64,000 bases of DNA, taken from contig JAXGQI010000001.1 of NCBI GenBank assembly GCA_040766525.1, positions 45,346 to 109,345 on the forward strand, in the 5' to 3' direction. Shown one piece after another: positions 1 through 64,000 of this stretch. The DNA comes from Clostridiales bacterium. Lineage in GTDB: Bacteria; Bacillota; Dehalobacteriia; UBA7702. Each line of letters begins with the position of its first letter. Position 1 is the first letter of the stretch. The notes under the pieces were generated by a model. It had not been told where the DNA came from, did no database searches, and was given only the letters and a program-made list of their open reading frames with translations. The translations under genes and the position numbers were made by a program.

Positions 1-197
1 AGTGCTCTCAACGGTGATCCAAGGATATTGTTCTTCAAAGAGAGGAATCAACTCTTCGCTAAAAGAATACTCAAGACTCGCAGCCGCCGCTAAAAGTATT
101 GTTACCGGCTCTTGATCCGCTGTGGTATCTTCCTTCCGTTCCTTCCTGTCCGCTGCAACCGCTTGGGAGCAACATGGCCATCAAAAGTGCAACGATA

Positions 198-1207
198 CTA
201 ACAAAACCTAACTGCTTCATTCCTCCTAAAAAATATTATATATTTGGCTATTTTGCCAAGGACTCGGATGGATTTTGGCCACATTCCGAAGCGCTGCCCT
301 TTAGAACTTCCAATCCATGTTCCAAAGGAGCAATGATAGCGGAAAAGGCTCTCCCGCACCGCTTTTGGGCTGCCGGGGAGATTGACGATCAAGGTTTGAT
401 TGCGGATCACCGATACCAGCACGGCTCAGCATCGCCCGATTGGTGTACTGCGAAGAATAGGCACGGATCGCCTCGGCAATGCCGGGAGCATTGCGGGTCG
501 CAACAGCGAGCGTCGCCTCCGGCGTACAATCCCGCGGGGAAAATCCGGTGCCACCTGTTGTCATGATCAAAATTCACTTGGCGTCCGTCAGCCAAGCGCA
601 TCAGCTCTATTTGAATGCGCTTTTGCACATCGGGCAAAAGCAGCATTTCTACGACTTCATAACCGTTTGCCTCTAAAATCTCTTTGACGGCGGGGCCGCT
701 TTCATCGACTCTTTCCCCTTCGGAGCCCTTATCGCTCAGGGTAACAATTGCTGCACGCAACGGAGCATTGGGATCACGGGGAATGGCGATCATCTCATCC
801 CCAACGGAAATACGCCCGCCTTGGATCACTTGGGCGAAAACCCCTTCCCTTGGCATAATGCAATCGCCCATCTTATGATAGATCTGACAATGGGAATGGC
901 ATTCCTTACCGATCTGGGTCATCTCCAGCAATACCTCGCCGCAGCGAAACATGGTTCCCACCGGCAAATTGCGAAAATCAAACCCTTCGACCACCAGGTT
1001 TTCCCCAAAGGCGCCGAAGTCCACCTCTGCGCCGCGTTTTCTAAATTCTTCAATTTTATCAAAGGAAAGCAAACTGACTTGACGATGCCACTTCCCCCGG
1101 TGCGCATCATTGGCGATGCCATTATCTACTTCAAATAAGGCCGTCCCGACATCTTGTTTCTGGACCCCTTTGGTTTCACTCACACAAACAGCTTTAACAA
1201 TACCCAC
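198..1207 (-). pseudogene. MOSC domain / MogA (MoaB) molybdopterin adenylyltransferase fusion, broken by two frameshifts in the MogA half (near 560 and 410)
   Basis: ORF 407..1207 has a MOSC domain and then a MogA start (AAIVTLSDKGSEG). MogA continues in ORF 301..570 (TTGGTGFSPRDCTPEATLAVA, AEAIR) and then ORF 198..422 (TLIVNLPGSPKAVRESL). Each MogA motif sits in a different frame. Confidence 0.7.
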
Positions 1208-1209
1208 GC

Positions 1210-2178
1210 TTATCCCCCTATCTGCGACATTGCCCGCGGTTCCTCCGCCACAATGCCGGTACGAAATTCATGCCTGAGCGGTTTTTTCAAAATCGCATCC
1301 CGCATCACCGCAACGACCGTATCATCAGCAGCACCGCTCCGCAAAAGATCACGCAGGCTCACGCCGTTATCGTGATAGAGACAGAGCTTAAAAAAGCCTT
1401 CACTGGTCAAGCGCACACGGTTACAGGTTGCACAAAAGTTATGGCTCATCGCATCGATAAAACCGATGCTCCCTATAAACGCATCACTCGTATAATAGCG
1501 GGCTGGGCCAAATCCTCTTTGTTGCCCGTCTTCTTCAAGATCCGGATATCCAGCCTTGATCATCTGATATACATCTTCGCCTTTGATGGGCGCAAAAAAC
1601 TGGCCGTACCCGATGGGCATCATTTCAATAAAGCGGACGTCCATGGGATAGGTTTTCGCCAATTCGGCAAGGGCCAGAAGCTGACCGCCGTTATGCCCTT
1701 CCAAAGGCACACAATTCAGTTTCACTTTAAATCCCAGCCGCAAAGATTCCAGTAATCCCTTCCAGGCTTGATCAAATTCGTCCCGTCCGGTGATCCCTTC
1801 ATAGATCTCCGGATCAAGGGCGTCCAAGCTGATATTAATCCCGTCAAGCCCGATTTCTTTTAAGCGCTCCAAATGCTGCTCTAACAATACGCCATTGGTC
1901 GTAAGGGTAACATGCTCAATCCCCGGTATCTTTTTTAAGGAGGCAATCAGATCAACACAACCCCGGCGCACCAAGGGCTCTCCGCCGGTCACTTTGAGAT
2001 GGCGAATGCCAAGCTTTGCCGCGGCTTCCGCAATCCGGACGATCTCTTCATAGCGCAAAATAGCTTCATGCGGGATGTAGGGCGGATCAGATGGCATGCA
2101 ATATTTACAGCGCAAATTGCATCTGTCGGTAACGGAAATGCGCATATATTCGATTTTCCGCTGATAAGAATCTATCAT
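1210..2178 (-). CDS. moaA: GTP 3',8-cyclase MoaA (radical SAM)
   Basis: CNLRCKYCMP radical SAM motif, GGEPL motif, MoaA C-terminal domain; 322 aa intact ORF. Confidence 0.9.
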   Translation of the reverse strand: MIDSYQRKIEYMRISVTDRCNLRCKYCMPSDPPYIPHEAILRYEEIVRIAEAAAKLGIRHLKVTGGEPLVRRGCVDLIASLKKIPGIEHVTLTTNGVLLEQHLERLKEIGLDGINISLDALDPEIYEGITGRDEFDQAWKGLLESLRLGFKVKLNCVPLEGHNGGQLLALAELAKTYPMDVRFIEMMPIGYGQFFAPIKGEDVYQMIKAGYPDLEEDGQQRGFGPARYYTSDAFIGSIGFIDAMSHNFCATCNRVRLTSEGFFKLCLYHDNGVSLRDLLRSGAADDTVVAVMRDAILKKPLRHEFRTGIVAEEPRAMSQIGG

Positions 2179-2191
2179 CGCTATCCCTTCC

Positions 2192-2680
2192 CTATCTTTC
2201 CCCAGGCGCTGCGTTCTCGATCAAGCCGCTTCTTCCCCCGGATTTTCTGCACAAATAGACAGACTCCATCACCATGGTTTTATCAATCGCTTTGCACATA
2301 TCATAAATCGTCAATAAAGCTACGGAAACGCCGGTTAATGCTTCCATCTCGACGCCGGTTTTTCCGATACACCGAACAGTACAGGTCGCTTCCACCGTAA
2401 GCGCTTCCTCAAATAATTCAAATGTGACCTCCGCCTTGGTAAGATTGAGCAAATGGCAAAGGGGAATCAATTCCGCCGTCTTTTTCGTCCCCATAATGCC
2501 TGCAAGCTGGGCTACTGCGAGCACATTGCCTTTTTTTACTCTTCCATCCCGAATCGCCTCAAAACATTCTTTGCTCACGCGAATGCGGCCCTTAGCGATA
2601 GCTTCACGCTCAGTATCCGCCTTGCTTCCCACATCCACCATGATCGCATTGCCGTCTTCATCAAAATGGGTTAATTCCAT
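2192..2680 (-). CDS. moaC: cyclic pyranopterin monophosphate synthase MoaC
   Basis: MoaC family similarity (LTHFDEDGNAIMVDV, IPLCH). The start is placed at MELTHF, which has a GGGGA RBS, not at the longer ORF start. Confidence 0.85.
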   Translation of the reverse strand: MELTHFDEDGNAIMVDVGSKADTEREAIAKGRIRVSKECFEAIRDGRVKKGNVLAVAQLAGIMGTKKTAELIPLCHLLNLTKAEVTFELFEEALTVEATCTVRCIGKTGVEMEALTGVSVALLTIYDMCKAIDKTMVMESVYLCRKSGGRSGLIENAAPGER

Positions 2681-2694
2681 CTTTATATCCCCAT

Positions 2695-3720
2695 TTACCA
2701 ACCCTTGTCGAATCCACATTGCGGGAAGGTACAGGTTGGGCAGGAAAGGCACAATCCCCCATGGCCCATGGCAGCAAGATCCTGCAAAGTAATGGGTTCA
2801 TTGGCCATTACCAAAGGCAAAACCAAATCGAAAACTGTGCGCTTCGCATACATCACACAACCGGGCAACCCTATGATCGGAACTCCCGTTTCCGTATAGG
2901 CCACCATCAGCATCGCCCCCGGGAGCACCGGCGCGCCATAGGAAATGACCTTCGCTCCCGTGTTCTTAATAGCGAGGGGCGTTTTATCATCCGGGTCGAC
3001 GCTCATACCACCGGTACATAAGATAAGCTCCGCCCCTTTATCCAATAATTCATTGATCGCAGCCGTGATCTTTTCATGATTATCATCCATAACGATATGA
3101 CCAATCAATTCCGTATCGTATTCCGCTATTTTTTCCTTGATCACCGGCGTGAAAGTATCTTTAATACGTCCATGATAAACTTCATTACCCGTCGTCACCA
3201 ATCCGACTTTCTTACTGACAAAAGGCTTCAAAGCGAGCAAAGATTCTTCCCCCGCAATGACTTTGGCCAACTGCAATTTTTCTTCCCGAATGGTGAGTGG
3301 AATCACCCGTGTGCCTGCCAGTTTGTCCCCTTTTTGAACAGGGAAATGACTGTGGCGGGTAGCAACCATAATTTCCCCCAGCGCATTGACGGCCTGCAAA
3401 CGATGGACGTCAACCAAAAAAAGGCCGTCGCATTCCGCGATCAGCTCAATCTTTCCTTCTTTCACCGGCGTAGGCCGCATATTCTCCCCGGCGCACATGC
3501 TGTACAAAATCTCCGCCGCTTCATTTTCGTGGAGCATGCCGGGTTCTTTTTCCCAAATATAAAGATGATCTTTCCCTAAGGAAAGTAAAACCGGGATGTC
3601 CTCTTCCGTTACGATATGGCCTTTACGGAAAGCTGCATCCTTCGTGACCCCTTTAACAATCTGCGTAATGTCATGACACAATACATGCCCTACCGCATCT
3701 TCCGTGCGTATCTGCTTCAT
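2695..3720 (-). CDS. MoeA-like molybdopterin-binding protein (MoCF_biosynth domain, Cys-rich C-terminus)
   Basis: CTGGMSVDPDDKTPLA MoCF-binding motif; MoeA N-domain-like region; terminal CLSCPTCTFPQC motif; 341 aa. Confidence 0.7.
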   Translation of the reverse strand: MKQIRTEDAVGHVLCHDITQIVKGVTKDAAFRKGHIVTEEDIPVLLSLGKDHLYIWEKEPGMLHENEAAEILYSMCAGENMRPTPVKEGKIELIAECDGLFLVDVHRLQAVNALGEIMVATRHSHFPVQKGDKLAGTRVIPLTIREEKLQLAKVIAGEESLLALKPFVSKKVGLVTTGNEVYHGRIKDTFTPVIKEKIAEYDTELIGHIVMDDNHEKITAAINELLDKGAELILCTGGMSVDPDDKTPLAIKNTGAKVISYGAPVLPGAMLMVAYTETGVPIIGLPGCVMYAKRTVFDLVLPLVMANEPITLQDLAAMGHGGLCLSCPTCTFPQCGFDKGW

Positions 3721-3810
3721 GAAGTCCCCTCCAATTACTGTGATCTACTGTATTTGCGCCAATCTCCGATAATCGAGATTTTTCCCATTTTTTCTTTTTA
3801 TTCTCGATTA

Positions 3811-3839
3811 AGTATAATTGATAGCTTCGGAAATGTCAA
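3811..3839 (-). promoter_or_regulatory. sigma-70 type promoter of the moeA-like/moaC/moaA/MOSC-mogA operon
   Basis: On the minus strand: TTGACA, 17 nt spacer, TATACT. A leader of about 90 nt follows before the ATG at 3720. Confidence 0.5.
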
Positions 3840-3885
3840 TAATTGTGGTCTCAAAAATATGAATTTGCACTCAATAAATTGGCAA

Positions 3886-3982
3886 AAAAACGGCAATTTC
3901 GCCATCTTTTCCAAAAGCGATCAATGCCAATTTCGGAAAGACAGATATAAAAAAAGCATTATCCATACGGATGATGCTTTAG
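3886..3982 (-). terminator. two tandem intrinsic terminators downstream of the AKR gene
   Basis: Minus-strand hairpins AAAGCATCATCCGTATGGATAATGCTTT plus a T7 run, and GGCGAAATTGCC plus a T7 run. Confidence 0.55.
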
Positions 3983-4031
3983 AATTATGTATCTTAATTA
4001 TTTCCCCTAAACCTTAACTATTTTATGGGTT

Positions 4032-5147
4032 TTAGCGTTCCAATGCCGCAGCGACAGTTTTCAAATGCTCTGTGATGGGAAGGTGCTGCGGACAATGCTC
4101 TTCACACTGGCGGCATTCGGTGCATTGAGAGGCTTTACCGAAGCGCTTTGCCAAATTCTCATAATAAGTGGCCGCAACCAACTTCTGCGTCTTTTCAAAG
4201 CGTTTTAAGTTATTGTAAATAGCGAAATACTCCGGGATCGCGATATTCTCCGGGCAACCATCCACACAATAGCGGCAGCCGGTGCAAGCAATCGCAATGC
4301 TCGAATTGATGATCTCGACAGCTTGTTTGATGATGTTCTCTTCTGTGGGATCGAGGGGCTTGAGATCCTGCATATTGCCCATATTATCCTCAAGTTGGGC
4401 TTGGTTGCTCATCCCGCTGAGGACAACCAGCACATTTTCCTTTGCGGCGGCGAAACGAAGCGCCCAAGAAGCAACGGATAAATCGGGATGATAGGCTTTG
4501 AAGAGCTTTTCGGCTTCAGCAGGGATATCGACGAGAGACCCCCCTTTCAGCGGCTCCATTACGATCACGGGCTTCCCATGTTTCGTTGCGATTTCATAGC
4601 ATTTTTCCGCTTCGATAATCGGATCGTCCCAGTCAATGTAGTTGATCTGCAACTGCACAAACTCCATCTGGGGATGCTTCGTCAAAATCTCGTCCAAAAG
4701 CTCTGCATTATCATGATAGGAAAGGCCGATGTTTTTGATCTTCCCTTCTCTTTTCTTTTGGACGACAAAATCGAAAGCCCCCAGTTCCTCCGATAAGAGA
4801 TAGGTCGGTTTCCCCAATCCGTGCAGCATGTAATAATCGAAAACTTCTACCCCCGTACGCTGGAGCTGTTCTTCAAAGATCTGGGGGATCTGTTCTTTCT
4901 CCCGAATCTGGAACATGGGGAGCTTGTCCGCAACGATATAAGCATCTCGCGGATAGCGTTTAACAACCCCTTCTCTGAAAGCAATTTCACTTGCCCCATA
5001 TGGTAGGGATAGGCGGTATCAAAATAGGTAAAGCCCTTTTCGATAAAATGCGTCCGCCATTTTATTGAATGCTTTTTGATCCACGCTGCCGAAATCCTTC
5101 GCATCCGTCAACGGCAAGCGCATCAAGCCAAAGCCTAACTTTTTCAT
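4032..5147 (-). pseudogene. aldo/keto reductase with a C-terminal Cys-rich ferredoxin-like domain; at least two frameshifts in the N-terminal third
   Basis: The AKR N-terminus MKKLGFGLMRLP is in ORF 5019..5234 and the FTYFDTAYPYH motif is in ORF 4847..5104. The rest is in 4032..4916 (DYYMLH, then two Cys clusters: CTGCRYCVDGCP and CTECRQCEEHCP). Confidence 0.7.
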
Positions 5148-5772
5148 AGTTCCTCCAATAGACATGATATCGGTATCCCCATCATACCCGATAATCTCCA
5201 TGGTGTAAAGCTGGCATAGCATATGTAAAATCAAGAACCGCTATTAGCAAATTATGACCTCGCCATCCCCCTGAACTACACACCAAATTCTTGAATATTT
5301 CACCACCTCAGGCCCCGGATTTGCGGCCTGGAAATAACAGCCTCTCAAATAGGTATAACAGAATCGGAACAAAATAACATCAGACTATTGATCTAGGCAA
5401 GATCCATCTAGATCATTATAATGGTAGCAGTTAAGTTTTCGGACATCGTTTGCACATAAAGCATTTGCTCGTCAAAAAACCACCTTACCATTGGCACGGT
5501 GGTCATTTGAATAAATGGCTCAAGTCTATATCCGACTCAATGTATACTGCCCCGACATAGTAATCGTCGCAAACATCAATTTCTTTTCCGTTGAGAAAAA
5601 ATATCCTAGTCACAGAGCCATCAACATCAACGAGCGCTTCCTTTTCTTCGATGGATGGAAACGCCTTTTAATTTTGGCAACCGCCATCAAAAAGGCGTCC
5701 AGGTTGTTGCCTGGATAAATATTATAATCAAATAATAACCTCATCACCTCATAGCCTAAAACCTTTATTATT

Positions 5773-6543
5773 TCTAATCATTGTTTTCACCAATATGCAG
5801 CAGCCGCATGATTTCCTTTTGCGCTTCCAAAACTCGGGCGGTAATGAAATCCTTGAAAGGACGGGGATCGCCTTTCTGTTGGTAATGCCGGATAGAATCA
5901 AGATATTCGGAACGGCACACCGGTGGATGATCGCCAGCTGATGGCCATCTTGAAGCAAAGCAAGATTCATAATAAGCCGGGCCGCCCGGCCATTACCATC
6001 AATAAATGGATGGATCGTCACCAGCTTTAGATGAAGCAGGGCGGCAAAGTCCACCGGGTGGGTTTGTCCTCGTTCGATCTTTGCCCATGCCTCCAACCGC
6101 TCCATTTCCTCTTCAATCTTCCCGGGAGCCGGAAAGACATACTCTGTTCCAGAAACAATCACATCCCGCTGTCTCCAAACACCGGCATTGGTTTCGTCAA
6201 TACCCTTATAAAAGAGCCAATGGAGTTTTTTCATCGTATCAATGGAAATACTCTTTTCACCAATCAGGGAAAACATATAGTCATAGGCTTCCCCATGGCC
6301 AACCGTTTCCATGAAATCCCGGAGCGGTTTCCCGCCGATAGTCAGCCCATCCTCCAAGACCACCTTGGTCTCGCTAATCGTTAAAGTATTCCCCTCAATG
6401 GCATTACTGGACCAAGTAAGACCAATTTTATAGTATTGCTTTATTTGACTCAATAATTCCCCTTCGAAGGGACGCTTTTGATCAATTAAAGCTTTTTTAT
6501 CACAATAGTTTGGTATATGTTCATGAGCGATTCTCCTCTCCAA
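5773..6543 (-). pseudogene. Fic family protein (putative AMPylator), with one frameshift near 5925
   Basis: HPFIDGNGRAARL Fic motif and an N-terminal SNAIEGN inhibitory-helix motif. After LAIIH the reading shifts; an alternative frame gives PPVCRSEYLDSIRHYQQKGDPRPFKDFITARVLEAQKEIMRLLHIGENND and then a stop. Confidence 0.75.
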
Positions 6544-6774
6544 TTAGCTCATACTGTTGGCTGCCAATCGTAACCGTACATTTATATACAGGGTTCTTTT
6601 TCTGTTCCTCTGTCATATCTTCTTCTTTATCACGGAGAGAAACGTTTATCTTAACTTCTTTGCCAGAAGATACAATTTGCAGGGTTTTTATAACGAAAAT
6701 AAAAAGCTATAGTTTTGCCGTTCTATGAGTTTGTCAAAATAAAAGCGACGTACTTGTTTAAGTATGGGATTACT

Positions 6775-7221
6775 TCATTCTCTTGTGAATATTGACTCTC
6801 TCTTTACCTCCAATTCAATTAGGTTCCCATTCCCCGTTTTATAATGAATAAAAAGTGCTTGAGGAGGCAAGTTAGTAGAGGTCTGAGACCAGATACCATT
6901 CTCAAGCGTAAAATCCAGGGGATCATCTCCCAAGCTACCCAAAATTATCCAATCAGAATCTGTAAAAAAAATAGCATCGATCTCAAGATATGGCCTATTA
7001 ACGTTTAATCGCGCATCTATTCTTAGTTTTTCATTTTGCTCCCTAAGTATCCAATTTTGATAAACAGTTACAGCTGCAAGGGTCATAGTCCCGATAAAAG
7101 TGAGTTCATTAGCAAACTCACACCCGGTGCATCGTAACAGTACTATCATTAGCAATATCGCTATTATTGATGCAACAAGTTTTATTTTATGTTCCATGAA
7201 GACCTCTTTCAAACTCAGCAC
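6775..7221 (-). CDS. hypothetical secreted/membrane-anchored protein
   Basis: ORF with an N-terminal hydrophobic segment (KLVASIIAILLMIVLL); no recognisable domain. The start may be the internal MEHKIK at 7197. Confidence 0.4.
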   Translation of the reverse strand: MLSLKEVFMEHKIKLVASIIAILLMIVLLRCTGCEFANELTFIGTMTLAAVTVYQNWILREQNEKLRIDARLNVNRPYLEIDAIFFTDSDWIILGSLGDDPLDFTLENGIWSQTSTNLPPQALFIHYKTGNGNLIELEVKRESIFTRE

Positions 7222-7575
7222 CCGGCATCAATAATACCAGGGAAAATAATGCAATGAGAAGGCGCTAATCATAACAATGGAGTGGACAGCTTTATTATGC
7301 GGTATCCGCTCGATAAAATCAAGAGAGGGAAGCAAGTTCCGCTCCTTTTCTTCACTCCAAAAATCAACCTCTCCGCCGATGAAGCAGCTGCCGAAGTATT
7401 GGAAAATATTCTCCATCCTGTTAAACAATAATCTGCATATATTTTAACCGTGCATTACCAGCAAAATATGAAAAAAATTAAAACTATTCCCAAACTACTC
7501 CCAAAAACCCTTAAATATACAACAAAACCAGAAAAACAAAACCCTGCCATAGTGTTCTATAGCAGGGATTTTTTA

Positions 7576-7650
7576 TGGAGCTACTGGCCGGATTCGAACC
7601 GGCGACCTGCGCATTACGGTGCGCTGCTCTGCCAGCTGAGCCACAGTAGC
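7576..7650 (-). tRNA. tRNA, probably Thr (CGU), with an unusual 6-nt anticodon loop (75 nt including CCA)
   Basis: The reverse complement folds as a cloverleaf: acceptor GCTACTG/CAGTAGC, D-arm GCTC-AGCTGGCA-GAGC, T-arm GCCGG-TTCGAAT-CCGGC, encoded CCA. The anticodon stem GCGCA/TGCGC encloses only CCGTAA; restoring one T gives CTCGTAA, anticodon CGT. Confidence 0.6.
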
Positions 7651-7712
7651 ATAGGGAAGGCGATTCTCCGACAAACGGAGAAAATACTGCCTTTTTGCAC
7701 GGCCTTTTACGG

Positions 7713-7892
7713 TTATTCCGTTTTGACGCGCCCCTTAATTTTATACTTTATCCTTCTTGCCGTCAAGCGTTTTTTCTTCTTTTCTCTTAATTTCTCTATA
7801 GCGGCTATTCTCCGGAAAATCCTCCGTACTTCATCGATTTCCGCTTTCGTTAGATACGCTTTCGGGATACTGAAGCTCTTCTTTCCCGACAT
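7713..7892 (-). CDS. small basic hypothetical protein
   Basis: 60-aa Lys/Arg-rich ORF (MSGKKSFSIPKAYLTKAEIDEVRRIF); no family assigned. Confidence 0.3.
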   Translation of the reverse strand: MSGKKSFSIPKAYLTKAEIDEVRRIFRRIAAIEKLREKKKKRLTARRIKYKIKGRVKTE

Positions 7893-8596
7893 GTCCAAAA
7901 GCAAAACATTCTCATCTTCAAAGGAAAGCGCACGAAGGTCATTTCTGATCGGGACAACGCCTTTTCCGGGTACGAGAATACGACCGTCCTTATAACTTCA
8001 CCTGGAAGCGGCTCTTCATCCGTTCAACATCCGCTGCCGTTTTTTGCGGCGCCGAGCGGGAAGAATGGTAATCATCGGAATAAAAGCACGCATAGGCCCA
8101 TCATCCAAAGATAGTTCACATTAAAGGAAACAATAAATGCATAGACGCAAAAAGCCGCTAAAAATACAATGATTGCGATATTGAAAAAACGAAAACGCTT
8201 CATCCGCTCATCCAAAAGCATGAGAGATGAGTAAGCCTGGTCATAATCCATCATATAATCCAGATCAATCACCAGTTCACCATGTTCATCCTTCCCCGTT
8301 CTTTTCCGAGGAGTTTCTAAAGAGACCGGCGGGTTCCTCCTCGACTTCCTCCTTCACGCTTGCCTTCACCGGGGTCGAAACCATCTCGGAATCGCCGGAT
8401 TGCACTTGCCAAGGTTTATCAGGGAGAGTTGCCGTTTCATTCATCCTATTCTCATCGTCCATGGTACACCTCCTCACTATGTTACCACTATTATAACATA
8501 AATCCATTTTTCGGCAAAACCATATTTTCGAAATAATTCGCCCAGTATAAGGTGATAATGACGAAATTGCACGATTTGGGGCACATAAAAAAACAT

Positions 8597-8625
8597 TTGA
8601 CATTTAGCAAAAAAGCTGCTAATAT
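8597..8625 (+). promoter_or_regulatory. sigma-70 promoter (TTGACA-17-TAATAT) driving the riboswitch leader and the dapB-like gene
   Basis: Perfect -35 hexamer at 8597..8602, a 17 nt spacer, then TAATAT at 8620..8625. Confidence 0.6.
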
Positions 8626-8644
8626 ATCAACATAACATCGTGCT

Positions 8645-8775
8645 GAATATCTATTTTTATAGATAACGGGAGAACCAATCTTTTGGGGTGTATCCGATTT
8701 TATCGGAGGGAATCTTCAATCCCTAACCCGTCAGCTAATCTCGTAAGCATTTGAAGGGGAGTTATTCTCTGATTT
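8645..8775 (+). ncRNA. c-di-AMP riboswitch (ydaO/kimA class) in the leader of the dapB-like gene
   Basis: The 5' element ACGGGAGAACC...TTGGGGTG and the 3' element CCCTAACCCGTCAGCTAATCTCGTAAGCA...GAAGGGGAG match the remembered ydaO consensus (ACGGGGAGCC ... AACCCGxCAGCUAACCUCGUAAGC). Internal hairpins CCGATTTTATCGG and GGGAATCTTCAATCCC are present. Confidence 0.65.
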
Positions 8776-8779
8776 TTGA

Positions 8780-8812
8780 TGCGCGCACATGTTATGTGGG
8801 CGCATTTTTGTC
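8780..8812 (+). terminator. intrinsic terminator (riboswitch expression platform) just upstream of the dapB-like RBS
   Basis: GCGCGCACAT-GTT-ATGTGGGCGC hairpin followed by TTTTTG. Confidence 0.6.
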
Positions 8813-8847
8813 GTTGATTTTAATTTTCGAAGAAAGGAGTCTTTTCT

Positions 8848-9711
8848 ATGAAAATTGCTTTATGCGGTTTGGGAAAGGCCGGTAAAGAAGTGGCGCTGGC
8901 ATTACAAAAAAGAATGGATTTAGAATTGGTCTGTGGTCTTTGTCGCGACAACAGCACTGCCAGCAAAAAAACGATGGGTGAAATTTTCAATCTGCCTGAT
9001 CTTGAGCTGCCCGTCTACGAAATAAAGGATGCAAAACTGGCATTTGCCCTCCATCGCCCCGATGTAGTCATTGATTTCTCATCGAAGGAAGCGACTTTGA
9101 GGTTATTGCCTCTTTTAGTGGATCAGCAGGTATCCATCGTGATATGCACTACCGGTTTTACGCCGGAAGAACTTATGAACCTGCAAAACTATGGTAAAAA
9201 TAAAGGGATCGCCGTGGCGTACACCCCCAATGTTACCATCGGTATCAATGTAATGATGAATCTTGCCGCCATTGTTGCGCAATGTCTGCCCCATTTTGAT
9301 TATCAAATTACTGAAATGCATCATAGCAAAAAGGCAGACCCGGTTTCCGGCACCGCCTATAAAATCGAAGAGGCCTTGCTGAAAAATCTCCCGGAAGACA
9401 AAGAATCGATTCCCATCAATGCCGTTCGCGCCGGGGGTTATATCGGTTACCATGAGGTTTTGTCTGTAGGGCAAAACGAACGAATTACGATCGTGCACGA
9501 ATCCTTTTCTCGACAAGCTTTTGCTGACGGAGCCATTTTAGCCGCCGAGTTCATCCAAGAAAGAGCCGGTTATTTTGAAATGGCTGAAATCGTGCAAAAT
9601 TATCTGAATGACAAACCCTATCATGAGGTGGAAACAGAAGATGCGTCGAAGGTCAAACACATCGAAGAGATCAAGCATCATACCGTCAAAAAAGATTCGG
9701 CAATCAGCTAA
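8848..9711 (+). CDS. dapB: 4-hydroxy-tetrahydrodipicolinate reductase-like protein (DapB family) with a C-terminal extension
   Basis: GLGKAGKEV NAD(P)-binding start and EMHHSKKADPVSGTA catalytic motif; 287 aa; RBS AGGAG. Confidence 0.7.
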   Translation: MKIALCGLGKAGKEVALALQKRMDLELVCGLCRDNSTASKKTMGEIFNLPDLELPVYEIKDAKLAFALHRPDVVIDFSSKEATLRLLPLLVDQQVSIVICTTGFTPEELMNLQNYGKNKGIAVAYTPNVTIGINVMMNLAAIVAQCLPHFDYQITEMHHSKKADPVSGTAYKIEEALLKNLPEDKESIPINAVRAGGYIGYHEVLSVGQNERITIVHESFSRQAFADGAILAAEFIQERAGYFEMAEIVQNYLNDKPYHEVETEDASKVKHIEEIKHHTVKKDSAIS

Positions 9712-9741
9712 AATTCCGAAATCAACTGCAGCCGCAGTACA

Positions 9742-9778
9742 AAAGATGCCTGTGTATTCACACAGGCATCTTTATTTT
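9742..9778 (+). terminator. intrinsic terminator after the dapB-like gene
   Basis: AAAAGATGCCTGTGTATTCACACAGGCATCTTT followed by a T run. Confidence 0.6.
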
Positions 9779-9801
9779 TCACTTATACGCTTTTTTCTCT
9801 T

Positions 9802-11160
9802 TTACTCTTTTTTATCCGATGCTTCCCCAACATTTTCTTGGCACTGATTCTTCATCACATACATCCGATCATCGGCAATCCGCATAACCGTATTAAAATC
9901 ATGCCCCTCTTTCGGGAAAACGGCTTGGCCGATGCTAACAACGATGGGGATCTTATGCTCTTGATATCTGAATTCCTGCGCAAGATCTTTCTCCATCTGT
10001 TTACTAATCCTATCTATTTCCTCAGCGGTGTCCAAATGGCTAAAGACAACAAGGAACTCGTCTCCGCCCAATCTAAAGATCGCACCCTGCTTCCAGTACA
10101 TCCTCGTCAATTCATTCGCGATATGCTTTAAGACCTCATCGCCAACATGATGGCCATAATGATCGTTGATCGATTTGAACCGATCCACATCTAAAACAAT
10201 GATCCCAATGAACTTATCTTTGTTATAGATATTGAAAATATTTTCCTCATAATAGTCCAAATAGCGCCGATTGAAAAGATTGGTCAAACCGTCAATATTA
10301 GCTTGTTTTTTCACTTGGATGTTTTTCTGATGACTGTAAGCGAATAAGACACCGAAAATCAGGGAAAACAAAATCGAAATGACATAAAACGCCGGCATAA
10401 TCTGGTCAATCAGATCATCATGTTTCGCGGAAATCGCCAAGATATATGAAGAATCGAAAAACTGATCGTTTCGGTGATATGGTCATCATCGACGATGGCG
10501 GGATCACTAAAAAATCAAACTTCGGGCTTCATCATTTTTGTACATCGCGACATTTAAATCCCTGAAGCTCTGGCGTATTGCAGGAAAACACTGTTCACCT
10601 CGTCCGCTTTTAAGACGATACTGATTTGCCCCCAATACTCACCTTCCGAGATAAACGGCGCGCGGGCGATATACCCCTTCCCACCCTGTACCAAATCAAT
10701 AGGACCGATAAAACCGGCTCCAGAGTTTCCTTCACTTTCAAGATACTATCTCTGTTCGATTCCACTTTGGCCAAATCCACATTGATGACGGTCAGCTTCT
10801 TCCTCTGGATAAACGAACAGCATCGTGGTATCTTTGATAATGCCGATATTTAAAATCAACTCATCTTCTTCCAGAAGAGTATCCAAATACACTACGGTCA
10901 ATTCATCCGATAAGGTTTTGGATACTTTCTCCAAGGAGATGATATAGGCTTGATAACCTTTCAAAAGATTTAGTTTGGATTTTATCGTCTCTTCAAAAAA
11001 ATTTGCAACATCATTGACATTTTGCATCGCATTAATATTGTCTTTTTGTTTTTGAACTTGATCGTCGTGTATGTAATCGCATAAAATAGATGAACATACG
11101 ATAAAAATAATAATCCCGTAGATAACCGATTTGTAGAGCGACTTTTTCATTACATCTTTC
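9802..11160 (-). pseudogene. TM / dCache-like sensor / TM / GGDEF diguanylate cyclase, broken by at least 3 frameshifts between 10440 and 10600
   Basis: ORF 10746..11300 gives TM1 and a periplasmic domain. The continuation GPIDLVQGGKGYIARAPFISEGEYWGQISIVL and NVAMYKNDEARSLIF lie in other frames. Then comes TM2 (MPAFYVISILFSLIFG) and the GGDEF domain (RLGGDEF) in ORF 9802..10440. Shifts fall at A6 and T6 runs. Confidence 0.7.
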
Positions 11161-11510
11161 ATCTGTAACTGTATGACTTCTGCACTCCGATGAGCTGCAT
11201 TGTCATATCCTCCTCCTGTTTTGGCGAAATAGCCCGGGGATGCAAATACACGCGAACAAAAAATGCCGGCGTCAAATCCTTTTATCACTTGCATCCGCAT
11301 GAGGCGGAGCCCAATTCACCTCATTCATCACAAACACGACCAAACGGTCATGCGTTTCATCATCGGATTCTTCTTCTAGGCTATTACGATTATTCAAAAA
11401 AGCTCTTCTGTATCTGATCTCGCCTTCCTTCTTACTTCAGTCCACCTTCTTGTTTTGCCTCGGGCACTAAGGTCTCCAAACCTGTACCCTAGGATCCTCT
11501 TCTCCCCTGT

Positions 11511-14100
11511 TTATTCCTTGATTTCCGCCACATTTTCACTTTCTTCTTCCAAAATTCGAACAAAAACCCCCACGACGCGGGGATCAAATTGGGAACCGGA
11601 ACAACGCCATAATTCTTTGATGGCGTCTTCGTCATTCAATGCCTCTCTATAAGGCCGATCCGCGGTAATCGCATCATAGGTGTCCGCCACCGCCAAGATT
11701 CTTGACTGGATAGGGATTTCTTCACCCTTTTGGCCGTTCATATATCCTTTTCCATCCCATCTTTCATGATGATGCAACACAACCTCGGCAATCCCCCTAA
11801 ACTCCTGGCTGCTGCCAAGAATGCGCCAACCGATTTCGGCATGGGTTTTGATAATATCATATTCTTCAGTCAGAAGTCTCCCCGGCTTATTCAAAATTCT
11901 TTCCGGAATACCGATCTTGCCGATATCGTGGAGCAGTCCCGCTAATTTGATCTCATCAATCACATTCCGCTCCAGCCCCAAAGCAATCGCTACTTTCTCC
12001 GCGATAATACTTACGCGGCGGGAATGTTCCATTTCCCGCTTACTCTTTGCAAACAAAGCATTCATAACAAGCAGCACCGATTGATTCCGAATGCTGTGAA
12101 CTTGCATCATTTTACGGCGGAACATGTAATCCTCCGCCTCGGTCAAAACTTCTTCCAATTTTTTATCCGGGTCAGACTTGGTTTGGAATCCCAGTGAAAC
12201 AGACACTTGATATTGATCCGATAAATGCTTTTGCTCTGCGATTTTGACCCGTTCGATCATCTCGAGGGCTTCTTTATCACCGCAATTTGGCAGGATAACG
12301 CCGAATTCATCTCCCCCGATTCGGGCGACGGTATAGGAATGCCGGGTGGATTTCTTCAAAATTTTAGCTACGCTCTTCAAAATCTTGTCTCCCACCTGAT
12401 AACCGAAAATATCATTGGCGGTTTTCAACCCGTTCACATCGCCGACAATCACCGCATACGGCAATTTCTTCGTTTTTTCCAACCGCGCCAATTCACTTTC
12501 AAAATACCGGCGATTATATAAACCGGTCAAATAATCATGATCGCTGATATAGCGTATCTCCTCATAGGCCTTTTCTCTTTCCGTAACATCGAAAATAATA
12601 GAATAGAGCAGCGTTTCGCCATCGAAATTGATCGGGCAGGAATACACGTCCACCGTTCGAAGCTCACCGGTTTTCAGACGATGCGGAAAGGTAAAATATT
12701 TCTGTCCTTTTTTTAGGGCTTTCATCCGCAGCCGCGCAATCTCAGCTTCATCCAAAGTATTGATATCTTGAATCGTCATATGGAGCAGTTCATCCTTAGA
12801 ATAGCCGTAATAGGCAGACGCCGCCGGATTGCAGTCCCGGATCTTGCCCGTTAACGGCTCGAGCAACAACATAACGGCCTCATGGCCGTTAAACATCGCT
12901 TCCATTTGATGGGCCAGCGCTTCCGCCTTCAACTGGCTGTTTTTATTCTCCACGGCCAACCAAACGCCGTTCATCAGCATGATCATCTCATAAACATCGG
13001 CGTCGTCATAATCGAAATCCTTGTTCCCGAACCCCACCACGGCAACGATCTTATTATCGACAAACATGGGGATCGACATATATCGTTTTAAAGGGATATG
13101 CCCCACGGGGAATCCTCTTTTGGCCGGATTGGGTTGTTCAAAATCATTGATGATGAGGGGTTTCCGATAGCGAACAACATCCCCCCAAATACCGGTATTT
13201 TCTAATTTATATTCCGTTTTCTGATCTTTAACAGCACAGGCATCAAGCACTCGTTTGTCCAAGCGTGGTTAGTAAATTCCTTTTGTTTTCATCATAAAAG
13301 AAGATATAACCGTATTTCGGACTTTTGTCAATTCCAAAAGCTTCTGTAGGCATACCCAAGCTGATCTTGGGTATTTTCAAAGTCTCTCAGCAAGCATCCG
13401 GTAATGATGCGATTCCGCTCCGCAAACTTCGGATCTGCTCTTCCCGCTGCTTCTCCTGGGTGATATCGCGAATATAGGAGCCGACCCCAATTTTATCGTT
13501 GCCAATGGGAACAGGGAATTTTACTGCTTCATATCTACTCTCTCCTATCGCCTCATAAAAGACAAGGGTCTCATTTTTCCGCAATACTTCCTGATCACTT
13601 CTGCGGCACTCCGCAGCGGCCGCTTGGGGCAATAATTCGAAATCGGTTTTACCGATCAAACTCTCCATATCCTGTTGAAAAAACTCCGCGACTTTTTGAT
13701 TGGAAAGAACAACGCGAAACCGATCATCTTTCAGAAGGATCATGGATTGGCTGGCATTGATATATTTTTCATACTTTTTTCTTTTTTGGATCAGCTCATT
13801 TTCAAATGCCTTTTTCTTCTGTGATATCTTGGCAGAATCCCAGATAACGATCTTCCTCAATTTTTCTGGTATTGACCACAACCCAACGCACTTCTCCTGC
13901 CTTTGTACAATAACGGGTTTCATGTGCAGTACCGCCACCAGTATCAATGATCGTATTGGCGTACCGGTGATTTTTGCATATCCTCAGCAACAAAAGATCC
14001 AGGATATTCATTTGCCTTAATTCCGCCTCTGTATATCCTGTAAGTCGGCACACTGCAGTATTGATATCCAAGCACTGTCCACTACCATTAACTAAAAAAC
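11511..14100 (-). pseudogene. large PAS-PAS-GAF-PAS-GGDEF-HD-GYP c-di-GMP signalling protein, interrupted by several frameshifts
   Basis: ORF 11511..13262 holds the GAF C-terminus, a PAS domain, GGDEF (RIGGDEFGV) and HD-GYP (HHERWDGKGY). ORFs 13387..13947 and 13802..14071 are PAS domains in other frames. The GAF N-terminus lies between 13262 and 13387. Confidence 0.65.
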
Positions 14101-15049
14101 TCCATAAGGAGTAATATCAAAATAGCGTTCACACCAATATCCGCTTTGGGCTCCCTCTTTTGGCCGGCACGGGCTCCCCCCCATTGATCATAACAATGCG
14201 GTGCCCTTTTTCCCTCGGAAAGGAACGCAAAACAAAACCACAGATCCCCCCATACGAGCGTCTTGGTAAATTCGTTTTCCTCAGCAGATAGGATCGCATT
14301 CCCAACGAACGCAAATAAATCATGGTCCGGGACGATGCCGAAAACCAAATCCGTCATCCGCTTCCCGATAAAAACCGTCTCTTCCAAACCAAACAGTTCA
14401 ACTAAAGCCATTGACCTCAACCACTTCATAATCACATGGAAATTCGGAACAATCCTCAAGAATCCTTAAAAGAGCATATCCTGTTGGCCTTAATTCCCCA
14501 CCCAACCCTACATTCATCTTGATCTACCTCTAAATATGTTTTTGCTTAAAGCTGTTTCCAAAGCATGTCATCTGCAAAAGCATAAAAGACGATGACATCC
14601 ATCGCAGACCGAAAACCACCTGGGTCTATACTGTTTGTCATGAATCCTAGCGCGAAAATGCCCGCTCTATGATCCGCATCGCCGATATCTTTGGCTGCAT
14701 TATTCTTCCTGATGCGATCAAGGGGCCGCATGCTTAGTCGATTATTGTAAGCATATCAACTATTTTGTTTATTATAGCATAGATTTCCTCATCTGCTCAA
14801 CAGAAAATTATAGTTATTCAAAAAATTGTGATGATTATTATTGCAATAAACACATTGAACCGAAAAGGAACCCCAACCGCCGCCGATCCAAACCCTTGGG
14901 CAAGTGTAGAAACCCGAATTTCCCTCGATAATTATGCTAATTGATCGAAAATAACGACTTGGTTTCTGCCTCTCCTGCCACTTGCGAGGAACCCTTCCGA
15001 TAACAGGCTCCTTTCGCCAAAATGGGCGAAGCCCTCGCAAAACAACAAT

Positions 15050-15078
15050 AAAAGAGCTTCGGTTATAAACTGAAGCTC
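15050..15078 (-). terminator. hairpin GAGCTTCGGTTATAAACTGAAGCTC with a T run on the minus strand
   Basis: Near-identical copy of the hairpin at 15228..15262; see the finding on this pair. Confidence 0.4.
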
Positions 15079-15227
15079 CAGATTGTCGACAAAGTCGACA
15101 AGATGAGAGACATAAGACAAAGGCCAAGAGCTAGGAAAAGCAAAGTCCCTGGACGCGTAGCGTATATGGACATACGAAAGCGGTCAGGGGCTTTGATTTG
15201 ACAACGCTATCGGCTTTTGCCTAGTAT

Positions 15228-15262
15228 AAAAGAGCTTCGGTTTATAACCGAAGCTCTTTTTA
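15228..15262 (-). terminator. bidirectional intrinsic terminator downstream of mttB (AAAAGAGCTTCGGTTTATAACCGAAGCTCTTTTT)
   Basis: Perfect 10-bp stem flanked by an A run and a T run, about 80 nt after the mttB stop. Confidence 0.65.
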
Positions 15263-15340
15263 TCGGGCTTTACGCCCAACATATGGGGAAGGTCCGTTAT
15301 AATGTAAAGACGATGCTGCTCTGTCCCTTCCCCAAACCAA

Positions 15341-16808
15341 TTACTTTAAACCGTATTCTTCCTTTGCTTCTTCAATGATGTCTTGGAAACCGGCTTCTAC
15401 TCCGGGAGCCAAAGCGGGAACTTTGTGGCTCGCCAAAATTCTGGCAGCTTCCGCATAGGCTCTTTCCGCCAGATCGGTTTTCCCTTCCAATTCCCAAGTT
15501 TCTCTCATTGTACGGCAGAACAATTTGCTCGTGCTCTGTTCTTTGCGGAACCGTTCAAAGGTATGGGGATGGCTGACCATTTCCCCACCGGGACCCACTT
15601 CTTTGATCAAATCAACAGCCAGATTATCATCGGTGATCTTGATCCCTGCGATAACCCGTTTAATCATCGTATAAATCTCATTATCGATGACCAATTGGGC
15701 AAAGTCGAAGGTAATCCCCAGATCCAACATCCCCGCGCCGTAAATCAAGTTAGCGCCACCCTGGGCAGCTAAAAGAGCGGTCAATGTTTTTTCATGGGCT
15801 GCTTGGCCATCAGGAACTTTGCTGTCTGCCTAACCACCCGCTACGAAACTGGGCAGTTTATAGAATTGGGCCAAACGAGCAACGGAAGCGCTGATCATCC
15901 CCAATTCCGGAGCGCCTACCGGCGCCGTGGTATAACGCATATCCATAATCGTGGTGGAACTTGCATAGATGCAGGCCGCACCCTTCTTCGTCAATTGTGA
16001 AAGCACAATAACGCTAAGAACTTCGGCATTATGGGTAGCCAAGGTCCCCGCCAAGGTGACGGGAGAAGTAGCACCCGCCATCGCCATGGAAATAATATTG
16101 ATTGGAATACCCGCTTCCGCCGCCAACATCACGACGTCGGTGCATTCGGGAATCAGCTTTAATAAACTGGTGGGGCAAACATTAAAGGTAATCAGGGGGC
16201 GGCGCTTTAATTCTTCTTCGCCACCGGCAACCAAAGCAGCCATACGGATGATTTTCGCAGCATTCACGGCTCCATCAGGCCCGATAAAAAAGTGCTTGGT
16301 CGTATTAGGAAAATCGCTTCCGCATTGTGCAGAGCTTGAATCGGTCCGGGAATATCCTGGGAAGCGACAGCACGATAAGTGATATCCAAATTATCCAAAT
16401 AATCGCTTAATATGGCGGCATTTTTAAATCCTGTTTGGTGCTGGGACGATACTCTTCGTTTCCATATCGCGAACGACAACACCTTCACCGAAATTCACAA
16501 AACCGACCCGGTTCTTTTCAACGATATAATCTTTTTCAGGATCTCTTTGCGGCCAATAACTGATGGCGGCGCAGTCTTCACCGCGTCTTCCACAATATAG
16601 GAAGGGATGCGAACAATATGGGTTTTCGGGTCAACGACGCAGCCACCCGCCGCAAATCTTCCCGTGCTTCAACGCTGTCAACCCGAACGCCTACATTATA
16701 CAGAATATCAAGAGACGCCAAATGGATCGTTTCTAACTCATCTTGAGAGTAGCCAACGATACCGAAACTTCCTAAACCGTTAAAAACAGCCTGTGTGTTT
16801 CTACTCAT
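15341..16808 (-). CDS. mttB: trimethylamine:corrinoid methyltransferase MttB with an in-frame amber (UAG) codon at the conserved pyrrolysine position; the N-terminal half has about 4 apparent frameshifts
   Basis: C-terminal 290 aa are one frame. Plus-strand 15830..15832 is CTA, giving TAG on the minus strand, in the context [32 protein letters not shown]. The MttB motifs [32 protein letters not shown] and [19 protein letters not shown] are present. The N-terminus ([23 protein letters not shown]) and the middle pieces (ORFs 16578..16838 and 16264..16488) are in other frames. Confidence 0.75.
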
Positions 16809-16861
16809 ATTCTCCTCCTTTGTACATTTTCTTTGCAATTTTTACTACACGCATACTAATT

Positions 16862-16877
16862 GCAAATCATATGCCAT
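16862..16877 (-). promoter_or_regulatory. sigma-54 (-24/-12) promoter for mttB: TGGCAT-ATGAT-TTGCA
   Basis: The reverse complement of 16862..16877 matches TGGCAC-N5-TTGCW except the last base of the -24 element. It sits about 55 nt upstream of the mttB ATG. The palindrome TGCAATATTGCA and a direct repeat ATATTGCATTAAA x2 at about 16955..17000 are candidate activator sites. Confidence 0.55.
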
Positions 16878-17073
16878 GAAAGGAGGCGAAACAAAATATT
16901 TTCTCCCCTCTTGGAACAGGGCGTTTTCATTTACACAAAATGAAACGCCCCAATGCTACTGCAATATTGCATTAAACATGCGCTCATATTGCATTAAAAC
17001 ATTGTGGCGACCCTCATTTATATCAAGTTTTTTGGCTCAAATTGACTTTATGCTGGCGCTTTACCTAATGCGT

Positions 17074-18867
17074 TTACGCATTAGAATCATCCGCATCTCC
17101 GCTTGTTGCTTTCAATTTGTTCAAGATACGCACTACGGTGCTTTGATTGACCCCCAATGCTTGCGCCGCTTTATAGGTCGTCCCGAATTTTTCATAGGCG
17201 CCTTTAATCAAGAGATTTTCCAATTCGATCCGCGCTTCCTGCAAGGGAACGATCCCGGTACAGATGATATTCCCGGAAGAACGGGCATCGGTATTCAAAA
17301 CATCCATCAATGTGTCCACGGTGATGACGTCCGCTTCCGTCGTGAGGATCAAGCGCTCAATGATATGCATCAGCTCCCGCACATTACCGGGCCAAGCATA
17401 TTTATAGAGTTCATCCATGACCTCGGGATCAAACCGCTTCTTCTGATTGTACTGCAAATTGTATCGTTTCAAAAACATATTTGCCAAGGGCAAAATGTCT
17501 TCTTTGCGCTCACATAAAGGCATCAATTTCAAAGGGATCACATTTAAGCGGTAATAAAGATCGCCTCTGAATTCTCCCTTTTGCACCATTTCCTGAAGGT
17601 TTCTGTTTGTGGCGGCAATGATCCGCACATCCAAGGGGATTCTCTTCGTATCCCCGACCCTCGTAATGGTACGGTCCTGCAAAAACTCTAAGAGTTTTAC
17701 CTGCAAAGGCAAGGGCATATCGCCGATTTCATCCAAGAAAACGGTACCCATATTGGCCATCTCAATCTTGCCGATCCGGCCGTCTTTATCCGCTCCGGTA
17801 AATGCCCCGGATTTATAACCGAAAAGCTCTGTCTCCATTAAATCCTTGGGGATCAGGCCGCAGTTGATTTTCACAAAAGGCTGCTTATGGCGGTTGCTGC
17901 ATTGATAGATCAAATCGGCGACAACTTCTTTCCCGGTCCCCGATTCCCCTTCGATCAGCACCGTAACATCGGTAGGAGCGATTTTGGTAACAATCTTCTG
18001 GATGCGCTGCATTGCGGCGCTTTCAAACACATATTCTTTTTGATCGGCAACTCTTTGCCGCAGAATTTCCAATTCCCGTTTTTGCAGGTCGATCTCCTGG
18101 ATCATCCCGGCGATCTTTTCCAAAAGCTCATTGATCTCTTTGACGTCTTTGGAGGTGCTGAGGACGGATTTGATCTTGCCGTTCTCATCATAGATCGGCA
18201 TGCCGATGGCCATGATCAGTCGGCCGGAAGAAAGACGAACCGCGCATTCCGCACGCTTCCCGGTACGCAATACTTCCATCGTGATGCTTTGCGAAATGAC
18301 CTTATCCTTCTCCATATCCGCAACATGCCGCCCGATATAATCATTCAACTTGATTTGGCAGATCTGCTCACAACGAGGATTCATATATTGGATGAAGCCG
18401 TATTCGTCGGTAATAAAAATATCATCTTCCATGACGTCGAAAATCTGCTGAAAGAATTCGATCTTCAAATCTTTTTGCCAAAGCTTCCGCCTTGCATTCA
18501 TAACCAATTGGCGAAATTGCCGAAAACGATCAATAATCCCCAGGATGTCGCCCTCTTTATTGGTAATGACCGCAATATCGCTATTATAATCTTCTAATGA
18601 CGGCATACCCGTTTCATGGGATATGGAAATCGTTACAAAATCCACATCACAATTCAAAAGGGCCAGTTTCGTTGATTCCTGCTTCGTTCTAAAAAGGTAT
18701 TCCAACAGGTCAACGCGTCGGAAAACTTTTTTAGCCGGATTCGCTAAAATGATGAACTCCCATTTCGATGAGAGGAGTTCATCAAAAATGATCGCTTTAT
18801 TGCCGGAAAAGATTTTGAAATTTTTAATCAGAACTTCTTCCAGTTCAAAATAATCGCTATTCGTCAT
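17074..18867 (-). CDS. sigma-54-dependent transcriptional activator (PrpR_N-like sensor, PAS, AAA+ sigma-54 interaction domain, Fis-type HTH)
   Basis: GESGTGKEVVA Walker A, ELFGYKSGAFTGA GAFTGA motif, C-terminal HTH (AAQALGVNQSTVVRILNK); 597 aa intact. Confidence 0.85.
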   Translation of the reverse strand: MTNSDYFELEEVLIKNFKIFSGNKAIIFDELLSSKWEFIILANPAKKVFRRVDLLEYLFRTKQESTKLALLNCDVDFVTISISHETGMPSLEDYNSDIAVITNKEGDILGIIDRFRQFRQLVMNARRKLWQKDLKIEFFQQIFDVMEDDIFITDEYGFIQYMNPRCEQICQIKLNDYIGRHVADMEKDKVISQSITMEVLRTGKRAECAVRLSSGRLIMAIGMPIYDENGKIKSVLSTSKDVKEINELLEKIAGMIQEIDLQKRELEILRQRVADQKEYVFESAAMQRIQKIVTKIAPTDVTVLIEGESGTGKEVVADLIYQCSNRHKQPFVKINCGLIPKDLMETELFGYKSGAFTGADKDGRIGKIEMANMGTVFLDEIGDMPLPLQVKLLEFLQDRTITRVGDTKRIPLDVRIIAATNRNLQEMVQKGEFRGDLYYRLNVIPLKLMPLCERKEDILPLANMFLKRYNLQYNQKKRFDPEVMDELYKYAWPGNVRELMHIIERLILTTEADVITVDTLMDVLNTDARSSGNIICTGIVPLQEARIELENLLIKGAYEKFGTTYKAAQALGVNQSTVVRILNKLKATSGDADDSNA

Positions 18868-18971
18868 CGTCCGCCTCCGCTATTATTATAGTTGTTTTTG
18901 GGAGGAAGGTCAAACTTAAAAAAAATGGAGGATGTGTTAACATCCTCCAGGAAGATTGTCGGCAGATGATT

Positions 18972-20382
18972 TTATTCTCTATTGAGGGCTTTCTTGTAAG
19001 CTGCATCTACCGCTTTGGCATATTCTTCAGGAAGAGGATCGGTAACATGATTATGATACAAATCCAAAGCTTTTTCCATCGCTCTGTCATGGTAGGATTT
19101 TGGATCCGCATTCCAACCTTCATAGCTATTTCTTTCACAGAGGGTAGGTTTCCAAAGTTCGCTACGCAGGTAACGGATGGTATGCTCATTGCCTAAGAAA
19201 TTGCGTTCTCCGTTGACAACTTCGCGGATTGCTTCCACTGCCATGGTGTCCTTATTGACTTTTTCGCCTCTGACAGCGCGTTTAATAATGGAGGAAATTT
19301 CATCATCCATTACGATGGTACGATAATCAGAAATCAAAGCATTATCAAAAGCACCGGCGGTTCCTAAAATGCTGGCGCCGGTCAAGGCAGGAACGAGGGC
19401 GTTGAACATGCGTTCAAAACCGCTTTGTTCATCGGAAACCTTCGAGGAGCCGGAGAAACCGGTGGGTTCACTGGGAATCCCATAATAGAGCGCCATTTGA
19501 TGGGAACATGCGCCCGCCAAACCCATTTCAGGAGCAGCCCAAAGGCCAACAGCGGTTCTCATATCGATGAAAGTTACCCGAGGAGACATACACAGGGTGA
19601 CCGGGTTTCATCAACTGAGCGACAACAACGCCGGCCAGCATTTCCGCATTGTGCATCACAACGGAACCGATCAAAGTCATGGGGCTGGTAGCACCCATCA
19701 TGCAGCAGGGAATGATCCCCAAAGGCAATCCGGCTTCAACCGTATCAATCAAACCATTGGCGGGGCCTTCAGCATAGTCCAAGGGGCTAATGGGCGATAC
19801 TTGGAGATATGCGGTGGGTTTTGCCAACAAATTATCCATACCGCCAACTGCGGCAGCCAAGACTTCAGGAATATAGCGCATTTCATGATCGGATTCGATG
19901 CAAATGTGCAAAGGTTTGGAAGTATTTTTGACCTGAGCAACAACTTCCGAGGTGACAGCGGCATGTTCAGGAGCGTCTTTGGGGAAGATCGCGGAAACGA
20001 TGTCGATATTTTCCAAACCGTCGCAAACACGGACATGATCTTCCAAGTCTTTATATACGACAGGACGTCTTTCGCCTGTTTCAATATCAAGAATGAAGGG
20101 GCAGCCGATACAAGTTTGCGCATAGACTTCGCCGGAACCTAAATGAACGTCATTTTTGCCGTTTCTGCTGTAAAGGGTGAACTGGGAAGGAGCCGATTTA
20201 ATGGCTTTTTCCACCAATTCTCTGGTGAAATAGACGGTACCGTCTTTGACTTCCAGCCCAACTCTGGCGCAGGTTTCCAAAAATCTCTTGGAAGTCGCCC
20301 GCACACCTATTGTTTCCAAAATTTCCAATGTGGACTCATGGATCGCTTCAACATCTTCTTTGCTTAGATAATTGAACAACAT
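18972..20382 (-). pseudogene. MttB-superfamily methyltransferase without a pyrrolysine codon (MtgB/MtcB/MtpB-like quaternary-amine:corrinoid methyltransferase); one frameshift near 19560
   Basis: MttB-family similarity throughout (LSKEDVEAIHESTLEILETIGV, MGATSPMTLIGSVVMHNAEMLAG). The shift falls between VYVSSG and FIDMRTAVGLW. The Pyl-equivalent region reads YGIPSEPTGFSGSS with no stop. The start is placed at MLFNY, which has an AAGGAG RBS. Confidence 0.7.
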
Positions 20383-20581
20383 AATAATTCTCCTTTTCTT
20401 TTTGAAATAGCTATATTTTGGTCTCCGTTGGCACGAAGCACCGAAGCCGAATAAAATGGCATATACCGGTTGCCTTTTACCAAATGCGAACGCCTTCCTT
20501 ACATGCAGCCTGAGTTTTTTGTGGAACTTCCCACCGACCATTGGCTAGATCATGGAATCGCGCACACATCGATCTATTAAT

Positions 20582-20597
20582 TGCAAGATTTGTGCCA
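20582..20597 (-). promoter_or_regulatory. sigma-54 promoter TGGCAC-AAATC-TTGCA for the second MttB-family gene
   Basis: Perfect consensus on the minus strand, about 200 nt upstream of the ATG. The palindrome AATGCAA-CT-TTGCATT at about 20686..20703 is a candidate activator site. Confidence 0.65.
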
Positions 20598-20931
20598 TTA
20601 TTTCAAAATAATCAACTTTTTCTTACTCCCCCGCTAACGAAGGTTTTCAACTTCAAATTATTGTCATCATACGACAAAAGCAAATGCAACTTTGCATTCG
20701 CTTTCAACAAAAATCCCTATTTTGCACAAGATTTCACGGAAAAGAAAGATATTTTATCACCAATATCCCGCCATTATAGCAGATGATGTATCACCGCATT
20801 CCCAAATATGCGTATGTGCATTAGATTTATTTGCGCCGATCTCTCCGGCACGGAATCCCGTTGCCCTGCCCTCGTTTTTCAATGAGCGCCAAAGCAAACA
20901 CACCTACCCCAACAGTAACAATGGGGCAGGA

Positions 20932-22347
20932 TTACCTCTGCCCCTCTTCACCCCTAGTTAATACAGTTATTGAGCAAATCCTGAGTATGTTCATCCATAC
21001 GCGCCGCGCAAGCTGATCGTTTCCTTTAACATGGAGACCGCTTCGCAAAACTCTCAGGATCCCGTTCATTTCCTCCTTGTCACTGGAGAGCATACCTGAT
21101 GGAAGGTGCAGCCCAGGACGGTGTGAAATGCAGATCATCGTACCGCCCGCTAAAGTGATATTATCATCAATCATTTGATTTAAGGACGCATCGCTCAAAA
21201 TGCCCTGCCGCAATTCATGATACCGCTCCACCACGGCTTCGGTAAATGCCCGATCCTGCAATAGCCGTTTGAACCAATTATTCTCCGCCACACAGAAGTC
21301 ATCGGGAGAGAAACTGATCCATTGATAATTATTGAAGCCATTATTAAAATCCCATACGGTCATCGTCAGTTTCCCGCCCAGGTTTTTATAGGTAAAAGTT
21401 GAAATATAGCCGGCATCGCTGATTTGCGCAAATTCATTGATGATGTAGTAATCCACAAAGGAATCAACGTCGATATAGGCGGCATAACCGATCGCGGGGT
21501 CGGCAAAATAATCGCTGTATAAGGCCTCTTCAAATTCTTCCAGATCTTTGGTGATCCAGTCCCTTTGCTCTTCCGTGATTTTTGTTCTCCCGGGATAAGC
21601 AATAGCAACCTCGTGCTGGGTATATCCCATGGTATTGCCGTAGGTCGTAATCGGGTCCGGCTCAACCCCGGATTTTTCCCGGTGTACAATATATGAAGTT
21701 TGACCGGAAAGTAAGCCAAATTCCGTCAAATTCAATCGATCGGGCCCATTGGTGACCGGCTCTACCGCTAAATAAAGTCCCTGATATTCCCCATCAATAA
21801 ACAGTTCAACATATTTACATTCCGGCGCCCAGGGGAGAACCTCCCTGCTGACATCATACAAAAGCTTGTTACGCACCAAAGAGCGGTCAAGATACGGCCC
21901 GTATAGAACCCATTCGCTTTCCGCCCCCATCCCCAATAAATCATAATCCTCTTCTTTATCGGAGCCTTCTTTTTCATAAAACTCCATGCGATAGGATTTT
22001 TTATTGAAGACAAGATACGAGGAGCTGCCTCTGTACTTCAATGTAATCGCGCCGGTGTATTGGGGGGTATCATCGGGATGGTTCGTCCGGTCGTCCCCAT
22101 CGATGATGCCAACCTCCGCCCAAATCGTTTCTTCTTTTTGGATCGTTTGTCCGTCCGTATTGATGACGATCAAAGGAATCTGAGAACAAAACGCATCATC
22201 GTCATGATTGCATTCTCCCTGTTTAGCCCCCTGATCATTTTCACTATTTGCCAACTTTTCATCAGAAAGGACCTTCAATTCATATAAGCCAATCACGGCG
22301 GCCAACATCAATATTAAGATCAAAAAACCAACCAAGGCTTTTTTCAT
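20932..22347 (-). CDS. cotH: CotH family protein (spore-coat protein H-like atypical kinase), N-terminal signal/TM; the C-terminal tail may be frameshifted
   Basis: CotH domain similarity across most of the ORF (WVLYGPYLDRSLVRNKLLYD, YVELFIDGEYQGLYLAVE); 471 aa. Confidence 0.7.
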   Translation of the reverse strand: MKKALVGFLILILMLAAVIGLYELKVLSDEKLANSENDQGAKQGECNHDDDAFCSQIPLIVINTDGQTIQKEETIWAEVGIIDGDDRTNHPDDTPQYTGAITLKYRGSSSYLVFNKKSYRMEFYEKEGSDKEEDYDLLGMGAESEWVLYGPYLDRSLVRNKLLYDVSREVLPWAPECKYVELFIDGEYQGLYLAVEPVTNGPDRLNLTEFGLLSGQTSYIVHREKSGVEPDPITTYGNTMGYTQHEVAIAYPGRTKITEEQRDWITKDLEEFEEALYSDYFADPAIGYAAYIDVDSFVDYYIINEFAQISDAGYISTFTYKNLGGKLTMTVWDFNNGFNNYQWISFSPDDFCVAENNWFKRLLQDRAFTEAVVERYHELRQGILSDASLNQMIDDNITLAGGTMICISHRPGLHLPSGMLSSDKEEMNGILRVLRSGLHVKGNDQLARRVWMNILRICSITVLTRGEEGQR

Positions 22348-22391
22348 GGCGATCCCTTTCTACGCAGAAGAAAATGTGAAAACAGCGTGGG

Positions 22392-23072
22392 TTACCGACC
22401 GATATCGTCAGTCTGTTCCACAAGATTCACGGTTACAACACCTTCGATTTTCAGCAGTTTTTCAACAATATCGCTGCCGACCTTTGCTTTTGCTTTATGG
22501 ATCCTAGCAAGGCGCAAGGTGTAGATGATCTCGCAAAACTCTTGGGAGGCATTCTTCATCGTCTGCTGGATATCTTGATCGAAATAGGTATTCACCGCGG
22601 CTTCCACCTTATTCTGCGCGCTTAAAGAACTCCTGACGATCAAGAGATATTTCGCATCGGGAGAGAACTGGCGCAAAGCGAATAAAAAGATAAAAACGGT
22701 AACGCAGCCAATGGCAGCCAAAACATATTGCGAAACCCCGCAACAGATCCCGACGGCGATCCCCCAAAAAATAAAGGTCGCATCACGGACATCCTTAACC
22801 GCCGTACGAAAACGGATAATCGAAAGCGCCCCAACCATCCCCAAGGAAAGCGCGATATTATTACTGATCACACTCATGACCGTGGCCGTAACGATCACCA
22901 GCATCCCCAGGGATACATTAAATTTTTTGCTATAGGCTGTCCCAGAATAGGTCAGCCAATAGGTGAACATAATGAAGCCGGATATCAGTAGCGCAACAAC
23001 ATTATTAAGGATAATCGTACTGATATTTAAAGCAGCTACATCCGTAAGGCTGGATAAGAGGAAATCTTTCAT
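22392..23072 (-). CDS. DUF4956 domain membrane protein
   Basis: Multi-TM N-terminus plus a C-terminal soluble domain typical of DUF4956, which is commonly found beside CotH/VTC genes. Confidence 0.55.
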   Translation of the reverse strand: MKDFLLSSLTDVAALNISTIILNNVVALLISGFIMFTYWLTYSGTAYSKKFNVSLGMLVIVTATVMSVISNNIALSLGMVGALSIIRFRTAVKDVRDATFIFWGIAVGICCGVSQYVLAAIGCVTVFIFLFALRQFSPDAKYLLIVRSSLSAQNKVEAAVNTYFDQDIQQTMKNASQEFCEIIYTLRLARIHKAKAKVGSDIVEKLLKIEGVVTVNLVEQTDDIGR

Positions 23073-23098
23073 CTCAAGTTCTCCATTTCTATATAATA

Positions 23099-23777
23099 TT
23101 AATAGTACAGACGAGATTGCGCATATTTGCTATTGGCATTGGGGGAAGAATCGATCAAACTAAGGACATGCTTAATCGTGCCGACCAGGAAATGATCATA
23201 CTTCACCTCCAAAACCCCTTGATCACCGGGGATCAAAGGGATAAAGCTCGGCTCCGGATCAAAAAAGTTTTGGGGGAAATAGGAAGCTGAAGTCCCGCTG
23301 TCAAAGGTGACACGGGTATCGCTGACCGGGTATTTATAGGCGATCCGGCGGTATTCGACGATGGTTTTCGGCAAATAGCCGCCGGTCAATAAACGCGTGT
23401 GTAAAGTTCTGGCCAAAGGATCTCATACTGCAACAAAAATCATAATCACAGTTGATCATCATTTGCGCTTCCGCCCTGGTGATCTTCAGTTTTCGCTTGA
23501 TGCTGTCGGAACCGGATTTACATTTATATTCCAAATTCGCAGTAGGGGCATCATAAGAATAGATGCGTAAACGCACCTTCCTCTTCTCCATGGTACCGTC
23601 GAGTTTATCATACAAATCACGGTCATCAATGGAATCAAAATATAAAGAACGGACCTTATAACCGTTGATCCCGCTGAAAGTATCGTATTCCATATAGTTT
23701 TCCAAAGTCTTGCGCAAGCGGAGAAAATCCACCTGCGACAAGGCATATTTGATTTCCTTGCGATAAAACCCTTCCAT
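23099..23777 (-). pseudogene. VTC (polyphosphate polymerase-like) domain protein, one frameshift
   Basis: ORF 23334..23777 (EIKY, RLRIY motifs) continues in ORF 23099..23416 (VTFDSGTS...LEVKYDHFL). Confidence 0.6.
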
Positions 23778-23809
23778 CGTGACTTATCCTTTCCATAAGA
23801 AAGTGTCGT

Positions 23810-24490
23810 TTACATTTTCACTTCTGTTCTAGTCGCCGCTTGCTCCGGCATCGCATCCTCATCCTGACGGAAAGAAATAAGCTTCCGCGGAATGAGTTTC
23901 TGCTTGCGATTGGTTAAATATTGCGTCAAGCAACCCAGAACACTTAAAACCAAAGTGGCAATCCATTGGACCGTCAAGAGATCGATCCCGGCGAAGAAGC
24001 TTTGGGCCACAAACTCCGTGCCGAAAAACCCCAAAATGACGCCGCCAACCAAGGAAGAAGATAAGACGATGACGTCAAAAGTTCGAAACAGCGCGACAGC
24101 GCCGAAGACAATCGCTACAATGGTAGCCAGCCACGGATCCGAGATAAAAAGTTGGCCTAAAACAAAACCCCATAAAGCGGAAATCCCCACGGCTCCGATT
24201 TTCCGCCAGAAGAAGGAAGCAAAACTCAATATCCCGCCCAAAATCGTGAAAGTGGCCACCACCGCGCCCCAGCCCATCCAATTTTGACAAAGCAAGCAAA
24301 TCAAAATGGCAAGGCCCATAAAGGAAAAAACGGAGAAAATGATCCGATACATTTTAAACCCGAAAAAGCAACAGAAAATGCCCAAAAACAAAGTAGGCCA
24401 CAAGAAGTCCGCAACCGATAAGAACAAACTATCGGTTGCCCGCAATGTTTCTATAAAATACAAATAAAAATGATAAAAGAAATTTTCCAT
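23810..24490 (-). CDS. hypothetical integral membrane protein
   Basis: 226 aa, 6-7 predicted TM helices; no recognised motif. Confidence 0.4.
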   Translation of the reverse strand: MENFFYHFYLYFIETLRATDSLFLSVADFLWPTLFLGIFCCFFGFKMYRIIFSVFSFMGLAILICLLCQNWMGWGAVVATFTILGGILSFASFFWRKIGAVGISALWGFVLGQLFISDPWLATIVAIVFGAVALFRTFDVIVLSSSLVGGVILGFFGTEFVAQSFFAGIDLLTVQWIATLVLSVLGCLTQYLTNRKQKLIPRKLISFRQDEDAMPEQAATRTEVKM

Positions 24491-24626
24491 GATCGTTTGC
24501 CTTTCCTAACCCACCGAATCCTATCGGAAAAATACGCTCAAAGCAAGCTGCATCATGCCGCAAACCAAAGTGAATTATTGCGCCAACCTCTTCATACGGG
24601 AATAGAAGAATCCGGCGTTAAGCTCT

Positions 24627-25637
24627 TTACCGATGGAACAGGATGAAATCCGTCACATGATAGTCCTCAATCAAAGCGTGAAAATCATCATAAGAGCCAT
24701 TGTACCAACTGGAACTCAGATAGATCACATTTTCATAATAAGGCGTTAACCACGTACATAAGATTTTCCCGGGATCATCGGCGTAAACGATGATGCTTTT
24801 CCCATTCATGATATCCCCTTTGATAATCGAATGAGAAACGTTACCTCCGATAAAGACGTTTAACACCGGACGGGATATATCAATCATCGGCGCTTCATAG
24901 ATATCATAAACCCCTTTGCTTTCCCGGTTCGTGATCAACTGGGAATTGGCCCCGTCCGCCAATAAATAAAAGGTCATACAATCTCTCAAATCCACATACT
25001 TCGTATATTGTCCGGTAAAGTTTTTTTTGTTTTCCTGATATTTAGAAAGCGCATAGGGTGTATAATTGGCCTCCTCCAAAAAGGTTTGGCAGGCATAATA
25101 AGCGCCCAGCTGCGTCCAGCTATCATCGGTGCGAAAATAAATATATTCATCGCGATGTGCCTGTAAATTACCTAATACATCCAGACAATGGATCTCTTCC
25201 GGCATCATCTCATAAATCTCATCGATCGCTTCGCCCTGATCATCCGTATAATCGCTGCAGCTCTCTTCCAAAGCAATACGAGTCGGGACGAGCATCACAT
25301 AAGGCTCCACCCCTTCCGGAAGGGATTGCAATAAACCGAGCTGTGCTTCGCCGCTCTCCTCTACCGCTTCCGGGTAATAATGAAAAACGCTGACCACACG
25401 ATCATCAAAGTAAATATAATTTTCCGTAATGCGATTGGGTTCCAAATCCAGCTCTGTACCGTAGGGTAACCCCTGTTCCCCGTAAACCGGGGCAACGACG
25501 GGATTCTCCGCAATGGATTGAATTTTATTATATAAAAATCCTGCGCCCATAGAAACAACCAAAATCCCCAGGATCATCCCAATGCTCAAGAGCAGCTTTT
25601 TCTTATTATCCGTCGAGTCCATATCCCATTTCTCCAT
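24627..25637 (-). CDS. DHHW family protein (membrane-anchored, exopolysaccharide/acylation-associated)
   Basis: N-terminal TM; DHHW-family similarity including a DHHW-like motif near the C-terminus (HVTDFILFH). Confidence 0.5.
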   Translation of the reverse strand: MEKWDMDSTDNKKKLLLSIGMILGILVVSMGAGFLYNKIQSIAENPVVAPVYGEQGLPYGTELDLEPNRITENYIYFDDRVVSVFHYYPEAVEESGEAQLGLLQSLPEGVEPYVMLVPTRIALEESCSDYTDDQGEAIDEIYEMMPEEIHCLDVLGNLQAHRDEYIYFRTDDSWTQLGAYYACQTFLEEANYTPYALSKYQENKKNFTGQYTKYVDLRDCMTFYLLADGANSQLITNRESKGVYDIYEAPMIDISRPVLNVFIGGNVSHSIIKGDIMNGKSIIVYADDPGKILCTWLTPYYENVIYLSSSWYNGSYDDFHALIEDYHVTDFILFHR

Positions 25638-27402
25638 GACCTTCTTTGTTTTCCGGTTGCATTAAAACCACATCGATCGATAGTGGAAAGCCTTTTGTTT
25701 CCCGCAAAGGCAAGGGATGAACGATCTGAACCGTTTGGCATGTCTCGCAATGATAAAAAGCATAATTGCCGACAGTTTCCACCTTTTCCGGTATCGTCAT
25801 TTGCCGCAAAGAAGAACAACCGTAAAATGCGCTGGTTTGGATCTCCGTTAACGATTTTGGCAAGGTTAGCGCCGTTAAACTGCTGCAATCCTTAAAACAA
25901 TGACTCATCAATACCGTTATCGCCATATTCCCGGAAAAATCCACCGTTTCAAGATTCTTGCAACCACAGAAAGCGGCGCTTCCCAAAGTCATTAAATCCT
26001 GGGGCAAGTAAACAACCTTTAACGCAGTGCAGTTTTCAAAAGCAGATTCTCCGATGCGGAGCAAATTCACACAATGCCGAAGATCCAATACTTCCAAACT
26101 TTCACAACCATAAAAAGCAAAATCCCCTATTTCCCGTAAAGTGCGGGGCAAAACCAGGGATTTGATCCCGGTGCATTGGAAAAAGAAGCTGCGCGGAATT
26201 TCGGTAGCGCCTTCGGGAATCTTAGCGGTTTCAATAGCAGCGTCATTACGAAAACCCACTTCATCCGTATTACGGTACTCCTCCAAAGAGGAAAAGCTAA
26301 GATCTGTTCGAACCGCAGGTCTTGGGGCAAAAGCCAATGTGCGCCCTTCTTTTCTAGTTCCGATGCCTTCGACGGTATCGGGGCAGATAAAACCACCGGC
26401 CTCCGCATTGACAAACCCATAGACCCTGGTCTTGTAGGAAAAAACGATACTCCCCCGTGCAATAACCGAGACAGTTTTCCCTTCTCTGCCAATCACAACC
26501 CCTTCTTCGGCAATAATATCGCCCTGGGTAAAAATCGCCCCCATCACCCAGGTGTTTTGGCCTAAAATTACATTACCTTCCGCAAAGATATTACCGCATA
26601 CCACCGCATTGTCGCAAAGCCGAACATTACGGTGGGAACGAATATCCCCCTGCACGACCATATCTTCGATAACTACCAGGTTCTTCCAAGTAACGACCGT
26701 TTTTTTGACGACTCCGTCCTCATCCATATGCGTATTGTCTACATAGGCAATACTGCGAAGAACTTTTGTGCTCACATGGGGATCGATTTTCTTTGTCATG
26801 ACCGGCGGCGTCGTTTCCTCTTCGGGATACTGCCCGATATTGATGATTGGCGCATAAAGACGCCTGAACTCACAGTTCGCACCGATCACAAGTTTTGTGG
26901 CGCTGCTCGCGCTGACGCCCAAATGACAATCGTCATAAATCGCCAAGGTACCGTAAGCATCGACCCAACGATCCACATAGATGCCTTCTCCCAAGATCGC
27001 GTCTTTTTTACCGCACAAGGCCCGAACATGCTTACAACCGGACAATACGACATTCTCTCTGGCGAAAATCTCTTTTTCAAAGGTTTCCACACCCAAAGGC
27101 GCAAATTCCTTTGCTTCCACATAAACCAGGTTCTCGCAAACCTCCGGAAGATATTCCGCTTTATCAGCTTCAATCATCGCCTCTTCTTTTGAAAGCTGAA
27201 TCTTTCCGCTGCCGTCATAACCCTGCAAATGCTTTTCCATCAAAGCCGAAAAAGATTTGCTAAAATAGCGTGGATCTTTGGTCTTCTTCGCGTCGATACG
27301 CAGTAATTTCACATGATCCCGTTTATAGGAAAACAAGCTACCGACCAAAGGGAGCAAAATCAAAATCAGAAATGCAATTACCGCTACGATCATGATTGCC
27401 AT
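25606..27402 (-). CDS. membrane-anchored bactofilin-like (polymer-forming) domain plus BspA-type leucine-rich-repeat protein
   Basis: N-terminal TM, a central left-handed beta-helix repeat region (NVRLCDNAVVCGNIFAEGNVILGQNTWVMGAIFTQGDII), and C-terminal LRR_5-type repeats (FxxCxxLxxVxLP). Confidence 0.5.
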   Translation of the reverse strand: MAIMIVAVIAFLILILLPLVGSLFSYKRDHVKLLRIDAKKTKDPRYFSKSFSALMEKHLQGYDGSGKIQLSKEEAMIEADKAEYLPEVCENLVYVEAKEFAPLGVETFEKEIFARENVVLSGCKHVRALCGKKDAILGEGIYVDRWVDAYGTLAIYDDCHLGVSASSATKLVIGANCEFRRLYAPIINIGQYPEEETTPPVMTKKIDPHVSTKVLRSIAYVDNTHMDEDGVVKKTVVTWKNLVVIEDMVVQGDIRSHRNVRLCDNAVVCGNIFAEGNVILGQNTWVMGAIFTQGDIIAEEGVVIGREGKTVSVIARGSIVFSYKTRVYGFVNAEAGGFICPDTVEGIGTRKEGRTLAFAPRPAVRTDLSFSSLEEYRNTDEVGFRNDAAIETAKIPEGATEIPRSFFFQCTGIKSLVLPRTLREIGDFAFYGCESLEVLDLRHCVNLLRIGESAFENCTALKVVYLPQDLMTLGSAAFCGCKNLETVDFSGNMAITVLMSHCFKDCSSLTALTLPKSLTEIQTSAFYGCSSLRQMTIPEKVETVGNYAFYHCETCQTVQIVHPLPLRETKGFPLSIDVVLMQPENKEGHGEMGYGLDG

Positions 27403-28850
27403 AGATTTTCCGCCCCTTCCCCCTCTTCGCTCGTAAAACGCTCCGTTTTATCCCATTTTACTTCACGGAAAGAAATCAAGTCAGCTACGGCATCAAAAAA
27501 TCCAGCTGATATTCCACATATAGAAATAGAAACTAAAGGTCAAAATCGGCAACAGTTTCACATCCCGATCGTCCCATCCATCATCATCGCCGCCGCGATC
27601 TCATAAAACGGCGCAAAATTACCAAGGAGTTATAGGCCCCGATAAACATCAGCACCCACCAACCTGCCAGCATATTCATCTCACCGATAAAGAAGAGATA
27701 CACGGAATCGATCCAAACCCAACGCCAAAGGAAGGCACCCATAGACCAAAAGGAGCAAGATTCCATCGAGCCGCTCCCGAACATTCATATGCTTATTAAA
27801 GAATAAACGGAAAAAATAGCGGAACATAACATTTGTGGCCGCGGGACCACCGGCCTGCCGACCGACCCGCCAATCTTCCGGCGCCTCCTCATAACATTCC
27901 GCGGAATTGGCATAGATCATCTTCCAACCGCGGGTATAAAGGCGGTAGGTCAGTTCCGTATCTTCCGCTAATACCGAAGGATTGAAACCGCGGTCTCTTC
28001 CACCAGCTTTTGCGAAATGCGCCGACACCTCCATACTGCGGCATCAACCGTAAATTATAACGGGCCTGCTGGTCTGCTTGATAACCGCCGGATCTTTCAA
28101 ATTCCAAAGCCGCGTCAACAGATTTATTGGGATTATAGGCACGACGCGGCCCATCACCGCCCCCGGCTCCGATCCTTTTGGAAAGCCAAGGCCAATTGAA
28201 TCAGCATATCTTTACTCGGCGATAATCCGCATCAAAACAATAATGATATCCCCGGTACATTTCCATACCATCGTTTAAACCCGCCGGTTTCCCCGATGCT
28301 TGGAATCCCTGTGCAAAGGGCGAATGCGGGATATTTAGCATGGTATTCTCTAAGAGTTCCGCTGTAGCGTCGGAAGAATTATCATTGATCGGGATGATCT
28401 CCAACGAGTCTCGATCATACCGGCATTCCAACAAGGAATCCAAAACCATAATGGAGCACAGCTTCTTCATTATGCATCGGCACCAAAACAGAAATACGCG
28501 GCATTTTACTGGTAATAATATCGGTATAATATAAGCGTTGTCTGCCGAACATGCGATTATAAGCGAAGACAAAATGCCGCGCCGAATAAAACAAGCATCA
28601 CAATGATAACCACAATAAAAATATGTTTTCAGAATGCCGACGATTACGTCCATAACCAATAATATCACTCTCATTCCTATTTTCAAAAACCGGTGATCAT
28701 TTTTATCAACAAAGATGCTATAGATAAAGACTAAATAAAGGAAATCAAAGAAAGGACCGAAGGAGAAGAACATTGCCCCCATATATAAAGAAGAGAATTG
28801 TGTAATCACAAACAAAAAAGACCAAATAACGGAGAAAGCCAAAAACAAAA
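27403..28850 (-). pseudogene. family-2 glycosyltransferase (PgaC/IcaA/cellulose-synthase-like), heavily frameshifted
   Basis: GT2 N-terminal LEIIPINDNSSDATAELLE (28201..28848), central AGGTDLPPLYPRLEDDL-type piece, C-terminal AEDTELTYRLYTRGWKMIYANSAECYEEAPEDW (27681..28034) and a TM tail. The pieces are in different frames. Confidence 0.6.
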
Positions 28851-28859
28851 GAATACAAG

Positions 28860-29430
28860 AGAATCACAGCGAAAGTAATCACCTTTCTATAGAGCCGACC
28901 GTTACTGATCAATCCGGTAATCACACCGGCAATGACGGTAAAGGAGAGCCAGATCCTTGCTGTTCCATATACAGCTCGGAATAAATGGAATTAGAATACG
29001 GAAATATTCCGGAGCAAATAGGAAGAAGATACAGGAAAAGAAATGGATGATCATCGCCATGACAAAGAAAATAGAGATCGGCATCCCCTTATTATTTCCG
29101 GTCGTAAAAACCAACAAGACGGCCAAACGAGGAGAAGGTTCAAAAAGGATAAAAAGCGTCGAGGGGCAGGCGTCGCCACTCTGGACAAAATATACCGGTC
29201 CAAAAAGCGGCGAAACTCCGACACTGCCCAATAGCAGGCAGGCTTTCTAATCCCAAGATGATTGCAATAATCCGGCAATCAGCTCTGAGATTAAACGCGT
29301 AAGATCGAATAGAAAATCAAGAGCCAAAATAAATGGCCCAAAAGCAGCACAATATAGAGGCTTGTGTGCCCTATCCGGCCGCAAACGGCGATATGTCCGC
29401 GCGAAAAAGATTTTGTTTTTTGATTTTATC
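28860..29430 (-). pseudogene. polytopic membrane protein remnants (EPS-associated?), multiple frames
   Basis: Hydrophobic ORF fragments 28902..29231 and 29247..29432, plus alternative-frame TM segments. Confidence 0.3.
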
Positions 29431-29767
29431 ACTCTTTGCCGGTACTGTTTTTCGCATAAATGCCTCTTTATCCCCCAAGTTTATTATGGGCACCTCTAAA
29501 AACGTCAAATTTCCTTTAGCATATCATACCCCCCGAAAAATCAAGGATTTTGCAAAAAAATGTATGAATTTATCGTAGAATCATCAAAATATCTGTCTTA
29601 AACAGCCATGCACACCACGATTTACCGCCCATTTTCTATAAATGGGCAGACTTATCCCTATATGGATACCGCAGCTTTTTTTACACCAACCAAATAAGCC
29701 CATCTGCTAAGATTGTAGGCAGATTTTTAAGGGTAATCACGCAGGTTGTGCGGTCCTATCAATGACT

Positions 29768-30700
29768 CTAGTGGTCATGCCACCCATCGAATTTGTCATA
29801 TGTCCAAAAAACATGTTCTACCCTTGCTCTAACCTTTGATTTTTCCTTATTTGAAGCCTTTTTTGTTCCTCGCTTAACGGTTTGTTGCGGTATCCCTTTT
29901 CGTGGATATTTAAAATTATATCGGGATTTTTCTCTGATTTTATCGTGCAGTTCCTTGCCAGTGTAGGCACTGTCAGCATTTAACACATTGTCCTTATCGT
30001 CAATCAAATCAACTATCGCTTGGCTATCGTGAACGGCGGCATCTGTAACCGAAAAATCCACAATCATCTTACTGTCGCTATCAACTTTAACATGGTCTTT
30101 ATATCCAAAATGCTTCTCGCCGTTTTTCTCTGTCCAGCGTGCATCAATGTCCTTTTTGACAGCGTTTGTTTTCATTGTCCTGCCAAAGTTCCTCGCCATC
30201 GCCCTCTTTGATTTTCTTGTTTTCATCACGGTTGTTGCGTTGTTTCGGCACATCCAACAAAACTTGCGTCAACGATGCTACCCTCGCGTGTAATCACCCC
30301 GACTTGTTCCATTAATGCGGCAAACATATCAAACAATTCCTTTGATTTTCCGCTGTTTTTTAAGCATTTCACGATAAAGCCATATCGTCTTGGCGTCAGG
30401 AACTTTATCGCCCGACAACCCCAAAATCGCTGAAAACTCAGACGGTCGTTTATCAAAATATTCGGTCATATCATCAGCAATATGATACCACTCTTGCTCA
30501 ATAGCATTATCTTGAACATCAGCATATTATCCATTGGTGGACGACCTCCCTTATCGCCCTTTCTCTGGAATTGCTGTTGTGTCAAGCGTGGGGCGGAATA
30601 TTTCAAAATCCACCCACCTGCCACTTTTTCAAGTGGGTCACCCATTTTACTGAGCCTGTCAAGGCGATTATCTTCTGCAAAAAATTTATCTGTTTCATAG
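29768..30700 (-). mobile_element. IS5-family insertion sequence; transposase ORF split by at least 3 frameshifts
   Basis: N-terminus MKQINFFAEDNRLDRLSKMGDPLEKV...GGRPPMD...LMFKIMLL, middle DRLSFQRF...GSIVDASF, and C-terminal DDE region (NADSAYTGKELHDKI ... RARVEHVFW). Shifts occur at T6 and A-run homopolymers. Confidence 0.7.
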
Positions 30701-31032
30701 GTATATTATATCATATTTGGGCGAATATTGCATGAGGTTTTAAGTTTATTATGATAATATGCTAACATACCCCCAAACATGTGTCAATTATAACTTGGCA
30801 CCATCAATCTGCCAAACACAACATTTATCAGGGAGAATAGCCCCAAGGATTGTTCGCAAAATATCATCATTAACATCATAAAATTGCTTACATCGAAAAG
30901 CATGTATTCAAATACGAAATACACAAAGTATAAAGGAAATAGAAAGCAGCCAACTCTTTAACTTTGACTGCTTTCAAATCGTTTTATCCTAAAAAGTTCA
31001 CTTTGGCACCGGCCCGGGGCAACATCCTTTCT

Positions 31033-32748
31033 TTAAAGCATCGAAGCCCCTTCGGCAGTAGCGCCGGCGGCACGGGAAAATAATCCCAAGACGCCGCCTT
31101 GCTCTGTTTTCTTATTCACCCAATTTGAAGCCCGTTCCTGTAAAATGCGGTCGATCTCGCCGGGATCTTTTCTTTCCCCTTTGCAACCCACGATTGCCAA
31201 AACCCGCTCGGGGATATCGATTGTGATCAGATCTCCCTCCTCAACGAAGGCAATGGGACCGCCGAGAGCCGCCTCAGGCGCAACATGGCCGATGGCAGGG
31301 CCTCTGGTCGCACCGGAAAAACGGCCGTCGGTCACTAAAGCCGTCGTCGCACGCAGTTCCGGCCGATTAAATAAGGCTTCCGTCGTCTTTAACATTTCCG
31401 GCATGCCCGAACCTTGGGGGCCTTCATAACGAATGATAATAATATCTCCGGGTTTGATTTGATTGGCCAAGATTGCTTCGATCGCATCTTCCTCCGAATC
31501 AAAGGGTTTTGCAGGCCCGGTATGCTGGTGCATCTTCGGATCTGCCGCCGCATGCTTCACCACAGCTCCCGCAGGAGCTAAATTCCCTGTCAGGACCGCC
31601 ATGCCGCCACCAGCATAATACGGCGCCGAAAGAGGTTTAATCACATCTTCCGGCTTCAATCCGAAATTCCGTAAATACGCATAATTATTTTGGAAGAAAC
31701 CGGATTTCTCCAACTCATCCAAATTCTCACCCAAAGTTTCCCCGGTGACGGTCATCTGATCCAAATGCAGGTATTCTTTAATCGCCATCATGATCCCCGG
31801 CACGCCGCCGGCAAACCACAGGATCTGTGTGGGCCAAGCGCCCGATGTTTGCAGAGACACCAAAACCGGGATTTTCCGATGGATACGGTCAAAATCCAGA
31901 GCCGAGATTTTCACTCCGGCTTGCCGTGCAATCGCAGGCAAGTGGAGGGTCGCATTGGTGGAACCGGAGATAGCGGCATGGACCATAATCGCATTTTCAA
32001 AGGCTTTCGGCGTCAAAATATCTTTGGGAACGATTGACTTTTTCAATAATTCCAATACTTGTTTCCCGGCCCGGTCGGCATAATGCTTAATGAAATTGGA
32101 CCAGGCAGGCATCAATGCATTCCCCGGTAAAGATAACCCTAACGACTCGGACATGACCTGCATCGTGCTGGCAGTACCCATATATTGGCAAGCCCCGGCG
32201 CTGGGGCAGGAATTGACCTGATACACAAGCTGTTCTGCCTCGGTCATCTTCCCTTCCCTCACCTTGTCCCCGGTTTCGTAACAGATCACGGCATTAATGA
32301 AATCGGGGCCGGGCATCATGGAACCACCGCAAAAATGGATCGCAGGCAGATCCAACCGGGCTAAAGCCATCAAATGGCCGGGGGTCGCCTTATCGCAGGA
32401 AGAAAAGGTAATCATCGCATCGAAAGCAGCCGACCTGGCATGGATTTCCACCATGGCGGAAATAATATCCCGGGAAACCAAAGAATAATTCATCCCGTTA
32501 TGTCCACAGGCCACACCATCACAAATATCGGTCGTCGTATAGACAGCCGGCTTTCCCCCGGATTTATAAACCCCCAATTTGGCATTTTCCACAAGCTGAT
32601 TCAAGTGGGCACTGCCGGGATGGCTATCCCCATAAGTACTCTCTAAAAGCACCTGGGGTCGCTTAAGATCATCCGGGGTCCAACCGGTACCCAGTAACAG
32701 GGGATCATATTCCGGGTTTAAAGCGCGGGATTTTTGACTACACAACAT
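31033..32748 (-). CDS. ilvD: IlvD/EDD family dehydratase (dihydroxy-acid or sugar-acid dehydratase)
   Basis: 571 aa intact; CDKATPG Fe-S ligand motif, SGGPxxG and the C-terminal domain are conserved. Confidence 0.8.
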   Translation of the reverse strand: MLCSQKSRALNPEYDPLLLGTGWTPDDLKRPQVLLESTYGDSHPGSAHLNQLVENAKLGVYKSGGKPAVYTTTDICDGVACGHNGMNYSLVSRDIISAMVEIHARSAAFDAMITFSSCDKATPGHLMALARLDLPAIHFCGGSMMPGPDFINAVICYETGDKVREGKMTEAEQLVYQVNSCPSAGACQYMGTASTMQVMSESLGLSLPGNALMPAWSNFIKHYADRAGKQVLELLKKSIVPKDILTPKAFENAIMVHAAISGSTNATLHLPAIARQAGVKISALDFDRIHRKIPVLVSLQTSGAWPTQILWFAGGVPGIMMAIKEYLHLDQMTVTGETLGENLDELEKSGFFQNNYAYLRNFGLKPEDVIKPLSAPYYAGGGMAVLTGNLAPAGAVVKHAAADPKMHQHTGPAKPFDSEEDAIEAILANQIKPGDIIIIRYEGPQGSGMPEMLKTTEALFNRPELRATTALVTDGRFSGATRGPAIGHVAPEAALGGPIAFVEEGDLITIDIPERVLAIVGCKGERKDPGEIDRILQERASNWVNKKTEQGGVLGLFSRAAGATAEGASML

Positions 32749-32836
32749 ATCGTTCCCTCCAATTTTATGATTTTCATACTCCTATTCCGGTAAAGCGCTG
32801 CTTACCGGCAAAATATCGGGTGGCGACAAGGTCGAT

Positions 32837-34141
32837 TCATAAACCAGTTCGATATCGAAGCAAATTATCCTCTTCATCAAAGGACAATTCCAGGGGCTCG
32901 CTCATAATTTCCAGCATTGTATGGGCGCGCACTTCATCCAACAACGCTTCGGAAACAACCATCTCGTCCAAACGGGAAGTATTTTGGATAAATACGATCC
33001 TCGCTTCCTCATCGGATTCGGGGCAACTGGTGCGCAAAGCCGCCTGGATCACCTCGCGGTCATTCTCCAATACACAAGGAATCGCCGCATATTCCGGCGC
33101 CATGGAAGTAACGCAATTCATAACCGTATCATGGATATTGATCGCATCGAATACACGGCTGGGAACAAAATCGGCCAATCCAATCCCGCAGGCATTTCCA
33201 TGGGTTCCCGGGGTGAGACTCAAAACAACAATGCGCTTAATGCGCGGCTCCAGGGGTTCCTTTTGGCCAAGCAAGTGAATCCTGCCGACGATTTTGCTGT
33301 CCATCCCACCGCCGCAGACATTCTTACCGATTTCTCCAATCATCAAGATATCAAGATCGGAAAACGGGATCTTGCTACTTTTCTCTTTATCTCTGATGAG
33401 CATTTCCCGTTCTTTTACCGAGATCTCTTCCGGGAGCATTCCGCAAAGTTCCGCCGTTTTCCCCTTCCAATTCTCCCGAATACCAAGCGCGAAAATAATG
33501 GGGAGCTTTTCAAACCCAACCTCGGCGATACGAACGATCGCCTCCTCATAACCGTATTTCATCGCGGCTTCATGGGCCATATAGGCTCCCTTCGGCCCGC
33601 CTAAACCGATAGTGATCATCTTATGGAGACCGCTCTCGATCTCGCCCGTAAAATCTGTGTGCTGTTTTACTCTATTGATTAAAACGAGACGGTCGACTTT
33701 GAGAGCCTCTTGATTGATATAGACCGGGATGCCTTGGGCCGTTTCTCCAATTAAGGAAGATTCACCGGTCGCCCGCAGCGGCACGCCCATGGTCTCTTCG
33801 GAAATGCCCAAATCTTTGAGGATCCCCCGCTGCCCTGGGGCGGTTCCGCCCCCATGGCTCCCCATGGCGGGGATAATTACGGGCTTACCCCCGGCTTTGA
33901 TCACGGTCTCAATAACGGCCTTCATGATGTCCACAATGCCCGATATCCCTCTGCTGCCCGCGGTAATGCCCACCGTAAGCCCTTTGAGATCCATATTTTG
34001 AACCTCAACCTTCGCCAATTCCTCAAGGGTTGCCTGATAGACGTCGGCAATCTCCGGAGCAGGGATCTCTTGTTTGATCTTCACAAATCCGTGGTAACAA
34101 TTCAACCTGCCTCCTCTCATCAAAAACCAAAAAATGCACAC
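32837..34141 (-). CDS. LarA-like (nickel-pincer-dependent lactate racemase family, DUF2088) 2-hydroxyacid racemase/epimerase
   Basis: LarA-family similarity over the full length (GSHGGG, HxxxG loops). The true start is probably internal (around KIKQEIPAP). Confidence 0.65.
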   Translation of the reverse strand: MCIFWFLMRGGRLNCYHGFVKIKQEIPAPEIADVYQATLEELAKVEVQNMDLKGLTVGITAGSRGISGIVDIMKAVIETVIKAGGKPVIIPAMGSHGGGTAPGQRGILKDLGISEETMGVPLRATGESSLIGETAQGIPVYINQEALKVDRLVLINRVKQHTDFTGEIESGLHKMITIGLGGPKGAYMAHEAAMKYGYEEAIVRIAEVGFEKLPIIFALGIRENWKGKTAELCGMLPEEISVKEREMLIRDKEKSSKIPFSDLDILMIGEIGKNVCGGGMDSKIVGRIHLLGQKEPLEPRIKRIVVLSLTPGTHGNACGIGLADFVPSRVFDAINIHDTVMNCVTSMAPEYAAIPCVLENDREVIQAALRTSCPESDEEARIVFIQNTSRLDEMVVSEALLDEVRAHTMLEIMSEPLELSFDEEDNLLRYRTGL

Positions 34142-34199
34142 TATTTACCTAAAAAAATAGTATTCTCCCTATTTTTCTTCGCTTAAAAAAAACAAGGTG

Positions 34200-35408
34200 A
34201 TGGCCAAAGAACGTTTCACTATGCAAAATCCAAATTGATCCTATCCTTTCAAATCGTTTCCTAAACACCCTTATCTTTTCTCAGAATATGGCAGTGCAAA
34301 ATATATTCCTCGGCATCCTCCATAATCTGGTCGATGTCCTGCCACTGTTTTATATTTCTTGAATTTATCTTCGATAGTTCCGATTGCTTCCGCCAATAAG
34401 CTAACATAATTTAAAATAGTAAAATCGTATTTTTCTCTTCCCGTAACGAAGACTTCATGGCAGAAATGACAGACATCAATCAGAATCTCCGCATTCGTAT
34501 CTTGCGCTTCTAAAAGCCTTTCCTCATCACATTAAAAACTCGCCGGAAATAGGAAGTGCCCCGCTGCCGCAACAGACGTTTCCTTTCCATGACGAGGGCA
34601 TTTCTTTTAATCTAAGCCCGGTATCCTTTGGATGATCTCGTACTCGGAGTGAATCAACCCCCATATATGCTGTTTTACAGGGTTCGTAAGTAGCCGCATC
34701 CTGATCTATTCTATCCTTCATAGGAGTTTTCGATATGCTCCGCCACAAATTGGGGGAAAAATACAATATTAAACGGCAATTCTGCCAAATATGAATCCAG
34801 CTCTTGAAAACGGCAGCGACAGGTTGGACACCATAAGACCAGCGTTTCCGGCTGATACGACACTGTTTCAATCAAAATTGCCCATCGCCTTTGCCCGCTC
34901 TTCAATAGCGCCGTAAAACAAATGCGCACATCACCGCAACAATGATCGAGACCGGATACAAAGGCATAGTCGATATTAATATGATCCATAATGTCCAGAG
35001 CGTCAGCAATACCGGTTGAAAGTATACATTGCAACCGGGGAAAAAGACATACTTTGCTTTTATGAGGAGAACTTGTGGTTATTTTTTGATATTCCTCTCT
35101 TTTGAGACCTGTATACTTCAATGATTCTTTGCAACGCATCTTTACTTTACGGATGATTATAATCTTCGTTTGTATCGTTTTTCTGTCAAACGCTCCCATT
35201 TGATTGTTTCATTGATCCGCATAGGTTTTAATCCCTTGGGACAGACGCCTTCCATGCATTTAAAACATTCCATGCACGCATATGCCTTTGTAAAGACATC
35301 GTCATTAGGAGCCCCATCCTGCAAAAATGCAATACACTTTTCCTGAATTTCTTTTGGAGAAACCTCCTTCAAATTCGTTTGGAAATAATCGGGCATGTTC
35401 TCACACAC
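34200..35408 (-). pseudogene. LutA/GlcF/HdrD-like (Fe-S)-binding oxidoreductase with a 4Fe-4S motif and two CCG domains; at least 2 frameshifts
   Basis: CMECFKCMEGVCP motif (35157..35408), DHCCGDV and WCPTCRC motifs (34711..35199), NVCCGSGA motif (34527..34871), in three frames. Confidence 0.55.
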
Positions 35409-35901
35409 AAACCACAGAATATGCAGTTCTCTATGACCTTCCTCTTTTCTTTCTCATAGAGCTTTAGCAGCTTATTTTCCAACCCACCTCCAATATGCGA
35501 TCCTGTCCGTTCTCGGATTCCATTCGCTCTCTTCCTGTCCTTTAACAGAGGAACAACAAAATCAAGGAAGACGCTATCATCTCTACTTTACAAAAATGAC
35601 AAAATATATAGCATTTTATAAAATTTTCAACCAACATAAAAATTCACCTTGAAAAAAGGAAATCAAATATCTCGAACAATGATCGTTTCAGGGATATCTA
35701 CTTTCGTAATTGTATCTAGAATAAGCGTGTGCTATCATAATAATATAAAGAAGTCGTTAAACCAGCGATATTATCGAAACGGAAGATTGGTATATTTGAG
35801 GATTTCTATGATTATTTTTGAATAGTTTATATAATAGATTTATCGTAAGCTGCCCATGGAAGGCTTTAACTGTGCCTACACATTTTAGGAGGTGTTTTAG
35901 G

Positions 35902-36855
35902 ATGAAATCACAGCGCAAAACCTGGGTTCTTGTATTCATATTTACCGTTTCATTGATACTATCCGGTTGCGGCAAGCCCAATGTCCAAGCACTAAAGTCT
36001 GAAAACGATATTACGGGCCTTATAAACGCACTGGGATATGACAAAGGTGATGCAGAAAGTTATGATAACGACATCCGAAGCGATGCTTATGACGCTCTAT
36101 TAGAAATCGGAAAACCGGCAGTCGATGCACTGATCAACGCCATCAATAATAATAATGAGACCATTCGCGATTCAGCCATCCGTTTATTAGGGGAAATAAA
36201 AGACGAACGGGCGATCGAGCCATTAGCTACTGCTCTGGGAAATGAAGAGTTGAAGTCTAACGCTTTATATTCAATATGCAGAATCGGAAGCGTAGAGGCA
36301 ATCGACATCTTAAGCAACTATATGAATGAAGATATTGTCCTTAAAGGCGGTCTCGTGGAAATCAATGTCAATTATGTTGAGTCCGTTTGTTCCGGCCAAG
36401 GAATCGAGGCAACACCATATCAGTCCCAAGAACCGGGCATTCACCCTGTCATAATTGTCGATGAACGCCCTTTTGAATCCTTTAGAGCATATGGATATGA
36501 AGACGATCCTTTGAATTGGAATGAATACTTACCCCTTGATTGGCAGGCCTTGGGCAGTCCGCAAGAAATAGAGCTTGTGCTCTGTTGGGGAGATGCCGAA
36601 GAAATCGTCATTGAATCGGCAACCTACGGAACAAATGACCCTGTATACGGCACGCGTGCACAGGAGAAAAAGACGGTTATATTGAGAGAAGCAGTAACTG
36701 GCAATGTTATTGCACAGGCTGATTTGCTGGGGGAAGAACCGGATGCACTTCCCGGCGGTGTTTATGTCACAGAAGATTTTAAATATGTGGGAGGGGTCAC
36801 TCCTGATATTCTCATTGAGTGGCTTAGGCCATATGTTGAAATTACGCAGAATTAA
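35902..36855 (+). CDS. HEAT-repeat lipoprotein
   Basis: Signal peptide with lipobox LILSGC, PBS-lyase/HEAT-type repeats (AIRLLGEIKDERAIEPLATALGNEE); RBS GGAGGTG. Confidence 0.65.
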   Translation: MKSQRKTWVLVFIFTVSLILSGCGKPNVQALKSENDITGLINALGYDKGDAESYDNDIRSDAYDALLEIGKPAVDALINAINNNNETIRDSAIRLLGEIKDERAIEPLATALGNEELKSNALYSICRIGSVEAIDILSNYMNEDIVLKGGLVEINVNYVESVCSGQGIEATPYQSQEPGIHPVIIVDERPFESFRAYGYEDDPLNWNEYLPLDWQALGSPQEIELVLCWGDAEEIVIESATYGTNDPVYGTRAQEKKTVILREAVTGNVIAQADLLGEEPDALPGGVYVTEDFKYVGGVTPDILIEWLRPYVEITQN

Positions 36856-36910
36856 AATGATCTTTATTGAGAAAGACCTCATGCGTAACATCACTATTTA
36901 AACACATCAA

Positions 36911-36945
36911 AGCCACCCGTTAACGGGTGGTTTTCTGTTTTGCCC
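36911..36945 (+). terminator. intrinsic terminator after the lipoprotein gene
   Basis: CCACCCGTTAACGGGTGG hairpin followed by TTTTCTGTTTT. Confidence 0.7.
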
Positions 36946-37108
36946 CCCCCGGTTGCCCTGGGACGAAAGTTAACAAACAATAATCCCCACTGGAGTTTAT
37001 ATTGTGCTTCCTTTTAAACCAGGAGAAGATCAGAATGCCAAAACAAAAGAGCGCTTTTCTGCCGGCATCAGCCCCAGACAGAGCTTTGGAAAAATCCAGG
37101 AAAACACA

Positions 37109-38135
37109 TCAAGAAACGACCCGGTTTTTCCCACTCTTTTTGGCGTCATACAATTTCATATCGGCAGCATGGATCAGGGCCGTTATTTCCTCTCCCGCAT
37201 ATTGCTTTACGCCGCCACTGATGGTGATCTTTAATCCGGGCTCAAAGCAATGATTTTCGATAGACTGTCGGATCCTTTCCCCAATCATGGACGCCATCTC
37301 AAGATCCGTATTTGAGAAAACTACGAGAAATTCTTCGCCACCGTACCTGCCGACAAGATCACTCTTCCTGATTTTGCTCTGAATGATCCCTGCAATTTCA
37401 ACAAGGACCCGATCTCCGAAGATGTGCCCTTTTGAATCATTCACTTTTTTAAAATCGTCAATATCAAACAGCGCCACTGCCAAAGGCTCCTTTGAATGAT
37501 TTGATGCTGCGATTTCAGATTTTAAATGCTCAACGATCGTGCTGTGATTGCTGATTTTCGTGAGACCGTCAAGAGCGGATTGTTCCGCCAACAGCTTGTT
37601 TTTATTCTCAAGCTCCTGTTGGATCACTTTTTTTTCGGTAATATCAAAGACAATACCGGCCAAGAAAACAGGTTTACCCGTTTGATCGTATTTCGTGATC
37701 TTCCCTCTGTCATAATACCATTTATATTTTCCGCCCTTTGTGCGGATCCGATATTCTACTTCATAAACCCCTATTTTACATGTTAAGTGATCCCGCATGG
37801 CGTTCATCGTTTTTTCATAATCGTCGGGGTGGAGCTTATCCGTAAAATACTGATGGGTGACTTTTGCGGGTATCTCGGAAACTTCACTAACCCAAAGTGG
37901 TAACTTTAAGCGGATTAAATGTCACATTATTGGTCTTGATATTCCAGTACCAATGCCCCAAATTCCCGGTCCAGGCATATTCTAATCTCGCTTCCTGTTC
38001 CTTTTCTTGTAGGAGTTGCTGATTCATCACTTCCAATTCATCCACGAGAAGAAGAAACAGCTCGTCTCTGGAAAGATCATCATACTTCACCGTTAATACC
38101 TCCTCAATCTGCCATCCACGGTTATTGATCCGCAT
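37109..38135 (-). pseudogene. PAS-GGDEF diguanylate cyclase (GGEEF), one frameshift near 37860
   Basis: PAS N-terminus in ORF 37887..38135, the remainder in ORF 37109..37807 (RYGGEEFLVVF). Confidence 0.65.
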
Positions 38136-40611
38136 TGTTCAATCCTGCTTTTTCAAGAACGCTATCGCTTCTTCCACATGCAACGGTTTGCTATAAGATA
38201 TCCCTGCATCATATCACAATGATGTTCAATTAAATACTGTTTTTGCTGCTCATACTCAACCCCTCGGCTACGACACAATGACCGAGTTTATGGGCCATCG
38301 AAATAATGTCGCCGGAAATCGCATTTTCCGGGCTGATTTCAAGTAATTTATCAACAAAGTACTTGTCTATTTTCAGGCAGTTTATGTTCAATTCCCTTTC
38401 CCGGGCGAGAGAAGAATAGCCGGTACCGAAATCATCAATCGCAACTTTGAATCCCAATCCATTCAATTGATCAAGTTTATTGTTGATCGTGGTAAAGTTC
38501 CCGGTAAAGACAGATTCCGTAATCTCTAAACCGATATTATAGGGGCTAACCCGATGCTGTTCCAAAATAGCGACAAGATCGTCCACAAACTCCTCCCGAA
38601 GTATTTGGATTGCAGATACATTGACGGACACCCTGATATCCCCATAATTCAATGCTTCCAGTTTTTTCATAAAGCCGCATGCCATGTGGATGATCTGCTT
38701 ACCGATCGGCACAATCAATTGTGTTTCCTCCGCTAGGGGGATAAATTCAGAGGGAGACACCTTACCGAGATCAGTGGAGTCGATGCGTGCCAAGGCCTCG
38801 AAACTTGTGATCTTGCCGGTCTTTAGATCCAGAATCGGTTGATACTGTAAATAAAGGGAGTTGTTCTCCCAATCATTGGCTATGTGCATGAGTTCTTCTT
38901 TAACATCTGCTTCACGCTTTAATGCGGCATCCATTTCTGCGTCAAAAAAATGGTAGCCAAACATATGGGTATCGCCAACCAACTCCGCGGCGCTGGCGGC
39001 ATTGCGAATAATGATATCGGCGTCGCAGCATCGCTCCATTAACTCGAAAACGCCGATACCGCAACCCTCAAGATGAAAAATCTGGACATTACTTACAATC
39101 TCAATGATGCTATCACAAAAATCTGCGAGCTCTTCTTTGGTATGATATCCTTGATAATAGAAGGCGAAACGCTCAAATGAGATCCGGAACAATTTACATT
39201 TGTCATGACTGAGAACCGCCAAACTTGCCGCCAGTTCTTTTACCAAATTTTCGCTGAAATTATAACCGTAGGTTAAACTGATCGAATTGATTCTCCGCAA
39301 TGCTAATAATACAATCGCTCTTTTATTTCCGGACGTTTCCAATACATCCTGTCCCAGGATATTTTCGAGATAGCGGCGGTTGTATAAGCCGGTGACAATA
39401 TCAATTTCACTCACATGCTTCAGCTTTAATTCATAATCTTTTCTATCCGTGATATCGACAATGATCCCCTCAATGGCCTCCACACTCCCCTGTTCATTAT
39501 AGATGCCTTGCCCCATTTCCAAGACCCATTTCCTTTGCCCGGTTGCCGTCACGATCTCATATTCATTTTTCAGCGGAACTCCCTGCACAAAGGCATTCTC
39601 CCAAGCAGAGCGAATTTGATCACGATTTTCCGGCACGATCAAATCAAGAAACGACACCTTGTTATACCCGATTAAGCGTTCGGGAAGATACCCGGTCAAA
39701 TCCCAACAGCCTTGCGAAACAAACTCCATGGTAAACGCATGCCTGTAAATACGGCGATATGCCATTCCGGGGAGATTGGAAAGCAACACCGCTTTGCTGC
39801 GTTCACTTTCAAAGATCGCTCTCTCCATCTCTTTTCGTTCCGTAATATCTTGGATCAAACAGATATGACTTAACTTAGATTCGTTTTTCAACTTGAGCGG
39901 AGCAACGATCATATTGACCCAAACGATCGAACCGTCGGGCTTAATGTACCGTTTTTCCACAGAAAAGCTGGAAATTTCCCCCGCTTGAATTTGCTGATAT
40001 TTCCCTAAATCCTCCTTGCGGTCATCCGGATGCGTAATTTTGACCCAACCCAGTCCTGCCAGCTCCTCTTTGGTTCTACCGGTAATCTGCTCAAACATCG
40101 GATTGATGAGAGGCTCGTGATCCTCAGAAGGATCAAAAGGAAGCTCACAATAGGATATTGCGATCCCGATCGGAGCCTGATCGAAGATCACATCAAGTGT
40201 CAAGCTGCTCTCATTGAGCTTTTCTTCATATAACTGCTGTATTCTCAAAAGCTCAAGATGCATCTCTATCCGAACCCGTAAGGAGTCAATATTGATGGGC
40301 TTTCTGATATAATCAACCGCTCCCAACTGCAATCCTTTGATCTCATTATCAATCTCATCATAATTCGTCAGAATAATGGTACGCAATTTTTGATATTGAT
40401 CGCTTGATTTCAATTTTTCCAACACCTGGAATCCGTCCATATTGGGCATTTTCAAATCAAGAATGATCAAATCAATATCTGCGTTCGTATCGATACAGCG
40501 CATCGCTTCCAGTCCGTCGCTTGCAGTTGAAATATCATAATCACGCAACATATTTTTTATGATGATACGATCCGTTGCCGAATCATCAACTACCAAGATT
40601 TTTGCTGTCAT
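38130..40611 (-). CDS. response-regulator receiver / PAS x2 / degenerate GGDEF / EAL phosphodiesterase; C-terminal 30 aa frameshifted
   Basis: REC domain (phospho-acceptor Asp in LIILDLKMP), PAS domains, a GGDEF fold lacking the GGDEF motif, and EAL motifs (EALAR, DDFGTGYSS). The true C-terminus (AEGVEYEQQKQYLIEHHCDMMQGY...) lies in other frames below 38240. Confidence 0.75.
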
Positions 40612-40732
40612 TTCTTCTCCTCCTTCTCAGAAACTTTCATCCGGTCACAACGACCTTGGGCCCGCACGACTTACCCTTCATTCACAATCTCCGAAATCTT
40701 CCGCAACAGTTTCCCTAAACCCTGAATAAACT

Positions 40733-43548
40733 CTAGCTGCAAAGCCCCGATTTCCCCTCATTTTCCTCTTCCAGGGCTTTTTGCATATGAACCTCCAAAT
40801 CATACAATGATTTTGCCCCGATGCTGCCGGAACTGCTTTTGATTTTATGGATCATTTGCGCAGCATCGGAGAATCGTTTTTCTCTAATGGCAAGAGACAG
40901 TTGTTCCGAAATATCCGCGTTCTCTTCAGCGTACACCCGCAATATTTGCTGGTATAAAGCGAGATCGCCGCCCAGGTTTCTTTGCCCGACAATGAGATCC
41001 AAGATTTCAGCCTCTTCATCCTACTTTGCTTTTCTTCCAGAATTGCCCGGACTGTTTCAATCAAATGGTCGGGATCAAAGGGCTTGCTGATATAATGATG
41101 GATTCCACATTGCTCGCATTTTTCCTTAACCCCTAAGATCACATCCGCCGTCATCGCAATGATGGGAACCCGATCCGAGATTTTCCTGATTTCCGCAGCT
41201 GCTTCATACCCATTCATCACCGGCATATGCAAATCCATTAAAATCAGGTCGATCTTATCCTTGTTTTCTTGATAGAGTTGAACTGCGGTTTTCCCTTCCG
41301 ACGCAAGCATGACCTCAAGACCGATCTGGTGCAAAAGCGCCTCCACAAGCATCTGATTCGTTTTATTGTCCTCCACGACCAAAACGCAATGGGGCAGTTT
41401 GGGCTTGACGCTATGACCCTCCGCAGCTGCGGCTATTTGTGTTGCAGCAACGGCCTCCTGCTTGAAAATATCCAGGATACCGTTAAATAGAATCGATGGA
41501 ATGATCGGTTTACCGATGCCGATTTCAACGCCGTTTTCATCCAATCTGTCAAACAAATCTTCCCGCATCATGGGAAGGAGCATCACAATCTTCGGTTTTT
41601 TAATGATGTTTTTATTATTCCGAATGGATTTTACAAATGCATAACCACCTTCAACAGGTGTTTCATAATCGACAATCATTAAATCGAAAGGTTTTGCAAA
41701 TTTACCGTCGGCAGCTTCCAACATGCTGACGGCACTTACCGGTGATGTTGTCAGTTCACAATCCATACCGAAGGCGCCGAGATAGCTTTCGATCATATTC
41801 ATATTGGAGCCGGTTTTCTCTAAAACAAGCGTCCGCACATTTTTAAAATGATCCCGGGACACATGCTTCTTCTCGTTTTCTTCTTTTACACGGTCTACCG
41901 GGAGAGAAAGCTGAATGACAAAAGTCGAGCCTTCCCCTTTCGTGCTGTAAACCTGGATTTCCCCGCCCATCATCTCCAATAGATTTTTCACGATGGACAA
42001 CCCCAAGCCGGTGCCGCCAAAACGCCGATTGATACTGATATCCCCTTGCGTAAAGGGTTCGAAAAGATTTTTGACCTGTTCTTCGGACATGCCAATACCG
42101 GTATCTTTGACCGTGAACGCCAAATGATATTGATCCGATTCTTTGGCAACCAGCTGAACATTAAGGGTTACTTCTCCGGCCGTCGTAAATTTCACGGCAT
42201 TACTCAAGATATTGAGCAGGATCTGTTCAATCCGTTTCGCGTCCCCGAAAAACCAATTGGGAATCAGCGGATCTTTTGTGAGCTTGAAACCGATTTCCTG
42301 TTCTTCAATTTTATAGGAAATAATATTGACAACATCCTGAATGCTCTGATCCAAACTGAAGGATGTGACCTCCAGCTCAACCTTCCCGGCTTCTATTTTA
42401 GAGAAGTCCAAGAGATCATTGATGATACTGAGCATATTGGTAGACGCCTGGGTGATGCGATCAATATACATTTTTTGCGTCAGGGTAATATCGGTCTTCT
42501 TTAATAAATAAGACAAACCCGTAATGGCATTGAGCGGCGTCCTGATCTCATGGGACATGCGGGCCATGAAGTTTGATTTAAAGTTATTCGCATCTTCCGC
42601 CTCTCGTTTCGCATTTTCCAAATCAGCCTGAATCCGCTTGCGCTTGCCAACTTCCTTCTTCAAACGGGCGATCCAGTAGAAGGATACCGCAAGCACAAGA
42701 ATAACCAAAGACCCGACGATAACAAGTACTTGAATAATGGCACTGTAATCCGGCTCTGTATCCAGATCAATCCATCTATTATTGATCTGGATAATTTCTT
42801 CTTCGGTAACAGTGTCCAGCGATTTATTCAAAATACTGATTAACTCGGGCCAATCTTTACGAACAGCAAAATACAAGGCCTGCTGTATCTCCGCCTCAAA
42901 GGCAACAAATTTCAAATTGGTTAAACCGTTTGATTTGATCAAATAATTGGTTGTGGCAAGATTGCCGACAAAGGCTTTTTCCGTACCGTTGGCGACGGCG
43001 GTGAGAGCAGCTTCTACGGAATCATATAAGCTGAGATTGATATCGGGAAAAGAAAGGAGATAGCTGTGATGGGAACTGTTTCGTTGCACCGCAACCGCCA
43101 AGCCCTCCAGATCTTCGATGCCTTTGATCTCCGTTTCCGTATCTCGCGTAACAATGACTCTTTTAAAATAGTAATACGGCTCCGAAAAAAGGAAAACCTG
43201 TTCTCTCTCTTCCGTTTTGGAAACAGCCGGCAAAACATCAATATTCCCTGCCAGCGCCTGATCATAAGCCTCCGGCCATGTCAACCCCTCGACGACCTCA
43301 AATTGCAGGCCGGTTTTATCACTGATCAAGGCAAGATAATCCGTAACGATACCTTTATAATCGCCATCTTTATCAATAAACTCAAAGGGCACAAAATTCG
43401 GATCAACACCAAGAAGAATGACCGGATGTTGCTCCATAAAAGCAAGCTCCTCTTTTGTCCAGTCGATACGACTGTCAATCGCATAGCCGGCAAAGGGGGT
43501 GGTCAACAAAATAATCATGCTTAAAAACAGTGTTAGAATCTTACCCAT
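40733..43548 (-). CDS. hybrid sensor histidine kinase: periplasmic SBP_bac_3 solute-binding sensor, TM, HisKA, HATPase, REC, REC, Hpt (Hpt in a shifted frame)
   Basis: H-box RMSHEIRTPLNAITG, G-box GTGLGLSIVK, two receiver domains, and an Hpt domain (HKIKSSSGSIGA) in ORF 40733..41002 after a frameshift near 40990. The start is placed at MGKILTLF. Confidence 0.75.
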
Positions 43549-43693
43549 ACTATCGCCTCCCAGAAAACATAACCCAATGGATGGCATGATCGGACAGCGA
43601 TGGCGCTTCAACCGCCGGATTTATTTATGTGTGCACATGGCTTTAAGGCACATCTTTCCGCAAATGGGACCCACTTCCGGGATTGCCATTGCG

Positions 43694-43730
43694 GTGTCAA
43701 TTTACGATCTAACTCCTTTGCGATCTAACT
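43694..43730. repeat. two tandem copies of the 16-bp unit CGATCTAACTCCTTTG
   Basis: Direct tandem duplication in the intergenic region upstream of the histidine kinase. Confidence 0.6.
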
Positions 43731-44104
43731 CCTTTGCGATCACGCTATTGCAAGAAAGAAGCATACGGCAATCGGTTTTCTTTTCATCCAACCGCTATTT
43801 TTCTTGCATTGCTACCTCTATTATACGAATACTGCCACGATATGACAATATCTATTACATTATTTATTCTGCGTAACCGATATAAATTTTACATTCCTAC
43901 CCCATTTTGCCATGAAACCATGGCTTGCCGCCAAAGATACGCAATATTTCCAGGCAACAAAAAAAGGCGAAATATGACAACCGAGAACCGTCGCCTCCAA
44001 ACTGCACCGTTCCCCGAAGAGCCATCACTTGGCTTGTAAGAAAAGCTCTCGTATTCTCACAAACCAAGAGGCTGCCAAGAAAGGGATTAGAGCAAGGCGC
44101 AAAA

Positions 44105-44160
44105 AAACCGCAGGACGCGATGTGTACATAGACGTACATGAGCGGTCTGCGGTTTTACCG
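44105..44160. terminator. bidirectional intrinsic terminator AAAAACCGCAGG...CTGCGGTTTT closing the long minus-strand operon
   Basis: 10-bp inverted repeat flanked by an A run and a T run, 135 nt after the radical SAM gene stop. Confidence 0.55.
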
Positions 44161-44294
44161 GAACAATGCACTAAGCCCTTTATTGACAGTCTCAGATGCG
44201 CTGCTTTACCTAGCGCGCATCTCTTATGAAGATGAGAAAGGAAATCCCCTACTTTAGGCTAAATTCTTCCGCAAATAAGGAGCATCCCATAAAC

Positions 44295-45343
44295 TCAAAG
44301 GGAAAAAGAACTGCCACTGGAAACAATTTCAAATGCCGTCTTTTTCAAAACACAATCCAAACTGTTTTCCAGCGTTTCCGTTTTATTGGTTATGATTCTT
44401 GAGGGACAACCTCCGGGACAATAGGCATAATACGGACATTGCACGCAGGATTCGCGTTCTTCACGACCGGTCAAGGCGATCTGGCGGATCGGGCCTTCAT
44501 GGATATTGCCCATCGCATATTCCTCCCGGTCAATCAAAGAGCCGCAGGGATAGACCGAACCCTCCGGCAATACCACATAGGATCGCCCACAGGAAGCATA
44601 ACAATAGTTTTTGCTGCAAGAGGGGCAAGAAAGTCTTCTTTTGGCCTCCTCAATCTCACGAATGGAGATCTTGACCCCGGTACTTTCACGCATGAAGCCT
44701 CGCTTCTCTGATGGAGCCGAAATAAGGCGGTTCGTAACGCTTCGGCTCCCGGCGCATGGAGCGAACAAAGACTCCCGGCCCGCTCTCCGGCAAAGCGAAT
44801 CAAATCCAAACCGATCCCTTTCACATTGCCGAGATAGACACTAAAATCCACCAGTTCGGGAAGACGTTCAACATTCTCCGCGGTAACGACGCTGTTAATA
44901 TTGATATTGATCCCGGCCTGGGCTAATTTCCGGATCCCGTTCACAGCCGATTTCGTTCCGCCTCTGAGCATTTCATTCACTTCGGGCGGTCCGTCCAAAC
45001 TCACGCCGACAGCGATCTGCATTCTCTTGATCTTGGCCGCAATCTCTTGGTCGATCAGGGTTCCGTTCGTCTGTAATTGGAACTGAACATCATAACCATG
45101 CCTCCGGATATATTCATCAATGCGGCAAATCAGGGCATAGTTTAGCAGCGGCTCGCCCCCGGCAAATTGGATCTTTAGCGGCGTATCCCCAAAATACTCC
45201 AAGACTTTGACGGCTGTGGGAAAGTCCATATCATGCTGCTGTTTCCTTGTGTCGGCATAACAATATTTACACTTGAGATTGCAGCGACCACTTGTCCATA
45301 AAACGATCAGTATTCTTTCTTTGCTCATAGATTGATTACGCAA
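44295..45343 (-). pseudogene. radical SAM / SPASM-domain enzyme (anSME / AhbD-NirJ / peptide-maturase-like); one frameshift near 44760
   Basis: CNLKCKYC radical SAM motif and GGEPLL motif (ORF 44534..45343); SPASM Cys clusters CPSCSKNYCYASCG, YPCGSL and CVQCPYYAYCPGGCP (ORF 44295..44768). Confidence 0.7.
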
Positions 45344-46373
45344 TAATTTCCTTCACTTTGTCTTCGATGAGGTCCATACTCAACAACGAATCTTCAAAGG
45401 GTCTCCTTCTCATACGGTGGGGCAATACATACGTTGCCGCTTCCTTTAAATCTTCCTTGCTGACGAAATCCTTCATATTATAGGCGGCAATCGTGAGAGC
45501 AGTTTTGATCATCACGATATCCGCCCGGTGCCCATCCACGCCGAAAGACATCGATATTTTGGCAGCGGTTTCCAATAGCTTATCATCAAATACAACTTGG
45601 GGCAAAAGCTCGGTCGCTTCCATGATTATTTTTGCCAGTTTTTCCTGCTCAAGACTGTAAGACTCTTTGAACTCATCGGCATTTTTTTCAAAGGCAAGGC
45701 GCCTTCTGATAACTTCGGCCCGCTGGGAAGTTTCATTTTCCCCAAGGACATCGACGACCAAACCAAAGCGGTCGATCAACTGCGGCCGCAAGTCTCCCTC
45801 TTCGGGGTTCATCGTGCCCACTAAGGTAAATTTGGCGGGATGGGTAAAGGAGATGCCTTCCCTTTCAATAAAGTTGACCCCCATCGCTGCGGAGTCCAAA
45901 AGGATATCCACCACATGATCGTCCAACAAATTGATTTCATCCACATATAGAATATTGCGGTTGGCCTGGGCCAAAATACCGGCCTCAAATTTCTTTTCGC
46001 CTTTTTTGATTGCCTGCTCAATATCGAGGGTACCCACTACCCGATCTTCCGTTGCGCTGATCGGCAAATCCACCACTTTCATCTTCGTTTGCAGGATTTG
46101 GTGGGGCAACCCTCCGGTAATGATCTTATAACAATCGTCACAAGCCTGCTCCGGATCATGGGGATTGCAGGAGAATTTGCAGCCTTCGATCTGATCCCGT
46201 TCCGGCAAGAGATCGGCCAAGGAGCGCACGGCAGTCGAGTTCGCCGTCCCTTTTTCTCCTCGGATCAAAACGCCGCCTAAAGACGGATTGATGATATTCA
46301 GTATCAAAGCAAGCTTCATCCGCTCCTGCCCAACAATCGCAGTGAAGGGATAAATTTTCTTTTTCAAATTCAT
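45336..46373 (-). CDS. chlI: ChlI/BchI-like AAA+ chelatase ATPase subunit with a Walker A Lys to Asn substitution (GEKGTANST)
   Basis: [31 protein letters not shown], sensor/arginine-finger regions conserved; 345 aa. Confidence 0.8.
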
Positions 46374-46401
46374 AATAGGGATCCTTTCTTAAAGTTATAT
46401 T

Positions 46402-47133
46402 TTATTCGGCTTTTTTGCAGAGTTTCACTCCGATATAGAGTAAAATCAAAAAATATCCGATCATAATTAACGGGTGGACCCACATGTTGATGAACAAATC
46501 GCTGTCCCGACGGATCGCAATACTGCTTTGCGTCAAAGGTAATATCCAGATCAGTTCTTTTAAGATCATCGGCATTCTGTCAAGGGGGAAAAAGGTGCCG
46601 CACAAAAAAGACATCGGCGTAATAATAAAATTCTGGAATTTGCTCATATCGGCATGGGATTCAATAATAATCCCGATCATAAAACCCAATGCCGAAAATA
46701 CCAGGCAATTCAAAACGACCATCAAAGACGCATATAAATCAAACTGAATATCCGCTCTGAAAATTAAACAAATCACGATGATTAATGCCGCCGCATACAT
46801 CCCTCTTAGGGCCCCGGCGGTAATTTTACCGATCGCGAAGGAACCCATATTGATCGGCGCCGTCATAAACTCTTCAAAGGTCTTATCATAGGTGCGGGAG
46901 ATATTGATATTATTTGCGATCGTCCCAAAACTTGTGGTCATGGAGCTCATGGCGATAATACCGGGGATCACGAAACTAAGATAACTGGACCCGTTAACGA
47001 CGGTGCTCCCGCCAATCCCCCAGCCAAAAGCAATCAAATAGAGCATCGGCGCGACCAAGAGACCCAAAGTAATCCCCCAAAACCGATTGCTGAATATAAT
47101 CCATTCATACCATAATATCGACAAAACTTTCAT
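46402..47133 (-). CDS. ABC-2 type transporter permease
   Basis: 6-TM ABC-2 family fold; translationally coupled to the ATPase at 47135 (a 1 nt gap between the two genes). Confidence 0.7.
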   Translation of the reverse strand: MKVLSILWYEWIIFSNRFWGITLGLLVAPMLYLIAFGWGIGGSTVVNGSSYLSFVIPGIIAMSSMTTSFGTIANNINISRTYDKTFEEFMTAPINMGSFAIGKITAGALRGMYAAALIIVICLIFRADIQFDLYASLMVVLNCLVFSALGFMIGIIIESHADMSKFQNFIITPMSFLCGTFFPLDRMPMILKELIWILPLTQSSIAIRRDSDLFINMWVHPLIMIGYFLILLYIGVKLCKKAE

Positions 47134-47134
47134 T

Positions 47135-47974
47135 TCAATCTCCTACTCTCTTATTGGTCAGCATAATGAATGTATCTTCCAAGTTACTTGGCCGGATATT
47201 GACGGTGGCATTGATCGTTGCCTCTTTTTCCAAAGCAGATTCTCTATCTTTAAAGAACAAGATCTTCGTTTCACCATCCTCGAAGCTTTCCAAGACAAAA
47301 GACCCGAATTTCTCGACCAAATTTTTCGGCGTATCCAGTTCAACAATTTTCCCCTGATCCATAAAGCCGACGCGGTTACACAATACTTCCGCTTCTTCGA
47401 TATAATGGGTCGTCAGGATTACCGTCATTCCATCCTTATTGAGGCCCTTCATCAGATCCCACAATTTTCTTCTTACGGAAGCATCCAAACCTACGGTCGG
47501 CTCATCCATCAATAATACTTCTGGACGATGCAACAATGCCCGGGCGATCATCAGTTTCCGCTTCATGCCCCCGGAAAAGGTTTTTACCTTGTCATTTCTT
47601 CTTTCGTATAAATCAATATAATGGAGAAGCTCGTCAATCCTCTCGTTCGCCGCCTCCTTTTTCATCCCGAAGAGTTTGGCATGAAGGGCAAGGTTTTGCC
47701 TTGCGGTCATATCCCACTCGAGATTGATATGTTGGGGCACGATACCGATCTTGGATTTGACCTGGGTTTCATTGCGGTCCAAGGGCACGCCCCCAATCAC
47801 GATCGTTCCCGAAGTCGGCTTTGTGAGCGTGCTCAACATCCGCACCATGGTGGTTTTCCCGGCGCCGTTGGGACCCAACAAACCAAAAAACTCGCCTTTC
47901 TCGATCCGCAAGCTCAGATGATTGACTGCAACCGTGGTTTCATATTCTTTTAATAAATCCGTGATTTCAATCAT
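47135..47974 (-). CDS. ABC transporter ATP-binding protein (ABC-2 exporter partner)
   Basis: Walker A GPNGAGKTT, signature FSGGMKRKL, Walker B LLMDEP. Confidence 0.8.
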   Translation of the reverse strand: MIEITDLLKEYETTVAVNHLSLRIEKGEFFGLLGPNGAGKTTMVRMLSTLTKPTSGTIVIGGVPLDRNETQVKSKIGIVPQHINLEWDMTARQNLALHAKLFGMKKEAANERIDELLHYIDLYERRNDKVKTFSGGMKRKLMIARALLHRPEVLLMDEPTVGLDASVRRKLWDLMKGLNKDGMTVILTTHYIEEAEVLCNRVGFMDQGKIVELDTPKNLVEKFGSFVLESFEDGETKILFFKDRESALEKEATINATVNIRPSNLEDTFIMLTNKRVGD

Positions 47975-48000
47975 TTTTCATTCCGCCTCATTCTATTTCC

Positions 48001-49917
48001 TTATAAAGACAATGCTACTGCCGCCACAACGCTCTCCGCACGGAGCTCTTCGATCTGGAAACGGTCCGCATTCATTGCCTTTGCCAGGTCTTCCGCCATT
48101 TTTAATTTGATAAAATTTTGATCCGTATCAATAACGATGGACTTGATTTGTTCCGCTGCGATCTTTTCGGCCGCACCCAATGCGTCGTCAAAAGCATCGA
48201 TCCCTTTTTGGCTATAGGTGGCTCTGCCATCGGTAACCACCACCACAACAGGAAGCATGTCCTTATCTTTGATCATTCCCGCTTTCACAACTTCATACGC
48301 CATATCGAGGCCTGCCGCAAGCGGCGTTCTGCCCCCGGTCGGCAAAATGCTCAGTTTTTTCTCCGCCAGTTCTACGCTCCGTGTAATCCCCAACAAAAGC
48401 TCGGCGCAATCATTGCGGAAAGCAATTAAGCCGACTTTATCCCTTTTTTGATAAGCGTCGTTCAAGAGGGATAAAATAGCGCCCTTTACGGCAATCATCC
48501 GTTTGTTCGCTCCCATAGAGCCGCTGGCGTCAACAACAAAAATAATGGTATTACCGGTCCGTTTCTCTCTCACTTTTACCCGAATATCCGAGCGGTGAAT
48601 CGCCACCGCCATGCCGTTTTTATCCCGGAACATGTGCTTAGGGGCCGCGGCCCGCAAAGTAGCGTCAATCGCGATATCCCGGATCTGATCATTGGCAGGG
48701 TACGCATAGCGAACATACCTTCCCTGCATACTGGAGGTATTCACCAAGCTGCGTTTTCCGCTGCCATGCTGGATCGTCTCGTTTCTTTTTTCCGCTAACC
48801 AACGGGAAACGATAAAGGGTTCTCCCGGATCGTCAACGGTTTCCTCCGCTTCTCCCGCTTGCATTTGCTCGTCAAAATCCTGGTCTTGCGGCGTCGTATC
48901 GGGTTCCTCGCAAAGCATTTCCTCTTCATCCGTCAAAGGATCTTCCGGGACCTCCGGTTCTTCAGGCGGCGTCTGCTCCCGGTTGTCATCGTTTTGATCC
49001 GCCGGCAAATCGGGATCATCATTTTGCGTGGGATCATCCTGCTGGTTGTGCTCCTCTTCCTGCTGCTCTCTCGACCGATGCGGCAAAGCGTATTTTGCGG
49101 CCTCTTTAATGTCGGTAATATTCAATACCGTTCTTTTATCAAGGGCGGCGATGGCTTTCGCCGCCTCGATGATGACGAGCTCCGCCCGATGCCCCGCACA
49201 ATTTGCTTCTTTCGCAATAGAGGAGGCCAACTGCATCGCATTAGGCGTAACGATAATTTCCGCCAGTCCTTCTTGGGCGGCGGTAATTTTTTCCCGCAGT
49301 GCTTTCGTTTCCTCCTGCCACTTTTTAATAAAAAGCAAAGGATCCCGTTCAAAGGCAATCCGCCTTCGGATGATCTCGACGCGTTTCCTGATATCGGTCT
49401 CCCCTTCTACCTGGACATAGAGACCGAAGCGGTCTAAAAATTGCGGGCGCAAACCGCCTTCTTCCGGATTCATGCTCCCGGCCAGAATAAATTTAGCGGG
49501 ATGACTATAGGAAATACCTTCCCTTTCAACGATGTTGACCCCGGATGCTGCCGACTCTAAAAGCGATTTTACAATATGGTCGCTCAAGAGATTCACCTCG
49601 TCCACATAAAGCAGGTTCCCATGAGCTTGATACAGCAATCCCGGCTCAAAGCGTTTTTCGCCGTATTTAACGGCATATTCAAAATCGATATTCCCAATCA
49701 GCCGGTCTTCCGTAATATTTAACGGCAGATCGACCAATGTGATAGCGGGAGCAATAGAACATATCCCTCGAACAAGCGTAGATTTTGCCGTTCCTTTTTC
49801 ACCGCTGATCAAAACACCGCCGATTTTGGGGTTGACGATATTCCAAATCAAAGCATTTTTTATTTCATCTTGCCCCAAAACCGCAGTAAAGGGGAAGACG
49901 GTATTTGGCTTTTGCAT
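48001..49917 (-). CDS. chlD: ChlD/BchD-like chelatase subunit: AAA+ module, acidic/Pro-rich linker, C-terminal von Willebrand A domain
   Basis: GEKGTAKST Walker A; long D/E/P-rich linker; vWA MIDAS (VVDASGSM). Confidence 0.8.
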   Translation of the reverse strand: MQKPNTVFPFTAVLGQDEIKNALIWNIVNPKIGGVLISGEKGTAKSTLVRGICSIAPAITLVDLPLNITEDRLIGNIDFEYAVKYGEKRFEPGLLYQAHGNLLYVDEVNLLSDHIVKSLLESAASGVNIVEREGISYSHPAKFILAGSMNPEEGGLRPQFLDRFGLYVQVEGETDIRKRVEIIRRRIAFERDPLLFIKKWQEETKALREKITAAQEGLAEIIVTPNAMQLASSIAKEANCAGHRAELVIIEAAKAIAALDKRTVLNITDIKEAAKYALPHRSREQQEEEHNQQDDPTQNDDPDLPADQNDDNREQTPPEEPEVPEDPLTDEEEMLCEEPDTTPQDQDFDEQMQAGEAEETVDDPGEPFIVSRWLAEKRNETIQHGSGKRSLVNTSSMQGRYVRYAYPANDQIRDIAIDATLRAAAPKHMFRDKNGMAVAIHRSDIRVKVREKRTGNTIIFVVDASGSMGANKRMIAVKGAILSLLNDAYQKRDKVGLIAFRNDCAELLLGITRSVELAEKKLSILPTGGRTPLAAGLDMAYEVVKAGMIKDKDMLPVVVVVTDGRATYSQKGIDAFDDALGAAEKIAAEQIKSIVIDTDQNFIKLKMAEDLAKAMNADRFQIEELRAESVVAAVALSL

Positions 49918-49925
49918 ATTTCTAC

Positions 49926-52900
49926 TTATCCCAAATCCTCGAGATCTCCTTCCATTTCCATATAAATTTTCTTGAGTTTTTCAACTTTATCTTCTGATGC
50001 ATTCCACATGCCGCGCTGATTCGCTTCAAGCAATCTCTCGGCTACATTGTGCAAGGCCCAGGGATTGACTTCCCGCATCCAATCCGTGTTCTCCTTATCG
50101 AAAGCGTATCTTTCGGCAATAGAGTCATACATCCAATCGTCGATCACATTGGTCGTCGCATCCCAGCCGAAGGCGAAATCTACCATGGCGGAAATCTGTT
50201 TGGCGCCGCGATAGCCGTGCTTCTTTAGGCCCTCGATCCACTTGGGATTATTGACTCTGGCCCGCATAACCCGGGAAGCTTCCTCATGCAGCGTCAAAGT
50301 TTCCACATGATCCGTGTCCGAGGTGCTGGGAACATAGGCCGGTTTTTGTGAGCCGCTGTGGGTCGTAATCGCCGCTACCATACCACCGAAATAATTATAA
50401 AAATCATCGCTGTCCAGCATATCAAATTCTCTGGTTGATTCATTTTTAACGGCGACGCTGACTTTTTTCATCCGCAGCGCAAAGGTTTCCGGAACCTTAT
50501 CTCCATGCACATGCTTCCCATAAACATGGCAACCCCAGGTCGTGTAGACCTTCCCCAAATCGGTTACATCATTCCATTTTTTGCTTTCCACAACATTATT
50601 GACTCCGGCGCCATAAGCTCCCGGCGCGTCGCCAAAGACCCGATACAAGGATTGGGTCGTTGCGGTTTCAAGATCAATACCTTGTTTGACCAGTTCTTCA
50701 ACTTCTTCCGTTACATGCTTCTTAATATAGTTCACATCATCCGTTTCATCCAGAGACGCCACCAAATTCACCGCATCTTCTACTCTCTCGATCAGATTGG
50801 GGAAAGCATCCCGAAATAATCCGGTGATTCTCAGCGTCACATCGATTCTCGGGCGGCCCAATTCCTCCATGGGGATGGCTTCAATTCCGATCACTCGATC
50901 CGTATTCCCTAACCAAACGGGACGAACCCCCAATAAATAAAAGGTCTCCGCGATGTCGTCGCCATAGTTCCGCATTGCTTCCGTAGCATAGACCAGGATG
51001 GATACGCTTTGAGGATAAACGCCGTCATCATGCAAAGACCGTTCAATCAATTGATCCGCCAAAATTTTCCCAATCTCCCAAGAAGAACGGGAGGGCATCG
51101 CGCCGGGATCAACGGAATAAAAATTCCTCCCCGTAGGCAAAATTCCCGCATTGCCTCTTGTGGGCGCGCCGGAAGGCCCCGGCGGAACAAATTTGCCGGA
51201 AACACCGCCGACCAGCCGATCCATTTCGTCCGTCATCCGCTGGATACGCGGTTTGATGAAGGTACAAACGAAGGTTAAACATTCTTTTAAGCGCTTCGTA
51301 CTGTTTTCCCGGTTGATTTGAAAGTCTTGGATGATACCGTCGACGGAATCCGCCGCAAAACCCTTTCCTTCCAGCGCGAGAAAAATATTTTCCGCAACTT
51401 CATCGGCTTCCCTAAGCAAAATCCCATAGGACTTGCCGTCTTGTGTCGCTGTTTCCGGATTGGCCAGCAAAGCTTCAAAATCCAGTCCCAATAAATCGCA
51501 AACGCCTTCTCTTAAAGAAGGAACTTCTCCGTTACGATTTCTGACCAGCATTTTCAGCATATTGCGATAGCGGTCGCCTTCCGGCACCATGCCGAGGATA
51601 TGGAAGCCATCGGCAATATCGCAGGCCTGCACTCTTGTGACCCAAGTATGCATCTTTTCGATACATTCATCGGGATCATTTGCCATCTCCTCATCGGTAA
51701 GACCGATGTCATCGTGCAAATTGATCTTTTTCCCAAGTTCCAATATCTCCTGCTGAACTAGGGGCAGCTTTTTCGGATCCGCAGCCTTGACATGATAATA
51801 CTGCTTCATCAATTCATCCATCTTCGCCAACTCATCGTACACGCCGCTTTCGACCATGGAGGGAATCATATGATCGACCAAAGTCGCATAGGTGCGTCTT
51901 TTCGCCTGGGTACCTTCTCCCGGCGCATTGATGATATAGACATAGAGATGCGGAATCGTTCCGATACAAATATCGCTGAAACAATCCTTGGACAACCCCA
52001 CTTCCTTGCCGGGGAGCCACTCGATTGTTCCATGGGTGCCGACATGAATGATCACATCCGCCTGGAAGACGTCTTCCACCCAACGATACACGCCGATATA
52101 TTGATGGGGACAGGGAATATCCGTGCTATGATACATTTCTTCCGCTTTTTCTTCAAAAGCCCGGGGCGGCTGCAAACCGATAAAAATATTCCCGTTCAAG
52201 ATCCCGGGGACTAAAAGCTGCTGATCCACCGCCATAAAATCCCCCACGGGCTCGTCCCAATATTTCACCAGGTTTTCTTTAATGCGAGGAATAAAAGGAT
52301 CATACCATTGGCGATACTTTGCTTCCGTTACCGTATCGATACTCTTGGCCAGCATATTCTCGGGAGACATCCAGCGCCCGTCATTCGTGAGCCCTTTCGT
52401 GATGGTATCGATAATCTCTTTACCGTCGGCAAAATGATATTGGGTATGAATCCCGGCTGCTTCCATCCTGGTAATCAATTTACAAACCGAAACCGGCGTA
52501 TCAAGACCCGCCGCACCGCCGATATTATCGTTGCGGGGCGGATTGTTATGCAGAATAATGGCAACCTTCTTCTCGCTGTTGTCTTTATGGCGCAATATGG
52601 CCCATTTGATCCCGATCGACACGATGTTTTTAATGCGATCCGCAATGGGAGCGGCATATCTTCTGGTACCCAATTCCGTTTCTTCCAATTCCGTTGTGGC
52701 AAAGGGATACGTAATAACTTGGCCGTCAAATTCCGGTTGGAATACGCTCCAACTCAAGGACAAGCTGTCGATCCCTTTCACCGATATTTCCCATTCTTCA
52801 TACGATTGCATGGTGGTCATCAACTGGAACACCGGTACGCCAAACTGTTCAAAAATACTGTTTTCCTGGGGTTTGGAACCATCTCCGGGGGCGGAAATGA

Positions 52901-53648
52901 TGCTCAAACTGTGCCCGGTCGTATTGATGATGGCGTCCACGATCGGCCGGTCTTCAGACAACATATACTGTTGCAAAGTCGCCTTGATCCCCAGACAACC
53001 GAGATCCGCATTGGGCAGCAACTCGGCATAGATACATAGGGGCATGGCATTTTGCTTCTTCATTTCCCGGATCAAGGCATCAATATGTAAGCGATTCTTT
53101 TTTTGCATGAGCATCACATTCATAATGATGCCAATCACCGGTTGATTACTGTTTTTTATCTTCGCTATATAGGCCGCTTCATCCACCGTCTCCTCGTCGG
53201 GATCATAAATCCCACTCCATTTAGGGCAAACCGGCAGATCCAGGGGAACATCCAATCCTGCGAACTGATTGCCGATCCACTTGATGAGATTCAGCATATT
53301 ATTGAGCCCGTCGGATTTAAAATAGCGAAACATGGTTTTGAAATCATCGTGCATGATCTGACATTGCGGAAATAATTCAGCGACTTCTTCTTCGATTGTC
53401 GTATTGATAAAGAATTTCTTTTTGCCCTTGAAGCGCTCATAATATTTCAAAAAGCTTTTGAAAAATGACAGGGAGCCGAAAATATTGATAAAAACAAAAT
53501 CAGCTTTTTCCGTCGCCTTCCGCACATGCGGCATAGATCTCTTCATCGTCATCGAGCTCCGTGGTATTGAATAGATCAAGATGATACATGCCCGGATATT
53601 CTTCCTCCAGCTTACTCTGAGCCTCCTTAAAGGTAAGGAAGGGCTCAT
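49926..53648 (-). CDS. cobN: CobN/ChlH-family large chelatase subunit (class I ATP-dependent cobaltochelatase-like)
   Basis: 1240 aa intact ORF with CobN/Mg-chelatase H similarity (HVGTHGTIEWLPGKEVGLS). Confidence 0.85.
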   Translation of the reverse strand: MSPSLPLRRLRVSWRKNIRACIILIYSIPRSSMTMKRSMPHVRKATEKADFVFINIFGSLSFFKSFLKYYERFKGKKKFFINTTIEEEVAELFPQCQIMHDDFKTMFRYFKSDGLNNMLNLIKWIGNQFAGLDVPLDLPVCPKWSGIYDPDEETVDEAAYIAKIKNSNQPVIGIIMNVMLMQKKNRLHIDALIREMKKQNAMPLCIYAELLPNADLGCLGIKATLQQYMLSEDRPIVDAIINTTGHSLSIISAPGDGSKPQENSIFEQFGVPVFQLMTTMQSYEEWEISVKGIDSLSLSWSVFQPEFDGQVITYPFATTELEETELGTRRYAAPIADRIKNIVSIGIKWAILRHKDNSEKKVAIILHNNPPRNDNIGGAAGLDTPVSVCKLITRMEAAGIHTQYHFADGKEIIDTITKGLTNDGRWMSPENMLAKSIDTVTEAKYRQWYDPFIPRIKENLVKYWDEPVGDFMAVDQQLLVPGILNGNIFIGLQPPRAFEEKAEEMYHSTDIPCPHQYIGVYRWVEDVFQADVIIHVGTHGTIEWLPGKEVGLSKDCFSDICIGTIPHLYVYIINAPGEGTQAKRRTYATLVDHMIPSMVESGVYDELAKMDELMKQYYHVKAADPKKLPLVQQEILELGKKINLHDDIGLTDEEMANDPDECIEKMHTWVTRVQACDIADGFHILGMVPEGDRYRNMLKMLVRNRNGEVPSLREGVCDLLGLDFEALLANPETATQDGKSYGILLREADEVAENIFLALEGKGFAADSVDGIIQDFQINRENSTKRLKECLTFVCTFIKPRIQRMTDEMDRLVGGVSGKFVPPGPSGAPTRGNAGILPTGRNFYSVDPGAMPSRSSWEIGKILADQLIERSLHDDGVYPQSVSILVYATEAMRNYGDDIAETFYLLGVRPVWLGNTDRVIGIEAIPMEELGRPRIDVTLRITGLFRDAFPNLIERVEDAVNLVASLDETDDVNYIKKHVTEEVEELVKQGIDLETATTQSLYRVFGDAPGAYGAGVNNVVESKKWNDVTDLGKVYTTWGCHVYGKHVHGDKVPETFALRMKKVSVAVKNESTREFDMLDSDDFYNYFGGMVAAITTHSGSQKPAYVPSTSDTDHVETLTLHEEASRVMRARVNNPKWIEGLKKHGYRGAKQISAMVDFAFGWDATTNVIDDWMYDSIAERYAFDKENTDWMREVNPWALHNVAERLLEANQRGMWNASEDKVEKLKKIYMEMEGDLEDLG

Positions 53649-53691
53649 TCGCTGTCATGATCACTACGAGATTCAACATGTTTTCCTCCTA

Positions 53692-54921
53692 TTATTCAGC
53701 CGTAAAGGGCATAATCAAGAAATGTTCAAAGCTGTCAACGGTAATAGTATCAAAGGAATCCGGATAGAAGAACTCCGCCATTTCCACATATTTCCCATCG
53801 ATATTATGATAAGAATTCCAATAATCGTCCGTAATCTGGAGAACATTGCCTTCAGCCATACAGGAAAGATCTGCCAACACCGGAAGCTGATCAATGATGG
53901 ACTGAATATCCGCCCCATATTTCGGCATCCCTCTGTTAATGAAGATATCCGCATCACTCATGCGAGCATAGAACTCTTCCGCCGTAATGGTTGTAACCCC
54001 ATCAACACCAACGCCGATATCATCAAACACATATTCCCCACCGCAATCCCGGACCATTTGCGCGCTGCTCGATCCGGCATTCTCAACATAAATCGTGCCA
54101 TTGACAACAATGCCCCAACCGACTTTTACTTTGGATTCTGCATCAATCCCGGCAGTCGCTTCCATGATTCCGTCAATATTGGCCATGGCAGCATCGAAAT
54201 ACTCTTCCGCTTCAATTTCTAAGTTATAGAAGGCGGCAAAAAACTTCACCCATTCCATGATTCCCCGGTAATCACTTTCGGAACTGGAACCGTCAAATAC
54301 ATAAGGAATACCGGCTTCATCCAGCATTGCCATCAATTCAACCTGTTCTGTGCCCATCCCCGCATTGGTGAAAACCACATTGGGAAGCAAAGCCTGTACG
54401 ATCTCATAATCATAACTGGTCGACATGGTCGTATTGCTGCCGACGTCTACGATCTGGCCGCTTTGCATCCGGGTACGCATCGCATCAAAATCCCAATCCT
54501 CTTCGGTTGCCCGCACGCCGACGATGCTATCATATAAATCTTCATCAGAGAAGGCTCTCAAATAGCCGACTTGGGTCGTGCTGGAAGAGATCACATTGCT
54601 GATCGGAATGGTAAGCGCCGTCAGATCGGCATATTCTTCAGGAGCGGTTTGCCCTTCTTGCAAAAGCAGTACCTGGCTCCCCTGGCCATCCGTAACCAAT
54701 TTCATACCGTCTTCAAGATATTCAATACTAAAATTCGTTGCATAAGATAATTCCATCGTACTGCCTGCCGGATACTTGGCAATAACATCTTCCACACTGC
54801 CGCCATATACGGAATCCCCACTTACGTTCACGGCGTCTTCCGCACAACCGGTGAATAAGACGGCAGTCAAACCCACCATGCATAAGATGGCCCCAAGGCA
54901 TTTAAATAACCTTTTTTTCAT
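53692..54921 (-). CDS. btuF: BtuF/FecB-like periplasmic substrate-binding lipoprotein (corrinoid/siderophore type ABC)
   Basis: Lipobox LFTGCAED, class III SBP fold similarity; 409 aa. Confidence 0.7.
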   Translation of the reverse strand: MKKRLFKCLGAILCMVGLTAVLFTGCAEDAVNVSGDSVYGGSVEDVIAKYPAGSTMELSYATNFSIEYLEDGMKLVTDGQGSQVLLLQEGQTAPEEYADLTALTIPISNVISSSTTQVGYLRAFSDEDLYDSIVGVRATEEDWDFDAMRTRMQSGQIVDVGSNTTMSTSYDYEIVQALLPNVVFTNAGMGTEQVELMAMLDEAGIPYVFDGSSSESDYRGIMEWVKFFAAFYNLEIEAEEYFDAAMANIDGIMEATAGIDAESKVKVGWGIVVNGTIYVENAGSSSAQMVRDCGGEYVFDDIGVGVDGVTTITAEEFYARMSDADIFINRGMPKYGADIQSIIDQLPVLADLSCMAEGNVLQITDDYWNSYHNIDGKYVEMAEFFYPDSFDTITVDSFEHFLIMPFTAE

Positions 54922-54953
54922 CGTTTACATTCCTCCCTGTTTTCCCTAAATAT

Positions 54954-56080
54954 TTAATTTTTATTTAATGCAATTGCAACCATCGTAACGATAGTTACAA
55001 AACGATCCAGCATAAAATCGATGCAAGCCTCTGGTTCCGTCCAAGACCCTTCTTGCGCTTGCCATTCGATGGAATAGGTTGCCGCGATCTGCCCCAGAAT
55101 CATCTCTCCTCCGATCACCGTTTCGTTAAGCGAGAGTAAGCCCCATTGTAATTGATCCAGCAAATGTACGAATAATGAAGTATAGATAACCATTTCTTTA
55201 TTGCCGTCGAGCAAATGGAGCTGATGGACAAAGTCAGCCTTGGCCATGTTCACATCCGGGAACTGATCCAATTTATCGCAAAACGCTTTCTCGGCAACTT
55301 GGTATCTTTTCAAGCGTGCCCCAATACTGTGCTGGCTTTTTGCCGATAAACCCATATGGAGATGCAGAGATTCCTTGACCGCCGCCATCACCGTCTTGCC
55401 GATCAATTCTCCCAATTTCCCATGTTTCCCCGCATATGTCAGAACATTGTCGGATTCCCCGTTTGCAATAATCATGACATTATCGGTTCCGGATCCGGTG
55501 GCAATGCCGGAAGAATACAAACTGCCTGCGATCAACTCTGAAGAGCCGCCGTTTTTGCTTCCGTTGCCGTAACGATGGCCCGGGCCATACAACCGGGGGT
55601 CATATCGGCATTCGCAAAAACCATCATATTGATCGTTCCCGGCCGTAAGCTGACGCTGCTGCCATGCTTTTCATAACTTGTCGCCGCTTCACCCACACGA
55701 CCTCCGTTCACTTCAAGGCTGGCGGTCACGATTGCGGTAACCGTCAACACATCGTATGTCATGCTCTTGATCACGGCGCTTTCCATCGATACGATCGTCG
55801 CCATATAGGCCACAGATTCATAATCAAGCCCCAAATCTTCTTGAACAAATCTCTTGATTTTCTCTTCAGCGCCGGGCTGGCAATATTCGCAAGGCATCCC
55901 GGGGCCGGGATTCACATCGCGGTTAAATACCGCCGTCAGATCTTCACGATAGCCGCCATTATGCATGGAAGTGCTCATCACCTTGCGTTTTCCCTCAAAA
56001 GGAACGACGATACAGCGCCTAAAACGATGAATCGGATCCCCCGTGGCTAATACATCAATCATCATGTGCAATCCCTCCAT
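54954..56080 (-). pseudogene. cbiZ: CbiZ-like adenosylcobinamide amidohydrolase with an extra C-terminal domain; one frameshift near 55560
   Basis: The N-terminal half (ORF 55532..56080: MSTSMHNGGYREDL...) and the C-terminal half (ORF 54954..55592: DNVMIIANGESDNVLTYAGKHGKLGELIG...) are in different frames. Confidence 0.55.
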
Positions 56081-57286
56081 TTATTGTTGTTTGTCATTTA
56101 AGATCATCCCGATCAATGTATGCAGATTTGAACAACATACAACTTTGGCCGCTGCCGCGCCGAAGCGTCTGCTCATTTCCTCCGCAGGACAAAGGGAGAA
56201 TACTTTTTTGCCGCAAGCAACCGCATTGTTTAATAAATCCAAGTTGCCCTGATTATTATTCCCCAAGGGGAAACCCGTATCGATCACATGATCGACCGAA
56301 GCGATTTTATCCGCCGCGATTGCCAAACTTTCCGCACTGATATTATGAAACGCATGCTCCTCGATCATTTCGCAATTCAGTGCCTTGCCAATGTGGAGAT
56401 CAATATCATTGCTGTGCAAAACACCGCAGTACATCCCCAATCCGGCGCGGGCCAACGCCCGATAAACGCTGACGCCGGTTCCGTTCCCGCCGGTGACAAA
56501 AACTTCCGGTTTTTGGGGACTGTTAAATTCCAAACTACCCATCAATTCATTGTAATGAGCGCCTTCAATCGCATAAAGTTTTTGGATAGTTCCGGCTTGA
56601 ATGATTTCCTCCGGGGTTCCCTGAGCCACAATCTTCCCGTTTTGAACCAATAAAATCGTCTGGCAGCCCTTGATCGCCAAATCGATATCGTGTAAGGATA
56701 AGACCACGGTGATCCCCTTTTTCACACACAATTCCTGGAGGATCCGGATCACTTCCACTTTGTGCTTGACATCGAGATGGCTTGTGGGTTCATCCAAAAC
56801 AATTAGTTCCGGCTCTTGCACAAGGGCACGGGCGATCATGATCTTCTGCTTTTCCCCATCGCTTAGCTCAGAATAATACCGATCTTTCAGCCATAGGGCA
56901 TCCGTCGCCGCCAAGGCCTCCTCGACAATTTGAATATCGTGCTCCGTCAGCTTACCGAGATAATTGGTGTGGGGATAGCGGCCCATTGCGGCGATCTCAA
57001 AGACGGTGAGAAAGCCCAAGGATAACTGTTCCGTCAAGACGATGGCCAGTTTCTTCGCCAAATCCCCTTTATTAACCTGAAGCAAATCGGTCTCGTTCAC
57101 ATAGACCGTTCCGTTTACCGGCGCAAGCAAGCCTGTCAATGTTCTGAGAATCGTCGATTTCCCTGCGCCGTTCGGGCCCAAAAGACAAATCAGCTGGCCC
57201 CGGATCCCATTGATGTTGACATTCTCCACAACAACTTTCTTCTCATAACCAACGTCCAGGTTTTTTGCGACAATGACTTGATTCAT
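56081..57286 (-). CDS. btuD: BtuD/FecE-like ABC ATP-binding protein with a ~150-aa C-terminal extension of unknown function
   Basis: Walker A GPNGAGKST, LSDGEKQK signature, ILDEPTSHLD; 401 aa. Confidence 0.8.
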   Translation of the reverse strand: MNQVIVAKNLDVGYEKKVVVENVNINGIRGQLICLLGPNGAGKSTILRTLTGLLAPVNGTVYVNETDLLQVNKGDLAKKLAIVLTEQLSLGFLTVFEIAAMGRYPHTNYLGKLTEHDIQIVEEALAATDALWLKDRYYSELSDGEKQKIMIARALVQEPELIVLDEPTSHLDVKHKVEVIRILQELCVKKGITVVLSLHDIDLAIKGCQTILLVQNGKIVAQGTPEEIIQAGTIQKLYAIEGAHYNELMGSLEFNSPQKPEVFVTGGNGTGVSVYRALARAGLGMYCGVLHSNDIDLHIGKALNCEMIEEHAFHNISAESLAIAADKIASVDHVIDTGFPLGNNNQGNLDLLNNAVACGKKVFSLCPAEEMSRRFGAAAAKVVCCSNLHTLIGMILNDKQQ

Positions 57287-58341
57287 AATTCATTCTTCTT
57301 TCTTAATAACAGATAAACGACGATCGGGGCCCCGATCAATGATGTAATCGCGCTAAGCGGCAATTCGATCGGGGATAACAGCATTCTAGCGCCAAAGTCA
57401 CATAAAGCTGTCATAAAGGCCCCGGCAACGATAACGCCCGGTATCAAAATGCGGTTGTCGGATGTTTTGAATATGATCCTCACCATGTGCGGCACGGCAA
57501 GCCCCACGAAGGAGATCGGTCCGGCAAAAGCCGTGATGCCGGCAGTGAGAATACTGGAGATGATGATAATCACGACCCGAAACCGCTTAATATTCACCCC
57601 CATAGAAATCGCATAATTCTCTCCGAACAACAACGCATTCAAAGGTTTACTGAGGAAAAATGATAGGAGCACAAAAGGCCCCGCCAAAAAATAGAGATAT
57701 TTAACTTGTTCCCATGAGATACCGGAAAAGCTCCCCAATGTCCACATAACATAACCTGCGATCTGTTCCTTATCGGCAAAGGAAGTCAAAATACTCGTCA
57801 TCGCGCTGCAAATAAAGCCTGCCATAATCCCGATAATCAATAAGGTCGTCACATTCTTGACTTTTTTTGCGGCTAAAACCACAACGGCCATGATCAACAT
57901 CGCCCCCATGAAAGCGCCGAGGAACAGCACCATGGGGCTTGCATTGTTAAAACCAAAAGTGTAACCGCCCAAAATAACCAATCCGACAAATAAGCTGGCC
58001 CCGGAAGAAATCCCCAGTACATAAGGTTCCACAATCGGATTTCGAAAGAAAATCTGCAATAACAGCCCGGAAACAGATAAACACGCGCCGCCGATAATCG
58101 TCGCCAAAACCCGCGGCAACCGGATATCCATCACGATCGACGTAAATACCGGGTTCCCGACATCCATACCCAAAAGTATTTTCACGACCTTGGCGAAACT
58201 AATATTTACAGAGCCGATCGATATCCCCAAAATGCAGATAAAGACCGTCATTGCCGTTATGATCGTGATCATCAGCGCATAACCGCATTTTCTTTTTGCC
58301 ATCTCTTTCATGCTTTCTCTCTTTCCAGCAAACAAATCCAT
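57283..58341 (-). CDS. btuC: BtuC/FecCD-family ABC permease
   Basis: FecCD permease fold with about 9-10 TM helices; overlaps btuD by 4 nt. Confidence 0.8.
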   Translation of the reverse strand: MDLFAGKRESMKEMAKRKCGYALMITIITAMTVFICILGISIGSVNISFAKVVKILLGMDVGNPVFTSIVMDIRLPRVLATIIGGACLSVSGLLLQIFFRNPIVEPYVLGISSGASLFVGLVILGGYTFGFNNASPMVLFLGAFMGAMLIMAVVVLAAKKVKNVTTLLIIGIMAGFICSAMTSILTSFADKEQIAGYVMWTLGSFSGISWEQVKYLYFLAGPFVLLSFFLSKPLNALLFGENYAISMGVNIKRFRVVIIIISSILTAGITAFAGPISFVGLAVPHMVRIIFKTSDNRILIPGVIVAGAFMTALCDFGARMLLSPIELPLSAITSLIGAPIVVYLLLRKKNEL

Positions 58342-58360
58342 TGCTAAGGTTTTTTAAACA

Positions 58361-58399
58361 TAAAAAAAAGAAACACTCTGTTCTTCTGAGTGTTTCTTA
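58361..58399 (-). terminator. riboswitch-controlled intrinsic terminator immediately upstream of btuC
   Basis: Minus strand: AAGAAACACTC-AGAAGAACAG-AGTGTTTCTT followed by a T8 run. Confidence 0.7.
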
Positions 58400-58487
58400 A
58401 ATATTTATTTTGCTTTTGAATTCATATTACGGTATTGCCAAAAAATGCAAAAATAGCCACTACCCTACCCAGGAGAACTATCAAATC

Positions 58488-58620
58488 CGGCAGGTCTACC
58501 GACTGAACTTCATCCTACTCGGAAACCTTCCCATGCCCAAAGAGCACAGTGGTCATTATCCTTTCGTCCGTATCACGGTTGCTGGGACAGTACGGGATTT
58601 CCCGTTTCCCTATTAAGCAA
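58488..58620 (-). ncRNA. cobalamin (B12) riboswitch
   Basis: The minus strand reads AATAGGGAAACGGGAAATCCCGTACTGTCCCAGCAACCGTGA ... GACCACTGTGC (B12 box) ... GGGAAGG ... GATGAAGT ... AGTCGGTAGACCTGCCGG. This matches the remembered cobalamin riboswitch consensus. Confidence 0.8.
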
Positions 58621-58815
58621 ATGCACCGAATCACTATTTTTTTACAATTATAAACAAGTGTCCAAAAAAAATCAAGTCTTATTTGCTCTTTTTTTCAATA
58701 AGGCGGCGAAAAATGCAAATAATCAAACGCAGGTAAAATTTCACCACCCGCTAATGAGCCCCAGGAGATACGCTTCAATACGCAGGGGAAATCGTCTGCT
58801 GTTAATTCCAAATCC

Positions 58816-59950
58816 TTACTGTCGCCGACTGGTTTTATCTTTGTACATAATCTGGTCAGTAATTCGAACCAGCTCTTCCATTTTATATTTTACAGAGTGA
58901 TCGACATACAAAAGCCCATAACTCAGCGTAGTTAAATAGGGTTTATGAGAAGAGTATTCCATCAGTACCTGATCAACTCTTTTTATATAAGAATGCCCGA
59001 TATCATTTGTAGATTCAAGAATAACAAAGAATTCATCTCCTCCAAATCGGCAAACATAATCCTCAAAATTTGCGCTGGAGAGAAGAATTCTGGCAACATC
59101 CTTCAATACTTGGTCTCCGACAGTATGACCATAAATATCGTTAATATTCTTAAAATCGTTCACATCAATCATAATGGCAGTGAAGGGTTCCTGTGATTTT
59201 AATTTGTATTGAAGCCGGCTTTCCATTTGTATGCGGGAGTTCAACAGGGTCAGCGGATCTTTTAACAGTTCATTCCTTTCCACCAGCAGAAAACTGATGA
59301 ATATAGCAAGTGTATAAGCCGGAATACTTAAAGATAATCCGTAAAGAGCGTTTGCAGTAAAACTCCTATGACAGGAAGCAAAGTCAGGGCTAAAATAACT
59401 TGGGTAATTCGTCCTGTAATCATTTGTTTATTGCGGAAAAAACTTAGGACAATGATTGCGACAAACAGAAACGTAAACCCATTCCCAATATAAACTGCAA
59501 CCCCTCGATGATACACATTGACTAAGTCAATGCGAAAAAGAAAACCCATCGAAAAATAAGTTGTATATCACAAACCCGATATTGAGATATACCGGCGCCA
59601 GATAGAGGAAGAATTTCTTTTTGTTCTTCTCCTTGGATACAGATATGATATAGTCCAGATAGCAAAGACCGAGCGCTGCGGGTAAGGTGTTAAAGGAGAA
59701 GAAAGAGCATTACTCAAATAATGAAATGATCTTAAGGAGTCATTATTGGGAACGCCAATGATCCAAGCCACTGTTCAAACAAAGCCACTACGATTACAGA
59801 CAAAACAAACCATAGGAAAAGTCTTGTCGAATAACTTTGGCGAGATTTTTGTTTATATAGAAATACATACATAACTATGTTAATGATAATGCTAAATATC
59901 AACAGATCACTATATTCAATATTGTTTATATAAAACATATGAAATCCCCT
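58816..59950 (-). pseudogene. membrane-anchored GGDEF diguanylate cyclase, frameshifted
   Basis: GGDEF domain in ORF 58816..59283 (RFGGDEFFVILE); TM-rich N-terminal fragments in ORFs 59328..59549 and 59732..60010. Confidence 0.55.
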
Positions 59951-60198
59951 AACCGTCAGGCTTGCCCTGTCGCTGCAAACATAACTGTATAGTTTCAAAT
60001 ATTTTACCACATATGATGAAAAAAGGGTATAGCAATCTCAGCCGGATAAAATGCGTTATAATAGCTTCGGCGTCACCGGGTCGCTTCTTTCACATAGGCA
60101 TACACGTATAGATATTGAGATAACATTTTTCTCCCCACTGCGCATCTGTCCATGCTTTAAGCGGGCACAGACCAGCGTTTCCAATGTTCCAATCAGGT

Positions 60199-60227
60199 TT
60201 GATTAATTGCACATTCAATTGTATAAT
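60199..60227 (+). promoter_or_regulatory. sigma-70 promoter TTGATT-17-TATAAT for the EEP-family gene
   Basis: -35 at 60199..60204, 17 nt spacer, -10 at 60222..60227. Confidence 0.5.
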
Positions 60228-60331
60228 GTTATCAGTTGTATTTATTATCCTCTTGGGTTGGAGTTTGTGTGACAACTAAGCTTTACCAAACGACTCCGGA
60301 CGATGTCCATTTTTTGATAAGGAGACATATT

Positions 60332-61405
60332 ATGAAAAAATTTTTAAAAGTCATGGCTGCAATTATTTCCGTCATCATCATTGCCGCAATCGTTTATATC
60401 GCCTATGTTTTTATTGCCTATGACCGTATTGAAGACGAGCTGGCAATCGAGGTGGATCATACTTCTTCAGAAATCATACAAACAGATACGGAGTATACCC
60501 TGACGACATTTAACATCGGTTATGGCGCCTACAGTCCGGATTACAGTTTTTTTATGGATGGCGGCGAGTATGCCAGGGCATTAAGCGAGGATGATGTCAA
60601 TACAAATGTAGCCGGCGCCATTGAGATCATTTCTCAAATCGATCCGGATTTTGCGCTGTTCCAAGAGGTTGATATTGATGCCACAAGGAGTTACCACATT
60701 GATCAATATATGATGATGGAGGATGCCTTCCCAGATTTTTCTTCCGTTTTCGTAATGAACTATGATTCCCCCTATATATTTTATCCGCTATTAGAACCTA
60801 TCGGTAAATCAGTTTCCGGCATTGTGACCTTGTCAAAATATAAAATAAGCGCAGCGCTCCGCCGCAGCCTGCCGTTGGAATCGGGCTTTCGTAAGCTGCT
60901 CGACCTGGATCGTTGTTACAGTATTACCAGATTCCCGATAGCGAACGATCAGGAACTTGTTTTGATCAATGTTCATCTTTCCGCATTTACGGCTGACGTA
61001 ACAATCGGAGAAGCACAGCTTAAAATGCTTTTTGAGGACGCCCAACAGGAGGTTGACGCCGGTAATTATGTCATTATCGGCGGTGATTTTAACAAAGATT
61101 TATTTGGTAATTCACCTGAAATTTTCGGTACGACCAGAGAATTGCCGAACTGGGCAAAACCAATCAACGAAGAGTTGATCCCTGATTCCTTCGCCATTGT
61201 GCATCCGGAAAACGATGAAAATCTGGTTCCGACCCTTCGCTCCACCGAAACGGCCTATGTGGAAGGAGAATCTTTTGTAACCGTACTGGATGGATTTATC
61301 GTATCTACGAATGTCGAAGTCATCCATGAAGAACATATTGATGCCGGTTTTACCTATTCGGATCACAATCCGGTATTACTACGGTTTAAATTAACTTCGG
61401 ATTAA
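60332..61405 (+). CDS. membrane-anchored endonuclease/exonuclease/phosphatase (EEP) family protein
   Basis: N-terminal TM (VMAAIISVIIIAAIVYIAYVFIAY), EEP catalytic motifs (LTTFNIGYGA, GGDFN, SDHNPV); RBS AGGAGA. Confidence 0.7.
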   Translation: MKKFLKVMAAIISVIIIAAIVYIAYVFIAYDRIEDELAIEVDHTSSEIIQTDTEYTLTTFNIGYGAYSPDYSFFMDGGEYARALSEDDVNTNVAGAIEIISQIDPDFALFQEVDIDATRSYHIDQYMMMEDAFPDFSSVFVMNYDSPYIFYPLLEPIGKSVSGIVTLSKYKISAALRRSLPLESGFRKLLDLDRCYSITRFPIANDQELVLINVHLSAFTADVTIGEAQLKMLFEDAQQEVDAGNYVIIGGDFNKDLFGNSPEIFGTTRELPNWAKPINEELIPDSFAIVHPENDENLVPTLRSTETAYVEGESFVTVLDGFIVSTNVEVIHEEHIDAGFTYSDHNPVLLRFKLTSD

Positions 61406-61510
61406 TCCCCGTTGACCGGCTCATCGAAATGGACTTGAGTCAATGTTTTTTATTCATGTAGACAGTTAATATAATAATTGCGAACATAGCACAGACACTG
61501 CAACCAATCA

Positions 61511-61849
61511 TCAATAGATTGATATAAGTATAAGTATTATCTCCACCACAGTCCATGATTCTTCCAATGATGGGATGCATGATAACATCGGGAGAAAAAC
61601 CAATGAAAGAATAAATCCCACAGCAGTACCAAAAAGACTTTCCGGAATTTTACATTCAGTAAGCAAGGCAGAACTAATGCAGTAACTGCCATTCATGCAA
61701 AAGGCATATATTATAATCAAAATAGCGACCATAATGGTGAAAGGGGCCGTTCGAGGAAGTAGCGTCATAATTGTCATCAGTAAAATCATAAGAATGCAAG
61801 AACAGATTAATACACGAGAAGCCCGGAATTTTCTACCCAAATAGCCCAT
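61511..61849 (-). pseudogene. MFS-type transporter C-terminal fragment
   Basis: 112-aa hydrophobic ORF with MFS-like TM helices and no N-terminal half. Confidence 0.35.
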
Positions 61850-61872
61850 AACTGGGTCAGAAACCGTATTGA

Positions 61873-62346
61873 TACCATGGTTATATCAACAATGCGGATG
61901 GAGCATTAACCATTCAAGAATCTGAGGCTGAAGTTGTTAAGCTGATTTTTAATTTATATTTAAACGGTTATAGCATTAATGCCATTCGAAAAGAACTTCA
62001 GAAACGGAATATTAAATCCCCAACTGGTAATAATACCTGGAGCAAAAGAACTGTTGATACGTTATTACAAAATGAAAAGTATACAGGGGATGTCCTCGTT
62101 ATGAAAACCTACAGCGAAGGCTATCCAAAAAACAAACGCGTGGTTAATCATGGTGAACTGGATCAATATATTTCTTTAAATGCGCATCCAGCAATCATCT
62201 CGAAAGAACTGTTTGACAAAGCATGTGCCATGAGAGAAGAACGGAGTAATACCATTAAAGATACAAACGGCAGCAACATCAGAAAAACTACACGATACAG
62301 TATGAAAAAATCCGGAGTCGAAATAGACAAGCCAGATGTTGATTAG
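61873..62346 (+). pseudogene. 5'-truncated large serine recombinase (recombinase domain only)
   Basis: The frame opens right after a stop at 61870. The recombinase-domain motif block reads GYINNADGALTIQESEAEVVKLIFNLYLNGYSINAIRKELQKRNIKSPTGNNTWSKRTVDTLLQNEKYTGD. No resolvase catalytic domain is found upstream. Confidence 0.65.
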
Positions 62347-62707
62347 GCTAAGAAGATAAGTTGTATAGGCTAAATATTTTCATTACGCTATTTTTTTGAA
62401 AAAATACAACCTAATAAAATGTTATGTTGCCTTAAGCAACTTTGGACTTATGTGCCTGATACCCTGCGTTTTCAAGCAAATGTTCAACGATTTATTTGAA
62501 AAATGCACACCTTTGTCAAAAGTCAAACGATTACTTTTTTGAGATAAGTCACAAAAATCAAATTGCTTTATTGTTGTACAAAATATATAGACTTTCTAGA
62601 GAATATCTACGGGAAATATGAGGATAAACAGCAGCTTAAACCCTTTTTAGAATAAAAGAAAACCACCTATCGATAAAATACTTTTTATCAATTGATGGTA
62701 TTACTTT

Positions 62708-62783
<76 letters not shown>

Positions 62784-62852
62784 AAATTTTATTGACATGC
62801 GTGTCAACAAAAGATATTATAAACAATTCTCCGGCACTTGTCAAATGGAAAT

Positions 62853-63607
62853 TTACGAATTCCCTTTCTTCAATACGAAAATATTTTGGAATCTCGTCTC
62901 CCGCGCTGCCTCGTTAAAATACTCCTCCGCTGCCACCTCGTCCAAAGTAAAACCACTGGCACGAATCGCTTGGATCATCGTTTCTTCTTCCCAGATCCGC
63001 AGGCGATGGCACTCTTCTATCCGCTTATAACTGCCGTTTTTTCTTTTGATAAAGGCGTTCAAGGTCAAAAGGCAATAAGCGCCGCCCTCCTCTTGCCCAT
63101 CCCAAAGCAAAAAGTCCTCTCCGTGCTGCTCATAAAAAGTCCCATTAGCGACCAATTCCTCAAAGTAGGCGGGACTTTGCCAATTAAACAACAGATAGCC
63201 GCCGGGCTCAATAACCCGATAGGCCGAAGCCAAAAAGGCTTCCAAATCACCGGGCTCCGTCAGATGATGCACCGTATCTCCCCAAGAATAGGCGGCCCGA
63301 TAGGTATCTTCGGGCAGATGAAGATTACGCATATCGCCTTGTTCCACCTGTGCTTCAAGATTGCCGATCGCCAATTTTTCTTTCATGACCCGTACCATGG
63401 GGGCGGAAAGGTCAATCGCCGTCATTTGATAACCGTTTTGCGCCATATAGATGAGATGCGCGCCGGAACCGGCGCCGAGATCAAGATCGGTCCTCTTCGG
63501 CATCCCTTCGCCGTAAGGAAATCTGCGATCACCGCCGCCTCTCCGGCAGAATCCACAAAGGCCATAAAACGGTCATAATAGGGAGCTAGCGCACTGTAAT
63601 CTTTCAC
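62853..63607 (-). pseudogene. class I SAM-dependent methyltransferase (YqeM-like), one frameshift near 63500
   Basis: The N-terminus MKDYSALAPYYDRFMAFVDSAGE is in ORF 63422..63607; motif I DLGAGSG and the rest are in ORF 62853..63503. The rsfS-yqeM gene order is conserved in Firmicutes. Confidence 0.6.
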
Positions 63608-63963
63608 TTCGGCTCTCCGTTATCATTAAAATAGGTAAATTCCCCGTCGCCCCAAAGTCTTTCGAGTTTGAAATATTCCTTTTCTTCCGGCTGGAAAATA
63701 TGAATAATAACCGCGCCGTAATCCAATAGAATCCAACCACCGTTTTCATATCCCTCTTTACGTAAAGGCATGATGCCCGCCGCTTCCAGTTGATCCATGA
63801 TCTCATCGGCAATGGCTTGGGCTTGCAGCCTGTTCCTGGCTGAACACAGTAAAAAATATTCCGCAATCTCCGTGATCTTGGCAACATCAATCAGTAGGAT
63901 CTCCGTAGCTTTCTTCTCAACCATTGCGTCCTTTGCTTTATAAACGCTTTCCAATGTAGTCAA
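63604..63963 (-). CDS. rsfS: ribosomal silencing factor RsfS (Iojap)
   Basis: GGWILLDYGAVIIHIFQPEEKEYFKLERLWGD RsfS signature; 119 aa. Confidence 0.85.
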   Translation of the reverse strand: MTTLESVYKAKDAMVEKKATEILLIDVAKITEIAEYFLLCSARNRLQAQAIADEIMDQLEAAGIMPLRKEGYENGGWILLDYGAVIIHIFQPEEKEYFKLERLWGDGEFTYFNDNGEPK

Positions 63964-64000
63964 TGATGTTTCTTCCTTTCCTTTATCGATTTTTCCAATG

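Follow-up and report, generated by a model that had tools for sequence, protein, structure and literature searches.

A c-di-AMP-class riboswitch precedes a DapB-family gene of a distinct clostridial clade, with a possible link to osmolyte synthesis

Organization of the dapB-like locus

The DNA examined here is a 64,000-nucleotide stretch from a Clostridiales bacterium (referred to as 'the window'), in which a dapB-like gene on the forward strand is preceded by a promoter and a structured leader. The features of the locus, in 5' to 3' order, are:

8597..8625 (+): sigma-70-type promoter, with −35 TTGACA (8597–8602), a 17-nt spacer with TG, and −10 TAATAT (8620–8625); 10 of 12 consensus matches
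8631..8764 (+): full-length aptamer of a c-di-AMP riboswitch (RF00379; ydaO/kimA class), from Rfam cmscan
8756..8769 (+): small linker hairpin, GGGGA/UUCUC, between aptamer and terminator
8778..8810 (+): intrinsic terminator forming the expression platform; GC-rich stem of 12 bp containing a single G-G mismatch, 3-nt loop, then UUUUUGU
8833..8839 (+): ribosome binding site (RBS) AAAGGAG, 8 nt 5' of the ATG; read from the sequence, and invariant in relatives
8848..9711 (+): dapB-like gene, encoding a 287-aa 4-hydroxy-tetrahydrodipicolinate reductase family protein; core residues 1–249, tail residues 250–287
9742..9779 (+): terminator 3' of the dapB-like gene, with a 14-bp stem and T-run, shared with a convergent GGDEF gene

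A scan for promoters was not significant when taken alone (4 sites versus 3.4 expected). The near-consensus site listed above lies 6 nt 5' of the aptamer, and all four close relatives share its −35 hexamer but vary in the −10 element (TAATAT, TAACAT or TATTAT); these observations agree with the original prediction that a promoter lies ahead of the riboswitch. The next gene downstream is the GGDEF gene, at 9802–10440 on the minus strand. Given the terminator at 9742–9779, the dapB-like unit is monocistronic.

The leader contains a full-length c-di-AMP-class aptamer

A search of the whole window with Rfam cmscan returned a single match to RF00379, at 8631–8764 on the plus strand, which scored 94.8 bits (gathering score 38; E-value 4e-21). 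The match covers positions 1–134 of the 134-position model, with 0 non-canonical pairs flagged. The aptamer occupies the 5'-UTR on the coding strand, beginning shortly after the end of the promoter at position 8625 and well ahead of the ATG at 8848. Its helix P1 pairs 8641–8644 with 8747–8750. The first conserved half (ACGGGAGAACC...GGGGTG) corresponds to 8667–8692 and the second (AACCCGTCAGCTAATCTCGTAAGC) to 8726–8749, so that the ydaO/kimA riboswitch with both conserved halves described by the original prediction, and the RF00379 match proposed there as its check, were both recovered. Two well-conserved positions are substituted (GGGGUGUAUCC and CCCUAACCC), the first of which is common to 9 of 65 related aptamers. 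The same cmscan of the whole window gave no match to the Na+-I aptamer (RF03071). At the level of sequence and model match, we regard the RNA upstream of the dapB-like gene as confirmed to be a genuine c-di-AMP-class riboswitch (RF00379).

The founding member of this family, the Bacillus subtilis ydaO (kimA) riboswitch, is a genetic OFF switch, and shares with the window leader a pseudo-two-fold aptamer followed by an intrinsic terminator. OFF behavior has been described for the class (PMC9337991), and a Dehalobacter c-di-AMP riboswitch was shown by experiment to follow an OFF design, with <5% read-through in the presence of ligand (PMC9337991). The tested Dehalobacter tandem, an ablA leader, has its c-di-AMP aptamer followed by its own terminator, as in the window. 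By analogy with these characterized members, we infer that the window riboswitch responds to c-di-AMP and does so with OFF logic.

The expression platform

The hairpin at 8778–8806 has a predicted folding energy of −19.9 kcal/mol (z = −4.4), with 0/200 shuffled sequences equally stable; it was overlooked by a simple terminator scan because of its one G-G mismatch. The terminator is kept in close relatives, four of which have leaders 88% identical to that of the window. An intrinsic terminator before the RBS had been predicted from the sequence, and its presence holds, although the spacing given for it does not (the U-tract ends ∼23 nt before the RBS, rather than 35). In the relatives L001 and L003 an equivalent of the linker hairpin occurs, its stem bases altered (GGAGAT...ATCTCT).

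Two segments of the aptamer are candidate anti-terminator partners for the 5' arm of this terminator: 8684–8694 (−11.7 kcal/mol) and the 5' P1 region at 8634–8652 (−10.4 kcal/mol), the latter with a core pairing of 8635–8643 with 8785–8792. Unlike most relatives, the window leader yielded no well-defined anti-terminator, as the best RNAduplex pairing was no better than that of shuffled arms (z = −0.9). This pairing is also weak by comparison with that of B. subtilis ydaO. Among 48 related leaders with the aptamer-then-terminator layout, 33 have a terminator 5' arm whose best complement is the 3' strand of the aptamer (CGUAAGCGCAU), an arrangement that matches the OFF design demonstrated for the Dehalobacter riboswitch (PMC9337991).

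The riboswitch-gene pairing is widespread among relatives

We sampled 80 species-level genomes carrying a relative of the window protein. RF00379 was found directly upstream of the dapB-like gene in 62 of them, all from different species; these occur in every major clade of a neighbor-joining tree, with the riboswitch lost in one clade. A terminator platform is present in about three quarters of the riboswitch-bearing leaders. In most of the 18 riboswitch-less relatives, a simple TTGACA promoter is followed by a short leader; Rfam scans of seven of the 18 in E-value mode gave no hidden riboswitch, and L058 and L063 retain only a degenerate riboswitch remnant.

The pairing that the original prediction considered unusual is therefore the rule in this group, and it has been published: White et al. 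(2022; PMC9337991) described tandem Na+-I/c-di-AMP riboswitches on dapB in Acetivibrio cellulolyticus and Pseudobacteroides cellulosolvens, and proposed a link from dapB through lysine to osmoprotectants. Those systems have in common with the window the aptamer class, the annotated gene and the osmotic-stress/lysine rationale. They differ in possessing a Na+-I aptamer, whereas the window has a single c-di-AMP riboswitch; the exact tandem layout does occur in one of our relatives, L057. The pairing is thus conserved in many Clostridia and already in print, with the window locus adding another member. The target of B. subtilis ydaO is a K+ or amino-acid transporter, whereas that of the window is a biosynthetic enzyme. 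The pairing gives such an enzyme a firm place among the genes governed by c-di-AMP riboswitches in Clostridia.

The encoded protein belongs to the DapB family

The protein scored 165.4 bits against TIGR00036, the NCBIfam dapB equivalog (HTPA reductase, EC 1.17.1.8), for which the cut-off is 122, and matched both DapB_N (PF01113; 84 bits) and DapB_C (PF05173; 113 bits), in keeping with its earlier assignment to this family. An AF2 model (pLDDT 89.4) was compared with the PDB using Foldseek, and the top 50 matches were all DapB, with E-values down to 4e-24. One candidate assignment, to 2,4-diaminopentanoate dehydrogenase or another DapB_N-only family, was rejected (NF040740 gave just 17.7 bits against a cut-off of 400).

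Comparison with E. coli DapB (PDB 1arz/1dih; 30% identity) indicated a common two-domain fold (TM about 0.78) with conservation of the His-His-Lys set, the SGTA carboxylate-binding loop and Arg240. Residues H158, H159, K162, S167-G168-T169 and R222 correspond in the alignment to E. coli H159, H160, K163, S168-G169-T170 and R240. The catalytic H-H-x-x-K and S-G-T-A residues are thus kept in the window protein, and the catalytic and substrate positions are invariant or nearly so across its clade. The D-x-P-SGTA motif reads D-P-V-SGTA in the window protein. The doubt raised by the original prediction, that this might not be a true DapB, finds no support in the equivalog score, the retained catalytic residues or the uniformly DapB structural matches.

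Several features set the protein apart from its E. coli counterpart. The dinucleotide-binding loop is glycine-rich in a variant form, GLGKAG (GxxGRMG in E. coli). The position of E. coli E38, at the end of beta-2, is occupied by a cysteine (Cys32) that is invariant in the clade, and the window protein, like most of the clade, retains R39 (as R33). Together, the GLGKAG loop and Cys32 suggest, from sequence, an altered cofactor preference rather than a loss of binding; Cys32 would predict that NADPH is preferred. The loop following SGTA is ∼13–17 residues shorter than in E. coli DapB, and a 38-aa C-terminal tail is added. A C-terminal extension had been predicted and is present; it is longer than the ∼25 aa first suggested, with ∼38 aa (residues 250–287) lying beyond DapB_C. 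Variable tails are common in the clade, and that of the window protein is lineage-specific and under purifying selection. In contrast to the E. coli gene, the window gene is riboswitch-regulated and stands alone.

We considered whether the protein, despite its DapB fold, is no HTPA reductase and instead reduces some other cyclic imine or keto acid so as to make or modify a compatible solute. Cys32 replaces the Glu38 that binds the NADH ribose in E. coli DapB, the motifs GLG(K/R)AG (in place of GxxGRMG), PN(V/I)T and HESFSR are likewise invariant in the clade, and the stress-type regulation, the variable tails and the lack of dap context would also suit such a role. We nevertheless consider this hardly probable at all: every substrate-binding and catalytic residue known from E. 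coli DapB is conserved, the E-x-HH-xx-K-x-D-x-PSGTA motif occurs unaltered in most of the clade, the score exceeds a curated equivalog cut-off, and no other fold family appeared among the structural matches. The sequence evidence instead points to HTPA reductase (DapB) activity.

A rare clade and a probable paralog

Only 33 of about 5,000–9,000 DapB-family clusters matched the window protein at E ≤ 1e-30, and the clade-specific motifs were found in only 278 of 185,579 species genomes. By these sequence criteria the protein is a member of a small, distinct clostridial DapB clade. In the flanks of its relatives the gene never adjoins dapA, asd or lysA. Canonical DapB is of the GxxGRMG (or GKMG), SPNMS and HRAHSR type, and its gene commonly lies with dapA or asd.

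These observations bear on whether the gene might be the sole housekeeping DapB of its host, with c-di-AMP merely modulating lysine/DAP synthesis. The protein passes the dapB equivalog cut-off, and a search of six-frame translations of the 64-kb window and of the relatives' loci, using an HMM built from the clade, found no second DapB homolog, as such a role would have it. To our knowledge, DapB is near-universal in DAP-pathway bacteria, and the rarity of this clade, both among species genomes and among DapB clusters, fits poorly with a housekeeping function; so does the consistent absence of the gene from dap, asd or lys operons. We also reason that an OFF switch governed by an essential and normally present messenger would be ill suited to a sole essential enzyme. 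We therefore regard a sole housekeeping role as highly improbable, and the gene is probably a paralog. The 'dapB' genes located behind c-di-AMP riboswitches constitute a separate, rare clade and are probably not the housekeeping enzyme, a distinction that White et al. did not draw (PMC9337991). Some caution in annotation is warranted, in that a TIGR00036 match behind RF00379 is probably a stress-induced paralog. As a separate observation, the sole extra match of the clade HMM search was one frameshifted dapB-like copy in the relative L051.

Association with ablA and ablB

The ablA gene encodes lysine 2,3-aminomutase and ablB encodes beta-lysine acetyltransferase, which together yield N-epsilon-acetyl-beta-lysine. 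In 3 of the 80 relatives, the riboswitch-controlled dapB-like gene heads an operon with one or both of these genes. In L050 (Clostridium homopropionicum), the riboswitch is followed by the dapB-like gene, ablA (TIGR03820; 622 bits versus a cut-off of 525) and ablB (TIGR03827; 266 versus 205). In L057, tandem Na+ and c-di-AMP riboswitches (with the Na+-I aptamer, RF03071, at 3633–3686 of that locus) precede the dapB-like gene, ablA, ablB and a DarA-like gene. In L068 (C. chromiireducens), the order is riboswitch, dapB-like gene, ablB and a ClC exchanger, and the locus adjoins nhaA under a Na+ riboswitch. Such dapB-ablAB operons were not reported by White et al. (PMC9337991).

Outside these three genomes the dapB-like gene stands alone, and neither ablA nor ablB is present in the 64-kb window, where the gene is monocistronic. 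All-against-all BLAST clustering of ∼8 kb around each relative revealed clade-specific synteny only, with no neighbor shared across clades. The association with ablAB thus holds for the clade, and an osmolyte role in the window genome would follow by analogy with the three abl operons.

A model for stress-induced lysine supply

We consider it reasonably probable that the locus combines a c-di-AMP-OFF riboswitch with an extra DapB whose lysine is drawn toward N-epsilon-acetyl-beta-lysine under K+ or osmotic stress. The unit would consist of a promoter, a c-di-AMP riboswitch, an intrinsic terminator and a monocistronic DapB paralog. At high levels of c-di-AMP (K+ plentiful and no osmotic distress), the ligand would bind the aptamer and lock helix P1, the hairpin at 8778–8806 would form, and transcription would halt before the gene (the OFF state). 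When c-di-AMP falls, upon K+ shortage or hyperosmotic stress, strands of the aptamer could instead pair with the terminator's 5' arm, allowing RNA polymerase to read through and the enzyme to be made. The enzyme would most likely serve as a stress-induced extra copy of DapB, increasing the flow toward tetrahydrodipicolinate and lysine; AblA and AblB could then turn this lysine into N-epsilon-acetyl-beta-lysine, a compatible solute. The abl operons in three genomes make this model concrete, joining low c-di-AMP to increased lysine flux and its withdrawal into the osmolyte; for the window itself the osmolyte role is one of association, since the gene stands alone in all other relatives and there is no abl gene in the window. 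If correct, the model would extend c-di-AMP control from osmolyte uptake to the synthesis of osmolyte precursors.

DapB acts upstream of meso-diaminopimelate, and the original prediction had tied the riboswitch to peptidoglycan precursor supply. On such a reading, a fall in c-di-AMP would call up extra DapB to help build or remodel the cell wall, together with hydrolases under riboswitch control. Some of the evidence is in accord with that rationale: c-di-AMP riboswitches commonly control cell-wall remodelling genes, and White et al. named peptidoglycan as one rationale for dapB (PMC9337991). Wall-related genes also lie near the dapB-like gene in some relatives, including an NlpC/P60 gene in L089, putative genes of the D-Ala-D-Ala carboxypeptidase type located downstream of it in the Ruminiclostridium clade, and a predicted M14-like peptidase and a YkuD L,D-transpeptidase adjoining the genes of the riboswitch-less clade. 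However, these neighbors are confined to single clades, on the opposite strand or under separate promoters, and none recurs across clades; the relatives' loci show no linkage to murE, dapF or any other gene for peptidoglycan precursors, and ablA and ablB are the only partners seen to share a transcription unit with the gene. The abl operons in the three relatives therefore favor lysine supply for an osmolyte over the peptidoglycan rationale (for the window, by inference only), and we judge the latter to be unlikely.

Lysine might alternatively be an end in itself, with the paralog raising free lysine that, as a cationic solute, partly replaces scarce K+ when c-di-AMP is low. Positively charged amino acids, including lysine, rescue B. 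subtilis grown without added K+ (PMC5573677), c-di-AMP signals K+ availability (PMC8822347), and in most relatives the gene is monocistronic, with no ablAB nearby. Yet adaptation in B. subtilis proceeds via synthesis of arginine and ornithine rather than lysine, and, in the genomes with ablAB operons at least, lysine would seem to undergo further conversion; we consider this explanation decidedly unlikely.

A bolder variant of the favored osmolyte model, which seems to us very unlikely, is that the clade is a dedicated osmostress enzyme on which Cys32, the altered cofactor loop and the conserved lineage-specific tails confer a new property. Such a property might be a change of cofactor or of substrate, or control exerted directly by K+, c-di-AMP or a DarA-type receptor, in which case c-di-AMP would control an unrecognised compatible-solute branch at both the RNA and protein levels.

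A parallel to the stress-induced extra DapB of the favored model may be found in Ask_Ect, a specialised aspartokinase encoded in ectoine gene clusters under osmotically controlled promoters. The logic appears alike, in that an enzyme of general amino-acid metabolism is duplicated and the added, stress-regulated version, located among osmolyte-synthesis genes or controlled as they are, would secure the precursor of an osmolyte. The two cases differ in enzyme, pathway step and osmolyte, and the Ask_Ect system, unlike the window locus, has no second-messenger riboswitch.

A c-di-AMP riboswitch heads a single-gene transcription unit

Scanning the entire window with Rfam returned RF00379 as its sole c-di-AMP riboswitch match (94.8 bits against a gathering score of 38, E = 4e-21), spanning 134 of 134 model positions with no non-canonical pairs flagged. 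We conclude that the element is a bona fide RF00379 member. The original prediction, of a ydaO-class riboswitch controlling a DapB-like gene, had cited two conserved sequence blocks that are both present in the window leader, and its finding is real and was correctly identified. The unit comprises the following features:

8597–8625 (+): promoter, TTGACA-17-TAATAT with upstream TG, 6 bases 5′ of the aptamer
8631–8764 (+): c-di-AMP riboswitch aptamer (RF00379, Rfam scan)
8756–8769 (+): short linker hairpin, 3′ of the aptamer
8778–8806 (+): GC-rich terminator hairpin (−19.9 kcal/mol), then UUUUUGU
8833–8839 (+): ribosome binding site AAAGGAG, 5′ of the ATG
8848–9711 (+): dapB-like ORF, ATG at 8848
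9742–9779: downstream terminator, strong hairpin and T-run, 3′ of the dapB-like gene

None of 200 shuffles was as stable as the terminator hairpin at 8778–8806 (z = −4.4). The unit is judged to be monocistronic because of the downstream hairpin and T-run and a convergent GGDEF protein gene (9802–10440, minus strand). Across four close relatives the entire leader is 88% identical to that of the window, with the −35 hexamer, aptamer, linker hairpin, terminator and ribosome binding site kept and the −10 hexamer variable. A tRNA gene lies on the opposite strand, a few hundred bases to ∼1 kb 5′ of the riboswitch, in the window (7579–7650) and in three not very close loci from other genomes (L001, 2105–2177; L023, 3463–3535; L028, 3487–3559).

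The gene product is a predicted DapB from a distinct clade

The 287-residue product carries DapB_N and DapB_C domains and scores 165.4 bits against the NCBIfam equivalog TIGR00036 (cut-off 122). It is 30% identical to E. coli DapB (using a reference sequence 100% identical to PDB 1arz), and the catalytic and substrate residues H159, H160, K163, S168-G169-T170 and R240 of that enzyme are kept as H158, H159, K162, S167-G168-T169 and R222. Its closest solved relatives are DapB without exception. When an AlphaFold model (37 homologs, mean pLDDT 89.4) was used as a Foldseek query against the PDB, all 50 of the top 50 matches were DapB. By every computable criterion, the protein is a predicted HTPA reductase.

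Its sequence also places it in a distinct, atypical clade of the DapB family. Invariant features of this clade include GLG(K/R)AG in place of GxxGRMG, a cysteine (Cys32) at the position of the NADH-ribose-binding Glu38 of E. coli, and the motifs PN(V/I)T and HESFSR. When 1.84 billion cluster representatives were searched with HMMER, 8,991 proteins matched at E ≤ 1e-3, 5,049 at E ≤ 1e-10 and only 33 at E ≤ 1e-30; the canonical motifs GxxG(R/K)MG, SPNMS and HRAHSR were seen in the weaker matches. Scanning 185,579 species (one genome each) with clade-specific peptide motifs identified 278 relatives, the best 80 of which were analysed as loci.

A C-terminal extension does exist as predicted, although it is ∼38 residues long (250–287) rather than ∼25. 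In the AlphaFold model this tail is predicted with low confidence except for a short helix (270–276). Many clade members have tails, 0–45 residues long and unrelated in sequence, and the window type is found only in the three closest homologs (82–85% identical overall). Its last 21 codons contain 6–10 synonymous and 3 non-synonymous differences, an excess similar to that in the core (88:33), which argues that the tail is a real and selected feature.

The riboswitch pairing is the rule for this clade

A c-di-AMP riboswitch on ‘dapB’ has already been published, in tandem form (PMC9337991); beyond that report, we found no publication linking the two in the literature searched. We add that the pairing is the rule for this specific DapB clade, that two kinds of expression platform occur within it, and that the gene is sometimes the first of an ablAB operon.

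Of the 80 relatives, 62 carry RF00379 in the same orientation immediately 5′ of the gene (84–110 bits, gathering threshold). The close homologs L001, L003 and L004 have it as well, and on a neighbour-joining tree it occurs in every major clade. It has been lost in the sister clade to that of the window, which has a plain promoter and short leader. Rescanning seven riboswitch-less loci with Rfam in E-value mode revealed no sub-threshold match.

Members of the riboswitch-less sister clade (L007, L009, L011, L013–L015, L017, L019 and L048) share a promoter-like block, TTGACAA...TACGTTAAGCTAAAA, within the upstream 260 nt. The gene upstream encodes an M14-like peptidase, judging from sequence, and L017 also has a YkuD L,D-transpeptidase gene on that side. 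Two loci (L058, 3300–3556; L063, 380–640) retain only a degenerate aptamer remnant (AACCTGTCAGCTAAT...) below any threshold, suggesting either a decaying riboswitch or a divergent variant. Five aptamers (L043, L051, L061, L070 and L081) extend to 160–221 nt, with insertions of 30–90 nt relative to the 134-nt model, yet score 84–91 bits. In L051 the dapB-like gene (3998–4873) is broken into two ORFs, by frameshift or assembly error; its riboswitch, with a large insertion, is still good (90 bits). Other RNA elements nearby include a c-di-GMP-I riboswitch in the flank of L010 (633–717, minus strand) and, in L054, L071 and L080 (∼3280–3575, minus strand), T-box leaders of a divergent ∼800-residue gene that adjoins the c-di-AMP riboswitch on its upstream side.

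Two kinds of expression platform

As in the window, a terminator lies 3′ of the aptamer in roughly three quarters of the related leaders. Sixteen leaders of one clade (L030, L045, L049, L052, L054, L056, L060, L062, L064, L067, L069, L071, L072, L075, L080 and L082) have no terminator and an aptamer-to-gene gap of only 73–86 nt. About ten of them have a helix of the type CCAATC...GATTGGAGG over the Shine-Dalgarno sequence, and this suggests translational rather than transcriptional control; a scripted search from aptamer end to ATG did not find a helix of this type in the others.

The best complement of the 5′ arm of the terminator hairpin is the aptamer 3′ strand (CGUAAGCGCAU) in 33 of 48 terminator-type leaders, and the 5′ strand of the closing helix P1 in seven of the 48. 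These pairings fit the mutually exclusive design described and tested for the Dehalobacter c-di-AMP riboswitch, where read-through was <5% with c-di-AMP (PMC9337991). Anti-terminator pairing is weak in the window and in the relatives nearest to it, with two candidates: 8684–8694 with the arm (−11.7 kcal/mol), and the 5′ P1 region 8634–8652 with the arm (−10.4 kcal/mol). The core of the latter (8635–8643 with 8785–8792; 8 bp, one bulge) is present in the minimum free energy fold of the transcript minus the terminator 3′ arm. Neither candidate is better than shuffled controls, and so for the window switch we infer OFF logic from riboswitch class and layout.

Genomic context and possible role

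The window neighbours (a tRNA, a Fic protein, GGDEF and HD-GYP signalling proteins and a pyrrolysine-type mttB) provide no functional clue. The dapB-like gene nearly always stands alone, its recurring neighbours reflect clade-specific synteny only, and dapA, asd or lysA is adjacent to it in no relative examined. No second DapB was found in the 64-kb window or in any relative's flank examined. Three indirect arguments favour an extra DapB copy: the clade is rare, the gene is absent from dap operons, and repression by an essential messenger would suit a sole essential enzyme poorly.

Three relatives depart from this solitary arrangement. In L050 (Clostridium homopropionicum), ablA (lysine 2,3-aminomutase; TIGR03820, 622 bits versus 525) comes 28 nt beyond the riboswitch-controlled dapB-like gene, and next comes ablB (beta-lysine N-acetyltransferase; TIGR03827, 266 bits versus 205). 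In L057 (3633–7413), a Na+-I riboswitch (57 bits) and a c-di-AMP riboswitch (100.5 bits) in tandem head a four-gene operon of dapB-like, ablA, ablB and a small gene for a DarA-like c-di-AMP receptor (108 residues; 123.6 bits, slightly under the 140-bit cut-off), a receptor thus encoded within a c-di-AMP-riboswitch operon. In L068 (C. chromiireducens), ablB comes 55 nt beyond the dapB-like gene, with a ClC-type exchanger (ClcA-like, with a TrkA-C-like C-terminal region) next to it, within a salt-stress island (1043–7592) that runs nhaA (under a Na+ riboswitch, 2356–2411, minus strand), a GGDEF gene, c-di-AMP riboswitch, dapB-like, ablB and exchanger; ablA is absent from the 8.7 kb covered around the locus.

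The compatible solute N-epsilon-acetyl-beta-lysine is produced from lysine by AblA and AblB. The simplest reading of these gene orders is that the DapB clade would be a stress-induced isozyme securing lysine for this solute. White et al. suggested a dapB-lysine-osmoprotectant link for two tandem-riboswitch cases (PMC9337991), for which the three operons offer direct genomic support; the functional lead is modestly new and not a surprise. For the window locus there are two alternatives: the enzyme may supply meso-DAP to the cell wall, as originally proposed, or lysine itself may be used in place of K+, in line with its rescue of B. subtilis growth when no K+ is added (PMC5573677).

The c-di-AMP-controlled gene of the window is flanked by genes of c-di-GMP signalling, one for the convergent GGDEF protein and one for a GAF-PAS-GGDEF-HD-GYP protein (11511–13262, minus strand). 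L050, L057 and L068 likewise have GGDEF genes close to the dapB-like gene on its 5′ side.

Other elements in the window

The mttB gene (pyrrolysine-type trimethylamine methyltransferase; 15340–16810, minus strand) has an in-frame TAG and a PYLIS_3 element (15733–15832, 92.4 bits). It would be either a pseudogene or affected by indel sequencing errors, because its first ∼140 codons are spread across three reading frames. A long gene cluster on the minus strand (∼44.3–58.3 kb), which includes a 1240-residue ORF, has a cobalamin riboswitch (58472–58644, minus strand, 88.4 bits) on its upstream side.

Follow-up and report, generated by a model that had tools for sequence, protein, structure and literature searches.

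An in-frame UAG codon at the pyrrolysine position of a trimethylamine methyltransferase gene from an uncultured Peptococcaceae-like bacterium

Introduction

An mttB gene of an uncultured Peptococcaceae-like Firmicute carries an amber codon two-thirds of the way along its length and several changes of reading frame upstream of it, which raises the question of whether the UAG is a signal to stop or is read as pyrrolysine (Pyl), and whether the gene is intact. Methyl groups removed by archaeal MttB are passed to coenzyme M, and bacteria are expected to pass them to tetrahydrofolate. An mttC gene adjacent to mttB is a trait of many operons and not of the MttB enzyme itself. Related Peptococcaceae carry Pyl-type mttB or other Pyl-type methyltransferases together with pylTSBCD (PMC6778437). 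We analysed the gene within its window, the whole 64-kb stretch of DNA under study, in which positions are counted throughout unless another locus is named.

Results

The gene and the position of its UAG codon

The gene lies on the minus strand at 15341..16808, with an ATG start at 16808..16806 preceded by an AAGGAGG motif at 16820..16814, and ends in a TAA stop at 15343..15341. From about 16306 to 15341 it forms a single open frame of approximately 321 codons, broken solely by the TAG at 15832..15830, whose surrounding peptide sequence agrees with the one first described. The original prediction had described the C-terminal 290 residues as one frame with the TAG as its sole interruption; the sole break stands, and the length had been put slightly low. 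When the five missing bases described below are restored, mttB comprises 490 codons, the same length as in relatives, and Pyl becomes residue 328. The frame-restored protein scores 660.2 bits against TIGR02369, the NCBIfam equivalog for [trimethylamine--corrinoid protein] Co-methyltransferase (family PF06253), which is above the whole-protein cut-off of 525 bits and bears out the initial assignment to the MttB trimethylamine methyltransferases.

The best match among solved structures is MttB from Methanosarcina barkeri (PDB 7xcl and 7xcm; E = 1.7e-110 for 7xcl_A), to which the window protein is homologous over nearly the full length. In the structure alignment the window TAG (15830..15832) pairs with the non-standard residue X334 of 7xcl_A, the position being counted from the printed alignment block. 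In the M. barkeri enzyme, residue 334 is pyrrolysine, Gly110 and Tyr364 are its fully conserved partners and Met249 is the gating residue (PMC9842639; PDB 7XCL/7XCM/7XCN). All three of these partner and gating residues are kept in the window MttB, within the matching segments FG-G, SMAM and IYGAG. The coding segment that follows the UAG, 162 codons plus the TAA stop (15341..15829, minus strand), holds the Tyr364 equivalent and the dimerisation loop (7xcl_A alignment; PMC9842639). The TAG had been placed at the Pyl position on the strength of a motif of the archaeal enzyme, with an alignment proposed as the check; since the codon pairs with X334 and the active-site residues are conserved, that motif was correct. 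The two systems differ in that the M. barkeri gene is archaeal and the window gene bacterial, and in that the window has no adjacent mttC. The glycine betaine methyltransferase MtgB (DSY3156, PDB 2QNE) shares the fold family of the window MttB (E = 1.3e-66) but has Leu at the Pyl position; a second MttB-superfamily gene in the window (20382..18972) falls in this non-Pyl group, whereas mttB does not.

As judged by its sequence, 15341..16808 is a standard pyrrolysine-type mttB of an uncultured Peptococcaceae-like Firmicute. Such genes in Peptococcaceae-like bacteria are already known biology, to which the window gene adds nothing new.

Conservation of the TAG codon among relatives

A scan of relatives, limited to one genome per species, yielded 78 loci, across which 76 MttB-family genes have TAG at the aligned codon. 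The carriers include Desulfosporosinus, Candidatus Formimonas, Dehalobacterium, Anaerovoracaceae, Syntrophomonadaceae, Desulfobacterales, Actinomycetota and Methanomassiliicoccaceae, and the paralogues found in the same 78 loci have sense codons at the Pyl position. This recurrence of TAG at a single codon argues that the window TAG is no chance stop. The closest relatives, on contig JAWDGO010000007.1 from the DCME enrichment metagenome and in Peptococcaceae/Clostridiales MAGs (L004-L011 and L025), are 79-93% identical to the window, and all of them have the TAG; their copies are described as uninterrupted save for this codon, unlike the window mttB. The Pyl-type mttB genes of Desulfosporosinus, Candidatus Formimonas warabiya DCMF and Dehalobacterium (Peptococcaceae sensu lato) likewise have a TAG codon as in the window, and the 327 N-terminal residues of their products share 70-72% identity with P0001, the best protein match (a figure that refers to P0001 and not to the window). 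The DCMF genome carries pylTSBCD and Pyl-containing methyltransferases (PMC6778437).

A protein search returned dozens of products of 327 residues with 67% query cover, homologues that gene calling had ended at this very stop. P0001 is 93% identical to the window MttB over the first 327 residues and lies on a 1.1-Mb contig of the DCME dichloromethane-enrichment metagenome, where the gene order is non-Pyl MttB, sigma-54 activator, MttB-N (327 aa) and MttB-C (146 aa). The assembly that holds the closest relative, GCA_032941855.1, represents an entire metagenome rather than a single genome (PMC11324032), so shared membership of that assembly proves nothing.

A separate group of full-length MttB homologues, P0020 and P0025 among them, has Trp (11 proteins) or Leu (6 proteins) inside the Pyl-type motif VAGG[x]GDSK. 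For P0025 a TGG codon at the Pyl position was confirmed in the DNA, and downstream of it come first a gene for a TAG-type MttB and then one for a B12-binding protein; the observation of a sense-codon and a TAG-type MttB was made at 1598..3100 and 3227..4696 of locus L086. A single mutation separates TGG from TAG, and the same would apply to Leu if encoded by TTG.

Selection on the segment beyond the UAG

Compared with the relative L001, dN/dS was 0.047 in the N-terminal part that contains the deletions (codons 1-170), 0.027 in the middle part (codons 171-327) and 0.034 over 138 codons beyond the TAG, with dS above 1 throughout mttB, a divergence at which the ratio is blind to recent inactivation of the gene. 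On these substitution rates, the part beyond the TAG is under protein-level constraint as strong as that on the rest of mttB. Purifying selection of this strength argues that the segment is translated, and fits read-through by Pyl-tRNA and not a true stop. Stop usage provides weak extra support for Pyl decoding, with TAG ending just one of the 34 confident ORFs in the window (a MoaC-like gene at 2192..2752, minus strand) against 25 that end in TAA and 8 in TGA, a small sample at 45% G+C. Taken together, the conservation of the TAG and the purifying selection after it give good indirect support to the prediction that the source organism decodes UAG as pyrrolysine.

The UAG is also position 1 of a match to the Rfam family PYLIS_3 (RF02510; 15733..15832, minus strand; 92.4 bits against a gathering score of 38). 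As a real RNA element this candidate was rejected. The stretch has a minimum free energy of -19.5 kcal/mol, whereas its shuffles average -27.5 (z = +2.28), so it folds worse than its shuffles, and RNAalifold on 75 distinct homologues found no conserved structure (-0.75 against -1.11 for column shuffles that preserve codon position, with 99 of 200 shuffles equal or better). Given this lack of structural support, the match is attributed to conservation of the coding sequence, and read-through here would need no cis-acting RNA element.

Pyrrolysine machinery and MttC

ARAGORN found no pylT in the 64-kb window, and PylB, PylSc, PylSn and MttC had no tblastn match there, in agreement with the earlier reading of the window as lacking pyl genes. 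The 10-kb flanks of mttB in the nearest relatives (L001-L011 and L025) also contained no pyl gene, pylT or MttC. Across the wider set, ARAGORN was run on 46 loci and placed a tRNA-Pyl with the anticodon CUA within 10 kb in 12 of them, and tblastn located PylB, PylSc or PylSn in about 16 loci; pylT or pylS/pylB is thus present within 10 kb in about one-quarter of related loci. The classical layout is seen in Desulfosporosinus sp. FKB (L018), where mttB and mttC are followed by pylT, pylB and both pylS parts, with a pylC fragment only and pylD not identified. In several such genomes (for example L012, L018 and L022) mttB stands beside mttC and the pyl cassette, whereas the window and its nearest relatives have a solitary mttB preceded by a sigma-54-type promoter. 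We infer that the Pyl cassette and MttC are encoded elsewhere in the source genome.

Two further tRNA candidates were discarded. The 'tRNA-Stop (tta)' reported by ARAGORN in L013 is a false positive that matches no Rfam tRNA model. The unusual tRNA at 7650..7576, considered as a pylT or a frameshift suppressor, has no CUA anticodon, and the addition of one base turns it into a tRNA-Thr.

Frame breaks in the N-terminal half

The reading frame changes five times 5' of 16306. Aligned with seven relatives, the window gene has exactly five single-base deletions, at 16660/16659, 16567/16566, 16459/16458, 16423/16422 and 16310/16309 (16309..16660, minus strand), which correspond to alignment columns 149, 243, 352, 389 and 503, each gapped in the window alone. 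All five lie in or next to short runs (GGGA-AGA, GCCG-CC, GAAA-CG, TTAAA-AAT and GATTTT-CC). Near 16566 an alignment with a single deletion yields ISYWPQ opposite TILLAA in the relatives, and by a hand count of matching bases a reading with three events fits better. The apparent N-terminal frameshifts had been flagged in the original prediction as a reason for caution over assembly quality, and the caution was well placed, as these breaks are one-base deletions and similar breaks recur across the window.

The density of five breaks per 350 bp in mttB is far above the window average. The non-Pyl MttB paralogue has two more one-base gaps relative to L001, near 19597 and 19590, and a codon-usage scan gave about 35-45 same-strand frame switches in the window by hand count, clustered at about 4.9-6.7, 10.5-11.4, 13.4-14.4, 16.3-16.7, 27.4-30.5 and 34.2-35.5 kb. 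When translations were stitched, one Pfam domain spanned the junctions in MogA (~565), in an aldo-keto reductase (~5052 and ~4990) and in CbiZ (~55537). Heavy fragmentation was also observed at 27.4-29.2 kb, in a glycosyltransferase, and at 29.8-30.5 kb, in a DDE transposase. The tRNA at 7576..7650 (minus strand), called 'tRNA-???' by ARAGORN and matching the Rfam tRNA model at 58 bits, has a 6-nt anticodon loop; one added base makes it a normal tRNA-Thr, which would be Thr(CGU) if U33 is the base restored, and the loop defect is probably another single-base deletion in the assembly. The mttB of a related MAG (L011, AnMBR.bin542) was also seen to have a single-base gap, at alignment column 1329; the window's assembly is not alone in having errors of this type. 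It is possible that the clusters reflect failed short-read polishing of families present in several copies, for example MttB, GGDEF/PAS proteins and transposases.

Promoters, activator and paralogue

A sigma-54-type -24/-12 promoter, TGGCATATGATTTGCA, is positioned 5' of mttB (16861..16876, minus strand), and a second, TGGCACAAATCTTGCA, lies 5' of the non-Pyl paralogue (20582..20597, minus strand). They are the only two matches to TGGCAY-N5-TTGCW in the 64 kb, where 0.11 would be expected, and both precede MttB-family genes; the one at mttB is also conserved in L001-L003. The two MttB-family genes flank a sigma-54-dependent activator with PAS, AAA+ and HTH domains (17074..18867, minus strand), which matches Pfam Sigma54_activat at 233.5 bits as well as PAS and HTH_50. 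It is PrdR-like, though it falls below that model's cut-off (388 against 795 bits). The order non-Pyl MttB, sigma-54 activator, Pyl-MttB is common to L001 and L003. From this arrangement, sigma-54 and the adjacent activator are predicted to drive transcription of the MttB-family genes.

The paralogue itself (18972..20382, minus strand) is split by two one-base deletions, so that Pfam MTTB is matched in two ORFs with consecutive profile ranges, and it scores below the TIGR02369 cut-off. It has no TAG, and orthologues in relatives have Ser at the Pyl position. That a non-Pyl MttB paralogue lies 3 kb away under a similar promoter had been anticipated, and the gene does have its promoter type, as well as the activator, in common with the Pyl-type gene.

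Downstream of mttB, a hairpin, AAAAGAGCTTCGGTT-ATAA-ACCGAAGCTCTTTT, followed by T-rich sequence was read directly from the sequence at 15227..15260 (minus strand). It is likely to be the intrinsic terminator of mttB, to judge from its form, although it escaped a simple terminator scan. Two similar hairpin-forming copies of GAGCTTC(G/A)GTT(-/T)ATAA(A/-)CCGAAGCTCTTTTAT, about 170 bp apart, were noted in the region 15040..15270 (minus strand) 3' of mttB. The window differs here from L001, in which a TauE-family gene lies 3' of mttB where the window has the terminator-like hairpin and signalling genes.

Elsewhere in the window, a cobalamin riboswitch (58644..58472) heads a gene cluster (44295..58644, minus strand) that encodes CbiZ, a periplasmic binding protein, CobN (1240 aa), a VWA/ChlD-like protein, an ABC transporter, a ChlI-like AAA+ protein and a radical SAM/SPASM protein. 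The cluster looks like one for salvage or chelation of corrinoids, a function that would bear on a methyltransferase dependent on them. A c-di-AMP riboswitch (8631..8764, plus strand; 94.8 bits) was found 5' of a 287-aa ORF at 8848..9711.

Discussion

We hold with good confidence that the locus encodes a Pyl-dependent MttB whose UAG is read as Pyl, with the cassette and MttC encoded elsewhere and the frame breaks arising from assembly errors. In the mechanism that family knowledge suggests, the UAG at codon 328 would be read by Pyl-tRNA(CUA) in competition with release factor. The Pyl residue is predicted to sit above the TIM barrel, where its imine would bind and activate trimethylamine, and a methyl group would then pass to the Co(I) corrinoid of the partner MttC. 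Both MttC and pylTSBCD would be supplied from elsewhere in the genome.

Two other accounts concern the TAG itself. It could be an ordinary stop in an organism that has no Pyl system, leaving a truncated protein of 327 residues with or without a separate C-terminal product. Such a stop would explain why pyl genes are absent from the window and from the vicinity of the gene in its closest relatives, and it matches the split that gene callers make in all homologues, into products of 327 and 146 residues. It is nonetheless very unlikely, as the post-UAG part, with its dN/dS of 0.034 at dS above 1, shares the frame of the part before it in 76 homologues and contains the catalytic Tyr364 equivalent and the dimerisation loop, and relatives with pylT nearby have the same TAG. 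A base-calling error in a sense codon such as TGG or TTG has a smaller chance still, one close to negligible. The assembly is error-prone, and Trp and Leu variants do occur in more distant full-length homologues, but the errors observed are deletions and not substitutions, and the TAG is present in all of the closest relatives at 79-93% identity.

The remaining alternative accepts the frameshifts as real, making mttB and many other window genes pseudogenes of a decaying genome and the TAG a relic of a Pyl enzyme. Five breaks within 350 bp of mttB, the splitting of many further genes, a slight excess of unique amino-acid changes in the window lineage (16, against 8 in L001) and the presence of the same fragments in the deposited NCBI record (P0130) could all be read in this way. 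Every checkable indel, however, is the loss of one base in the context of a short homopolymer, and neither insertions nor longer deletions were seen; even the broken segment has a dN/dS of about 0.03-0.05, a ratio to be read with its blindness to recent inactivation in mind; a tRNA gene is hit in its anticodon loop; long genes such as those for CobN (1240 aa) and the sigma-54 activator are still open; and a related MAG (L011) has the same kind of single-base gap. Decay is unlikely on this evidence. The version in which a Peptococcaceae-like bacterium is inactivating a Pyl-dependent mttB, many other genes and a tRNA through genuine deletions is similarly improbable; if true, it would offer a snapshot of the loss of trimethylamine and pyrrolysine metabolism during genome decay. 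The restriction to deletions, their homopolymer context, the damaged tRNA and the strong purifying selection favour assembly error. Homopolymer-length errors in the assembly are therefore the most likely source of the N-terminal frame breaks, and the gene itself is probably intact.

The mttB of this uncultured clade would be a stand-alone gene, without linkage to mttC or the pyl cassette and under the putative control of a PrdR-like activator and sigma-54, a reading that we consider more likely than decay. This stand-alone layout with predicted sigma-54 control, common to the closest relatives, is the one modestly unusual trait of the locus.

Automated annotation will miss an MttB that is probably functional, as gene callers divide its gene at the UAG and homopolymer errors in the assembly break it at five further points. 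The gene marks its source organism as a likely pyrrolysine user and trimethylamine consumer, and likely trimethylamine use of this kind bears on methylamine turnover in anaerobic consortia, digesters and guts.

Follow-up and report, generated by a model that had tools for sequence, protein, structure and literature searches.

Two MttB-superfamily methyltransferase genes and an enhancer-binding protein in a predicted sigma-54 cassette of a Clostridiales bacterium

Genes of the cassette and their reading frames

The window, meaning the whole 64-kb stretch of DNA that was analysed, contains two MttB-superfamily methyltransferase genes separated by the gene of a sigma-54 enhancer-binding protein (EBP). 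All elements of the cassette sit on the minus strand. The genes and the features at the ends of their transcripts are:

15227..15260, minus strand: intrinsic terminator after Pyl-mttB, AAAAGAGCTTCGG-TTATAAA-CCGAAGCTCTTTT, from sequence reading
15341..16808, minus strand: Pyl-mttB, pyrrolysine-type trimethylamine (TMA) methyltransferase gene, with an in-frame TAG at 15830-15832 and a PYLIS element at 15733-15832
16919..16950, minus strand: 13-bp hairpin without a U-run, between the activator sites (UAS) and the Pyl-mttB promoter, from sequence reading
17074..18867, minus strand: intact EBP gene, 597 aa
18885..18913, minus strand: sigma-70-like promoter 5' of the activator gene, TTGACC-17-TATAAT, a consensus match (11/12)
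18926..18949, minus strand: intrinsic terminator of non-Pyl mttB (10-bp stem, then T8)
18972..20382, minus strand: non-Pyl MttB-superfamily methyltransferase gene, PF06253 on both pieces, orthologue of 470 aa

The in-frame TAG together with the PYLIS_3 match (92 bits at 15733-15832) confirmed the identity of Pyl-mttB. Both mttB genes match PF06253 and TIGR02369, and the nearest solved structure to the non-Pyl protein is that of the glycine betaine methyltransferase MtgB (228 bits vs 202 for Pyl-MttB). Comparison with the intact orthologues at a related locus, L004, showed that both frames are broken, that of Pyl-mttB by five 1-nt deletions (at about 16657, 16566, 16458, 16422 and 16313) and that of the non-Pyl gene, whose protein is 86% identical to its L004 orthologue, by one 2-nt deletion near 19593. 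If these indels are real in both target genes, the module is defunct in this organism: the regulatory elements would be genuine but the cassette would be a decaying remnant, with two pseudogenes and an activator that is orphaned or acts elsewhere. Such decay would fit the lack of TauE and BCCT genes (present beside the cassette in relatives) and of genes for a cognate corrinoid protein, a methyl-corrinoid:THF methyltransferase and pyl functions in the 64-kb window, as well as the run of fragmentary PAS/GGDEF ORFs downstream of the cassette at 13387-15127. However, unrelated genes are split in the same way, their halves matching successive parts of one Pfam profile (CbiZ, 54954-56080; VTC, 23099-23777; radical SAM with SPASM, 44295-45343), and a tRNA at 7576-7650 has an anticodon loop of 6 nt. 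The mttB deletions lie in or beside short homopolymers, the frame-corrected peptides are 83-86% identical to those of L004 with no extra stops, and indel errors in long-read assemblies typically give such a pattern. Since the unrelated genes of the window are split likewise, the frameshifts are most likely assembly errors and not gene decay, and we regard the remnant as an unlikely explanation.

The intact sigma-54 activator with PAS, AAA+ and HTH domains that had been described between the two genes was found as such. It matches Sigma54_activat, AAA_lid_14, PAS and HTH_50 of Pfam, the last with 24.9 bits and hence under the gathering score of 27, and carries the GAFTGA, Walker A and Walker B motifs. 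An N-terminal CBS-pair-like domain (residues 1-135) is followed by PAS (~137-245), AAA+ with GAFTGA and the C-terminal HTH. The sensor domain gave no Pfam match even at E<=10, and its AlphaFold model (pLDDT 86) has structural matches to CBS-pair domains only; the sensor is modelled as a CBS pair with the PAS domain after it. The best full-length family is PrdR (NCBIfam NF041552), with residues 5-580 of the activator aligned to profile positions 4-571 of 577 at 388 bits (equivalog cut-off 795), and this full-length match implies the same overall architecture of N-terminal sensor, PAS, AAA+ and HTH. The PrpR_N-like sensor proposed in the earlier note was rejected on the basis of the Pfam search, the model and PrdR being the closest named family.

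Predicted promoters and activator sites

The regulatory elements assigned to the two methyltransferase genes are:

16861-16876, minus strand: sigma-54 (-24/-12) promoter of Pyl-mttB, TGGCATATGATTTGCA, a match to TGGCAYN5TTGCW
16958..16998, minus strand: proximal UAS region of the Pyl-mttB promoter, with the imperfect site AATGCAATATTGCAGT and a half-site repeat 22 bp away
17067..17082, minus strand: distal UAS of the Pyl-mttB promoter, AATGCGTAAACGCATT, exact AATGC-N6-GCATT, 206 bp 5' of the -24 TGG
20582-20597, minus strand: sigma-54 (-24/-12) promoter of non-Pyl mttB, TGGCACAAATCTTGCA, a match to TGGCAYN5TTGCW
20683..20698, minus strand: proximal UAS of the non-Pyl mttB promoter, AATGCAAAGTTGCATT (minus strand), exact AATGC-N6-GCATT, 101 bp 5' of the -24 TGG
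20785-20800, minus strand: degenerate partner of the distal non-Pyl mttB UAS, AATGCGGTGATACATC, 22 bp downstream of it
20807..20822, minus strand: distal UAS of the non-Pyl mttB promoter, AATGCACATACGCATA, one mismatch to AATGC-N6-GCATT, 225 bp 5' of the -24 TGG

The -24/-12 promoters claimed for both genes were confirmed on the minus strand as the sole two matches to TGGCAYN5TTGCW in the window, one 5' of each MttB-family gene, oriented into it and at a suitable distance; the site at Pyl-mttB was right except for its position, which is 16861-16876 and not 16862-16877. The predicted leaders are ~43 nt for Pyl-mttB (ATG at 16808) and ~190 nt for the non-Pyl gene (ATG at 20382). Orthologous counterparts of the Pyl-mttB promoter were found in L004, L008, L013, L014 and L018, and those of the non-Pyl promoter in L004, L007, L014 and L018. 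No sigma-54 gene lies within the 64-kb window. As the patterns are short, and two promoter matches were also reached in 1 of 100 shuffles (0.11 matches expected from shuffling), the promoters and palindromes might be chance matches in AT-rich intergenic DNA, with a housekeeping sigma factor transcribing the genes. Yet promoter and repeat elements co-occur at both genes and recur at matching distances in seven other lineages, despite the divergence of the remaining intergenic sequence, and a sigma-70-like match is absent from the coding strand 5' of either mttB gene, whereas the activator gene has one. We therefore find chance very hard to believe.

Palindromes are present at both genes as reported previously, but their definition by TTGCATT did not hold, since this heptamer is not over-represented (18 observed vs 21.6 expected) and the element conserved in the cross-lineage comparison is the inverted repeat AATGC-N6-GCATT with the core ATGC-N6-GCAT. 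Its exact copies in the 64-kb window are confined to 17067-17082 and 20683-20698 (0.14 expected), ~200 bp and ~100 bp, respectively, 5' of the two promoters, and copies with one mismatch lie at 16958-16973 and 20807-20822. The palindrome AATGCAA-CT-TTGCATT does exist, at 20683-20698 instead of ~20686-20703. Inside the proximal Pyl-mttB region, TGCAATATTGCA is found at 16960-16971, and ATATTGCATTAAA occurs twice, 22 bp apart (16964-16976 and 16986-16998). Both TTGCATT and TGCAATATTGCA were discarded as activator sites, being by-products of AATGC-N6-GCATT.

The positions of the sites are shared with relatives. The proximal non-Pyl mttB site has equivalents at 100 bp in L004, 111 bp in L007 and 102-110 bp in L014, and the distal one aligns to the distal site pair of L004. 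The distal Pyl-mttB site, which overlaps the stop codon of the activator gene, has equivalents at 197 bp in L004 and 188 bp in L014, and the imperfect site AATGCAATATTGCAGT (16958-16973), 97 bp 5' of the -24 element, recurs in L004 at 98 bp as an identical imperfect ...GCAGT site. Alignment of the window with L004 leaves the promoters and the repeats as conserved islands. In 162 kb of loci, 27 of the 31 ATGC-N6-GCAT cores lie 60-260 bp 5' of 14 predicted sigma-54 promoters, in zones that make up 2.8 kb. The statistic is in part post hoc, as three of the nine loci (the window, L004 and L007) had served to derive the motif; of the 19 cores in the six loci studied later, 17 fall within the promoter-upstream zones.

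Conservation and proposed mode of activation

The non-Pyl mttB, EBP and Pyl-mttB genes with their promoters and site layout were found in six other lineages, human-gut contigs included, usually accompanied by TauE and BCCT genes. The EBPs are 83% (L004), 66% (L007), 56% (L013), 54% (L008), 47% (L014) and 45% (L018/L019) identical to that of the window. The order mttB-EBP-Pyl-mttB is kept in L004, L013, L014 and L018/L019 (in the last, the non-Pyl gene is on the other strand), L007 has only mttB-EBP and L008 only EBP-Pyl-mttB; -24/-12 promoters are present in all of them. Gene order, promoters and the multi-site UAS are kept despite diverged surrounding intergenic DNA. Paralogous EBPs beside Pyl-mtbB/mtbC (L015 and L020) have three exact GATGC-N6-GCATC sites at distances like those of the mttB-linked sites (92-94, 170-172 and 193-195 bp). 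The outer base of the half-site follows the EBP subfamily, being A or C in mttB-linked and G in mtbB-linked cases, a change expected if the repeat is the operator of the activator.

We infer from these sequence comparisons that AATGC-N6-GCATT is the predicted operator of the adjacent activator. The repeats could instead serve another DNA-binding protein, e.g. a repressor, or form RNA hairpins or terminators, with the activator binding elsewhere and the -24/-12 matches either used or unused. The operator was assigned to the activator from sequence, the 17067-17082 site overlaps the end of the activator ORF, the proximal site of L015 and L020 lies inside a terminator-like hairpin, and TGT-N10-12-ACA, unlike this motif, is the site reported for PrdR, the closest named relative. 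Nevertheless, it is the half-site sequence itself, beyond mere pairing, that is conserved across lineages, while loops vary freely, U-runs are absent and an RNA hairpin with a stem of 5 bp would be very weak. Placed 92-245 bp 5' of sigma-54 promoters and paired at a spacing of 21-22 bp, the sites show classic enhancer and not repressor geometry, and the dependence of the outer base on the EBP subfamily also argues against another function, which we consider quite improbable. The separate hairpin at 16919..16950, matched in position by terminator-like hairpins in L008 and L015, may weakly terminate the activator transcript or stabilise its end.

The dedicated sigma-54/EBP module for MttB-superfamily methyltransferases that the earlier note proposed is supported by the conserved gene order, promoters and UAS and by the location of the cores. 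It is probable that the activator, via AATGC-N6-GCATT, switches on both mttB genes for methylamine/quaternary-amine demethylation. The three genes would form separate minus-strand transcription units of a compact regulatory cassette, the activator gene being driven by its own sigma-70-like promoter. Dimers of this putative one-component EBP would bind the 16-bp inverted repeats, one proximal site ~100 bp and one or two distal sites ~190-245 bp 5' of each target promoter. A signal at the sensor domains would lead to assembly of the ATPase ring and DNA looping, and the looped activator would open the sigma-54 holoenzyme complexes at both TGGCAY-N5-TTGCA promoters, turning on expression of the non-Pyl MttB-family enzyme and of the TMA methyltransferase that contains pyrrolysine. 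The regulon is presumably substrate-responsive, with TMA, a related methylated amine or a metabolite connected with it as the most plausible signal.

Relation to known systems

The window genes belong to the same superfamily as Pyl-MttB (TMA) and MtgB (glycine betaine), one with TAG and PYLIS and the other without a Pyl codon. Unlike most characterised MttB clusters, the window has neither an adjacent corrinoid protein nor an MT2 gene, and its ORFs, unlike those of the characterised enzymes, are interrupted in the present assembly. PrdR, which activates the proline reductase operon of Clostridioides difficile, is likewise a one-component activator that serves a clostridial catabolic operon and has several UAS. 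However, the score of the window EBP is far under the equivalog cut-off, prd genes are the targets of PrdR in place of methyltransferases, and its reported sites differ from the operator predicted here.

Several UAS, placed 100-250 bp upstream, are typical of the sigma-54/EBP regulons reconstructed for Clostridiales (Nie et al. 2019, PMC6615313). PAS-containing one-component EBPs adjoining their targets and the promoter consensus TTGGCATNNNNNTTGCT are further likenesses, and this agreement in layout counts for the sigma-54 cassette, although the main text of that study is without betaine, trimethylamine, methylamine, MttB, methyltransferases or corrinoids.

The statement that no such regulon had been described was not borne out. 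MttB (COG5598) in Clostridia was predicted to be sigma-54 regulated in a survey (PLoS One 2025, PMC12316311), and the betaine/TMA methyltransferase cluster of Sporomusa sphaeroides KIAC has SigL promoters and sigma-54 regulators (mSystems 2025, PMC12456013). The supplement of the latter flags SigL-type transcription start sites for the mttC-mttB unit and pylS, adjoining a sigma-54 regulator, with strong induction by betaine. Normalized counts of mttC-mttB rose from 16 to 66,790 between the first and fourth RNA-seq conditions (taken to be H2/CO2 and betaine), whereas those of the regulator changed comparatively little (115-544 over four conditions). As in the window, a sigma-54-interacting regulator adjoins a gene of the trimethylamine methyltransferase family, the promoters are of the TGGCA-N6-TTGC type and a Pyl-dependent mttB is involved. 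In Sporomusa, mttC-mttB neighbours pylSBCD, and the mtgABC and grd genes are in a 58-kb cluster of their own, whereas non-Pyl mttB, EBP and Pyl-mttB stand together in the window without nearby corrinoid or pyl genes. A Sporomusa homologue, P0092, 44% identical, adjoins LarA and MFS genes and not mttB. The study gives neither an activator binding site nor a characterisation of the regulator domains, and our search turned up no publication describing the operator motif or the activator subfamily. The cassette is a good new example of an arrangement first reported in 2025, and not a new kind of system.

The methyltransferase-activator cassette and its relatives

The minus strand carries all the relevant genes. 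They form three units (5' to 3'): non-Pyl mttB, a gene for an MttB-superfamily paralogue without a Pyl codon; the gene of a sigma-54 enhancer-binding protein (EBP); and Pyl-mttB, the gene of a pyrrolysine-type trimethylamine (TMA) methyltransferase.

ATG 20382 to stop 18972, minus: non-Pyl MttB-superfamily gene (MTTB/TIGR02369 by Pfam and NCBIfam)
18949-18926, minus: intrinsic terminator after non-Pyl mttB
18913-18885, minus: sigma-70-like promoter TTGACC-17-TATAAT, 5' of the EBP gene
18867-17074, minus: sigma-54 activator gene, 597 aa
ATG 16808 to stop 15341, minus: Pyl-mttB (MTTB/TIGR02369 by Pfam and NCBIfam)
15260-15227, minus: terminator after Pyl-mttB

The cassette is surrounded by unrelated genes, with CotH, DUF4956, DHHW and an LRR protein upstream and PAS/GGDEF/HD-GYP signalling genes downstream. 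The idea of another sigma-54 activator (25606-27402) and of corrinoid/MT2 genes (22392-25637) was rejected, as the ORFs there encode the LRR protein, DUF4956, DHHW and CotH. No corrinoid protein, MT2 methyltransferase, pyl genes (pylTSBCD) or rpoN/sigL was found in the 64-kb window. Since a GAFTGA activator is present, rpoN/sigL is presumed to occur in the genome.

Elsewhere, the window carries molybdenum cofactor genes and a CobN/chelatase cobalamin-salvage cluster. A cobalamin riboswitch (88 bits, 58472-58644, minus strand) stands at the head of a long minus-strand operon encoding FecCD and ABC transporter proteins, CbiZ, a periplasmic binding protein, a 1240-aa CobN-type chelatase and ChlI/ChlD-like AAA/VWA subunits. 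This operon looks like a corrinoid salvage/remodelling cluster, which could matter to corrinoid-dependent methyltransferases. A c-di-AMP (ydaO-type) riboswitch (94.8 bits, 8631-8764, plus strand) lies directly 5' of an ORF (8848-9711) of the dihydrodipicolinate reductase family (DapB-like), seemingly an uncommon gene behind this riboswitch.

The assignment of Pyl-mttB in the earlier note was confirmed by an in-frame TAG at 15830-15832 (minus strand), directly followed by a PYLIS_3 element (92.4 bits, gathering score 38). The TAG position equals that in four related loci (L004, L013, L014 and L018). Pieces of the gene match PF06253 and TIGR02369, and PF06253 likewise matches both pieces of non-Pyl mttB. 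The frame of Pyl-mttB is broken by five single-base deletions relative to L004 (at about 16657, 16566, 16458, 16422 and 16313), and that of non-Pyl mttB by a 2-nt deletion at about 19593. With the frames corrected, both proteins share 83-86% identity with their L004 orthologues, and no further lesion is seen. Several unrelated genes of the window are split alike into two frames that overlap, their halves matching consecutive parts of one Pfam profile, and one tRNA has a short anticodon loop:

54954-56080: split CbiZ gene (profile positions 2-138 and 138-191)
23099-23777: split VTC gene (profile positions 2-110 and 134-230)
44295-45343: split gene, radical SAM followed by SPASM
13387-15127: PAS sensor fragments in split frames
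7576-7650, minus: tRNA (Rfam, 58 bits) with an anticodon loop of only 6 nt (CCGTAA)

Because of this short loop, ARAGORN assigned no anticodon to the tRNA. The gene probably encodes tRNA-Thr(CGU) and lacks 1 nt, which would fit assembly indels. The split genes across the window point to frequent indel errors of the assembly or to widespread pseudogenisation, and either bears on the reading of any broken ORF there. With the unrelated split genes and the 6-nt anticodon loop in view, gene decay seems less likely than an assembly prone to indels, and the mttB frameshifts are probably assembly errors.

The closest relative, L004, is an NCBI MAG with the accession GCA_032941855.1. The related loci are listed with the identity of their EBP to that of the window, their gene order and the coordinates of the TauE/SafE gene.

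L004: 83%; intact non-Pyl mttB (470 aa), EBP, Pyl-mttB, TauE (9551-10486)
L007: 66%
L013: 56%; BCCT, mttB, EBP, Pyl-mttB, TauE (8469-9434)
L008: 54%; EBP, Pyl-mttB
L014: 47%; mttB, EBP, Pyl-mttB, TauE (8481-9404), BCCT
L018/L019: 45%; mttB on the opposite strand, then EBP, Pyl-mttB, TauE (L018, 8472-9419), BCCT
L015, L016, L020: paralogous EBPs P0014 and P0033 adjoining Pyl-mtbB, a B12-binding corrinoid protein gene (mtbC) and TauE (L015, 9143-10075; L020, 9261-10181)

At least 22 contigs carry the EBP of L018/L019 (P0030), among them contigs from Hadza and other human-gut metagenomes. In most relatives, the gene 3' of the Pyl-methyltransferase gene (mttB or mtbB) encodes a TauE/SafE-family membrane protein, a candidate methylamine permease. 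The window has no such gene; directly 3' of its Pyl-mttB is a terminator. The intact non-Pyl orthologue of L004 contains no TAG, and Ser aligns to the Pyl position. The nearest solved structure to the non-Pyl MttB is MtgB, and BCCT transporters adjoin the cassette in L013, L014 and L018; both hint at a quaternary-amine substrate.

In Desulfosporosinus orientis and Sporomusa sp., EBP homologues of 44-45% identity have SSF/MFS and LarA/MFS genes as neighbours, so the boundary of the methylamine-control family falls near that identity and depends on the clade. A search of genome contigs with the EBP returned only distant EBPs (38-40% identity), and a search of metagenome contigs with the N-terminal/PAS alignment only two poor loci. 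A protein identical to the window EBP (P0001) is present in the protein collection, with no gene-call record on exact look-up.

Sigma-54-type promoters and the ATGC-N6-GCAT repeat

The two -24/-12 promoters proposed in the earlier note each stand immediately 5' of one of the mttB genes:

16861-16876, minus: TGGCATATGATTTGCA, upstream of Pyl-mttB
20582-20597, minus: TGGCACAAATCTTGCA, upstream of non-Pyl mttB

Both have the GG and GC dinucleotides exactly 10 nt apart, as in the consensus TGGCAC-N5-TTGCW, and they are the only two matches to TGGCAYN5TTGCW in 64 kb (0.11 expected from shuffles). They are co-oriented with the genes, leaving leaders of about 43 nt (Pyl-mttB) and 190 nt (non-Pyl mttB), and neither gene is preceded by a sigma-70-like promoter on its coding strand. 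A -24/-12 promoter is present in every related unit, mttB- as well as mtbB-linked; 12 further ones were found at equivalent positions in eight related loci, the two of L004 being TGGCATGAATATTGCA and TGGCATATGAATTGCA. By analogy with transcription start sites mapped in Sporomusa, transcription would start about 12 nt 3' of the GC element and depend on rpoN and the activator. That the 190-nt 5' UTR of non-Pyl mttB holds a riboswitch or structured leader was rejected: Rfam gave no relevant match, the folding z-scores were unremarkable (-0.55 in the window, -0.10 in L004) and leader length is not conserved (59-280 nt across loci).

The palindromes and the duplicated 13-mer that the earlier note described are present essentially where it placed them. 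The candidate operator TTGCATT is not enriched in the window, with 18 copies and 21.6 expected, and was replaced by AATGC-N6-GCATT. Alignments of the upstream regions of the window and L004 show conservation in islands, namely at the promoters and at copies of this 16-bp inverted repeat. Only two exact copies occur in the window (0.14 expected), and each is accompanied by a one-mismatch copy. The predicted upstream activator sites (UAS) are:

20683-20698: exact, 101 bp upstream of the non-Pyl mttB promoter
20807-20822: one mismatch, 225 bp upstream of the non-Pyl mttB promoter
17067-17082: exact, 206 bp upstream of the Pyl-mttB promoter, overlapping the EBP stop codon
16958-16973: one mismatch, 97 bp upstream of the Pyl-mttB promoter

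The sequence TGCAATATTGCA picked out earlier is the inner part of the imperfect site at 16958-16973, and L004 shares the imperfection (...GCAGT) at equal distance. In L007, three exact and one one-mismatch repeats lie upstream of an identical promoter sequence, in otherwise very AT-rich, unalignable DNA. A 13-bp hairpin without a U-run (16919-16950) lies between the UAS and the Pyl-mttB promoter, where the relatives have terminator-like hairpins; its role may be to terminate the activator transcript or to contribute to the shape of a DNA loop.

Across the loci the repeats have a fixed arrangement: on the upstream side of the TGG, the proximal site is at 69-111 bp and the one or two distal sites are at 167-245 bp, and paired repeats are spaced by 21-22 bp. 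Their core ATGC-N6-GCAT does not vary, and the outer base differs between lineages, being A in the window, L004, L007, L008 and L014, often C in L013 and L018 (the half-sites of L018/L019 are mostly CATGC...GCATG) and G in the mtbB-linked loci, each with three exact GATGC-N6-GCATC sites:

L015, 6741-6857: three exact sites; promoter at 6936
L020, 6741-6857: three exact sites; promoter at 6934

These sites are 92-94, 170-172 and 193-195 bp upstream of the promoter, the proximal one inside the terminator-like hairpin that closes the EBP gene. In nine non-redundant loci (162 kb in total), the zones from 60 to 260 bp upstream of the 14 promoters, 2.8 kb altogether, contained 27 of 31 cores. The motif had been defined on three of the nine; at the other six, 17 of 19 cores were inside these zones, so the enrichment is not circular.

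The activator protein

The intact activator with PAS and AAA+ domains that had been read from the sequence was borne out as a 597-aa protein. Pfam and NCBIfam matches comprise Sigma54_activat (PF00158, 233 bits), AAA_lid_14, PAS and HTH_50, the last at the C-terminus with 24.9 bits, below the gathering score of 27. The translation contains Walker A GESGTGKE, GAFTGA and Walker B VFLDEIGD. The C-terminal segment ...YKAAQALGVNQSTVVRILNK is conserved across the family, and within the HTH (residues about 560-585, window about 17110-17190) the recognition helix NQSTVVR does not vary. Just before KAA, mttB-linked EBPs (A/C-ATGC sites) have Tyr and mtbB-linked ones (G-ATGC sites) Arg or His, a hint that this residue may set the reading of the outer base and thereby operator specificity.

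A PrpR_N-like sensor (PF06506) had also been proposed, and this part did not hold: residues 1-135 gave no Pfam match at E<=10. An AlphaFold2 model of the N-terminus built from 22 homologous segments (pLDDT 86, pTM 0.76) has a CBS-pair-like fold. All PDB matches listed for it by Foldseek are CBS-pair (Bateman) domains, including MJ0922, MgtE, OpuCA and CBS (TM about 0.5, best E 5e-4). These matches and the lack of a Pfam match argue for a sensor made up, as modelled, of a CBS pair followed by PAS, and not of PrpR_N.

Proposed regulation and comparison with known systems

The sequence elements seen at the locus are rare and conserved; from them we infer activator binding, sigma-54 dependence and a signal as follows. 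The activator would be made from its own sigma-70-type promoter and its dimers would occupy the proximal and distal inverted repeats. A signal received through the CBS-PAS module would cause it to oligomerise, and ATP hydrolysis and the GAFTGA loop would open the closed complexes of the sigma-54 holoenzyme at both promoters. As a result, the quaternary-amine-type and TMA-type methyltransferases would be co-induced. The Pyl and non-Pyl MttB paralogues are thus predicted to be co-regulated as a unit, which hints at metabolically linked substrates.

Bacterial demethylation of TMA and quaternary amines shrinks the TMA pool for TMAO formation in the liver and feeds acetogenesis. To our knowledge, the switching-on of the genes concerned is almost unstudied. 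In the testable model that the locus and its relatives offer, one activator acts through a 16-bp operator, placed proximally and distally in a fixed arrangement, on a pair of sigma-54 promoters. The cassette also occurs in human-gut metagenomes. Taken jointly, the findings allow a broader reading, which we consider possible and put forward tentatively: an unnamed subfamily of CBS-pair/PAS activators is dedicated to Pyl-dependent methylamine methyltransferases. Its mttB-linked members would read (A/C)ATGC-N6-GCAT(T/G) and its mtbB-linked members GATGC-N6-GCATC; from this difference a simple operator code would follow, possibly set by Tyr versus Arg/His in the HTH. The subfamily would sense TMA or DMA directly and control TMA removal in human-gut Clostridia. 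If this is true, the motif together with a sigma-54 promoter could predict methylamine regulons genome-wide, pyl operons included, and the activators could serve as methylamine biosensors.

The best full-length NCBIfam model for the window EBP is PrdR (NF041552), the sigma-54 activator of the proline reductase operon in Clostridioides difficile. The score of 388 bits is below the equivalog cut-off of 795, which argues for a PrdR-like paralogue and not PrdR itself. Beside the window EBP are MttB genes and not the prd (proline reductase) genes expected for PrdR, and its putative targets differ from those of PrdR. The predicted operator ATGC-N6-GCAT also differs from that of PrdR, reported as TGT-N10-12-ACA (PMC6615313).

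Our literature search on MttB and sigma-54 retrieved no direct report, and two papers from 2025 that bear on the idea. In Sporomusa sphaeroides KIAC, mapping of transcription start sites revealed 24 SigL promoters (TGGCA-N6-TTGC), several of them in a betaine cluster with sigma-54 regulators and betaine and trimethylamine methyltransferases (PMC12456013). The sigma-54 regulator KIAC18_001665 adjoins a corrinoid protein/TMA methyltransferase unit, TU-1047, whose start site, like that of the neighbouring pylS, is flagged SigL (PMC12456013 supplement). Normalized counts of the TMA methyltransferase rose from 16 in the first RNA-seq condition to 66,790 in the fourth (PMC12456013); we read these two conditions as H2/CO2 and betaine. 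Among the sigma-54 targets that a PSSM survey predicts for Clostridia is MttB (COG5598) (PMC12316311). The main text of a 2019 reconstruction of Clostridiales sigma-54 regulons (PMC6615313) does not mention MttB-type methyltransferase genes, and none of the three papers defines the operator or domain type of the activator. The elements described in the earlier note are real, and the sigma-54 regulon that it proposed is well supported by comparative evidence but not the first of its kind: the 2025 papers already report (PMC12456013) or predict (PMC12316311) sigma-54 control of mttB, and our advance is incremental. The locus is another case of this recently described sigma-54/EBP control of MttB-family genes, to which it adds the conserved cassette, the ATGC-N6-GCAT operator with its geometry, the variant of that operator specific to the mtbB-linked paralogues, the modelled CBS-PAS sensor and the occurrence in human-gut bacteria.

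Follow-up and report, generated by a model that had tools for sequence, protein, structure and literature searches.

A cobalamin riboswitch-headed operon joining corrinoid uptake and salvage genes to a CobN-type chelatase in a Clostridiales bacterium

Introduction

The closest described system is 'operon-2' of Dehalobacter restrictus PER-K23 (Dehre_0281-0292), which has a syntenic cluster in Acetobacterium woodii. According to the passages of Rupakula et al. (2015; PMC4285132) available to us, it contains the same ten protein families as the locus studied here, and induction of its transcripts and proteins on B12 starvation was demonstrated there. At low compared to high B12, the BtuF-like protein was raised 65-fold, CbiZ 58- and 80-fold, BtuD 83-fold, CobN 31-fold, ChlD 46-fold, ChlI 28-fold, the radical SAM protein 17-fold and the ABC ATPase 29-fold. 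Those passages call the chelatase only a 'salvaging enzyme' and are silent on the exporter and the radical SAM protein. An earlier note, made from sequence alone, stated that no pathway had been assigned to such an operon, which agrees with the literature that we reached; the combination is not new, having been published as operon-2.

The locus lies in a 64,000-nucleotide stretch of a Clostridiales genome (GCA_040766525.1, JAXGQI010000001.1:45346-109345), hereafter the window. Like operon-2, it has an upstream cobalamin riboswitch, an ABC-2 pair and a radical SAM gene, and its CobN was 76-77% identical to that of operon-2. The Dehalobacter operon differs in that it begins with an additional btuF and cbiZ pair and has the downstream order chlD-chlI-rSAM-ABC-ABC2, whereas the window copy has three frameshifted genes and a Walker A mutation.

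The cobaltochelatase CobNST of the aerobic pathway (7c6o, 9uk9) has a large subunit of the same family, and the putative Co2+-site His/Glu/Asp and the motifs PGEGTQAKRR and DSDD are shared with the window CobN. However, its motor and adaptor are CobS/CobT and not of the ChlI/ChlD type, and the canonical 'REHD' reads REFD or REVD in the window. CobNST belongs to the cob pathway, whereas the window locus has an uptake and salvage context in a strict-anaerobe-type Firmicute, and hosts of this kind are reportedly cobalt-early (cbi genes in D. restrictus, cbiK in an Ilyobacter operon). The TIGR02442-type 'putative cobaltochelatase' of actinobacteria, cyanobacteria and pseudomonads combines CobN with BchI/BchD-like partners instead of CobS/CobT, as in the window. 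This family presumably acts in aerobic synthesis de novo, whereas in the window ChlI and ChlD are separate genes that score below its cutoff, in a salvage context in anaerobes. Mg-chelatase (ChlH/ChlI/ChlD) has the same three-subunit architecture, and the window ChlI and ChlD are closer to its subunits than to CobS/CobT. HmuS and BtuS1/BtuS2 of Bacteroidota (9d26) share with the window the CobN superfamily, a location in tetrapyrrole-uptake loci and the HxGxHG histidine. Unlike the window protein, HmuS is membrane-anchored and periplasm-facing, with a Met-rich insertion and His-1209, is NADH-dependent and has no ChlI/ChlD partner. Rodionov's comparative work of 2003 set CobN-like 'BtuS' apart as a third CobN type, according to Rocha (2019).

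Results

Organization of the Operon

Ten co-directional genes were found on the minus strand, and their Pfam families agreed with the gene list of the earlier note (Table 1). Its proposal that btuFCD, cbiZ, the CobN/ChlD/ChlI genes, an ABC-2 pump and a radical SAM/SPASM gene form one riboswitch-headed unit was supported. The tight packing described there was upheld, since all nine junctions overlap or are at most 32 nt long, so that a terminator and a promoter together would not fit between genes. Internal terminator-like hits were no commoner than chance (19 observed, 18.5 expected). The closing hairpin (-32.9 kcal/mol, z = -3.56) was equalled in none of 200 shuffles in the folding analysis, and with its A- and U-runs it is potentially bidirectional, in line with the bidirectional terminator placed previously at 44105..44160.

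Table 1. Features of the operon and its flanks in the window (positions counted from the first letter of the window).
Feature	Position	Strand	Evidence
Sigma-70-like promoter, TTGATT-17-TATAAT	58647..58675	-	Consensus scan 10/12; consensus match only
Cobalamin riboswitch aptamer, RF00174	58472..58644	-	Rfam, 88.4 bits, E = 1.7e-20, full model 1-189
Expression-platform intrinsic terminator	58360..58398	-	Stem AAGAAACACUC/GAGUGUUUCUU then U8; read from sequence
btuC (FecCD permease)	57283..58341	-	Pfam FecCD, 277 bits
btuD, ABC ATPase with C-terminal MJ0874-type domain of ~150 aa	56081..57286	-	Pfam ABC_tran
cbiZ (long form, ~375 aa), 1-nt deletion near 55539	54954..56080	-	Pfam CbiZ
btuF-like lipoprotein substrate-binding protein	53692..54921	-	Pfam Peripla_BP_2; N-terminal LFTGC lipobox
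cobN, class I chelatase large subunit, ~1250 aa, 1-nt insertion near 53510-53523	49926..53679	-	Pfam CobN-Mg_chel, 1230 bits
chlD-like adaptor: AAA+ module, acidic Pro-rich linker, vWA	48001..49917	-	Pfam AAA_5, AAA_lid_2, VWA_2
ABC ATPase, DrrA/NodI type	47135..47974	-	Pfam ABC_tran; NCBIfam drrA 279 bits, below cutoff
ABC-2 permease, NodJ/DrrB type	46402..47133	-	Pfam ABC2_membrane
chlI-like AAA+ motor subunit, Walker A Lys to Asn	45336..46373	-	Pfam Mg_chelatase, AAA_lid_2
Radical SAM/SPASM gene (~338 aa), 1-nt deletion near 44786	44295..45343	-	Radical_SAM on one ORF, SPASM on the next
Operon-closing terminator	44104..44156	.	Hairpin, A-run and U-run flanks; also found by terminator scan

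The aptamer score exceeds the RF00174 gathering score of 31.5, and the promoter-like sequence abuts the 5' end of the aptamer. The riboswitch had been placed at 58361..58620; riboswitch and own terminator were found to be present, but this span clips the 5' end of the aptamer. The terminator, an 11-bp hairpin with U8 just before btuC, was the dominant hairpin in both the MFE and the centroid folds, and the automatic scan missed it because of its 9-nt loop.

Within the uptake genes, btuC was 87% identical to its orthologue in the related locus L001; its true start is likely the ATG at 58311, with which its length of 1029 nt matches that orthologue. PF27219 is present in btuD orthologues, and the best NCBIfam match of btuD was 'corrinoid ABC transporter ATPase', under the cutoff of that model. 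The radical SAM/SPASM protein has a CX3CX2C motif at residues 16-23, and its SPASM region contributes nine more Cys (residues 234-307).

Chelatase Subunits

The window CobN exceeded the cutoff of TIGR02257 (946 bits, cutoff 822) and fell below that of the BchH model (752 bits, cutoff 829). Its best solved relatives were 7c6o (757 bits) and 9uk9 (630 bits), followed by ChlH (457) and HmuS (354). The active-site residues, namely His (52032-52034), Glu (51915-51917) and Asp (50406-50408), are kept, with the putative Co2+-site residues H554, E593 and D1100 of 9uk9 conserved, and the ChlH motifs PSEATIAKRR and DVSHYFD are absent. Judged by these scores and motifs, the large subunit is of the CobN type and not ChlH or HmuS. 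Inspection of its sequence found no transmembrane segment, Met-rich insert, hydrophobic segment or signal-like N-terminus, and in view of the last two it is probably cytoplasmic.

TIGR02442 was the top NCBIfam match for both small subunits, with scores (694 and 494) under the cutoff of 779. ChlD carries a DASGS motif of the DxSxS type, identified by eye together with the linker, which we read as a MIDAS site. In ChlI, Walker A reads GEKGTANST (codon AAC, 46239-46241), compared to GEKGTAKST in 44 of 45 homologues. No chlorophyll-pathway genes were seen among the annotated window ORFs.

Conservation and B12 Control

An 84%-identical relative was shown to contain all ten genes intact and in identical order. 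The gene order for which the earlier note suggested a check is thus conserved in this relative, but the internal order differs among other genomes. Loss of btu and cbiZ from the loci of relatives, which would have pointed to chance adjacency, was not the case, as relatives keep them beside the chelatase. Linkage was counted in 58 related loci, 29 bacterial (at least 15 kb) and 29 archaeal. The bacterial loci contained chlI/D in 76%, btuCD in 72%, cbiZ in 59%, the radical SAM gene in 62% and the ABC-2 pair in 55%, and the archaeal loci chlI/D in 69%, btuCD in 66% and the ABC-2 pair in 62%. The ABC-2 permease is thus linked to cobN in bacteria and archaea alike, and the radical SAM enzyme is a partner of CobN loci in bacteria only; all three radical SAM homologues picked for their absence from the CobN list adjoin cobN and chlI/D.

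Three types of importer were found to accompany the chelatase: BtuFCD, a TonB receptor with BtuFCD, and an ECF transporter with a DUF4430 protein. Uptake genes were present in all five Pfam-annotated neighbourhoods and cbiZ in four, and corrin-ring cbi genes were not found in these five except for one cbiJ and one cbiK. This CbiK shares a riboswitch-headed operon with CobN, and the one is therefore not redundant with the other. Besides, the cobalt importer cbiMNQO lies directly upstream in Acetobacterium and D. restrictus, and many loci contain two to three cobN paralogues and several binding proteins.

Rfam cobalamin riboswitches head homologous operons in L001, L005, L013, L018, L028, L015, L024, L023, L043, L087 and L088. 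In addition, a riboswitch lies directly 5' of chlI-chlD in L015 and L024, of chlD in L090 and of a cobN in L008, so that chelatase genes are B12-controlled in their own right. Decoupling of the chelatase block from the riboswitch, raised earlier as a refuting outcome, was not borne out. In the 76-77% identical homologue of D. restrictus, all detected proteins of the set were induced 17- to 83-fold by B12 starvation.

Lesions in the Window Copy

Four lesions, which the earlier note had missed, were detected within 14 kb: cobN, cbiZ and the radical SAM gene each have a 1-nt frameshift, and ChlI has the Lys-to-Asn change. The insertion in cobN (codon ~55) severs the true N-terminus, which starts with the ATG at 53679 (MLNLVVIMTANEPFLTFKEA...), and the length of 1240 aa given previously for CobN is an artefact of it. 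The cbiZ gene lies in two frames (55532-56080 and 54954-55592), and the Pfam CbiZ profile is divided between successive ORFs at position 138 (2-138 and 138-191). The radical SAM gene is split into 44534-45343 and 44295-44768. Both deletions were placed against L001, in which cbiZ is intact. The public protein records of the same assembly are truncated pieces (P0001, 1206 aa; P0121, 173 aa; P0320, 269 aa), so the lesions belong to the deposited sequence. Elsewhere in the window, an MTTB family gene (18972-20541) is also split.

Given the three frameshifts and the Walker A change, the system may be inactive in the window sequence unless these are assembly errors. A decaying pseudo-operon with real lesions, a matter independent of the role of the intact system, is possible but somewhat doubtful. 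Four independent lesions in 14 kb, one of them a substitution and not an indel, the match of the public records to the truncated pieces and the documented loss of the operon in Dehalobacter strains speak for decay. On the other hand, all three indels are single-base, none lies within a run longer than three, and at least one other window gene is split likewise, as would be expected if long-read assembly had introduced errors. In-frame stop codons are otherwise absent, and synonymous differences to the relative far outnumber non-synonymous ones (141 versus 41 in chlI).

Discussion

With corrinoid plentiful, it would bind the leader aptamer, and the hairpin-U8 terminator would halt transcription before btuC; with corrinoid scarce, a transcript of ~14 kb would reach the closing terminator. 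The lipoprotein BtuF with BtuC and BtuD would import corrinoids, and CbiZ would hydrolyse the amide holding the nucleotide loop to give cobyric acid for rebuilding, both established functions of these families. CobN, ChlI and ChlD are predicted to assemble into an ATP-driven class I chelatase that is soluble, cytoplasmic and of the cobalt (CobN) type. The enzyme would probably act on a macrocycle brought in by the importer and not within de novo synthesis by the organism. Its most likely activity would be to insert or re-insert Co2+ into a corrin-type ring arriving without usable cobalt. The ABC-2 pump would be a dedicated partner, probably expelling a rejected macrocycle or by-product, and the radical SAM/SPASM enzyme a dedicated bacterial accessory with the macrocycle or a protein of the system, not a leader peptide, as its presumed target.

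Insertion of cobalt into an imported corrin is put forward only tentatively. Free cobalt-less corrinoids are not known to form an abundant environmental pool, which counts against it, as do REFD/REVD in place of 'REHD', partners of the ChlI/ChlD type instead of CobS/CobT with ChlD below the TIGR02442 cutoff, and the four lesions of the window copy. Cobalt insertion does not naturally explain the linkage of the exporter to cobN in two domains of life or the radical SAM enzyme. Besides, cbiK is reported to be missing from half of Methanomassiliicoccales genomes, which suits a biosynthetic role at least as well.

This absence of cbiK is one of several observations that would fit CobN/ChlID serving the cell's own B12 pathway as its cobalt chelatase, ATP-driven and of high affinity, replacing or backing up CbiK/CbiX at low cobalt and placed beside uptake genes through a shared B12 regulon. 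The active site is CobN-type and the TIGR02257 cutoff is passed, control by a B12 riboswitch is typical for biosynthetic genes, the loci of Acetobacterium and Dehalobacter are directly preceded by cbiJ and cbiMNQO, and cobalt chelatase types were reported not to follow the division into aerobic and anaerobic pathways. We nevertheless consider this role unlikely. The chelatase sits with importers and cbiZ and not amid cbi ring genes, it coexists with CbiK in one operon, and it shows strong induction in a strain in which a truncated cbiH reportedly breaks the ring pathway; the two to three cobN paralogues and several binding proteins at many loci also argue against it, and the ABC-2 and radical SAM linkage is left unexplained.

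Alternatively, by analogy with HmuS, the enzyme would work in the opposite direction and pull cobalt or another metal from imported unusable corrinoids or metalloporphyrins; the radical SAM enzyme would assist in reducing or opening the ring, and export of the emptied macrocycle would fall to the ABC-2 pump. HmuS, which takes iron out of haem, is a proven de-chelatase of the CobN family, the exporter is tied to cobN in both domains of life, 'BtuS'-annotated (CobN-like) proteins of Methanosarcina barkeri respond to iron and sulfur supply, and ChuW-type radical SAM enzymes free iron from haem anaerobically. Metal removal is, however, quite unlikely here: the membrane anchors and Met-rich insertion of HmuS are missing, alignment of the motif given in the HmuS paper puts Asp, the CobN residue, opposite its His-1209, and the ChlI/ChlD motor is kept, whereas HmuS activity needs NADH. 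CbiZ in the same transcript preserves the corrin and does not destroy it, cobalt importers are co-located, and cobalt-corrin is kinetically very inert.

It is improbable that the substrate is haem, sirohaem or another tetrapyrrole and the link to B12 regulatory only, as in the 'BtuS' idea. Haem and siderophores are likewise among the cargo of FecCD/Peripla_BP_2 systems, haem-iron use in Bacteroides fragilis is affected by BtuS1 and BtuS2, and Rodionov's prediction, in the form quoted by a later paper, points the same way. Against this, CbiZ, the cobalamin riboswitches and the alternative importer of ECF transporter and DUF4430 protein point to corrinoids, DUF4430 being what we take to be a transcobalamin-like domain. 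The active-site motifs are CobN-like and not ChlH- or HmuS-like, and for the Bacteroides proteins a membrane anchor and a periplasmic location are predicted, whereas the window CobN is probably cytoplasmic.

Chance adjacency of independent transport, chelatase and radical SAM modules, with which the variable internal order would agree, is effectively refuted by the joint recurrence of the same families across two domains of life and the co-induction of homologous proteins, and the junctions of at most 32 nt also speak against it.

As a whole, the statement that this is a B12-starvation corrinoid-acquisition operon of the D. restrictus operon-2 kind, with the mechanism proposed above included, is made provisionally and with rather less than even confidence. 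Acetogens, organohalide respirers, methanogens and comparable anaerobes make up the named hosts of the loci, and conservation of the gene set extends from clostridia to archaea. The locus in the window is very probably a B12-regulated operon for corrinoid acquisition that includes a dedicated chelatase of the CobN type.

Organization and control of the operon

The operon lies on the minus strand and was found to start with a sigma-70-like promoter, followed by a cobalamin riboswitch that matched the Rfam RF00174 covariance model over its full length (model positions 1–189) and by an intrinsic terminator in the leader. This hairpin, with an 11-bp stem and U8, is the one that the earlier note had described as the riboswitch's own terminator, and it was missed by our pattern scan because its loop is 9 nt. 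No antiterminator pairing alternative to it was identified in the riboswitch leader. The ten genes are separated by junctions of 32 nt or less, or overlap, and the unit is closed by a second hairpin. Within the operon, 19 terminator-like matches were counted versus 18.5 in shuffled sequence, i.e., no excess, and a single internal promoter-like match was found, directly 5′ of cobN. A polycistronic layout headed by a riboswitch-terminator control element is well established for this locus. Ligand-dependent repression, shown for the homologous Dehalobacter operon only, may hold for the window riboswitch as well. The upstream neighbor of the operon is a short ORF encoding GGDEF alone, which has a terminator-like hairpin to itself; a hybrid sensor kinase gene lies on the downstream side.

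Positions of features in the window and in homologous loci from other genomes (L-numbers)
Feature	Locus	Position	Strand	Remarks
Sigma-70-like promoter	window	58675..58647	-	TTGATT-17-TATAAT; 5′ of aptamer
Cobalamin riboswitch aptamer RF00174	window	58472..58644	-	Rfam 88.4 bits, gathering score 31.5
Leader intrinsic terminator	window	about 58398..58360	-	11-bp hairpin + U8; between aptamer and btuC
Ten genes in order	window		-	btuC, btuD, cbiZ, btuF, cobN, chlD-like, ABC ATPase, ABC-2 permease, chlI-like, radical SAM/SPASM
1-nt deletion in cbiZ	window	near 55539		two ORFs
Promoter-like match	window	53738..53711		directly 5′ of cobN; 10/12
cobN start codon	window	53679		ATG
1-nt insertion in cobN	window	near 53510-53523
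Codon matching H554 of 9uk9	window	52032-52034		cobN
Codon matching E593 of 9uk9	window	51915-51917		cobN
Codon matching D1100 of 9uk9	window	50406-50408		cobN
ChlI Walker A codon	window	46239-46241		AAC
1-nt deletion in radical SAM gene	window	near 44786
Closing terminator hairpin	window	44104..44156		A-run on one side, U-run on the other; -32.9 kcal/mol, z = -3.56
GGDEF-only ORF	window	58816-59283	-	155 aa; possibly truncated
Terminator-like hairpin of GGDEF-only ORF	window	58751-58729
Hybrid sensor kinase	window	40852-43611	-	919 aa; SBP_bac_3 domain
Second MTTB-family gene, two frames	window	18972-20541	-	profile positions 21-294 and 299-490
PYLIS_3	window	15733-15832	-	92 bits; inside mttB, ORFs 15341-15784 and 15830-16267
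c-di-AMP (ydaO/yuaA) riboswitch	window	8631-8764	+	94.8 bits; upstream of ORF 8848-9711
Tandem riboswitches	L013	4196-4691		operon head
Tandem riboswitches	L015	3668-4329		operon head
Tandem riboswitches	L085 (Clostridium)	4465-4841		operon head
Riboswitch before chlI-chlD	L015 (Clostridium)	20135-20308
Riboswitch before chlI-chlD	L024 (Clostridium)	16739-16912
Riboswitch before cobN	L008	9398-9572
Riboswitch before chlD	L090	6946-7129
Operon with Ecf-type genes	L090	7221-19455
BtuF-like proteins around chlD-btuCD-cobN-cbiZ-ABC-2	L035 (Bathyarchaeota)	2149-7926		three proteins
CbiA/CobB-type a,c-diamide synthase and isochorismatase-family hydrolase	L041 (Methanomassiliicoccales)	3964-5373, 8188-8808
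Nitrogenase-like cluster	L089	11217-18244	opposite	beside window-type operon

Cobalamin riboswitches (Rfam) were also found at the head of homologous operons in L001 (the nearest relative), L005, L013, L015, L018, L023, L024, L028, L043, L087, and L088. Three Clostridium loci (L013, L015, L085) carry them in tandem at the operon head, which suggests a sharper or dual-ligand response. Further riboswitches are located directly before chlI-chlD in two Clostridium genomes, directly before cobN in L008 and directly before chlD in L090, and none of these is tied to a btu gene. No riboswitch was detected at the Rfam threshold in the Dehalobacter MAG locus L003; a transposase-family gene is located upstream of the operon at the very start of this contig.

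The operon-2 of D. restrictus encodes a CobN 76–77% identical to that of the window. Rupakula et al. (2015; PMC4285132) reported that the transcript of its first gene was up 346-fold under B12 limitation, and that the encoded proteins increased too: BtuF-like 65-fold, CbiZ 58- and 80-fold, BtuD 83-fold, a second BtuF 21-fold, CobN 31-fold, ChlD 46-fold, ChlI 28-fold, radical SAM 17-fold, and the ABC ATPase 29-fold. Given this co-induction and the riboswitches of the homologues, the chelatase does not appear decoupled from the riboswitch, and btu and cbiZ are kept beside it in relatives; the two outcomes that the earlier note had named as speaking against its reading did not occur.

Type of the chelatase

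The intact CobN orthologue (84% identical) scored 946 bits with TIGR02257, above the equivalog cutoff of 822, and 752 bits with the BchH model, below the cutoff of 829. Its best solved relatives were two CobN proteins, 7c6o from M. tuberculosis (757 bits) and 9uk9 (630 bits); lower scores were obtained for ChlH (457 bits) and for HmuS, a haem de-chelatase (354 bits). In a 2026 preprint two Co2+ ions were placed at H554, E593, and D1100 of 9uk9. These putative metal-site residues are conserved in the window CobN, and their equivalents are kept throughout the clades (A and B) that share 35% identity or more with it, among them the archaeal clades. Where ChlH contains PSEATIAKRR and DVSHYFD, the window protein contains the CobN-like motifs PGEGTQAKRR and DSDD, and an identity as Mg-chelatase ChlH was rejected on these motifs and on the BchH score. 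One systematic departure from canonical CobN was noted: REFD or REVD stands here in place of 'REHD'.

The partner subunits are ChlI/ChlD-like and not CobS/CobT, with TIGR02442 ('putative cobaltochelatase') as the best family, below its cutoff. ChlD showed the Pfam domains AAA_5, AAA_lid_2, and VWA_2, an acidic Pro-rich linker and a DxSxS-type motif (DASGS) that by our own reading may form a MIDAS-type site. That the locus encodes a complete class I chelatase, whose metal-site residues are of the CobN type, is well established.

Motifs of divergent paralogues were read from alignment columns. Second and third cobN copies below 35% identity (L007, L010, L013–L015, L017, L021, L024, and others) often have degenerate metal-site motifs, e.g., HVGTGGSLEY, and SSSF replacing DSDD; these paralogues possibly lack catalytic activity or have other substrates.

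Importer, CbiZ and substrate

Pfam assigned btuC to FecCD, btuD to ABC_tran and btuF to Peripla_BP_2 with a lipobox, a full BtuFCD set encoded together, and import by BtuFCD-family proteins is well established. In BtuD the ABC ATPase is followed by a C-terminal extra domain whose sole label was the precomputed PF27219 (MJ0874), and a relaxed-threshold Pfam search of this domain gave no further match. The operon likewise contains a gene of the CbiZ family (adenosylcobinamide amidohydrolase, PF01955), with the domain divided between two frames in the window and intact (375 aa) in the 84%-identical relative. In the AlphaFold model of a CbiZ homologue (protein record P0122, model m3919e9536eb2, pLDDT 88.7) the N-terminal domain matched amidases of the DmpA/NylC/OAT (ornithine acetyltransferase) type, and we predict with high confidence that the catalytic domain adopts this fold; a PDB fold search with the model gave distant amidase folds only (TM-score 0.39 or less) and none closer. 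The C-terminal extension of about 140 aa was modeled as a helical domain without a PDB match, and Pfam at E ≤ 10 found nothing in it. Since the long form (347–371 aa) is common among Firmicute CbiZ homologues in general, it is uninformative about the chelatase, and the extension was dropped as a link to CobN.

Among homologous loci the chelatase was found coupled to three importer designs, one of them BtuFCD. In Fusobacterium it occurs with a TonB-dependent receptor plus BtuFCD, and L090 contains the order riboswitch-chlD-chlI-rSAM (radical SAM)-cobN-EcfT-EcfAA′-S component-DUF4430, without BtuFCD, CbiZ, and the ABC-2 pair. We take DUF4430 to be a transcobalamin-like domain. In L088 a 924-aa Big_2/DUF4430/SLH surface protein heads the operon. 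This swap to a non-homologous importer, with the chelatase and radical SAM genes kept, was the strongest comparative indication of a chelatase that works on imported material. Besides, five Pfam-annotated homologue neighborhoods, close and distant, all contained importer genes, and four of the five contained cbiZ. Together these comparisons argue for a chelatase that acts on an imported substrate.

Linkage in bacteria and archaea

One genome per species was scanned, which gave at least 594 related stretches. Eighty loci, with flanks of 10 kb, were retained, and the ten reference proteins served to annotate them; partners were counted in the loci of at least 15 kb (29 bacterial, 29 archaeal). 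With cobN, chlI or chlD was found in 76% of bacterial and 69% of archaeal loci, btuC plus btuD in 72 and 66%, the ABC-2 pair in 55 and 62%, cbiZ in 59 and 24%, btuF in 59 and 7% (archaeal BtuF-like proteins escape BLAST), and a radical SAM gene in 62 and 0%, respectively. Three BtuF-like proteins were detected by Pfam in the Bathyarchaeota locus L035. Many loci contain two or three cobN paralogues, and the ABC-2 pair often follows directly after cobN, including in Bathyarchaeia, Methanomassiliicoccales, and other methanogens. The gene order given in the earlier note was recovered in the nearest relative, L001, which contains the same ten genes in the same order, and btu and cbiZ are kept in related loci. 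Judged from these gene neighborhoods, the arrangement is more than chance.

Two further loci showed additional neighbors. In the Methanomassiliicoccales locus L041 a CbiA/CobB-type a,c-diamide synthase is encoded nearby, and the gene directly upstream of cobN specifies an isochorismatase-family hydrolase. In L089 a cluster encodes a NifH-like and two NifD/K-like (Oxidored_nitro) proteins together with a FecCD permease, an ABC ATPase, a Peripla_BP_2 protein, and a methyltransferase; we predict a nitrogenase-like reductase that is associated with an importer of the tetrapyrrole or siderophore type.

Radical SAM/SPASM enzyme and ABC-2 pump

The intact orthologue of the radical SAM enzyme contains CX3CX2C at Cys 16/20/23 and nine Cys at 234–307, including CX2CX5CX3C. 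Both Radical_SAM and SPASM were matched by Pfam, on a gene that is frameshift-split in the window. None of the characterized subfamilies in NCBIfam was matched above its cutoff (best PapB, 118 vs. 340 bits; anSME, 105 vs. 349; NirJ2, 90 vs. 500; AhbD, 69 vs. 500). Three homologues sampled off the CobN list (46–58% identity) all adjoin cobN and chlI/chlD, and the subfamily looks dedicated to chelatase loci. The ABC ATPase next to the ABC-2 permease is of the DrrA/NodI type.

A RiPP maturation cluster was rejected: a precursor-peptide gene would not fit into the junctions, which measure 32 nt or less, and there is no leader-recognition (RRE) domain, as the cluster motif begins at residue 16 and an N-terminal domain is thus lacking. 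Furthermore, archaea retain the pump while lacking the radical SAM gene.

Lesions in the window copy

Lesions were located by comparison with L001 (GCA_032941855.1), in which CobN is 84% identical and all ten genes are intact. The 1240-aa cobN ORF of the earlier note was shown to be an artefact of a 1-nt insertion, the real start being an ATG. One 1-nt deletion splits cbiZ, and another one parts Radical_SAM from SPASM. In ChlI the Walker A motif reads GEKGTANST, where 44 of 45 homologues have GEKGTAKST; this Lys to Asn change is unique among the 45, and the codon of the relative is AAA. The assembly's public protein records are truncated pieces of the lesioned genes. Programmed frameshifting is known for some chlD genes and was rejected here, as the genes with frameshifts are cobN, cbiZ, and the radical SAM gene, and relatives lack these frameshifts.

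We consider it possible, though on balance somewhat doubtful, that the lesions are real and the operon was recently inactivated, rather than that they are assembly indel errors. As a substitution, the ChlI change is less readily put down to indel-type assembly errors than the frameshifts are; it may itself be a sequence error. Apart from the lesion sites the operon genes look selected, e.g., chlI differs from that of L001 by 141 synonymous and 41 non-synonymous codons. The window copy is possibly damaged, and the locus adds little beyond one more example. Better model organisms already carry the intact operon.

Elsewhere in the window at least one more gene, a second MTTB-family gene, is split across two frames. 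The pyrrolysine insertion element PYLIS_3 was found within an mttB gene, the upstream ORF of which terminates at TAG, and from this we infer that UAG is read as pyrrolysine in the host. For this MttB, no in-frame sequence was found for the N-terminal ~195 residues. By its CobN identity the host, a Firmicute, is related to Dehalobacter and Acetobacterium. A c-di-AMP riboswitch is also present.

Proposed function and alternatives

With a riboswitch, btuFCD, cbiZ, cobN, chlD, chlI, a radical SAM gene, and an ABC-2 pair on one strand, the window operon is of the operon-2 type, which was published including its synteny with Acetobacterium woodii (Rupakula et al., 2015; PMC4285132). The gene combination is therefore not new, and the window locus is another case of it. 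The operon seen in the earlier note is real, needing correction at the damaged genes, and its reading as corrinoid uptake and salvage joined to a chelatase, an exporter, and a radical SAM/SPASM enzyme under B12 repression was largely right but already in print. As cited in Rocha (2019), Rodionov et al. (2003) recognized a CobN-like 'BtuS' as a third CobN type with a predicted role in metalloporphyrin salvage. A 2025 structural paper described the functions of archaeal CobN-annotated proteins as unclear, and our literature search found no activity assigned to the anaerobe CobN clade. To our knowledge, the literature found does not mention that cobN and the ABC-2 pair are linked in two domains of life, that a radical SAM subfamily is dedicated to this system, or that riboswitches sit directly on chelatase genes, together with the importer swap.

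We tentatively propose that the chelatase would insert or re-insert cobalt into an imported corrin-type macrocycle, a function that we regard as possible rather than probable. Insertion is favored over removal since both the metal site and the ATP motor are of the cobalt-chelatase kind, CbiZ, encoded on the same transcript, preserves the ring, and cobalt importers are co-located. The ABC-2 pump would be a dedicated partner, probably exporting the macrocycle or a by-product. The radical SAM/SPASM enzyme would work on the macrocycle or on a protein of the system, as it lacks a leader-recognition domain, room for a precursor gene and a match to a characterized subfamily. Neither the exporter nor the radical SAM enzyme is well explained by any model. 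A broader picture, in which CobN/ChlI/ChlD and the ABC-2 pump (plus the radical SAM enzyme in bacteria) form a cytoplasmic machine that re-metalates, metal-exchanges or quality-controls imported corrins and expels rejects, is conceivable but doubtful.

A biosynthetic, high-affinity cobalt chelatase is rather unlikely. The cobalt importer genes cbiMNQO are found just upstream in Acetobacterium, as in D. restrictus. In the five neighborhoods no corrin-ring cbi genes were detected except for one cbiJ and one cbiK. In Ilyobacter, CbiK (without a signal-like N-terminus) and CobN share one riboswitch-headed operon, so that the chelatase classes are not simple substitutes. Metal scavenging as by HmuS, with the emptied ring exported, is unlikely. 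The window CobN contains no hydrophobic or TM-like segment and no Met-rich insertion (at most 7 Met in any 100 residues), and aligned with the motif LSLDHxxEFMGG quoted in the HmuS paper it has Asp at the position of His-1209. HmuS-type de-chelatase features, i.e., membrane anchors, the Met-rich insertion, and His-1209, are thus missing, and the protein is probably soluble and cytoplasmic, unlike HmuS, BtuS1, and BtuS2 of Bacteroidota. Salvage of a non-corrinoid metalloporphyrin is quite improbable. All NCBIfam BtuC/BtuD equivalogs scored below cutoff and haem and siderophore models scored similarly; a corrinoid as the putative BtuFCD substrate is suggested by the riboswitch and cbiZ context. 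Chance adjacency of the modules can be dismissed as extremely improbable in view of their linkage in both domains.

For the anaerobe CobN clade, these results add the constraints that it retains a cobalt-chelatase-type active site and AAA+ motor, that it is B12-regulated in its own right, that it is coupled to corrinoid import via three importer families, and that its genomic partners include an ABC-2 pump in two domains of life and, in bacteria, one specific radical SAM/SPASM subfamily. If the re-metalating or quality-controlling machine were real, it would represent a salvage step absent from the textbook B12 pathway. Such a step would be conserved between bacteria (Clostridia, Fusobacteria) and archaea (Bathyarchaeia, Methanomassiliicoccales), and its existence would mean that corrinoids that are cobalt-less or mis-metalated occur as a pool in the environment. 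If the chelatase acts on imported corrins, this would be an unrecognized metal-handling step in B12 salvage, with a bearing on cobamide cross-feeding in guts, dechlorinating consortia, and methanogenic systems.
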